From positions 187-24,186 of the forward strand of contig CAUTVM010000007.1 of NCBI GenBank assembly GCA_963541855.1: a stretch of DNA of 24,000 nt, in the 5' to 3' direction. A program made the translations under genes and the position numbers. This document shows positions 1-24,000 of this stretch, piece after piece. How positions within the stretch are numbered: position 1 is the first letter of the stretch; the number at the start of each line of letters is the position of its first letter. Source of the stretch: an uncultured Erysipelotrichaceae bacterium. GTDB taxonomy: Bacteria; Bacillota_I; Bacilli_A; Erysipelotrichales; Erysipelotrichaceae. The notes beneath the pieces are model-generated. The model ran no database searches and had not been told where the DNA came from. It saw only the letters and a program-made list of their open reading frames with translations.

Positions 1-99
1 GCGGGAAGAGAAAACCTCTGTATGAAAGCGGTTGTGATTCGTTTTCATGAAAATGGTGTAATATGAAAAAACAACTCATTCAGAAACACGATGTGATGA

Positions 100-140
100 C
101 GAAACAAATAAAAGTCCGGATTTGCTTTTCCGAACTTTTG
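100..140 (-). terminator. Rho-independent terminator downstream of pepF
   Basis: In the minus-strand RNA, 139..129 pairs with 120..110 (AAAAGUUCGGA / UCCGGACUUUU, one G.U pair) around an 8-nt loop. The stem is followed by UUUUAUUUGUUU and lies about 40 nt after the pepF TAA stop at 180-182. Confidence 0.7.
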
Positions 141-179
141 TTCAAATGCAAATATTTATACAGGCATGTTTTGCTTGCA

Positions 180-1985
180 TTAAAGCCCAAGCTGCTCGGC
201 TGTCCGCTCCGCATCCGCCAAAATGTCTTCAAACTTTTGCAAAGCATGATCAATCGGCTTCGCGGAAGTCAAATCCACTCCGGCATGTTTTAATTCATCC
301 AGCGGATATTGCGAACTGCCCATAGACAAAAATTCCAGATACCGTTTTACAGCCGGCTGGCCTTCTTGCAAGATCATATTGCTTAATGCCGTGGCGCTTG
401 CATACCCGGTTGCATATACATACACATAAAAGGGACGATAGAAATGCGGAATACGCGCCCACTCATATTGAACCTGTTCATCCATGACAAGATCCTGACC
501 AAAATATAAGGTGACTAATTTACGATACAAAGCGCTCAAAGCATGCGAATCCAGTGATTCTCCACGCTCTGCCATCGCGTGCGCCTCCTTTTCAAACTCC
601 GCAAACATCGTCTGGCGATAAACCGTCCCCTTAAATCCTTCCAGATATTGATTCAGCAATAACAGACGTGCCTCAGGCTCCTGTTCCTGTTTCAACAATT
701 GTTCAATCAGCAGATTCTCATTCACCGTCGAGGCGATTTCCGCGACAAACATGGTATATCCTGCATATTGAAACGGCTGTGTATGATTCGTCAGCCAAGA
801 ATGCTGACTATGCCCCATCTCATGTGCCAAAGTCGATACATTATCCAGACTGCCGTTGTAATTGAGCAAAATATAAGGTACGGAACGATAAGTGCCCGAA
901 GAATATGCTCCGCCCGATTTATTCTGATTCGGATATACATCAATCCAATGATCACGATAGGCTTCTGCAACCCGCCCAACATAGGCGTCGCCTAACGGCT
1001 TTACCGCCTGTAATACCATCTGTTTAGCCTGTTCATACGTGTATGATTTCCCTTTATTCATGACCAATGGGGCATACAGATCGTAATAATGCAGTTCATC
1101 CACTTTCAACAGACGCTTGCGTAAACGCACATAGCGATACATCTTGTCCATATTTCGATGCACGCTGTCAATCAACTGATCATAGACACTTTCCGGAATG
1201 TTATCCACGGCCAGCGACATCGCCCGCGAGCTTGCATAATGACGAATATTCGCTTCCGCCACCCAAGCTTTGACCGTTCCCGCATATGTGGCCGCAAAGG
1301 TCGTGATATGCTGTTGGAACTCCTTATAATAGTTTTCAAAACTGTTTTTACGCAGTGTCCGATCCGTCGACATCTGCAGCGGAATATAGCTTGATCCGGT
1401 CAGCTCATGTTCCTCACCACGCTCATCCTGAACCGGAGCAAATACCATATCTGAATCCATCAGGCTTTCCGCCGCCGTACCGCTGGCCGAAAGCGCATCT
1501 GAAATCTTAGCCAGAATCGCTTCTTCCCCTTCACATAACGTATGCGGTTTCTGCCGCAGCAGATTATGCAGCATAAAAGCGTATTCCGCCATCTCCGGAT
1601 CATCCGCGATCGCCCGTAATACTTTCTCATCCAGACACAATATTTCAGGCTCCGCAAAAGACAGCTTAGCTTCCGCCTGCGCCATCCACATTCCGATGCG
1701 GGCCACCATGGACTGCGCCGCCTGTTCACGCGTATCTTCACTGTGCCGCAAAAAGGCGTAACAAGATACGTCCTCAGCTTTCAAAAGCACTTCTTTGCGC
1801 GCCTCTAAAAAAGCTTTAATCGTCGCGGCGTCTTTCAGCTTTCCTTTATAAGCCATGGCTTTTTCTACGCCTTCATCTAAAGACGCAAAAGCTTTTTCCC
1901 AACTTTGATCATCAGCAAACAGCTTGGCAAGATCCCATTCATACGCCGGATCCATTTCGCTGCGCTTCTTCAAGACTTCCTGCAT
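180..1985 (-). CDS. pepF: Oligoendopeptidase F (M3B family zinc metallopeptidase)
   Basis: 601-aa ORF with the HEXXH zinc motif in 'TLAHEMGHSQHS'. Length and overall sequence are typical of PepF. The RBS GGAGGTAAAGG (complement of 1989-1999) lies upstream of the ATG. Confidence 0.95.
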   Translation of the reverse strand: MQEVLKKRSEMDPAYEWDLAKLFADDQSWEKAFASLDEGVEKAMAYKGKLKDAATIKAFLEARKEVLLKAEDVSCYAFLRHSEDTREQAAQSMVARIGMWMAQAEAKLSFAEPEILCLDEKVLRAIADDPEMAEYAFMLHNLLRQKPHTLCEGEEAILAKISDALSASGTAAESLMDSDMVFAPVQDERGEEHELTGSSYIPLQMSTDRTLRKNSFENYYKEFQQHITTFAATYAGTVKAWVAEANIRHYASSRAMSLAVDNIPESVYDQLIDSVHRNMDKMYRYVRLRKRLLKVDELHYYDLYAPLVMNKGKSYTYEQAKQMVLQAVKPLGDAYVGRVAEAYRDHWIDVYPNQNKSGGAYSSGTYRSVPYILLNYNGSLDNVSTLAHEMGHSQHSWLTNHTQPFQYAGYTMFVAEIASTVNENLLIEQLLKQEQEPEARLLLLNQYLEGFKGTVYRQTMFAEFEKEAHAMAERGESLDSHALSALYRKLVTLYFGQDLVMDEQVQYEWARIPHFYRPFYVYVYATGYASATALSNMILQEGQPAVKRYLEFLSMGSSQYPLDELKHAGVDLTSAKPIDHALQKFEDILADAERTAEQLGL

Positions 1986-2057
1986 TTTCCTTTACCTCCG
2001 CGTCTATTATAGCGAATGCTCTTGAAAATGAGCTTCTTAAAACTCTATTAAGAACCA

Positions 2058-2085
2058 TTGACAGGCCCCTTTGGTCGGCTATGAT
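2058..2085 (+). promoter_or_regulatory. Sigma-A type promoter for the TVP38-GT4 gene pair
   Basis: TTGACA (2058-2063), a 16-nt spacer, then TATGAT (2080-2085). The RBS GAAAGGAAA (2095-2103) precedes the ATG at 2109. A TATAAT on the opposite strand (2011..2006) may serve pepF. Confidence 0.55.
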
Positions 2086-2108
2086 AAACATGCAGAAAGG
2101 AAACCGAT

Positions 2109-2711
2109 ATGGCCGAAAAAAAGAGCACTGTGATCCATGTGCTGACAATCGCTTCCCTTTTACTTATGCTGATTGTTTATATTTTGGCTTGGAAACACGG
2201 CTTGTTTACCGATCAAAATGCACTTAAATCTTTTCTGGATAAATCCGGTATCTGGGCAGGCGTCATCTTTATTTTCCTGCAGATTCTGCAGGTTATCTTT
2301 CCGATCATCCCCGGCGGGCTTGGATGCCTGGCAGGGGTATTGTTATTTGGCGCCTGGCATGGATTTCTCTACAACTATATCGGCATTTGCTTAGGCTCCT
2401 TTTTTGCCTTTCTGATTGCCCGCACGTACGGAGCCGGTCTTTTAAAAAAAATGTTCAGTACCCGGCTGTTGGAAAAATACGGAAAATGGACGAGCGATCA
2501 GCATACCTTCGATAAAATGTTTGCCCTGGCCATCTTTCTGCCGATGGCGCCGGATGACTTTCTATGCTATCTGGCCGGAACGACGGAAATGAAGCTGTCC
2601 GTCTTCTGCCTGATTCTTATGCTCGGTAAACCGGCATCCATTGCCCTGTACAGTCTTGGACTGGAATATGCCTTCCATAATCTGCTTCGCTTATTAGGAG
2701 GAGTTCGCTGA
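2109..2711 (+). CDS. TVP38/TMEM64 (DedA/SNARE-associated, VTT domain) family membrane protein
   Basis: 200-aa ORF with multiple hydrophobic helices. The glycine-rich 'FPIIPGGLGCLAGVLFG' and 'PDDFLCYLAGTT' segments are typical of the family. Confidence 0.8.
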   Translation: MAEKKSTVIHVLTIASLLLMLIVYILAWKHGLFTDQNALKSFLDKSGIWAGVIFIFLQILQVIFPIIPGGLGCLAGVLLFGAWHGFLYNYIGICLGSFFAFLIARTYGAGLLKKMFSTRLLEKYGKWTSDQHTFDKMFALAIFLPMAPDDFLCYLAGTTEMKLSVFCLILMLGKPASIALYSLGLEYAFHNLLRLLGGVR

Positions 2712-3721
2712 TGAAAGTATGCATTTATCGCGGCGGCATGCATCTGATTCAAAAAAGCGGCATCGGACAGGCAATCCTTCACCAAGAGCAGATGTTGAAA
2801 GAATCCGATGTGATCGTCTTGCCCTACCCGACCCCCGATACGGATATCATCCACATCAACACTGTACTTCCCGATGCCGTTATCATGGCTCTGTACGCAC
2901 GTATGCATCATATTAAAGTCATCTATTACGGTCACTCGACAGAAGGAGATTTCAAAAACTCATTCAAGGGATCCAATTATTTATCCACCTTTTTTCAAAG
3001 CTGGATCCGCTTCTGCTATGGCCTTGGAAACTGCGTGATTACCCCGACACGCTACTCCCGAAATCAATTGTCGAGCATCGGCGTTAAAAAAGATATTTTT
3101 ACGATTTCCAACGGCGTCGATACTTCTTTTTTTCGCCCAAGCAAAAAAGCGGGCCTTCGCTTTCGTAACCGCTACGGCTTAAATGAAACCGATACCGTCA
3201 TCATTTCCGTGGGCCATTTTATGGAACGGAAAGGTCTGCCGGATTTTATTGATCTGGCAAGGCACATGCCGGATGCGCACTTTTTCTGGTTTGGATATAC
3301 CGATCCGATTTTGCAGACGGAAACCGTCAAAAACGCGCTGCGAAACGCACCGGCCAATATTACATTTCCCGGCTATGTCAGTCAATCGCAGCTGCATGAA
3401 GCTTATTGCGGCTGCAGCCTGTTTGCCTTTATGAGCTATGAAGAAACCGAAGGAATTGTCGTTCTGGAAGCACTGTCCTGCGGTACGCCGACACTCGTCC
3501 GCGATATTCCCGTTTACGCCGACTGGCTCATTGACGGTGAAAATGTCTATAAGGCGCAGAATCAGGCGGAATTTATACAGCGCGCCCGAATGATGATAAA
3601 CAAAACTTTGCCCTCGTTGCATCAGGCGGAAATCAAGACCGCTTATAAATACAGTCTGCGCCAAGAATACATCGCCCTGCACAAGATCTATACAAACCTG
3701 CTGTCGAGCGGAGCAAATTGA
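2711..3721 (+). CDS. Glycosyltransferase family 4 (GT-B retaining type, possibly a membrane glycolipid synthase)
   Basis: 336-aa ORF with the C-terminal GT4 EX7E motif 'EETEGIVVLEALSCGTP'. Its start overlaps the upstream stop (TGATG at 2709-2713). Confidence 0.85.
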   Translation: MKVCIYRGGMHLIQKSGIGQAILHQEQMLKESDVIVLPYPTPDTDIIHINTVLPDAVIMALYARMHHIKVIYYGHSTEGDFKNSFKGSNYLSTFFQSWIRFCYGLGNCVITPTRYSRNQLSSIGVKKDIFTISNGVDTSFFRPSKKAGLRFRNRYGLNETDTVIISVGHFMERKGLPDFIDLARHMPDAHFFWFGYTDPILQTETVKNALRNAPANITFPGYVSQSQLHEAYCGCSLFAFMSYEETEGIVVLEALSCGTPTLVRDIPVYADWLIDGENVYKAQNQAEFIQRARMMINKTLPSLHQAEIKTAYKYSLRQEYIALHKIYTNLLSSGAN

Positions 3722-3748
3722 CAGATTTCACATATCCGCATGAGTTAT

Positions 3749-4900
3749 TCACTTTTTGGCTTGCGCATATACGGCTTGCGCCACGACATCCGCCACATGT
3801 TTATCCAACGGTGACGGCAGGATATTCACCGATGAAAGTTCTGTATCCGGAATCATGGAAGCAATCGCATATGCGGCCGCAATTTCCATCGCATCGGTAA
3901 TTTTTGCCGCACGCGCCTGCAGAACACCTTTAAAAATACCCGGAAAAACCAGAACATTATTGATCTGATTGGGATAATCACTGCGGCCGGTACCGACAAC
4001 TTTTGCGCCGCCTTTCAGCGCTTCGTCAGGATCAATTTCCGGCTCCGGATTAGCCAATGCAAATACGATTCCATCTTTCATGAGCGAAACCATTTCAGCA
4101 CTTAGAAGATGACCTTTGGAAACACCGATAAACGCATCCGCATCAACCAATGCTTCCGGCAAGTGTCCCTTACATCCGCCGCGATTGGTGCGCATGGCCA
4201 GTTCTTTCTGCACCGGATTCAATGCCTGATCCTGCGCATCTAAAATGCCGTTACGATCACACAGGATCAGATTATATATACCCATTTTTAGCAAAAGATC
4301 GGCAATGGCGCATCCGGCCGCTCCCGCGCCGTTGATCACAACCGTCATATGATCCATGCTCTTTTTCGTTACCTTACATGCATTCAACAAAGCCGCCGCC
4401 ACGACAATCGCCGTACCATGTTGATCATCATGGAAAACCGGAATATCCAGCGCTTTGCGCAAACGCCTTTCAATCTCAAAACACCGCGGAGCGGCAATGT
4501 CTTCCAGATTGATGCCGCCGAAATTCTTCGCTAAGCGCGTAATGATATCAACTATTTCATCTGTGCTTTTAGAATCAATGCAAAGCGGAATCGCATCGAC
4601 ATCCCCAAACGCCTTGAACAGTGCGCACTTTCCTTCCATAACCGGCATTCCTGCCGCCGGGCCGATATCCCCAAGCCCCAAAACCGCCGTACCATCCGTA
4701 ATCACCGCAACCAAATGTCCCCGACGCGTCAGCGTAAAAGACAGCTCTTCATTCTTTTCAATCTGCCGACACGCTTCCGCTACACCGGGCGTATACAAAA
4801 GACTGAGATCTTCCCTGGTTTTAATCGGCATTCGACAAACAACTTCAATCTTCCCTTGCAGTTTTTCATGCAGTTTCAGTGAATCTTCATATACTCCCAT
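3749..4900 (-). CDS. NAD(P)-dependent malic enzyme (short, YtsJ/MaeA-type)
   Basis: 'DLSLLYTPGVAEAC', the 'VVINGAGAAG' Rossmann motif and 'VFHDDQHGTA' are present. I moved the start to the ATG at 4900 (MGVYEDSLKLHEK..., which aligns with malic-enzyme N-termini). That start has an upstream GAAAGGGA RBS and avoids overlap with fumC, unlike the track start at 4954. Confidence 0.9.
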   Translation of the reverse strand: MGVYEDSLKLHEKLQGKIEVVCRMPIKTREDLSLLYTPGVAEACRQIEKNEELSFTLTRRGHLVAVITDGTAVLGLGDIGPAAGMPVMEGKCALFKAFGDVDAIPLCIDSKSTDEIVDIITRLAKNFGGINLEDIAAPRCFEIERRLRKALDIPVFHDDQHGTAIVVAAALLNACKVTKKSMDHMTVVINGAGAAGCAIADLLLKMGIYNLILCDRNGILDAQDQALNPVQKELAMRTNRGGCKGHLPEALVDADAFIGVSKGHLLSAEMVSLMKDGIVFALANPEPEIDPDEALKGGAKVVGTGRSDYPNQINNVLVFPGIFKGVLQARAAKITDAMEIAAAYAIASMIPDTELSSVNILPSPLDKHVADVVAQAVYAQAKK

Positions 4901-4913
4901 TTTTTGTCCCTTT

Positions 4914-6290
4914 CTATATCGCCTTTTCAGGATCGCATACCTGATCAAATTCATCAGCCGTCATATAACCCGATTGTATGGCCGCTTCTTTTAAGGTCCA
5001 TTTATTTTGATGCGCCAGCTGCGCAATCTGTGCCGCCTTTTCATAACCGATGGCCGGCGATAAAAGCGTCGACAACATCAGCGAGCGATGCAGATTTTCA
5101 CACATCTGCTCCTTGTTGACTTCCAATCCTTCCAAAAGATGGATGCGAAAGCTGTCCATGGATTGTGCCAACAGCCGCATGGACTGCAGAAAATTATATG
5201 CTGTCACCGGGAAAAATACACACAGCTCAAATTGCCCCTGACTGGCCGCAAAGCTGATTGACGCGTCATTGCCGGCAATCTGTACGGCCACCTGCGTAAC
5301 TTGTTCACACTGCGTCGGATTGACCTTGCCGGGCATGATGCTGGATCCCGGTTCATTGGCAGGCAGAATGAGTTCATTCAAACCACAGCGCGGGCCGCTG
5401 GCAGCTAAGCGGATATCGTTTGCCATCTTGAACATATCCATGGCCAGAGCCTTGAGCGCCCCATGCGTCACCACGATCTCATCCAGCGAAGTCAATGCGT
5501 GAAATTTATTTTTCCCCGGCACAAAGGCGATATGCATCTGCTCTTGCAAAGCACGACAGACCTCGCTGTCAAATCCTTTGGGCGCATTTAAACCCGTACC
5601 GACCGCCGTGGCGCCGATCGCCAGTTCTTTCAGATAATCCATATTCTGCCTTAACAGCTTCTCATCCTGTTCCAATGAAAAGCGATATCCGGATAATTCT
5701 TGTGAAAAGCGCAATGGAACCGCGTCCATCATATGTGTGCGCCCGGCTTTCATAATTCCCTGAAACTGTTTTTCTTTCCGCAAAAAAGTATCTTTTAATC
5801 GCTGTAAGCTAGGCAACAGTGAAGTTTCAAGCGCACTTACAAAAGCAATATGCATGGCACTGGGAAAAGTATCATTGCTGGATTGTGACGCATTGACATC
5901 ATCATTTGGATGCAATCCCTTTGCATAATGAGCAATCACCTCATTGACATTCATATTCGTCTGCGTACCCGAACCGGTTTGAAAAACGACAAGCGGAAAT
6001 TCATCATCCAGACGACCATCTAAAATCGCATCACATGCGGCTATAATCGCATCTTGTTTTTTTTGCGTTATGCATGCAGGCCTTAATTGATGATTGGCTT
6101 TGGCGCATGCTTTTTTTAATTGGGCAAAAGCATAGATGATCTCCATCGGCATACGCTCCTGCGGCTGTCCAATCAAAAAATTTTCAAACGAACGCTGTGT
6201 CTGGGCGCCCCAAAGGTGTTCAAGCGGAACGCGCACTTCGCCAAGACTGTCGCGTTCCATACGAAACTGATTATCGTGCATATTTTCCAT
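4914..6290 (-). CDS. fumC: Class II fumarate hydratase
   Basis: The signature 'GSSIMPGKVNPTQCEQ' is the fumarase variant of the GSxxMxxKxN loop. Also present: 'WGAQTQRSFENF', 'QTGSGTQTNMNVNE' and 'SQSSNDTFPSAMH'. The start could be the ATG at 6290 or at 6281. Confidence 0.9.
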   Translation of the reverse strand: MENMHDNQFRMERDSLGEVRVPLEHLWGAQTQRSFENFLIGQPQERMPMEIIYAFAQLKKACAKANHQLRPACITQKKQDAIIAACDAILDGRLDDEFPLVVFQTGSGTQTNMNVNEVIAHYAKGLHPNDDVNASQSSNDTFPSAMHIAFVSALETSLLPSLQRLKDTFLRKEKQFQGIMKAGRTHMMDAVPLRFSQELSGYRFSLEQDEKLLRQNMDYLKELAIGATAVGTGLNAPKGFDSEVCRALQEQMHIAFVPGKNKFHALTSLDEIVVTHGALKALAMDMFKMANDIRLAASGPRCGLNELILPANEPGSSIMPGKVNPTQCEQVTQVAVQIAGNDASISFAASQGQFELCVFFPVTAYNFLQSMRLLAQSMDSFRIHLLEGLEVNKEQMCENLHRSLMLSTLLSPAIGYEKAAQIAQLAHQNKWTLKEAAIQSGYMTADEFDQVCDPEKAI

Positions 6291-7710
6291 CTTGAATCAT
6301 GGTCTCCATACCGGCAATGCCCGGTTCGCTCAAGGCATAAGGATCAAAAATGACATCCAGTTCTTCTTTCGTCAACAACTGATCCCGCAAAATCAAGTCG
6401 CGCACATTCGCTCCCGTTTTGATCGCTTCTTTCGCAAGAGAAGCCGCTTTGGTATAGCCGACATAAGGGCAGATGGCAGTAATGATGCCGACCGAATGAT
6501 CGACCAGCTCTTGGCAATGTTCCACATTCGCTTCAATGCCCACAATACAGTTATCCACGAAAGTTTGAATGACATGCTCCAGCTGCTCAATGGAATGAAA
6601 CAGATTATAAAAGATAACCGGTTCAAAGGCGTTCAATTCCAATTGCCCGGCTTCGGCGGCCATCGTGATGGTCAAATCATTTCCGATCACATTGAATGCC
6701 ACCTGATTGACAACTTCCGGAATAACCGGATTGACTTTCCCGGGCATGATACTGGAACCATTCTGCTTTGCCGGCAGATGGATTTCATTCAGCCCGCACC
6801 TTGGCCCACAGCTCATCAGCCGTAAATCATTGGCTATCTTGGAAAGATTGACCGCACAAGTCTTGGTTATGCCGGATACCGCCGCATAACCATCCAGATT
6901 CTGCGTCGCGTCAATCAGATCTTTGGCCTGATGCATCTGCATTCCGGAAATAAGCGAAATATTTTCGGCAACTTTCTTCAAGTATTGCACATCCGCATTT
7001 AATCCTGTCCCGATCGCCGTACCGCCGATATTCAATGAACGCATTTCATCCTGCGCTTGCATAAAGCGGTCAATGTCGCGCTCGATCGCCATGGCATAAG
7101 CATGAAACTCCTGTCCTAAGCGAATCGGCACCGCATCCTGCAGCTGCGTGCGCCCCATTTTAATAACGTGATCAAATTCTTCCGCCTTTTGCAATAATGC
7201 CACATGCAGGCGTTTCAGCTGCGCTGTTGTTTTCACCAGCAGTTTCAAAGCCGTCAGCTTTCCGCATGAAGGAAAAATATCATTTGTCGATTGCCCGAAA
7301 TTCACATGATCATTGGGATGTACCGGATCATATGTCCCTTTCTTTCCGCCCAATATTTCATTGGCCAGATTAGCAATTACCTCATTGGCATTCATATTCA
7401 TCGAGGTTCCTGCTCCCCCTTGAATCGGATCGACAATAAACTGATCATGATATTTCCCGGCGATGATCTGATCGCATGCCTCAATGATCGCGCAACAGCG
7501 TTTCTCATCCAGCCGCCTGACCTGATAATTCGTCACGGCGCACGCTTTCTTGATCTGGGCAATAGAGACGATCATCTCCGTCGGATAACGCAAGCCCGTA
7601 ATCGTAAAATTTTCATAAGCCCGCAATGTCTGCACGCCGTAATAAGCATCAATCGGTACTTCTTTCTCGCCGATGGAATCCTTTTCCAGGCGAAAGCGTT
7701 CCTGCTTCAT
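6271..7710 (-). CDS. aspA: Aspartate ammonia-lyase
   Basis: The signature 'GSSIMPGKVNPVIPEVVNQV' is the aspartase variant. Also present: 'GGAGTSMNMNANE' and 'GQSTNDIFPS'. 479 aa. The 3' end overlaps the fumC start. Confidence 0.9.
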   Translation of the reverse strand: MKQERFRLEKDSIGEKEVPIDAYYGVQTLRAYENFTITGLRYPTEMIVSIAQIKKACAVTNYQVRRLDEKRCCAIIEACDQIIAGKYHDQFIVDPIQGGAGTSMNMNANEVIANLANEILGGKKGTYDPVHPNDHVNFGQSTNDIFPSCGKLTALKLLVKTTAQLKRLHVALLQKAEEFDHVIKMGRTQLQDAVPIRLGQEFHAYAMAIERDIDRFMQAQDEMRSLNIGGTAIGTGLNADVQYLKKVAENISLISGMQMHQAKDLIDATQNLDGYAAVSGITKTCAVNLSKIANDLRLMSCGPRCGLNEIHLPAKQNGSSIMPGKVNPVIPEVVNQVAFNVIGNDLTITMAAEAGQLELNAFEPVIFYNLFHSIEQLEHVIQTFVDNCIVGIEANVEHCQELVDHSVGIITAICPYVGYTKAASLAKEAIKTGANVRDLILRDQLLTKEELDVIFDPYALSEPGIAGMETMIQDGKYAR

Positions 7711-7713
7711 GCC

Positions 7714-8811
7714 CTACTTTTCCTCCTCCAGAATAAATCCGAACGGATGACGCGGATGGACGCAGGACAACAGAATATCTTCATGCGCCTTGAGATGGCC
7801 GACATAATTATATGTATCGTCCGCTTCAATCGTACTTTGAATCACTAAAACCTCAGCCGCGTATTTTTTATAATTCGCGTTGACAATCAATACATCGCCT
7901 TTTTCAAAAGTCTTCCGTCCATGCGGCCGCGGCGTAATTTTTTCATTCTGATAAGCAATACGAGGATAAGAGGAACGCAGCATGATTTCATTTTCACCAC
8001 GATTTACATGAATATCATCTTTTAAAATCCTCTTTTCCAGTTCCGTTGTTTCTTTATCTGTTTCTACTTTGAACTTGACGAAATCATAGAATGCATGCCC
8101 CATCGCTTCCAATTCCCGATCATCCGCAATGGCGTTTCCAATCAGGACATCATGAACATATCCAAGCGCAAATGTATGCCGCGCTTGCAAATCAATCGGC
8201 AGATAACGATGCATTTCCAGCGTCGGCAGATGCGGGCAATAAGACCATGGCCCATAGGTGTGCTCTTTCTGGCTGGATACAAAACTGGCATTTAAAAGAC
8301 CCGTCTTTTGATAGCGGCCCATCAGCTCTTCATAACGTTTCAGGCTCATGGCCGTATAGCGCTGTGGATAAAAATTCGCACACATGCACATGCGATCCTT
8401 ATTCGCCCCGGCCGCCAGCAGATTCTCCATATCAATATCCGTGCTGGAATTATACTCAATCTTGATATCATATGGATTATAAGACAGCTGTACATTTTCT
8501 ATTTCTGAAAAGCGGCCATCCAGACGGATAATATCCACACCGATTTCATGAAAAATCGAAAGATCTTTTGGCGAGGCGCCAAGTTTGGAAAAAACCACAG
8601 GATTGGTATCGGCACTGACAATAAAACCTTTCTCATGCGCAAAGCGGCAAAATTTCTGAAATCGGTCTTTCATCTCTTCCCTTGTTTCGTTTGTCGAAAT
8701 AAAGCAGGTAAAAACACGTGTGAAGCCATATCCGGCCGCTTTGGTCAAATAAGATTTCCATTCTTCTTCCGTACACTGCTCCGGATAAACCGAAATTCCA
8801 AGACGTTTCAT
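7714..8811 (-). CDS. DUF871 / MupG-like protein (putative 6-phospho-beta-glycosidase)
   Basis: 365 aa. The N-terminus 'MKRLGISVYPE...GFTRVFTCF' and the overall size match my recollection of the DUF871 family, which includes the S. aureus 6-phospho-N-acetylmuramidase MupG. The assignment comes from memory of the family pattern, not from a search. Confidence 0.65.
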   Translation of the reverse strand: MKRLGISVYPEQCTEEEWKSYLTKAAGYGFTRVFTCFISTNETREEMKDRFQKFCRFAHEKGFIVSADTNPVVFSKLGASPKDLSIFHEIGVDIIRLDGRFSEIENVQLSYNPYDIKIEYNSSTDIDMENLLAAGANKDRMCMCANFYPQRYTAMSLKRYEELMGRYQKTGLLNASFVSSQKEHTYGPWSYCPHLPTLEMHRYLPIDLQARHTFALGYVHDVLIGNAIADDRELEAMGHAFYDFVKFKVETDKETTELEKRILKDDIHVNRGENEIMLRSSYPRIAYQNEKITPRPHGRKTFEKGDVLIVNANYKKYAAEVLVIQSTIEADDTYNYVGHLKAHEDILLSCVHPRHPFGFILEEEK

Positions 8812-9551
8812 TTTTCTGTTCTCTCCATTTCTTTTTTCAATTCCCTGACTTGGTTTTGATCCACGACTTCATATGCACCATCTTTGTAAGTCGCGTAAGA
8901 TATGCCATTATTTTCTCCGGTCGGATCATGGAAGTATGTTTTACAGCTGGAATGCAGCTGACATACGCCCGTCTTTTGCAAAATAAGCGCCGCGTTGCAT
9001 GGCCGCACCCCTCCGCCGGCCAGAATTTCAATCTGCGTTCCATATTGCGCCTGCAAATAACGCAAATGATTGATGCCATGTTCCGCCGTAGCGCACAAAC
9101 CACTTGTCAAAACACGATCCGCGCCAAGAGAAATAAGCTGCTTTATACCCTCTTCCATATCATTGAGGCAGTCAAACGCGCGATGAAAAACCGCCGTCTT
9201 TCCATAGGTATGAATCAAGTTGATCATCCGTCCGCTCGCTTCCACATCTATCGTAAAATCCGCATGCAAAAAACCGAAAGCAATCCCGGCGGCATCCTGC
9301 TTTAAAAACAACTCCGCCTCCGCGAACATCGTTTCCTGATCCTGTTGATCATACTGAAAGCCGGAGCCGCGCGGACGAACCATGCATATAATCGGAAGAC
9401 CGCATGTTTTAGCCTTCATAAACATTCCCATGCCCGGCGTCAGACCGCCGGCGCTGAGCGCGCTGTTCAGCTCCACACGATCCCCACCTCCCGCTTTGGC
9501 CGCCAGCACGTCTCCATAGCTGCCGCAACACACTTCTAAAATCGTTTTCAT
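8808..9551 (-). CDS. cutC: CutC family protein (TIM-barrel, annotated as copper homeostasis protein)
   Basis: 'LEVCCGSYGDVLAAKAGGGDRVELNSALSAGGLTP' matches the CutC N-terminal pattern (E. coli 'LEICCYS...GADRVELC...GGLTPS'). I moved the start to the ATG at 9551 (MKTILEVCC), which makes an ATGA overlap with the upstream stop. The 27-codon extension in the track start (9632) lies inside the M20 gene. Confidence 0.85.
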   Translation of the reverse strand: MKTILEVCCGSYGDVLAAKAGGGDRVELNSALSAGGLTPGMGMFMKAKTCGLPIICMVRPRGSGFQYDQQDQETMFAEAELFLKQDAAGIAFGFLHADFTIDVEASGRMINLIHTYGKTAVFHRAFDCLNDMEEGIKQLISLGADRVLTSGLCATAEHGINHLRYLQAQYGTQIEILAGGGVRPCNAALILQKTGVCQLHSSCKTYFHDPTGENNGISYATYKDGAYEVVDQNQVRELKKEMERTEK

Positions 9552-10666
9552 CTTTTTGTTTTCTCCAAAATGTTGTAAAGACTCCAGGCGTAGATATACA
9601 GATTCTTTTTCAGATCGGCAATATTCATCCACTCATCCGGCATATGGCCAATTCCTTTCTGACCCTTAAACGACGGTCCGTAAGGCACAATGTGCGGAAT
9701 TACCTTGGCATAGGTTCCCCCTGTTGTCGTAACGGCACTGCCGTCTTCATGCATGATTTCTTCATAGGATCTTTCCAATACCTTCACAAACGGATTTTCC
9801 TTATCAAAGTAAACCGGATCCAGATTGGATACCAGACGGACATGGATATCGTTTGCTTCATGCTTACGCAGTTCTTCTTCCATCTGTTTAACGGTAACAT
9901 TCGCCGGATAGGAAATGACCAACTGTACCTGCATTTTCCCCTCCCGCTCCGTCAACTGCACATTACGAATCTGATTTTTTCCAAACTCGAGGGAATCATA
10001 TGCAATATGAAAACTCTCTTCCAACACAGGCTTGTTTAAAATCTCATCATTAACAAATGCGAAAAATGCCTCTCTGTTAGTGCTTGCCGTTTCAAAAACA
10101 AATACGGCCCTCCCTCTTTCCGCATAGACAACCGGATACTTACAATCCGGCGTCCAGCCGAATAACGGCGCTTCATGTTCTTGAAAATAACCCGTCATAT
10201 CTTCCATTCCGGTTTCTTCATCGGTTCCAAACAACAGATGAACATTGGTCGGAAAGATATAATGAATCCTTTTCAATGCATAAACCGCATACAGGCAAGC
10301 CGTCATTGGCCCTTTATTATCCAAAATCCCGCGCGCATAAATTCTGCCGTCCGCAACCGAAGCCGCAAAGGGATCATACTTCCACGTTCCATTCAGATCG
10401 ACGACATCCAGATGACCGGCAATACCGATATACTCCCGCCGCTCATCCACAGAGACAATGCCCACCTGATCTTGCCAGATATCCGTATAAAAGCCCAGCT
10501 TTTGCGCTTCTTTCATCGCTTCTTCCAGACAATCGCGGCAGCCTTTTCCATATGGCGCACCAGGTTGTGCGGGGGTGCGTCTAGAATCAATGCGGCAAAG
10601 ATGACGGATAGAGGCGATCATCTCTTCAAATATTTCATCGCAGGACTGCAAAATTTCATTTTTCAT
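9548..10666 (-). CDS. M20 family metallopeptidase, PepV/Sapep-like dipeptidase
   Basis: The metal and catalytic motifs are intact: 'GHLDVVD', 'ARGILDNKGP', 'GTDEETG', and C-terminal 'GGTYAK...GHMPDE'. At 372 aa it is shorter than typical PepV. Confidence 0.85.
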   Translation of the reverse strand: MKNEILQSCDEIFEEMIASIRHLCRIDSRRTPAQPGAPYGKGCRDCLEEAMKEAQKLGFYTDIWQDQVGIVSVDERREYIGIAGHLDVVDLNGTWKYDPFAASVADGRIYARGILDNKGPMTACLYAVYALKRIHYIFPTNVHLLFGTDEETGMEDMTGYFQEHEAPLFGWTPDCKYPVVYAERGRAVFVFETASTNREAFFAFVNDEILNKPVLEESFHIAYDSLEFGKNQIRNVQLTEREGKMQVQLVISYPANVTVKQMEEELRKHEANDIHVRLVSNLDPVYFDKENPFVKVLERSYEEIMHEDGSAVTTTGGTYAKVIPHIVPYGPSFKGQKGIGHMPDEWMNIADLKKNLYIYAWSLYNILEKTKR

Positions 10667-11621
10667 TTCTTTCTCCGAGCGGGCGCATCCGCTCCTTCAT
10701 ATAATTGCTCATCCATTCTTCACTCGCCTTTTCATATCCGCATGTGCCGTCCGCATTCCGCCGGCAAAGATATACCGTTAACGGAAGCGTCTCCAGACCG
10801 ACGACAAATGAAAAACCGTCGATATTGGCCGCACAGCCAAAATGACCCTGTCTGTCCATCGCCACCACGGAAAGGTCGCCCGCTTTTCCCCGTGCGCTTC
10901 TGAGCTTTTCATCCAGATTTCTGACGGCTGTTTCACAAGCTTTCTGCACTGTCATTCCCATTTGCATTAAACGCACGATCTCATAAGAAATACAGCCTTT
11001 CATCAAATCTTCGCCAAGCCCGGTCGCCACCGCTCCCCCGATGGCCGATTCCGCATAAAAACCGGAGCCGACCAAAGGCGAATCGCCAACGCGGCCTTTC
11101 TTTTTCATAAACAGACCCGAGGTGCTGGTTCCCGCGCAGATTAACCCGCTTTGATCCAGACTCACCATTCCCACCGTATCGTGTCCGGCATACGGTTTCA
11201 GACTGACGGCGTTTTCCTTGACACGTTGGTTATAAAACCATTTTGCTCTGTCCGTCAGCATGTTTTTTCTCTCAAAGCCATTGAAATGTGCATATTTTTC
11301 CGCACCTTCTCCGCTTAAGACACAATTCACTTCTTCTTTGCTTAAGGCTTTGGCAATCGAAATCGGATGGGCACAGTCATGCACCGCCATAATGGCGCCG
11401 ATACCCAGCGTATTTCCATTCATGAACCCGGCATCCAGCTCCACTTCCCCTTCCTCATTCGGCAATCCCCCATACCCCACCGACTTATAATAAGGGAAAT
11501 CTTCCACTTCTCTGATTGCGGTTTCTAAAGCTGTTTCCGCATCTTTCTTTTCACAAAGAGCATCTAATCCCTTCTCCATGCCTTCTAAAGCCATGCGCCA
11601 TGTCGCGATCATTCCATACAT
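10656..11621 (-). CDS. N4-(beta-N-acetylglucosaminyl)-L-asparaginase (glycosylasparaginase, Ntn-hydrolase), no signal peptide
   Basis: The autoprocessing and nucleophile motif 'GHD-TVGMV' is AGA-type rather than the 'GTVGAVA' of isoaspartyl peptidases. The aspartate-binding segment 'GRVGDSPLVGSGFYAE' closely resembles human AGA 'GRVGDSPIPGAGAYAD'. An N-terminal 'ATW' is present. An alternative start at 11612 would give an ATGA overlap with the upstream stop. Confidence 0.85.
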   Translation of the reverse strand: MYGMIATWRMALEGMEKGLDALCEKKDAETALETAIREVEDFPYYKSVGYGGLPNEEGEVELDAGFMNGNTLGIGAIMAVHDCAHPISIAKALSKEEVNCVLSGEGAEKYAHFNGFERKNMLTDRAKWFYNQRVKENAVSLKPYAGHDTVGMVSLDQSGLICAGTSTSGLFMKKKGRVGDSPLVGSGFYAESAIGGAVATGLGEDLMKGCISYEIVRLMQMGMTVQKACETAVRNLDEKLRSARGKAGDLSVVAMDRQGHFGCAANIDGFSFVVGLETLPLTVYLCRRNADGTCGYEKASEEWMSNYMKERMRPLGERNEK

Positions 11622-12673
11622 CCTCTATTGCCCTCCAATTCTTGAAACTTCTCATATGTCAGATCTTCTATAATCGCTTTCAATAAAGCAATGCAGGCGT
11701 CGCCATCTTTCACATTGATCACGGAAGTGTTGGTGTGCATGTAGCGGATCGGTAATGAAAGTGTCATCGTGACTGCCCCTTCATAAAGCTTATGTATATT
11801 TCCCGCATCCGTACCGCCCGCAATAAAAACGGCATATTGATGCGGAATATTTTTCTTTTGACAAAGCTGTTCGATATATCGCATAAATTTTCGATGGTAA
11901 ATCGTATTCGAATCCAGCATGGAAATGACAACTCCATCACCCAAACGAACTTGGTTGTGATCTAAAGGCGTGTCCTTGGCCGCCGTTGTATCAATGGCAA
12001 TGGCAAGGGCAGGATGCACCATGGCCGCAGCCGTTCGTGCCCCGCGCAGTCCCGGCTCTTCCATAACCGTATAAGCGCCGTAGATATCGGCATGCGCTTT
12101 TTGTATTTCTTCCATCACCGTCATCACCACCGCTGTCCCATAACGATCATCCAACGCTTTTCCCCGATAATAACCCGGTTCCATTAACGGTGCAAAATTA
12201 CGGACAGGCACAACCATATCGCCGATGGCGATTCCCGCCTCGATCACCATCTTTCGTTGGCGAACACCAAGATCCAGATAAATCTCATCCATGGAAACAA
12301 CGCGTTCTTTCTGCTCTTTTTTAAGCCCGTGGCTGACACGGGAGCCGATGACGCCGATATGACATTTTTTCTCTGCCGTAACCACGGCAAATAACTGCCC
12401 CGGAATCATATGGAGCCATATACTGCCGATCATTTCCAGATGCAGAAAACCTTCATCCGTTATATCTTTGACGATGAAGCCGACTTCATCCATGTGCGCC
12501 GCCAACAGCAGGCTGAACCGTGAATCCATGCCTGCATAATGCGTAATCACAGAACCCAGGCCGTCCCGTTGACAGGGAAGCGTTGTATGTTCCTGAATAT
12601 ATTTCGCCACTTCTTCTTCATATCCGGAAACACCATAAAGATCACTCAGCTGTCGTAAGCGTTCAATTTTCAT
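11609..12673 (-). CDS. M42 family aminopeptidase (TET/FrvX/YsdC-like), catalytic residues intact
   Basis: All canonical M42 metal and catalytic motifs are present: 'AAHMDEVGF', 'ALDDRYG', 'VMEEPGLRGA', 'AIAIDTT', 'RYMHT'. Confidence 0.9.
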   Translation of the reverse strand: MKIERLRQLSDLYGVSGYEEEVAKYIQEHTTLPCQRDGLGSVITHYAGMDSRFSLLLAAHMDEVGFIVKDITDEGFLHLEMIGSIWLHMIPGQLFAVVTAEKKCHIGVIGSRVSHGLKKEQKERVVSMDEIYLDLGVRQRKMVIEAGIAIGDMVVPVRNFAPLMEPGYYRGKALDDRYGTAVVMTVMEEIQKAHADIYGAYTVMEEPGLRGARTAAAMVHPALAIAIDTTAAKDTPLDHNQVRLGDGVVISMLDSNTIYHRKFMRYIEQLCQKKNIPHQYAVFIAGGTDAGNIHKLYEGAVTMTLSLPIRYMHTNTSVINVKDGDACIALLKAIIEDLTYEKFQELEGNRGCME

Positions 12674-13692
12674 TTCTCTCTCCCGAACGTAAACTGCTTG
12701 ATCTTGGCTGGCGTCAATGCGCGCAGATATGTACAGATCGCTTCTTTCAATGCGTCTATATCCCGCTCGTCCGCCATTTCAACCGCGGTGGCCATATTCC
12801 GCACAAATATACCGATGGATATGGCAGCTGCACCTTTCTGCGTCTTGTGGATAAAAGAACCGTCATTGGGCAAAGCGCCGGTGATCATGCCGACATGAAG
12901 AACATCCTGAACATCTTGATAAAGTCGACGATTCGGAATCATCCCTTTATCAAAAGCACCGATCAAAACGCCGCCTGTTTTACCGTCATTGCTGCAACGT
13001 CCCTCAAAGCCCGTTAAGACAAGGGAGACATCCGGCTGTAAGACATGGGTGATCGTTTTGGTGCCGCGATAACCGATCATGGACTGCCCGATACCGCCCA
13101 AGGCAAGATCAAAAGGAAATTCTTCCTGTACAAGTTCTTCCATCACTTCCAGAACCACTTCATTGAATATGGCCGGATGCAGAGAGGAAGCGCTGATGTA
13201 ATGCGTATTGAGCCATTCCATATCGGCATGCAGACAGGCAACATCGCCGATTGTAAACACCCGCGATGCCTCTTGAAATGTGCGGCCGGTATCAATGCAC
13301 ATCTCCTTCACCTCATGATCAAAAGACTCTGCATAGTGATGTGCCTTGTCACAGATGACGCCCTCCAACAGCTGATAAGAACGCGTCAATATTTGTACAC
13401 GCTGATGGAGAAGGGAAGAGGGATGCATATTTTCCAGGGGCAAAAAGCCAAGCGTACCATCTTCATGAATGTCATTGATCATAAAACCATAACGATCAAG
13501 CGGCGAAGATACCATCACCCGATATGCCCCGGGAGTTTTGCTTTTATGAATGCCGAAAACAGAACCGAGACGATCGCTCGCAATTTTTAATCCTTGTTTT
13601 TGAAAAGCTTCCAAAAACAGTTTCCCCATTCGCTCTTCTTCGCCGCTGACGGAAAAGAGCTTTTGTATTTCCCGTAATCGTTTGCTGTTCAT
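12670..13692 (-). CDS. M42-fold paralog with all metal-binding/catalytic positions substituted (probable pseudopeptidase)
   Basis: It aligns along its length with the adjacent M42 gene (for example 'RLREIQKLFSVSGEE' against 'RLRQLSDLYGVSGYE'). The motifs are changed: HMDE to PLDR, LDDR to LHPA, MEEPGLRG to QSMIGYRG, IDTT to LTGF, and YMHT to NMAT. Confidence 0.8.
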   Translation of the reverse strand: MNSKRLREIQKLFSVSGEEERMGKLFLEAFQKQGLKIASDRLGSVFGIHKSKTPGAYRVMVSSPLDRYGFMINDIHEDGTLGFLPLENMHPSSLLHQRVQILTRSYQLLEGVICDKAHHYAESFDHEVKEMCIDTGRTFQEASRVFTIGDVACLHADMEWLNTHYISASSLHPAIFNEVVLEVMEELVQEEFPFDLALGGIGQSMIGYRGTKTITHVLQPDVSLVLTGFEGRCSNDGKTGGVLIGAFDKGMIPNRRLYQDVQDVLHVGMITGALPNDGSFIHKTQKGAAAISIGIFVRNMATAVEMADERDIDALKEAICTYLRALTPAKIKQFTFGREK

Positions 13693-13707
13693 TGCGTGTC
13701 CTTATGC

Positions 13708-13738
13708 AAAAGGCCTGCAAAACAAATGCAGGCCTCCC
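13708..13738 (-). other. Strong RNA hairpin immediately 3' of the TGA of the GrdB-like gene (intra-operon attenuator/stabiliser or candidate SECIS)
   Basis: A perfect 9-bp stem, AGGCCUGCA (13735..13727) with UGCAGGCCU (13719..13711), encloses the loop UUUGUUU. Three G.U pairs can extend it (GGG 13738..13736 with UUU 13710..13708). Only UUUU follows before GCAUAAGG. Confidence 0.7.
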
Positions 13739-13740
13739 TT

Positions 13741-14268
13741 TCATTCGTAACAGACTTCTTTCTGAATTCTTTCGCAATCCGCGCTTTTACTGTACATTGC
13801 CTGCAACAGACTGCATAGATTTTCGATTGACCCGCTCAGGCCTGTCCCGCCTTTTTTCGGCATTCTGACAATCGGAACTTTCTTGGCATATTCCGCAATG
13901 ACGTCTTTATTCTCTTCCGACATCATCGCCACCGCCTTGATATTCGTCTTATCAATAATCACCGCTGCCGTCTTCGCCGCCATCTCTGCATAATCCGGAA
14001 AATTAAAGCAGGGACCGCAAACGGCAAAATCCGGATTCAGTTTTTTGACCATGGCCGCCAGCTTGGTGACGACTTCTTCTTTATTTTCTTTGTAAAATTC
14101 ATTGCCGCAATACAATGTTGCGACAACTTCCGCCTGAATCGCATCAAAATTCGGCTGGAGCATCAAACTGGAACCGATGCCGCCCCGCTGGGCATTCAAG
14201 CCCACATGCGGATTGCTTTTGCCGCCGGCTCCGGCAAGACCCTGATCAAATATCAGTACGATTTTCAT
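13741..14268 (-). CDS. Small protein homologous to the N-terminal region of glycine/sarcosine/betaine reductase component B (GrdB-like), with a CGPC motif
   Basis: The following match my recollection of GrdB N-termini ('VVHYINQFFAGIGGEEKA', 'AEVVATVICGD', 'NPDLFIAGPAFNAGRYG'): 'MKIVLIFDQGLAGAGGKSNP', 'AEVVATLYCGNEFYKEN', 'VKKLNPDFAVCGPCFNFPDY'. At 175 aa it is much shorter than GrdB. Its function is unknown. Confidence 0.5.
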   Translation of the reverse strand: MKIVLIFDQGLAGAGGKSNPHVGLNAQRGGIGSSLMLQPNFDAIQAEVVATLYCGNEFYKENKEEVVTKLAAMVKKLNPDFAVCGPCFNFPDYAEMAAKTAAVIIDKTNIKAVAMMSEENKDVIAEYAKKVPIVRMPKKGGTGLSGSIENLCSLLQAMYSKSADCERIQKEVCYE

Positions 14269-14271
14269 GGC

Positions 14272-15636
14272 TTAATCTAAGCTCAGATCATCAAAGCTGA
14301 GTTTATCCAGATCGTCCTTGTCTTTTGTTTCCGCATTCTTCTCTTCTTCCAGATATTTCGTATCAAGAGATTTAAAGAACGGATAATAAATCAGAATATT
14401 CATGGCCAATAAAATGAACTGTACCATTGCGCCGGTCCATGACCCTGTAATCAGCCAGCCGGAGAAGCCGATCGGACATGTCCAAGGCAAGACTGCTCCG
14501 GAAGTAATCGGCATGACATGCATAATGGTAAATAGATAGGCGACAACTGTATTTAATACCGGCGTCAGGATGAACGGAATGACCATCACCGGGTTCAAAA
14601 CGATCGGCAAACCGAAGATGATCGGTTCATTGATACCGAAGATACCTGCCGGAAGTGATAATCTTCCCAGCATCTTCATCCGTTTGCTCTTGGCAATGAA
14701 GCTCATCATCAGCACAAGACCGAGCGTTGAACCGCCGCCGCCGAAGTTGCAGAAGAAATCCGAGAAACCGGCCGTAAAGATATTCTTCATCGGTAATCCG
14801 GCTGCCATCGCATCAAAGTTCTCCTGTGTAAGCGCCTTGGTAATCGGGGCAAAGACCGTGTTGGTAACGGCCGGACCGTTGATACCGAAGAACCATAACA
14901 AGGTGCTCAAGAACTGATAAAGAACTTCGAACCATGCGAAACGACCAAGGCCGACCAACGGTGCCTGTAAAATTTCATAGATAAAGTTATGCGCATATTC
15001 ATAGGATGTGTGGGAGAAGATGATCGCCAATATAAATGCCACCAGCATCGCAATTCCGGAAGGAATCAAAGCGCCGAAGCTTTCCGCAACTGCCGGCGGT
15101 ACACCCTCCGGAAGTTTGATGACCAATTTCTTTTTAATCGCCCAGGCAAAGATACGCACGGAAACCAAAGCGGTAATCATCGCCAAAAACATTCCTGCGG
15201 TACCGAAATTGCGAAGCGCAAAACCGCCGAATGTGCGGCCCGCCTCATTCACATATTCCGGATGTGACTGTGGCGCCAGTATCAAAAAGCTGACCAAAGC
15301 CGTAATTGCGCCGCCGACCTTATTATCCAGTCCCAGCTCCCGGGAATACGCATAGCCGATCCCGAATACCGCCATCAGCGAAATGCAGTCGAAACCGACG
15401 GTTGTCACGCGGTCAAATGCCGCTTCCCACCCTTCGCCTGCAAAGCTGGCAATCAGCTCGCTCCAATTGGGAATCGGAAAGTTTGTAATAATCAGGAAAA
15501 TCGACGCGATAATAACGATTGGTGTCGTAATCAGAAAACCGTCACGAATCGCCACCAGAACCTTATTTCTGGACAGCGCATTCGCCGCCGGAACAAGCAA
15601 TTCTTCAAGCTTATTCGTCTTTTTCTTTTCAGGCAT
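14272..15636 (-). CDS. PTS lactose/cellobiose-family EIIC permease
   Basis: 454-aa polytopic membrane protein with a typical CelB/ChbC/LicC-type sequence ('FGINGP', 'GINEPIIFGLPIVLNP'). Confidence 0.95.
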   Translation of the reverse strand: MPEKKKTNKLEELLVPAANALSRNKVLVAIRDGFLITTPIVIIASIFLIITNFPIPNWSELIASFAGEGWEAAFDRVTTVGFDCISLMAVFGIGYAYSRELGLDNKVGGAITALVSFLILAPQSHPEYVNEAGRTFGGFALRNFGTAGMFLAMITALVSVRIFAWAIKKKLVIKLPEGVPPAVAESFGALIPSGIAMLVAFILAIIFSHTSYEYAHNFIYEILQAPLVGLGRFAWFEVLYQFLSTLLWFFGINGPAVTNTVFAPITKALTQENFDAMAAGLPMKNIFTAGFSDFFCNFGGGGSTLGLVLMMSFIAKSKRMKMLGRLSLPAGIFGINEPIIFGLPIVLNPVMVIPFILTPVLNTVVAYLFTIMHVMPITSGAVLPWTCPIGFSGWLITGSWTGAMVQFILLAMNILIYYPFFKSLDTKYLEEEKNAETKDKDDLDKLSFDDLSLD

Positions 15637-15955
15637 GTTTTTTCCCCTCCTTATATGCCATCATGGCTGCCTTTAAAACTCTTTCCCCATCAACTACTCC
15701 GTAGTCCTTTGAATCAATGACCATAACCGGGCAATCCTTGCCATACCGTTCCGTGACTTTGTCAAGCAAATACTTGACTTGCGGCCCCAGCAAAATCACG
15801 TCCGGATGATAGGTTGTCACAATTGTGTCCATCTCCGCGTCCGAAAATGCCTTGACCTCAATCGGAAGATGATTTTCTTCCGCAACTTTCTGCATACGGC
15901 TGGCAAGAAAGCTGGTCGACATTCCGGCATTGCAAAAAAGATAAAACCGTTTCAT
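15629..15955 (-). CDS. PTS lactose/cellobiose-family EIIB
   Basis: 108 aa with the active-site Cys loop 'YLFCNAGMSTSFL' (compare ChbB 'LFCSAGMSTS'). It overlaps the EIIC start by 8 nt. Confidence 0.9.
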   Translation of the reverse strand: MKRFYLFCNAGMSTSFLASRMQKVAEENHLPIEVKAFSDAEMDTIVTTYHPDVILLGPQVKYLLDKVTERYGKDCPVMVIDSKDYGVVDGERVLKAAMMAYKEGKKHA

Positions 15956-16033
15956 TCAAATGAAAATCCCCTTTCTTTTTTATTCTCTGTCTTCAATCTA
16001 ACACATGCGCTTCATCAGCGTTCCCAATGCTGC

Positions 16034-16050
16034 TTCCGCACAGTGCGGAA
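16034..16050 (-). other. Short hairpin in the 105-nt EIIA-EIIB spacer
   Basis: The minus-strand RNA has UUCCGCA-CUG-UGCGGAA, a 7-bp stem with a 3-nt loop, about 10 nt after the EIIA TAA stop. No U-tract follows. Confidence 0.4.
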
Positions 16051-16060
16051 AAGAAAACGG

Positions 16061-16375
16061 TTACTTAGCCTGCAGTTTTTTATAAACAGCAATCAATTCA
16101 TCCGCGATCACCTTCAAGGTTTCCGCACCAAGCAATTGGTCTTCCGCATGCATCAACAATAATGACAGCTGTACATTATCCCCGGCCGCTTCTTTCTGAA
16201 TCAATTGCCCATGTACTTTATGACCTTCAACAAAGACCGCCATTCCTTCTTTCATCAAGCGCTCGGCTTTTTCAAAATCATATTCCCGCGCCGCGCCCAT
16301 CGCTTCAATGTAATCGCTCTTTGCCTCCCCCGTATACGAAATGATCTGAAAACAAATTTGCTCCATCGCTTCCAT
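16061..16375 (-). CDS. PTS lactose/cellobiose-family EIIA
   Basis: 104-aa helical protein with the phosphorylatable His in 'LLLMHAEDQLL' (compare ChbA 'HAQDHLM'). Confidence 0.9.
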   Translation of the reverse strand: MEAMEQICFQIISYTGEAKSDYIEAMGAAREYDFEKAERLMKEGMAVFVEGHKVHGQLIQKEAAGDNVQLSLLLMHAEDQLLGAETLKVIADELIAVYKKLQAK

Positions 16376-16389
16376 GTTTTTTCCTCCTT

Positions 16390-16977
16390 CTAAAACACCG
16401 CGTTCTCACGCTTTATCCATATGACTCTCGTCTTTGCAAAACGATCATGCAAGGCCTGATGAAAGGGCGTAAATGAAGCCATCAACACCGACAAGACAAG
16501 CAGGACCATGCTTGCATAAGACAGTATTTTCGCCACTGTCTCATTCGTCATTAACGTCAACAAGGATCCGATCGGATTTCCCGTCATTAACGATATGGTT
16601 TCTAAAAACAGCAAGATGACGATCTGACGCAAGGCAAGGCTCTTAGCGTCAACTGCACTTCCATTTGCCTGCACAATGGCAATGGACAAAAGCCGCTTCC
16701 CCGGTGTCTGCCCTGGCCATAGAAATAAAGGAAGCACATAAAAATAGGCTATCAGAATGAGAATCGCCAGCACAGCTGCCCAGATGCCCGAAGGGCCTAA
16801 GCCGACAATATCCAGATTGACCTTAGTTTCGCCGCTTTTTAAATTCCACATCAAAGCCGCCGGAGCCATGGATACAACCCCGCTCAAATACCAGTCCAGA
16901 ATAAATGCGGCCCAACGTTTCCACATCGGCGCGTCATTCTGTTTTATCGACATTTCTTTTTTGCTCTTCCTGCTCAT
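16390..16977 (-). CDS. RDD family membrane protein
   Basis: 195 aa with three or four hydrophobic segments. The RDD-type residues are 'WKRWAAFILDW' and C-terminal 'LHDRFAKTRVI'. Its start forms an ATGA overlap with the regulator stop (16974-16977). Confidence 0.8.
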   Translation of the reverse strand: MSRKSKKEMSIKQNDAPMWKRWAAFILDWYLSGVVSMAPAALMWNLKSGETKVNLDIVGLGPSGIWAAVLAILILIAYFYVLPLFLWPGQTPGKRLLSIAIVQANGSAVDAKSLALRQIVILLFLETISLMTGNPIGSLLTLMTNETVAKILSYASMVLLVLSVLMASFTPFHQALHDRFAKTRVIWIKRENAVF

Positions 16978-18917
16978 ATGTTCTCCTGTTCCGCCGTCAC
17001 AAAGCGAATCAATTCGGCCATGGATTTTGTTTCATGCAATTGCGCCAGCAGCTTGGGATGTTCGCTCACCGCGCTTAACCAATCCCAGAACAGGCGGAAT
17101 GCTTCGCGATCTTCCTGTCGAATCGCCAATAAAAAGATGGTTTTTACTTCATATTCTCCCCAGCGAACCGGCTCTTGCAATAAGGCGATGCTGATCGTGG
17201 AGTGAATGGCGGAAAAATGAAGCGGATGGGGTACCGCAAAGCCCGGTGCAAAACCGGTTGAAGAAAGGGTTTCCCGCGCAATGACCGAATCATAAAAACC
17301 TTTCTTTACACATTTTTTCTCTTCCATTTCCCGACACAGAAAAGACAGTATTTCCTGCATGCTGGACAGGTTGACATGGCGATAGAAAAATTCTTCTTTC
17401 AGCATCTTCTTCAAAGTTCGTGAAAAATCATCCCGCAGACGCTTGTGATCCAGATCATTCAAGGCCTTGAAAATTTTAAATTCATCATTTTCAGCCATAA
17501 ACATGGAAATCTGCACGGTCGGTATGGCTAAATCATGCTGCAGAGGAACCGTCGTCAAAATCAGATCCGGAGCCAAACCCATGATCTGCCGCTTTTCAAA
17601 ATACTGCAAAGTCGCATCAATCGTCAGCCGGTCAGAAAAATGATCGGTGATTTTGTTTTGACATAAAGTGCTCAGGCCGACATTGCTGGGCTGGATTAAA
17701 ACCGTATGATATTGACGATTGAGATTCAGCCGATCATATGCCGCCCCAAGGTGAAGAGCTAAAAAGCCAAGCTCCTCTTCCGAAATATGCATTCCCTTTT
17801 CTTCAATGATATTGCCGACAAAAACCGCCATTTCAAAGATCAGCGGATAATGGCTTTTGATTTCTTTGAGAAATACATTTTCCAGCTTCACATTCTGCTG
17901 TATGCGATCCAATAAATTGGTGATATGTAAGTTCAGTCCCACCTTCAGATTTTCATCCCGCCTGAAATCAATTGCATAGGTGGCCTCAATGCGATCAATG
18001 ATCTCATCAATCAACTCATTCATCGCGAAAGCCGCTTCACTTTCATTGCGTACTTTCTGCGCCCGTTTGCCCATCAGAAGAACGGCCAGCAAAATACATT
18101 CATTATCGTTATAGGCAAGCCCCAGCTTTTGGGAAACAATTTCATAAAAACGCCGCGATATCTGATATTCTTTTTTTTCGTGAATGCGGGCGACATCATA
18201 CTTGACATTTTGAACCAGATTCTGCTTCATCAGACGATCCAATGAAACCCCGATATGAATCATCAGAAAGGGGAAAATATCCTCGCGTATTTTATAATCA
18301 TAGGATTGCAAAACGGCTTCCAAAATCTCTTTGATTTCCAGCAGGTTGATATGTTCATACATCTTATCCAGCTCATTGAGGTTCAAGAAATTGCCTGCGG
18401 TCTCATTTGCAAGCATATCTTTATATAGACGGCGCTTGCTCTGTTCACTGCCCAACAAATAAATCGTGCCGTTTTTACGCTGCAATTTCAGATCTTCATA
18501 GACACCTGAAAGCATGGAGCGAATCTGTGCCAGGTCATTATCAATCGTATTGCTGCTGATATACAGATCGGCGGACACCTGCATCAGGTTTAACGATTTT
18601 GCGTCCGTCAATAATTTCAAAAGAATATATTTCTGACGCTCGGAAGCCGTCTGGGGAAGAGGGGAAGAAGTTTTAAGCGGATGCAGACCTGTCCCTTCTT
18701 TCATCCGATAGCCGTTGCGCACGCTGGCCTCCAGACGAGATGGATATATTTCCCGAATCAAAGCGATATCATGACGTACCGTCCGGCTTGTAACGCCCAA
18801 CGTTTCGGCAATTTCCGTGCCCGTTTTCCAGCCTCCCGACTGCAAAATATGAATAATCTGTTCTTGTCGTTTACTGATCACCTCTTCATCATAGTACGAC
18901 TCTCTTTTCCCCGCCAT
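16974..18917 (-). CDS. PRD-domain PTS regulator (LicR/MtlR/ManR-like: two HTH domains, two PRDs, an EIIB-like domain and an EIIA(Mtl/Fru)-like domain)
   Basis: The N-terminal HTH is 'TGTEIAETLGVTSRTVRHDIALI', with a second winged HTH around 'LMQVSADLYISSNTIDNDL'. PRD histidines are in 'LMIHIGVSLDRL', 'LNLHITNLLDRI' and 'LALHLGAAYDRL'. The C-terminal EIIA_2-like motif is 'GFAVPHPLH'. There is no AAA+/sigma-54 module. Confidence 0.9.
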   Translation of the reverse strand: MAGKRESYYDEEVISKRQEQIIHILQSGGWKTGTEIAETLGVTSRTVRHDIALIREIYPSRLEASVRNGYRMKEGTGLHPLKTSSPLPQTASERQKYILLKLLTDAKSLNLMQVSADLYISSNTIDNDLAQIRSMLSGVYEDLKLQRKNGTIYLLGSEQSKRRLYKDMLANETAGNFLNLNELDKMYEHINLLEIKEILEAVLQSYDYKIREDIFPFLMIHIGVSLDRLMKQNLVQNVKYDVARIHEKKEYQISRRFYEIVSQKLGLAYNDNECILLAVLLMGKRAQKVRNESEAAFAMNELIDEIIDRIEATYAIDFRRDENLKVGLNLHITNLLDRIQQNVKLENVFLKEIKSHYPLIFEMAVFVGNIIEEKGMHISEEELGFLALHLGAAYDRLNLNRQYHTVLIQPSNVGLSTLCQNKITDHFSDRLTIDATLQYFEKRQIMGLAPDLILTTVPLQHDLAIPTVQISMFMAENDEFKIFKALNDLDHKRLRDDFSRTLKKMLKEEFFYRHVNLSSMQEILSFLCREMEEKKCVKKGFYDSVIARETLSSTGFAPGFAVPHPLHFSAIHSTISIALLQEPVRWGEYEVKTIFLLAIRQEDREAFRLFWDWLSAVSEHPKLLAQLHETKSMAELIRFVTAEQENI

Positions 18918-18922
18918 GCTTG

Positions 18923-18945
18923 TTTTTCCTAACAGCTAGGAAAAA
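18923..18945. promoter_or_regulatory. Perfect 9-bp inverted repeat TTTTTCCTA-N5-TAGGAAAAA overlapping the regulator RBS
   Basis: 18923-18931 is the exact reverse complement of 18937-18945. On the minus strand the downstream arm contains AGGAAAAA, 5 nt before the ATG at 18917. A possible extended -10 (TGTTGTAAT, 18953..18945) lies immediately upstream. Confidence 0.4.
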
Positions 18946-18949
18946 TTAC

Positions 18950-18984
18950 AACATAAAAAAAGAACAGGGACTATGCCTTGTTCT
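18950..18984 (-). terminator. Rho-independent terminator of the tilS-hpt-ftsH unit
   Basis: The minus-strand RNA reads AGAACAAGG-CAUAGU-CCCUGUUCU, a 9-bp stem with one mismatch, followed by UUUUUUAUG. It overlaps the ftsH TAG stop. Confidence 0.65.
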
Positions 18985-20845
18985 CCTGTGTATCATTTGC
19001 GCTCACAACCTTTTCCGGTTTCGGCTCTTCAATCGGCTCTCCTTTAACCGCCCGATGAATCTGCTCTGCCGTCAGCGTTTCATTTTCAATCAAAGCTTCG
19101 GCAATCCGAATCAATTCCGCTTTATGCTCTTCCAGAACGGCCCGCGCCTTATCATGGCAATGGTTGACAATCTTGCGGACTTCCTGGTCAATCTCAAAAG
19201 CGACTTGTCCGGAAACATCGTTAGGACTATTGTAATCCCGGCCCAAAAAAACATTTTGCGTCGATCCGGAATTGTACTTGATCGGTCCCAGATCGCTCAT
19301 TCCGTAAAGGGTAACCATATCCTTGGCGATATTTGTCGCATGCTCGATATCATTGCTGGCGCCGGTCGTTACATCATCGAAAAACATTTCTTCCGCTACG
19401 CGCCCGCCCATATAAGAGGTAATCTCAGCCAGAAGCTCATTTCGCGTCGGCATGATCCGCTCTTCGGCCGGCGTCATCAGATTATAACCGCCTGCCGACC
19501 CGCGCGGAATAATCGTCACTTTCTGCACAATCTGCGCATGATCCAGAAATAAACCGATTACCGCATGCCCGGATTCATGATAAGCGACCAGTTTCTTTGT
19601 CTTTTCGTCATAAACGCGGCTTTTCTTTGCCGGCCCCATCATGACCCTGTCAATCGCCTCATCAATATCCGCCATGTGTACCTGCGTTTCCTGATTGCGA
19701 ACCGCAAGAATCGCCGCCTCGTTCAACACATTTTCCAAATCGGCGCCGCTGAAACCCGGCGTCCGCTTGGCTAAGTTATCCATATGCACGTCGTCTGCAA
19801 AATTTTTATTGCGCGCATGCACATTCAAGATTGCTTCACGCCCCTTACGATCCGGCAGGGCTACCGTAATCTGCCGGTCAAAACGGCCCGCACGCAACAA
19901 GGCCGGATCCAGAACATCGGGACGATTGGTTGCCGCAACGACAACGATCCCGCTGTTATCTTCCATACCGTCCATTTCAACCAGAAGCTGATTCAAGGTC
20001 TGCTCGCGTTCGTCATGTCCGCCGCCAAACCCGGCTCCGCGTTGCCGACCGACCGCATCAATTTCATCAATGAAGATGATACATGGCGCCGTCTGCTGTG
20101 CCTTTTTAAACATATCCCGCACGCGGCTGGCGCCGACGCCGACAAACATCTCGACAAAATCTGAACCGGAAATCGAATAAAACGGTACATTCGCTTCTCC
20201 GGCAACCGCCTTGGCAAGCAAGGTCTTACCAGTTCCCGGATGACCGCTCAGCAAAATCCCCTTCGGGATGCGCGCACCCATTTTTTTAAATTTAGCCGGT
20301 GACTTAAGATAATCAATAATCTCCGCCATTTCCTGCTTTTCTTCATCCGCTCCGGCCACATCCGCAAAGCGAACCCGTGACTTTGTTTCCAGACGTGCAC
20401 GCGACTTGCCGAAATCAAAAGCCTTGGCATTCGCTCCGCCATTGCTCATGCGGTTCATCATCCAGACGCCCAGAATAACAATAGCAATCATCGGTACCAA
20501 TGAGAACAGAGCTTCCAGAAAGGCATTGGACGCTTCCGCGTCCACAACGCTTACCGTTCCTTTCAGCTCTTTTAAAAGCATCTGCGTCGTTTCCTCATCC
20601 CCGGGCGCCGTCGCGGTAAAGGAAACCGTCTTCCCCTCCGCCGTTTTATATGTGCCCTTTACGGTGATGATATTGGAACCGATACTTAAAACCGACTCCG
20701 TGACATCTTCTTTCTGAATGGTCTTGGTCAGCTGATCATAGCTCAATGTCTTTGTCGTCTGCTCCGAATTCAGATAAAACAGACTGATCATTGCCGCAAA
20801 CACAATCAGATACGGCAGATAGTACATTACACTTTTCTTCTGCAT
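18971..20845 (-). CDS. ftsH: ATP-dependent zinc metalloprotease FtsH
   Basis: Walker A 'GHPGTGKT', Walker B 'IIFIDEIDA', SRH '[19 protein letters not shown]' and zinc site 'HESGHAV'. There are two N-terminal transmembrane helices and an AAGGAG RBS. Confidence 0.97.
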
Positions 20846-20860
20846 GAAATTTCTTACTCC

Positions 20861-21403
20861 TTAGTTTTGATACCGTTCATCTTTCAGGACACCGACATAA
20901 GGCAGACAGCGGTAATGCTGATTAAAATCCATGCCGAAGCCGACAACAAATTCATTTGCAATTTCAAAGCCGACATACTCCGCCCACTCATTCACCACCC
21001 GGCGGCTCGGCTTATTCAATAAGGTCACAACCTTAACGGTACGCGCCCCTTTGTTATACATCAGTTTCTTTACGCTTTCGATTGTTTTGCCCGTATCGAC
21101 GATATCTTCGACAAGCAGAATATCCAGCCCTTCAATCGAGGTATCCAGATCTTTGACGATCTTGATGTCGCCGGTGGACATCGTGCCGGCATAACTTGTA
21201 ACATCCATAAAATCATATTGGGCGTCCAGATCCAGATATTTAATCAATTCCGCCAGAAACGGCACCGATCCGCGCAGCAAACCCACTAACAGCGGACTGG
21301 ATCCCGCTGCTTTATAATCCTGTGAAATTTTCTGCCCAAGTTCCTTGCAGCGGGCATGAATCTCTTCTTCCCCGATGAGAATTTTTTTGATGTCCTGATT
21401 CAT
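20861..21403 (-). CDS. hpt: Hypoxanthine(-guanine) phosphoribosyltransferase
   Basis: 180 aa with the PRPP-binding motif 'ILLVEDIVDTGKT' and conserved position between tilS and ftsH. Confidence 0.95.
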   Translation of the reverse strand: MNQDIKKILIGEEEIHARCKELGQKISQDYKAAGSSPLLVGLLRGSVPFLAELIKYLDLDAQYDFMDVTSYAGTMSTGDIKIVKDLDTSIEGLDILLVEDIVDTGKTIESVKKLMYNKGARTVKVVTLLNKPSRRVVNEWAEYVGFEIANEFVVGFGMDFNQHYRCLPYVGVLKDERYQN

Positions 21404-22626
21404 CCTTTATAAGCCTCCATCGGGAAACATTGTATCACACAACACGACGGCTCACTAGAATGATGAAGCCGATCACAGCCGATTCCCGGCACCATGATCA
21501 CTTTCCCGTTTCGATCTGTTACAAGCGGCCAGACCTCTCTTTGCCAACGCGGAATTTTACGGTCAATAAACCAACGCCCTATTTTTTTAGTACCAAAGCG
21601 CATCGTCATGGCGTCCCCTTCTTTCCATGTCCTGATCGTTATGGGAAAATCCGCCGCGCTCAAGGTACACGCATAGATACCCGGACGGCCCGCTTCTATA
21701 CGAAACCATCTTGCTTTTGCCCTTTGTAAATCTTGCCGCGTTTCATAGGTGAACGCGTATGCGTGCGGTATGGCCATGACCCACAATACGCCCTTGGCAA
21801 TCACCAGCTGACGATCCTTCGCTTTTAAAGCATAATCCTGTCTTTTCAGAATAATCCGGTCCCATTCGCGAATATGAGCCAGGCGGGCATGATCCGCCCG
21901 CATCATCTTTCTTAACAGCAGCAGCCGATCCGCTTCGGCAAGATGACGATAAAATGAAAGCCGGATTTCACCATGGGCCGCATATGTTTCCGCCTGTATA
22001 CGGCATTTTTGAAGTTCATCATTTTTTCGCTGTATTTCCGCCCGCATGCACTTTCGCTGTGCCAAAGAAAGCGGTTGAATTTCCATATGCCGGATGCGAT
22101 TGCGCGCATAGGAAAGATCGTCATTGCTGACATCGTGAAAATAGCATATATGATGTTTCCGGCAATACATTTCCAAATCCGCTTTGGTAAAGGCAAGCAA
22201 AGGCCGGCGAATCAAAACCCCTTCATATCTTGTTTCCGCCTGTATCCCATAGTATGCAGGAATGATATTTCTTTCTCTTTGCATACAATAGGTTTCCAAT
22301 ACATCATCTTCCTGATGCGCGATCAGCACGCCGCTATATCCATATTGCCTTACAATGGAAACAAAAAAATCATAGCGCCAGGTTCGTGCGGACGCCTCAA
22401 AATTTCCATGCGGCATAAAAGGGCGATTCTCTACGTGACAGACAAGATCATGCTCCTTACAGAATTGACGGACATATGCCTCTTCCGCTTCCGACTGCCT
22501 GCGCGTGTGGTAATTGACATGAGCCACCGCGATCGACATTCCTTTTTCCAGACACATGGAAAGCAAAGCCATTGAGTCGGCACCGGCCGATACCGCCGCC
22601 AGCCATGTTTTCGAGGTCTCATCCAT
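21400..22626 (-). CDS. tilS: tRNA(Ile)-lysidine synthetase
   Basis: The N-terminal PP-loop is 'AAVSAGADSMALL', a variant of SGGxDS. The C-terminal TilS domain is 'KEGDAMTMRFGTKKIGRWFIDRKIPRWQREVWPLV'. It forms an ATGA overlap with hpt. Confidence 0.9.
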   Translation of the reverse strand: MDETSKTWLAAVSAGADSMALLSMCLEKGMSIAVAHVNYHTRRQSEAEEAYVRQFCKEHDLVCHVENRPFMPHGNFEASARTWRYDFFVSIVRQYGYSGVLIAHQEDDVLETYCMQRERNIIPAYYGIQAETRYEGVLIRRPLLAFTKADLEMYCRKHHICYFHDVSNDDLSYARNRIRHMEIQPLSLAQRKCMRAEIQRKNDELQKCRIQAETYAAHGEIRLSFYRHLAEADRLLLLRKMMRADHARLAHIREWDRIILKRQDYALKAKDRQLVIAKGVLWVMAIPHAYAFTYETRQDLQRAKARWFRIEAGRPGIYACTLSAADFPITIRTWKEGDAMTMRFGTKKIGRWFIDRKIPRWQREVWPLVTDRNGKVIMVPGIGCDRLHHSSEPSCCVIQCFPMEAYKG

Positions 22627-22638
22627 GCCCTTATCCTA

Positions 22639-23208
22639 TCATGAACAAGCATGCTTCATCATGGCAAATACGCGTTCCTCAATGCTTTTAAATTGTGCAC
22701 AGGACGGTTCAATATGCGCCTTTACTTCCAAAATCCGTGCGGTATTGATATAGCGCATGTCATTGAGAAACAGAACGGATGGCTTATGCATTCCCTTAGG
22801 CTGCCCGATCGCACACAGATGGTGCTGACCATCGGGATTTGTTAAAGGATCATAGGCCCGCATCACTTGTCGAGCGTTGCTGGTCATCGGAATGACAAGG
22901 GCTTTGTGCTGAACAAGGCGAAAAATCAATCCAAAATGCTGAAATCCACATTCATTCAAATAGGCCGGGCCGAAATCCATATAGCATATATCTCCGATAT
23001 GGGGACAGATACCGATTTCTACTGCCGTATGCATATGGCGACGCATGACCCAGTTTACTTCTGAAATAAGAATAGAATATGACATTTCCTTGTCCATCTG
23101 CTCAAATAAAGCTCGACGGACGCCCATATAATGAAGCCATTGCGGCGGCAGCGGACGCCCTTCCTTCTTGACCTCTCCCATATAGGCCTGCACATCTTTA
23201 AATCGCAT
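22639..23208 (-). CDS. MazF/PemK-fold protein with a roughly 70-aa N-terminal extension (189 aa)
   Basis: The core 'GDICYMDFGPAYLNECGFQHFGLIF...KALVIPMTSN...SVLFLNDMRYINTARILE' follows the MazF/PemK pattern (GDI..vDF.P..G.E..g.RP.lv...viv.PiTS...S.vl.dQiRtid..Rl). I chose the ATG at 23208 because AGGAGG lies 8 nt upstream. The longer track ORF (to 23370) overlaps the flavoprotein gene and its terminator. Confidence 0.55.
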   Translation of the reverse strand: MRFKDVQAYMGEVKKEGRPLPPQWLHYMGVRRALFEQMDKEMSYSILISEVNWVMRRHMHTAVEIGICPHIGDICYMDFGPAYLNECGFQHFGLIFRLVQHKALVIPMTSNARQVMRAYDPLTNPDGQHHLCAIGQPKGMHKPSVLFLNDMRYINTARILEVKAHIEPSCAQFKSIEERVFAMMKHACS

Positions 23209-23252
23209 CTTATTGATCCTCCTGCTTGTTTCTTTGCCAAAGCAGCCGCAAA

Positions 23253-23292
23253 TTAAAAAAATGCGGCAGAAGAATATATCCTCTTGCCGCCA
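23253..23292 (-). terminator. Rho-independent terminator after the flavoprotein gene
   Basis: The minus-strand RNA has GCGGCAAGAG (loop GAUAUAUU) CUUCUGCCGC followed by AUUUUUUUAAUU. It lies about 20 nt downstream of the stop at 23309. Confidence 0.7.
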
Positions 23293-23308
23293 TTTTTGTG
23301 CAATATGC

Positions 23309-24000
23309 TTAGTGTTTCGCCGCCTCTTCCCCGGCAATACGGCCGAAAACCGTAATGTCCGCAATGGCACATGAGCCTAAGCGATTGGAGCCATGAATGC
23401 CGCCCGTCACTTCACCGGCCGCATACAGTCCCGGAATAATCTGATTTTCCGTGCTCAGGACTTCCGCATTGGTGTTGATCTTGATGCCGCCCATCGTGTG
23501 ATGGATCGCCGGTGTTGCCGCCACGATGTAGAACGGCCCCTGCTCAATCTTCATATTCATTGATTTACGCTCAAATTGCGTATCCGTCTGCGCATCGACC
23601 ATCTTATTGTAATTTTCAATCGTTTCCGCAAGTTTTGCCGCATCGATTCCGAAAGCTTCCGCCGCTTCCTGAAGCGTATCCGCCTTGACGAGATTATGAT
23701 TATTCATCAAATAAGCGACTTCACCGCCATGGTTTTCTTCAATCTTCGCTTTTTTAAAAGCATTTTCATCCATGACCTCATAGCAGATTCCGCCCGTCTG
23801 CGCCAGAATTGCCGAAGAAAGAACATCACGACGGCCAAGCTCATCCACAAACCGCTCCCCTTCTTTATTCACAAGAATGGAATATCCATAAAGACGCGCA
23901 TCATCAACATACAACAGGCCGCCGGAAAGAACATCGCAAAGCGGATAAGTCTGAATATATTCCATGCCGACAAGCTGGGCTCCGATCTCTTCCGCCATCG
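23309..24000 (-). CDS. FAD-binding flavocytochrome-c / soluble fumarate reductase-like flavoprotein, C-terminal part (5' end outside the window)
   Basis: The C-terminal FAD-binding signature is 'GLYAAGEVTGGIHGSNRLGSCAIADITVFGRIAG', with 'HHTMGGIKIN' upstream. The ORF is open to the window edge. Confidence 0.8.
   Translation of the reverse strand, partial: MAEEIGAQLVGMEYIQTYPLCDVLSGGLLYVDDARLYGYSILVNKEGERFVDELGRRDVLSSAILAQTGGICYEVMDENAFKKAKIEENHGGEVAYLMNNHNLVKADTLQEAAEAFGIDAAKLAETIENYNKMVDAQTDTQFERKSMNMKIEQGPFYIVAATPAIHHTMGGIKINTNAEVLSTENQIIPGLYAAGEVTGGIHGSNRLGSCAIADITVFGRIAGEEAAKH

What the first reader, a model, noticed from the sequence alone, without database searches (positions are those of the whole stretch)
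3749..18917. 15-kb co-directional locus joining a cellobiose-family PTS to glycosylasparaginase, peptidases and an aspartate-to-pyruvate branch: candidate PTS-dependent Asn-linked glycan/glycopeptide catabolic system
Seen in sequence: fifteen minus-strand genes run with only three gaps longer than 15 nt and many overlapping stop/start codons. In transcription order they are a PRD regulator, RDD protein, EIIA, EIIB, EIIC, GrdB-like protein, M42 pseudo-paralog, M42 aminopeptidase, glycosylasparaginase (AGA), M20 dipeptidase, CutC, DUF871/MupG-like protein, AspA, FumC and malic enzyme. Established knowledge: AGA cleaves the GlcNAc-Asn amide only when the Asn alpha-amino and alpha-carboxyl groups are free. 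Lactose/cellobiose-family PTS systems deliver 6-phospho-beta-glycosides. The characterised DUF871 member, MupG, is a 6-phospho-glycosidase. AspA, FumC and malic enzyme convert aspartate to fumarate, malate and then pyruvate. E. coli also carries M42 genes (frvX, sgcX, ypdE) inside PTS operons whose substrates are unknown. Inference: the gene set forms a self-consistent route. A glyco-asparagine or short N-glycopeptide is taken up and phosphorylated. The M42 and M20 enzymes trim the flanking residues. AGA releases aspartate and ammonia, with DUF871 possibly cleaving a phospho-sugar. The aspartate skeleton is then converted to pyruvate. I know of no characterised PTS pathway for GlcNAc-Asn with this composition. 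The window contains no nagA/nagB and no secreted endoglycosidase, so the sugar branch must be completed elsewhere.
Basis: partly seen in the sequence, partly recalled or inferred. Interest (0 to 1): 0.85.

Follow-up and report, generated by a model that had tools for sequence, protein, structure and literature searches.

The report
Expanded PTS operon for Asn-linked GlcNAc
This is a real 15-gene operon that most likely imports and burns the sugar-asparagine stubs left over from digested glycoproteins; its core matches a system already characterised in Enterococcus faecalis, so the new parts are the extra conserved genes, above all CutC.

Summary
The 15 minus-strand genes at 3749-18917 exist as described, and every family call was confirmed. 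The same 15-gene order recurs in a relative whose AGA is 80% identical. The core order, PRD regulator-(RDD)-EIIA-EIIB-EIIC-GrdB-like-AGA-M20-CutC, recurs across 80 species-level loci from several Bacillota orders.

The core is not new. The E. faecalis ega locus is a published PTS-dependent GlcNAc-Asn pathway containing a glycosylasparaginase, Lac/Cel EIIB and EIIC, a GrdB-like protein and a dipeptidase. L. casei alf-2 is a related route without a PTS.

What is new is the expansion:
- its own EIIA and a PRD activator;
- an RDD protein;
- an active M42 peptidase paired with a conserved dead M42 partner, which co-varies with a distinct EIIC lineage;
- a lid-truncated PepV-like M20;
- a GH170 (DUF871) enzyme;
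- an AspA-FumC-malic enzyme tail;
- CutC.

CutC sits beside AGA in 74 of 80 Bacillota loci and in two Bacteroidota N-glycan loci. That gives a testable lead to the function of this unexplained family. Verdict: new variant of a known kind, moderate interest.

The parts
16974..18917 (-). PRD-type transcriptional activator (HTH_11/Mga HTH, two PRD stretches, C-terminal EIIA-2 domain). It takes the place of the GntR regulator of ega-type loci.
   Evidence: Pfam. Homologue found next to the PTS genes in 48 of 80 loci.
16390..16977 (-). RDD-family small membrane protein with three hydrophobic segments. Role unknown, possibly a transporter accessory.
   Evidence: Pfam. Hydropathy. Found in 13-20 loci and in Anaerococcus L093 and L094, always beside the PTS genes.
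16061..16375 (-). Lactose/cellobiose-family PTS EIIA. E. faecalis ega has no EIIA of its own and borrows CelA1.
   Evidence: Pfam PF02255. NCBIfam. Literature.
16034..16050 (.). Perfect 17-bp palindrome TTCCGCACTGTGCGGAA in the 105-nt EIIA-EIIB spacer. Candidate operator or RNA hairpin.
   Evidence: Invariant in L006, L086 and L088 although the proteins are only about 80-95% identical. Absent from the other loci.
15629..15955 (-). Lactose/cellobiose-family PTS EIIB.
   Evidence: Pfam PF02302. 43% identical to the EIIB of the E. gilvus ega-type locus.
14272..15636 (-). Lactose/cellobiose-family PTS EIIC, the permease. It belongs to the EIIC sub-lineage that travels with the M42 pair.
   Evidence: TIGR00410, 386 bits, cutoff 236. 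45-49% identical to ega-type EIIC. EIICs linked to M42 average 69.5% identity among themselves and 46% to the rest.
13741..14268 (-). GrdB-related protein without selenocysteine (175 aa), always placed directly after EIIC. Function unknown. It has an invariant Gly-rich loop and a CGPC motif.
   Evidence: NF041545, 225 bits, cutoff 175. Present in 68 of 80 loci. Invariant residues. AlphaFold model with pLDDT 92 and no solved fold match above TM 0.5. The counterpart is described in ega.
13711..13735 (-). Conserved hairpin GGCCTGCA-N7-TGCAGGCC followed by TTTTG, between the GrdB-like gene and M42a. Candidate partial terminator or mRNA-stabilising element separating the transport block from the enzyme block.
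   Evidence: The stem is invariant and the loop varies in L086 and L006.
12670..13692 (-). M42-fold pseudo-peptidase. All metal ligands and the catalytic Glu are replaced. Probable non-catalytic partner of M42b.
   Evidence: The same losses occur in all 14 orthologues from Erysipelotrichales and Granulicatella.
11609..12673 (-). M42 (TET-type) aminopeptidase with a complete dinuclear metal site.
   Evidence: Pfam, 275 bits. PDB alignment. All 7 key residues kept in all orthologues.
10656..11621 (-). Cytoplasmic glycosylasparaginase, N4-(beta-GlcNAc)-L-asparaginase type.
   Evidence: Best PDB match is Flavobacterium GA. W8, T149, R177 and D180 are kept. No signal peptide. 52-53% identical to the AGA of ega-type loci.
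9548..10666 (-). Sapep/PepV-like M20 dipeptidase. Metal ligands are intact, but about 105 residues of the lid domain are missing.
   Evidence: The short form (median 376 aa) lies next to AGA in 72-73 of 80 loci.
8808..9551 (-). CutC-family TIM-barrel protein. Enzyme of unknown reaction, tightly linked to AGA.
   Evidence: Cross-phylum adjacency to AGA.
7714..8811 (-). DUF871/MupG-family (GH170) putative 6-phospho-beta-N-acetylhexosaminidase.
   Evidence: Pfam MupG_N plus MupG_C. 250 bits to 1X7F. Present in 34 of 80 loci. ChbE precedent.
6271..7710 (-). Aspartate ammonia-lyase (AspA).
   Evidence: NF008909, 688 bits, cutoff 510. TQLQDA and GSSIMPGKVN motifs. Starts 3 nt after DUF871.
4914..6290 (-). 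Class II fumarate hydratase (FumC-like).
   Evidence: TIGR00979, 624 bits, just under the cutoff of 665. Fumarase-type His in GRTHMMDA.
3749..4900 (-). Short-type NAD(P)-dependent malic enzyme. An alternative upstream start lies at 4954.
   Evidence: Pfam malic plus Malic_M. NCBIfam. Start as called in L088.

Best explanation
The locus is one operon, or a few tightly coupled transcription units. It is an expanded relative of the E. faecalis ega system and lets a host-associated Erysipelotrichaceae bacterium, probably from the human mouth, feed on the Asn-linked GlcNAc core left after glycoprotein breakdown.

Proposed route; every step is inferred from homology and gene linkage, none was tested by experiment:
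1. The Lac/Cel-family PTS (its own EIIA, EIIB and EIIC, possibly helped by the RDD and GrdB-like proteins) takes up GlcNAc-Asn. It probably also takes up chitobiosyl-Asn and short peptides carrying Asn(GlcNAc). It phosphorylates the sugar at O6.
2. In the cytoplasm the active M42 aminopeptidase, probably in a mixed oligomer with its dead M42 partner, removes N-terminal residues. The lid-truncated PepV-like M20 removes the C-terminal residue. This frees the alpha-amino and alpha-carboxyl groups that glycosylasparaginase requires.
3. The GH170 (DUF871) enzyme removes a 6-phospho-GlcNAc from a disaccharide stub if one is present.
4. The cytoplasmic glycosylasparaginase cleaves the GlcNAc(-6-P)-Asn amide, giving L-aspartate and a glycosylamine.
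5. CutC acts on a product of this step. The most likely substrate is a phosphorylated sugar derivative.
6. AspA, FumC and malic enzyme convert aspartate to fumarate plus NH3, then malate, then pyruvate.
7. GlcNAc-6-P is finished by nagA and nagB encoded elsewhere.

The PRD/EIIA-domain activator ties expression to PTS phosphorylation state.
For: - Family assignments.
- AGA-type active site, cytoplasmic location, closest solved structure.
- Thousands of relatives named N4-(beta-GlcNAc)-L-asparaginase.
- Conservation of the gene set with varied order across several Bacillota orders.
- Full 15-gene synteny in L086 and L088.
- Experimental precedent for PTS uptake and catabolism of GlcNAc-Asn by the homologous core in E. 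faecalis. Annotated ega-type loci are homologous to the window proteins.
- The pepV-asnA2 linkage, the requirement for free alpha groups, and an Asp-disposal enzyme (AsdA) in L. casei alf-2.
- The GH170 enzyme ChbE is required for use of PTS-imported diacetylchitobiose.
- AspA starts 3 nt after DUF871, and FumC and ME follow with overlap or a 13-nt gap.
- AspA was inserted independently between M20 and CutC in Longicatena L080.
- nagB lies directly after the cluster in Allobaculum.
- AGA-CutC pairs sit inside Bacteroidota N-glycan loci with GH92, GH18, GH2, ROK kinase and NagB.
Against: - There is no experimental data for this organism.
- The Combret et al. paper itself was not readable here. 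Details of ega come from papers that cite it.
- Whether AGA accepts a 6-phosphorylated substrate is unknown to me.
- In L. casei, pepV was dispensable for growth on 6'FN-Asn, so the peptidase roles are unproven.
- The window encodes no endoglycosidase, nagA or nagB.
- DUF871 is present in only 34 of 80 loci and the M42 pair in 13 of 80, so they are accessory.
- The ME-fumarase-CutC operon without AGA in L098 shows that CutC need not be tied to the sugar branch.
- Promoter and terminator scans were no better than shuffles, so the transcription-unit structure is not established.
Confidence: 0.75

Rival explanations
1. Beta-aspartyl (isoaspartyl) peptide or plain asparagine/aspartate salvage. The Ntn-hydrolase acts as an isoaspartyl peptidase or L-asparaginase, M42 and M20 digest peptides, and AspA-FumC-ME burn the aspartate. 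The PTS and DUF871 serve an unrelated beta-glycoside such as chitobiose.
For: - Asparaginase_2 proteins include isoaspartyl peptidases, and the only NCBIfam hit is to beta-aspartyl-peptidase, at 112 bits against a cutoff of 567.
- Three peptidase-fold genes and an Asp-to-pyruvate branch are present.
- A GH170 enzyme plus a cellobiose-type PTS is a chitobiose system in L. paracasei.
Against: - The protein scores 170 bits to glycosylasparaginase and about 110 to isoaspartyl peptidases. It keeps the AGA-specific TW motif.
- AGA and the PTS genes stay together through many rearrangements and across orders.
- The homologous core is shown experimentally to use GlcNAc-Asn.
- In Bacteroidota, AGA-CutC sits in N-glycan loci.
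Confidence: 0.08
2. Peptidoglycan (muropeptide) recycling. The PTS imports a MurNAc/GlcNAc disaccharide, possibly with peptide attached. The MupG-like enzyme cleaves the 6-phospho-disaccharide, the peptidases degrade the stem peptide, and the Ntn-hydrolase releases D-iso-Asx cross-bridge residues.
For: - The only biochemically characterised DUF871 member, MupG, is a 6-phospho-N-acetylmuramidase (Pfam names).
- Peptidases are co-encoded.
Against: - DUF871 is accessory, present in 34 of 80 loci.
- No murQ, amidase or L,D-peptidase lies in the window.
- The EIIC is of the Lac/Cel family, not the glucose-family type of MurP (my own knowledge of MurP).
- AspA acts on L-aspartate, not D-Asp.
- The AGA-type active site argues against it.
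- The ega precedent argues against it.
Confidence: 0.04
3. A mosaic of functionally independent neighbours: a PTS block, a peptidase/AGA block and a housekeeping AspA-FumC-ME block. They happen to be packed together on the leading strand in this lineage.
For: - All genes from 3749 to 24000 are co-directional.
- FumC and ME are absent from the 80 comparison loci, and AspA is present in only one.
- A conserved hairpin separates the PTS block from the enzyme block.
Against: - Stop/start overlaps or 3-nt gaps link M42a through AspA, and FumC overlaps AspA by 20 nt.
- The PTS, GrdB-like, AGA, M20 and CutC genes stay linked across orders.
- AspA was recruited independently in L080.
- A different Asp-disposal enzyme (AsdA) is found in alf-2.
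- The full order is kept at 80% protein identity in L086.
Confidence: 0.08

Closest known systems
Enterococcus faecalis ega (enterococcal glycosylasparaginase) locus: Combret et al., Res Microbiol 175:104169, known here through PMC11549559, PMC11976118 and PMC12502629
   Same: PTS-dependent use of GlcNAc-L-Asn. Shared parts are the glycosylasparaginase (EgaG), Lac/Cel-family EIIB and EIIC, a GrdB-like 'putative oxidoreductase' and an M20 dipeptidase. Annotated ega-type loci in E. gilvus and L. curvatus are homologous to the window proteins: AGA 52-53%, EIIC 45-49%, EIIB 43%, GrdB-like 35%, M20 33-43%.
   Different: ega has a GntR repressor-type regulator, no EIIA of its own (it borrows CelA1) and a full-length Sapep dipeptidase. 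No RDD, M42 pair, CutC, GH170 or AspA-FumC-ME is reported for it. The window EIIC belongs to a separate sub-lineage, about 46% identical.
Lactobacillus casei alf-2 cluster for fucosyl-alpha-1,6-GlcNAc-Asn (Becerra et al. 2020, PMC6960285)
   Same: A cytoplasmic glycosylasparaginase (AsnA2) is genetically linked to a PepV-type M20 peptidase. A dedicated enzyme disposes of the released aspartate (AsdA).
   Different: Uptake is by an MFS permease, not a PTS. It needs a fucosidase (AlfC) and a GlcNAc kinase (SugK). Aspartate is decarboxylated rather than deaminated to fumarate. It has no CutC, M42, GrdB-like or GH170 gene.
Lacticaseibacillus paracasei chb cluster (cellobiose-type PTS plus the GH170 enzyme ChbE; PMC12791066), and S. 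aureus MurP-MupG
   Same: A DUF871/GH170 enzyme acts after a PTS on a 6-phospho-N-acetylhexosaminide. The window protein has both MupG domains.
   Different: Those systems handle plain disaccharides (diacetylchitobiose, MurNAc-GlcNAc) and contain no asparaginase or peptidases. The specificity of the window enzyme is untested.
E. coli PTS operons that carry an M42 peptidase gene (frvX, sgcX, ypdE); from my own knowledge, not tested here
   Same: An M42 aminopeptidase is co-encoded with PTS components. NCBIfam models for these E. coli aminopeptidases are the best M42 hits.
   Different: The PTS families differ (fructose-like and galactitol-like). Those operons have no AGA and their substrates are unknown. 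The window system pairs an active M42 with a dead one.
Bacteroidota N-glycan utilisation loci that contain an AGA-CutC pair (Hymenobacter tibetensis, Fulvitalea axinellae)
   Same: Glycosylasparaginase lies immediately upstream of CutC, in a sugar-catabolic context with NagB and ROK kinase.
   Different: AGA is secreted (Tat/Sec signal) while CutC is cytoplasmic. Transport is by SusC and MFS proteins, not a PTS. The partners are GH92, GH18 and GH2 glycosidases rather than peptidases.
Salmonella fra locus for fructose-asparagine; from my own knowledge, not tested here
   Same: Catabolism of a sugar-asparagine conjugate that releases aspartate and a sugar 6-phosphate.
   Different: The substrate is an Amadori compound. 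The enzymes are a periplasmic type II asparaginase, a kinase and a deglycase. There is no PTS and no Ntn-hydrolase.

Membership tests
ega-type PTS-dependent GlcNAc-Asn utilisation locus | Cytoplasmic glycosylasparaginase encoded in the locus | tested here: met
   52-53% identical to the AGA of the ega-type loci L091 and L092.
ega-type PTS-dependent GlcNAc-Asn utilisation locus | Lactose/cellobiose-family PTS EIIB and EIIC adjacent to the AGA gene | tested here: met
   EIIC is 45-49% and EIIB 43% identical to those of ega-type loci, but in a distinct sub-lineage.
ega-type PTS-dependent GlcNAc-Asn utilisation locus | GrdB-related 'putative oxidoreductase' gene next to EIIC | tested here: met
   NF041545, 225 bits, cutoff 175. 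35% identical to the L. curvatus copy. Described for ega.
ega-type PTS-dependent GlcNAc-Asn utilisation locus | Sapep/PepV-type M20 dipeptidase | tested here: met
   TIGR01887, 271 bits, cutoff 208. The window form lacks about 105 lid residues.
ega-type PTS-dependent GlcNAc-Asn utilisation locus | GntR-family regulator (LSA1692 subfamily) | tested here: not met
   The regulator here is of the HTH/Mga/PRD/EIIA-2 type. GntR is present in L091 and L092.
ega-type PTS-dependent GlcNAc-Asn utilisation locus | Growth on, and induction by, GlcNAc-L-Asn that depends on the locus | not testable with these tools
   Needs culture, mutants and RT-qPCR.
Glycosylasparaginase (EC 3.5.1.26) | Ntn-hydrolase autoprocessing site with a Thr nucleophile (HDT), a GRVGDSP motif that binds the Asp alpha-carboxyl and alpha-amino groups, and an N-terminal TW sugar-stacking motif | tested here: met
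   H147-D148-T149, R177 and D180, T7-W8. The PDB ranking puts GA above isoaspartyl peptidases, 170 against about 110 bits.
Glycosylasparaginase (EC 3.5.1.26) | Hydrolysis of GlcNAc-Asn or its 6-phosphate | not testable with these tools
   An enzyme assay is required.
M42 (TET) aminopeptidase | Dinuclear metal site (His, Asp, Glu, Asp, His) and catalytic Glu | tested here: met
   M42b (11609-12673) keeps all 7 residues in every orthologue.
M42 (TET) aminopeptidase | The same metal site in the upstream paralogue M42a (12670-13692) | tested here: not met
   In the window protein: His to Pro, bridging Asp to His, Glu-Glu to Ser-Met, His to Ala. Equivalent losses occur in all 14 orthologues. It has the fold of a family member but is not a peptidase.
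GH170 / MupG 6-phospho-N-acetylhexosaminidase | MupG_N TIM-barrel domain plus MupG_C domain | tested here: met
   244 and 93 bits. 250 bits to 1X7F.
GH170 / MupG 6-phospho-N-acetylhexosaminidase | Catalytic residues and 6-phospho-glycosidase activity | not tested
Activity needs an assay.
CutC 'copper homeostasis' protein | CutC TIM-barrel fold | tested here: met
   Pfam, 171 bits. AlphaFold model with pLDDT 95.6 and TM 0.9 to human and Shigella CutC.
CutC 'copper homeostasis' protein | Cys pair proposed as the Cu(I) site in human CutC (Cys31/Cys52; the site is recalled from my own knowledge of the 3IWP paper) | tested here: not met
   The second Cys is Asn in all 68 CutC proteins linked to AGA. 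The E. coli copper phenotype was reassigned to the sRNA MicL (PMC4102768).
Aspartate ammonia-lyase / class II fumarase | Score above the family cutoff, plus the discriminating residue in the GRT(Q/H) motif | tested here: met
   AspA: 688 bits, cutoff 510, TQLQDA. FumC: fumarase-type His in GRTHMMDA, but TIGR00979 gives 624 bits, below the cutoff of 665.
L. casei alf-2 type 6'FN-Asn cluster | AlfC alpha-L-fucosidase, AlfH MFS permease and SugK kinase | tested here: not met
   None of these families is present in the window.

The most novel reading that the evidence does not exclude
CutC, a TIM-barrel protein conserved from bacteria to humans whose 'copper homeostasis' label is doubtful, is an enzyme of N-glycan core catabolism that works directly after glycosylasparaginase. 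The most specific version is that it converts the phosphorylated glycosylamine released by AGA (1-amino-GlcNAc-6-P) into GlcNAc-6-P plus ammonia. That step is assumed to be spontaneous in lysosomes but is slow at cytoplasmic pH.

Support:
- CutC lies beside AGA in 74 of 80 Bacillota loci, including loci with no PTS.
- The same adjacency occurs in two Bacteroidota N-glycan loci.
- A ROK sugar kinase sits next to CutC wherever no PTS is present.
- The nearest non-CutC folds are all barrels that bind phosphorylated ligands.
- The CutC proteins share an invariant polar constellation, and one proposed copper-binding Cys is lost in all 68.

Against:
- An ME-fumarase-CutC operon exists without AGA.
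- ega and alf-2 work without an adjacent CutC.

A second, independent novel reading is that the EIIC lineage linked to M42 imports glycopeptides, which would make it the first PTS with a peptide-bearing substrate.
Probability: 0.22. Interest if true: 0.8.

Novelty: new variant of a known kind. Interest (0 to 1): 0.5.

Why it matters
Use of host N-glycan remnants is a colonisation and virulence trait. The E. faecalis paper's title ties GlcNAc-Asn use to infection.

This locus shows that the ega-type pathway is far more widespread than its one studied example. The scan found 298 relatives of AGA in species-level reference genomes, and the 80 examined include gut Lachnospiraceae, Erysipelotrichales, Granulicatella and Clostridium neonatale (Anaerococcus was found separately). 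It also exists in a much richer form than the version studied so far.

The expanded form gives a concrete candidate substrate class for several long-unexplained gene families that recur in PTS operons:
- M42 peptidases, as in E. coli frvX, sgcX and ypdE;
- GrdB-like proteins;
- RDD proteins;
- DUF7916;
- CutC.

It also offers a complete, testable carbon and nitrogen budget: the sugar goes to glycolysis, and aspartate goes to pyruvate plus NH3.

Tried and rejected
- **Source paper.** The primary ega paper (PMID 37977353) is not held. I relied on three papers that cite it.
- **E. faecalis locus.** The single genome-contig scan kept only the best 80 of 298 relatives, and E. faecalis was not among them. 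I used the annotated ega-type loci of E. gilvus and L. curvatus from the plasmid collection as proxies.
- **GrdB-like protein.** No sequence relative has a solved structure. A confident AlphaFold model found no fold match above TM 0.5, only generic alpha/beta hits to Rab GTPases. Its function stays open.
- **Promoter and terminator scan.** It found fewer promoter-like and about as many terminator-like sites as shuffled sequence, so it gives no transcription map.
- **RNA elements.** Rfam and tRNA scans of the window found nothing.
- **Palindrome.** The 17-bp palindrome occurs only in close relatives, so it is not a general operator of this cluster type.
- **Literature on CutC.** Searches linking CutC to glycosylasparaginase or to N-glycans found nothing relevant.
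- **Rejected readings.** Muropeptide recycling, isoaspartyl salvage and chance adjacency were each considered and judged unlikely; see the rival explanations.
- **Exact AspA product.** The look-up found no other contig.

Full report
**Observation**

The window carries 15 consecutive minus-strand ORFs between 3749 and 18917. In order they are: an HTH/Mga/PRD/EIIA-2 regulator, an RDD membrane protein, Lac/Cel-family EIIA, EIIB and EIIC, a GrdB-related protein without selenocysteine (NF041545, above its cutoff), two M42-fold proteins, an Asparaginase_2 Ntn-hydrolase, a Sapep/PepV-like M20 peptidase, CutC, a MupG/DUF871 protein, aspartate ammonia-lyase, a class II fumarase and a short malic enzyme.

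Two starts need correction. CutC begins at 9551, overlapping M20 by 4 nt. Malic enzyme most likely begins at 4900. With these starts the genes overlap or lie within 14 nt of each other, apart from a 105-nt EIIA-EIIB spacer and a 48-nt GrdB-like-M42a spacer.

Co-directionality is not informative by itself, since everything from 3749 to 24000 is on the minus strand. Upstream lie tilS-hprT-ftsH. Downstream lie a convergent DedA/VTT gene and a GT4 glycosyltransferase gene, then pepF.

**Is it more than adjacency?**

Yes. A contig 99% identical (L088) and a relative whose AGA is 80% identical (L086) carry the same 15 genes in the same order, behind ftsH.

A scan of one genome per species with an AGA alignment found 298 relatives, of which the best 80 loci were kept. 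tblastn of the window proteins against those 80 loci found:
- M20 in 73;
- CutC in 74;
- GrdB-like in 68;
- EIIC in 65, EIIB in 64, EIIA in 60;
- the PRD regulator in 48;
- DUF871 in 34;
- RDD in 13;
- the M42 pair in 13.

The loci come from Lachnospiraceae (Enterocloster, Hungatella, Lacrimispora), Peptacetobacter, Clostridium neonatale, Eubacterium multiforme, Erysipelotrichales and Granulicatella. Anaerococcus has the same set. Gene order differs between lineages while the gene set persists, which is the signature of functional coupling.

**The key enzyme**

The Asparaginase_2 protein scores 170 bits against Flavobacterium glycosylasparaginase and about 110 against isoaspartyl peptidases or L-asparaginases. 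It keeps the HDT autoprocessing and nucleophile site, the GRVGDSP motif that holds the substrate's alpha-carboxyl and alpha-amino groups, and the N-terminal Thr-Trp motif. It begins MYGMIATW, four residues before that Trp, so it has no signal peptide and is cytoplasmic. The Bacteroidota homologues, by contrast, carry Tat/Sec signals. Source databases name its close relatives N4-(beta-N-acetylglucosaminyl)-L-asparaginase.

**What is already known**

There is one: the E. faecalis ega locus (Combret et al., Res Microbiol 175:104169). The paper itself is not held, but three later papers describe it:
- ega encodes the glycosylasparaginase EgaG, the EIIB and EIIC of a Lac/Cel PTS, and a putative oxidoreductase related to GrdB that is a pseudogene in OG1RF. 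It also has a separately transcribed GntR regulator and a dipeptidase.
- The EIIA CelA1 serves this 'GlcNAc-L-Asn PTS'.

Annotated loci with exactly this layout are found in E. gilvus (GntR, Sapep dipeptidase, AGA, EIIB, EIIC, EIIA) and L. curvatus (AGA, GntR, GrdB-like, EIIC, Sapep). Their proteins are homologous to the window's: AGA 52-53%, EIIC 45-49%, EIIB 43%, GrdB-like 35%, M20 33-43%.

L. casei alf-2 is a version without a PTS. In that study AsnA2 was shown to be a glycosylasparaginase, pepV was found genetically linked to asnA2 across genomes, and AsdA disposes of the aspartate. So the core idea is established biology, and the window holds an expanded variant of it.

**What the expansion consists of**

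1. *Regulation and EIIA.* A PRD/EIIA-domain activator replaces GntR, and the locus has its own EIIA.

2. *The M42 pair.* M42b keeps all seven metal and catalytic residues. M42a has lost all of the ligands and the catalytic Glu. The same pattern holds in all 14 orthologous pairs from Erysipelotrichales and Granulicatella. M42a is therefore an old, conserved pseudo-enzyme, probably a structural partner in a TET-type oligomer (inference).

   The M42 pair co-varies with the transporter. EIICs in loci that carry M42 average 69.5% identity to each other but only 46% to EIICs of loci without M42 and to ega-type EIICs. AGA, in contrast, stays at 60-68% to the window across both groups. This fits a different substrate range for that PTS lineage, for example N-terminally extended glycopeptides (inference).

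3. *The M20 peptidase.* It keeps its metal ligands but lacks about 105 residues of the lid domain relative to Sapep. This short form, median 376 aa, is the one next to AGA in 72 loci.

4. *DUF871.* This family is now GH170. In L. paracasei the GH170 enzyme ChbE is required to use diacetylchitobiose imported by a cellobiose-type PTS. A role in removing a 6-phospho-GlcNAc from a chitobiosyl stub is therefore plausible.

5. *The aspartate branch.* AspA (688 bits against a cutoff of 510; TQLQDA), FumC (fumarase-type His in GRTHMMDA) and malic enzyme follow DUF871 after 3 nt, a 20-nt overlap and 13 nt respectively. Longicatena has independently placed an AspA between M20 and CutC. L. casei uses an aspartate decarboxylase instead. 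That makes three different solutions to the same problem of disposing of the released aspartate.

In Allobaculum, however, nagB directly follows the cluster.

**CutC**

CutC is the most tightly AGA-linked gene after M20. It is present in 74 of 80 loci, and three of the six exceptions are truncated contigs. This includes loci that contain only AGA-(M20)-CutC and no PTS.

The link crosses phyla. In Hymenobacter tibetensis, AGA and CutC overlap by 4 nt next to GH92, ROK kinase, NagB, an MFS transporter, GH18 and SusC. In Fulvitalea axinellae the order is AGA-CutC-GH2-CBM9-GH92. In both, AGA is secreted and CutC is cytoplasmic. In Globicatella a ROK kinase gene runs directly into CutC, opposite M20-AGA.

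Further points:
- The 68 CutC proteins linked to AGA share an invariant polar constellation: E6, C8, R25, E27, R59, R61, H123, R124, D127, R146, H200 and K204. One of the two Cys residues proposed as the copper site in the human protein is Asn in all of them.
- The E. coli copper phenotype has been reassigned to the sRNA MicL, which lies inside cutC.
- A confident model (pLDDT 95.6) matches CutC structures first. After those come thiamin-phosphate synthase, MJ1099 with PRPP, KDPGal aldolase, PdxS, ribulose-phosphate epimerase and ThiG, all barrels that bind phosphorylated ligands.

My working hypothesis is that CutC processes a phosphorylated sugar product of the AGA step, for example the glycosylamine 6-phosphate. 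One ME-class I fumarase-CutC operon without AGA cautions that CutC could instead belong to the C4-acid side. I found no open-access paper linking CutC and glycosylasparaginase.

**Things that stayed unexplained**

- The GrdB-like protein always follows EIIC. It has an invariant Gly-rich loop and a CGPC motif. A confident model has no solved structural relative.
- The RDD protein, the YitT/DUF2179 membrane protein (38 loci, not in the window) and DUF7916 recur without a known role. DUF7916 follows CutC in Granulicatella and occupies CutC's position in Anaerococcus.
- Two intergenic elements are conserved beyond the level of the flanking proteins among close relatives. One is a 17-bp palindrome at 16034-16050. 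The other is a hairpin with a T-tract at 13711-13735, whose stem is invariant while the loop varies. They may be an operator and a partial terminator. The generic promoter and terminator scan was uninformative.

**Verdict**

The best explanation, at confidence about 0.75, is an ega-like PTS-dependent pathway for Asn-linked GlcNAc glycoamino acids and probably short glycopeptides, with a built-in aspartate-to-pyruvate branch. Rivals are each at or below 0.1: isoaspartyl/Asn salvage with an unrelated PTS, muropeptide recycling, and a mosaic of unrelated neighbours.

It is a new variant of a known kind. Interest is moderate (0.5). It rests on the conserved but uncharacterised accessory genes, and especially on the cross-phylum AGA-CutC link.

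Noticed in passing
L095:5979-7717 (Hymenobacter tibetensis NZ_CP094672.1) and L096:5899-7765 (Fulvitalea axinellae NZ_AP025320.1): In Bacteroidota, glycosylasparaginase and CutC are adjacent inside N-glycan-type loci (4-nt overlap in Hymenobacter). The neighbours are GH92, GH18, GH2, ROK kinase, NagB and SusC. AGA has a Tat/Sec signal peptide and CutC has none.
   Followed up: partly
L098:5476-8735 (GCA_964370065.1): Malic enzyme, class I fumarase alpha and beta subunits and CutC form one overlapping operon, with no AGA within 8 kb. This echoes the window's AspA-FumC-ME tail and leaves open which branch CutC serves.
   Followed up: no
L097:4812-8738 (Globicatella sanguinis): A version without a PTS: M20-AGA lies divergent from ROK kinase-CutC, with ABC permeases and an AraC regulator nearby. 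A sugar kinase appears next to CutC where no PTS is present.
   Followed up: no
e.g. L010:12916-13788, L053:9004-9906, L071:12386-13264, L094:15538-16419: A YitT-family membrane protein with DUF2179 lies next to CutC or AGA in 38 of the 80 loci, across Lachnospiraceae and Erysipelotrichales. The window has none. Its role is unknown.
   Followed up: partly
L082:12854-13750 (Granulicatella elegans); L093:12634-13578 (Anaerococcus): A DUF7916 protein follows CutC in Granulicatella. In Anaerococcus it occupies the position after M20 where CutC would be.
   Followed up: no
window 16034-16050: The perfect 17-bp palindrome TTCCGCACTGTGCGGAA in the EIIA-EIIB spacer is invariant in the relatives L006, L086 and L088 but absent from all other loci. 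It may be an operator for the PRD activator or an RNA hairpin.
   Followed up: partly
window 13711-13735: The hairpin GGCCTGCA-N7-TGCAGGCC followed by TTTTG lies between the GrdB-like gene and M42a. Its stem is invariant and its loop varies in relatives about 80% identical. It looks like a partial terminator or a stabiliser between the transport and enzyme blocks.
   Followed up: partly
window about 18950-18985 (minus strand): A terminator-like hairpin GAACAAGG-CATAGT-CCCTGTTC followed by T7 overlaps the ftsH stop codon, about 35 nt upstream of the regulator's ATG. The operon therefore probably has its own promoter in a very short spacer.
   Followed up: no
window 13741-14268: The GrdB-like protein has an invariant D8-x-G-x-AG-x-GGK17 loop and a thioredoxin-like C84-G-P-C87 motif. 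A high-confidence model (pLDDT 92) has no solved structural relative.
   Followed up: partly
window 10656-11621: In every Bacillota AGA aligned here, six PTS-linked and one from a locus with no PTS genes nearby (L045), an Arg follows the sugar-stacking Trp (TWR, against TWN in Flavobacterium). They also share a C-terminal extension of about 45 residues. The Arg is a candidate 6-phosphate contact.
   Followed up: no
L055:11608-12324 and L032:11577-12293 (Allobaculum and a relative); L071:148-864, L056:139-852: A nagB-type glucosamine-6-phosphate deaminase gene lies directly after the cluster in Allobaculum and within about 4 kb in Thomasclavelia.
   Followed up: partly
window 22639-23370 and 23309-23998 (minus strand): Upstream of tilS lie an ORF with no Pfam match and the C-terminal part of a large FMN_bind/FAD_binding_2 flavoprotein (590 aa in L088), of the fumarate- or urocanate-reductase type. 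These genes were not examined further.
   Followed up: no
L093:13824-18513 (Anaerococcus): A second PRD regulator, EIIA, EIIB, a small unknown protein, a MupG-like gene and EIIC lie directly downstream of the AGA cluster. This resembles the L. paracasei chb layout.
   Followed up: no
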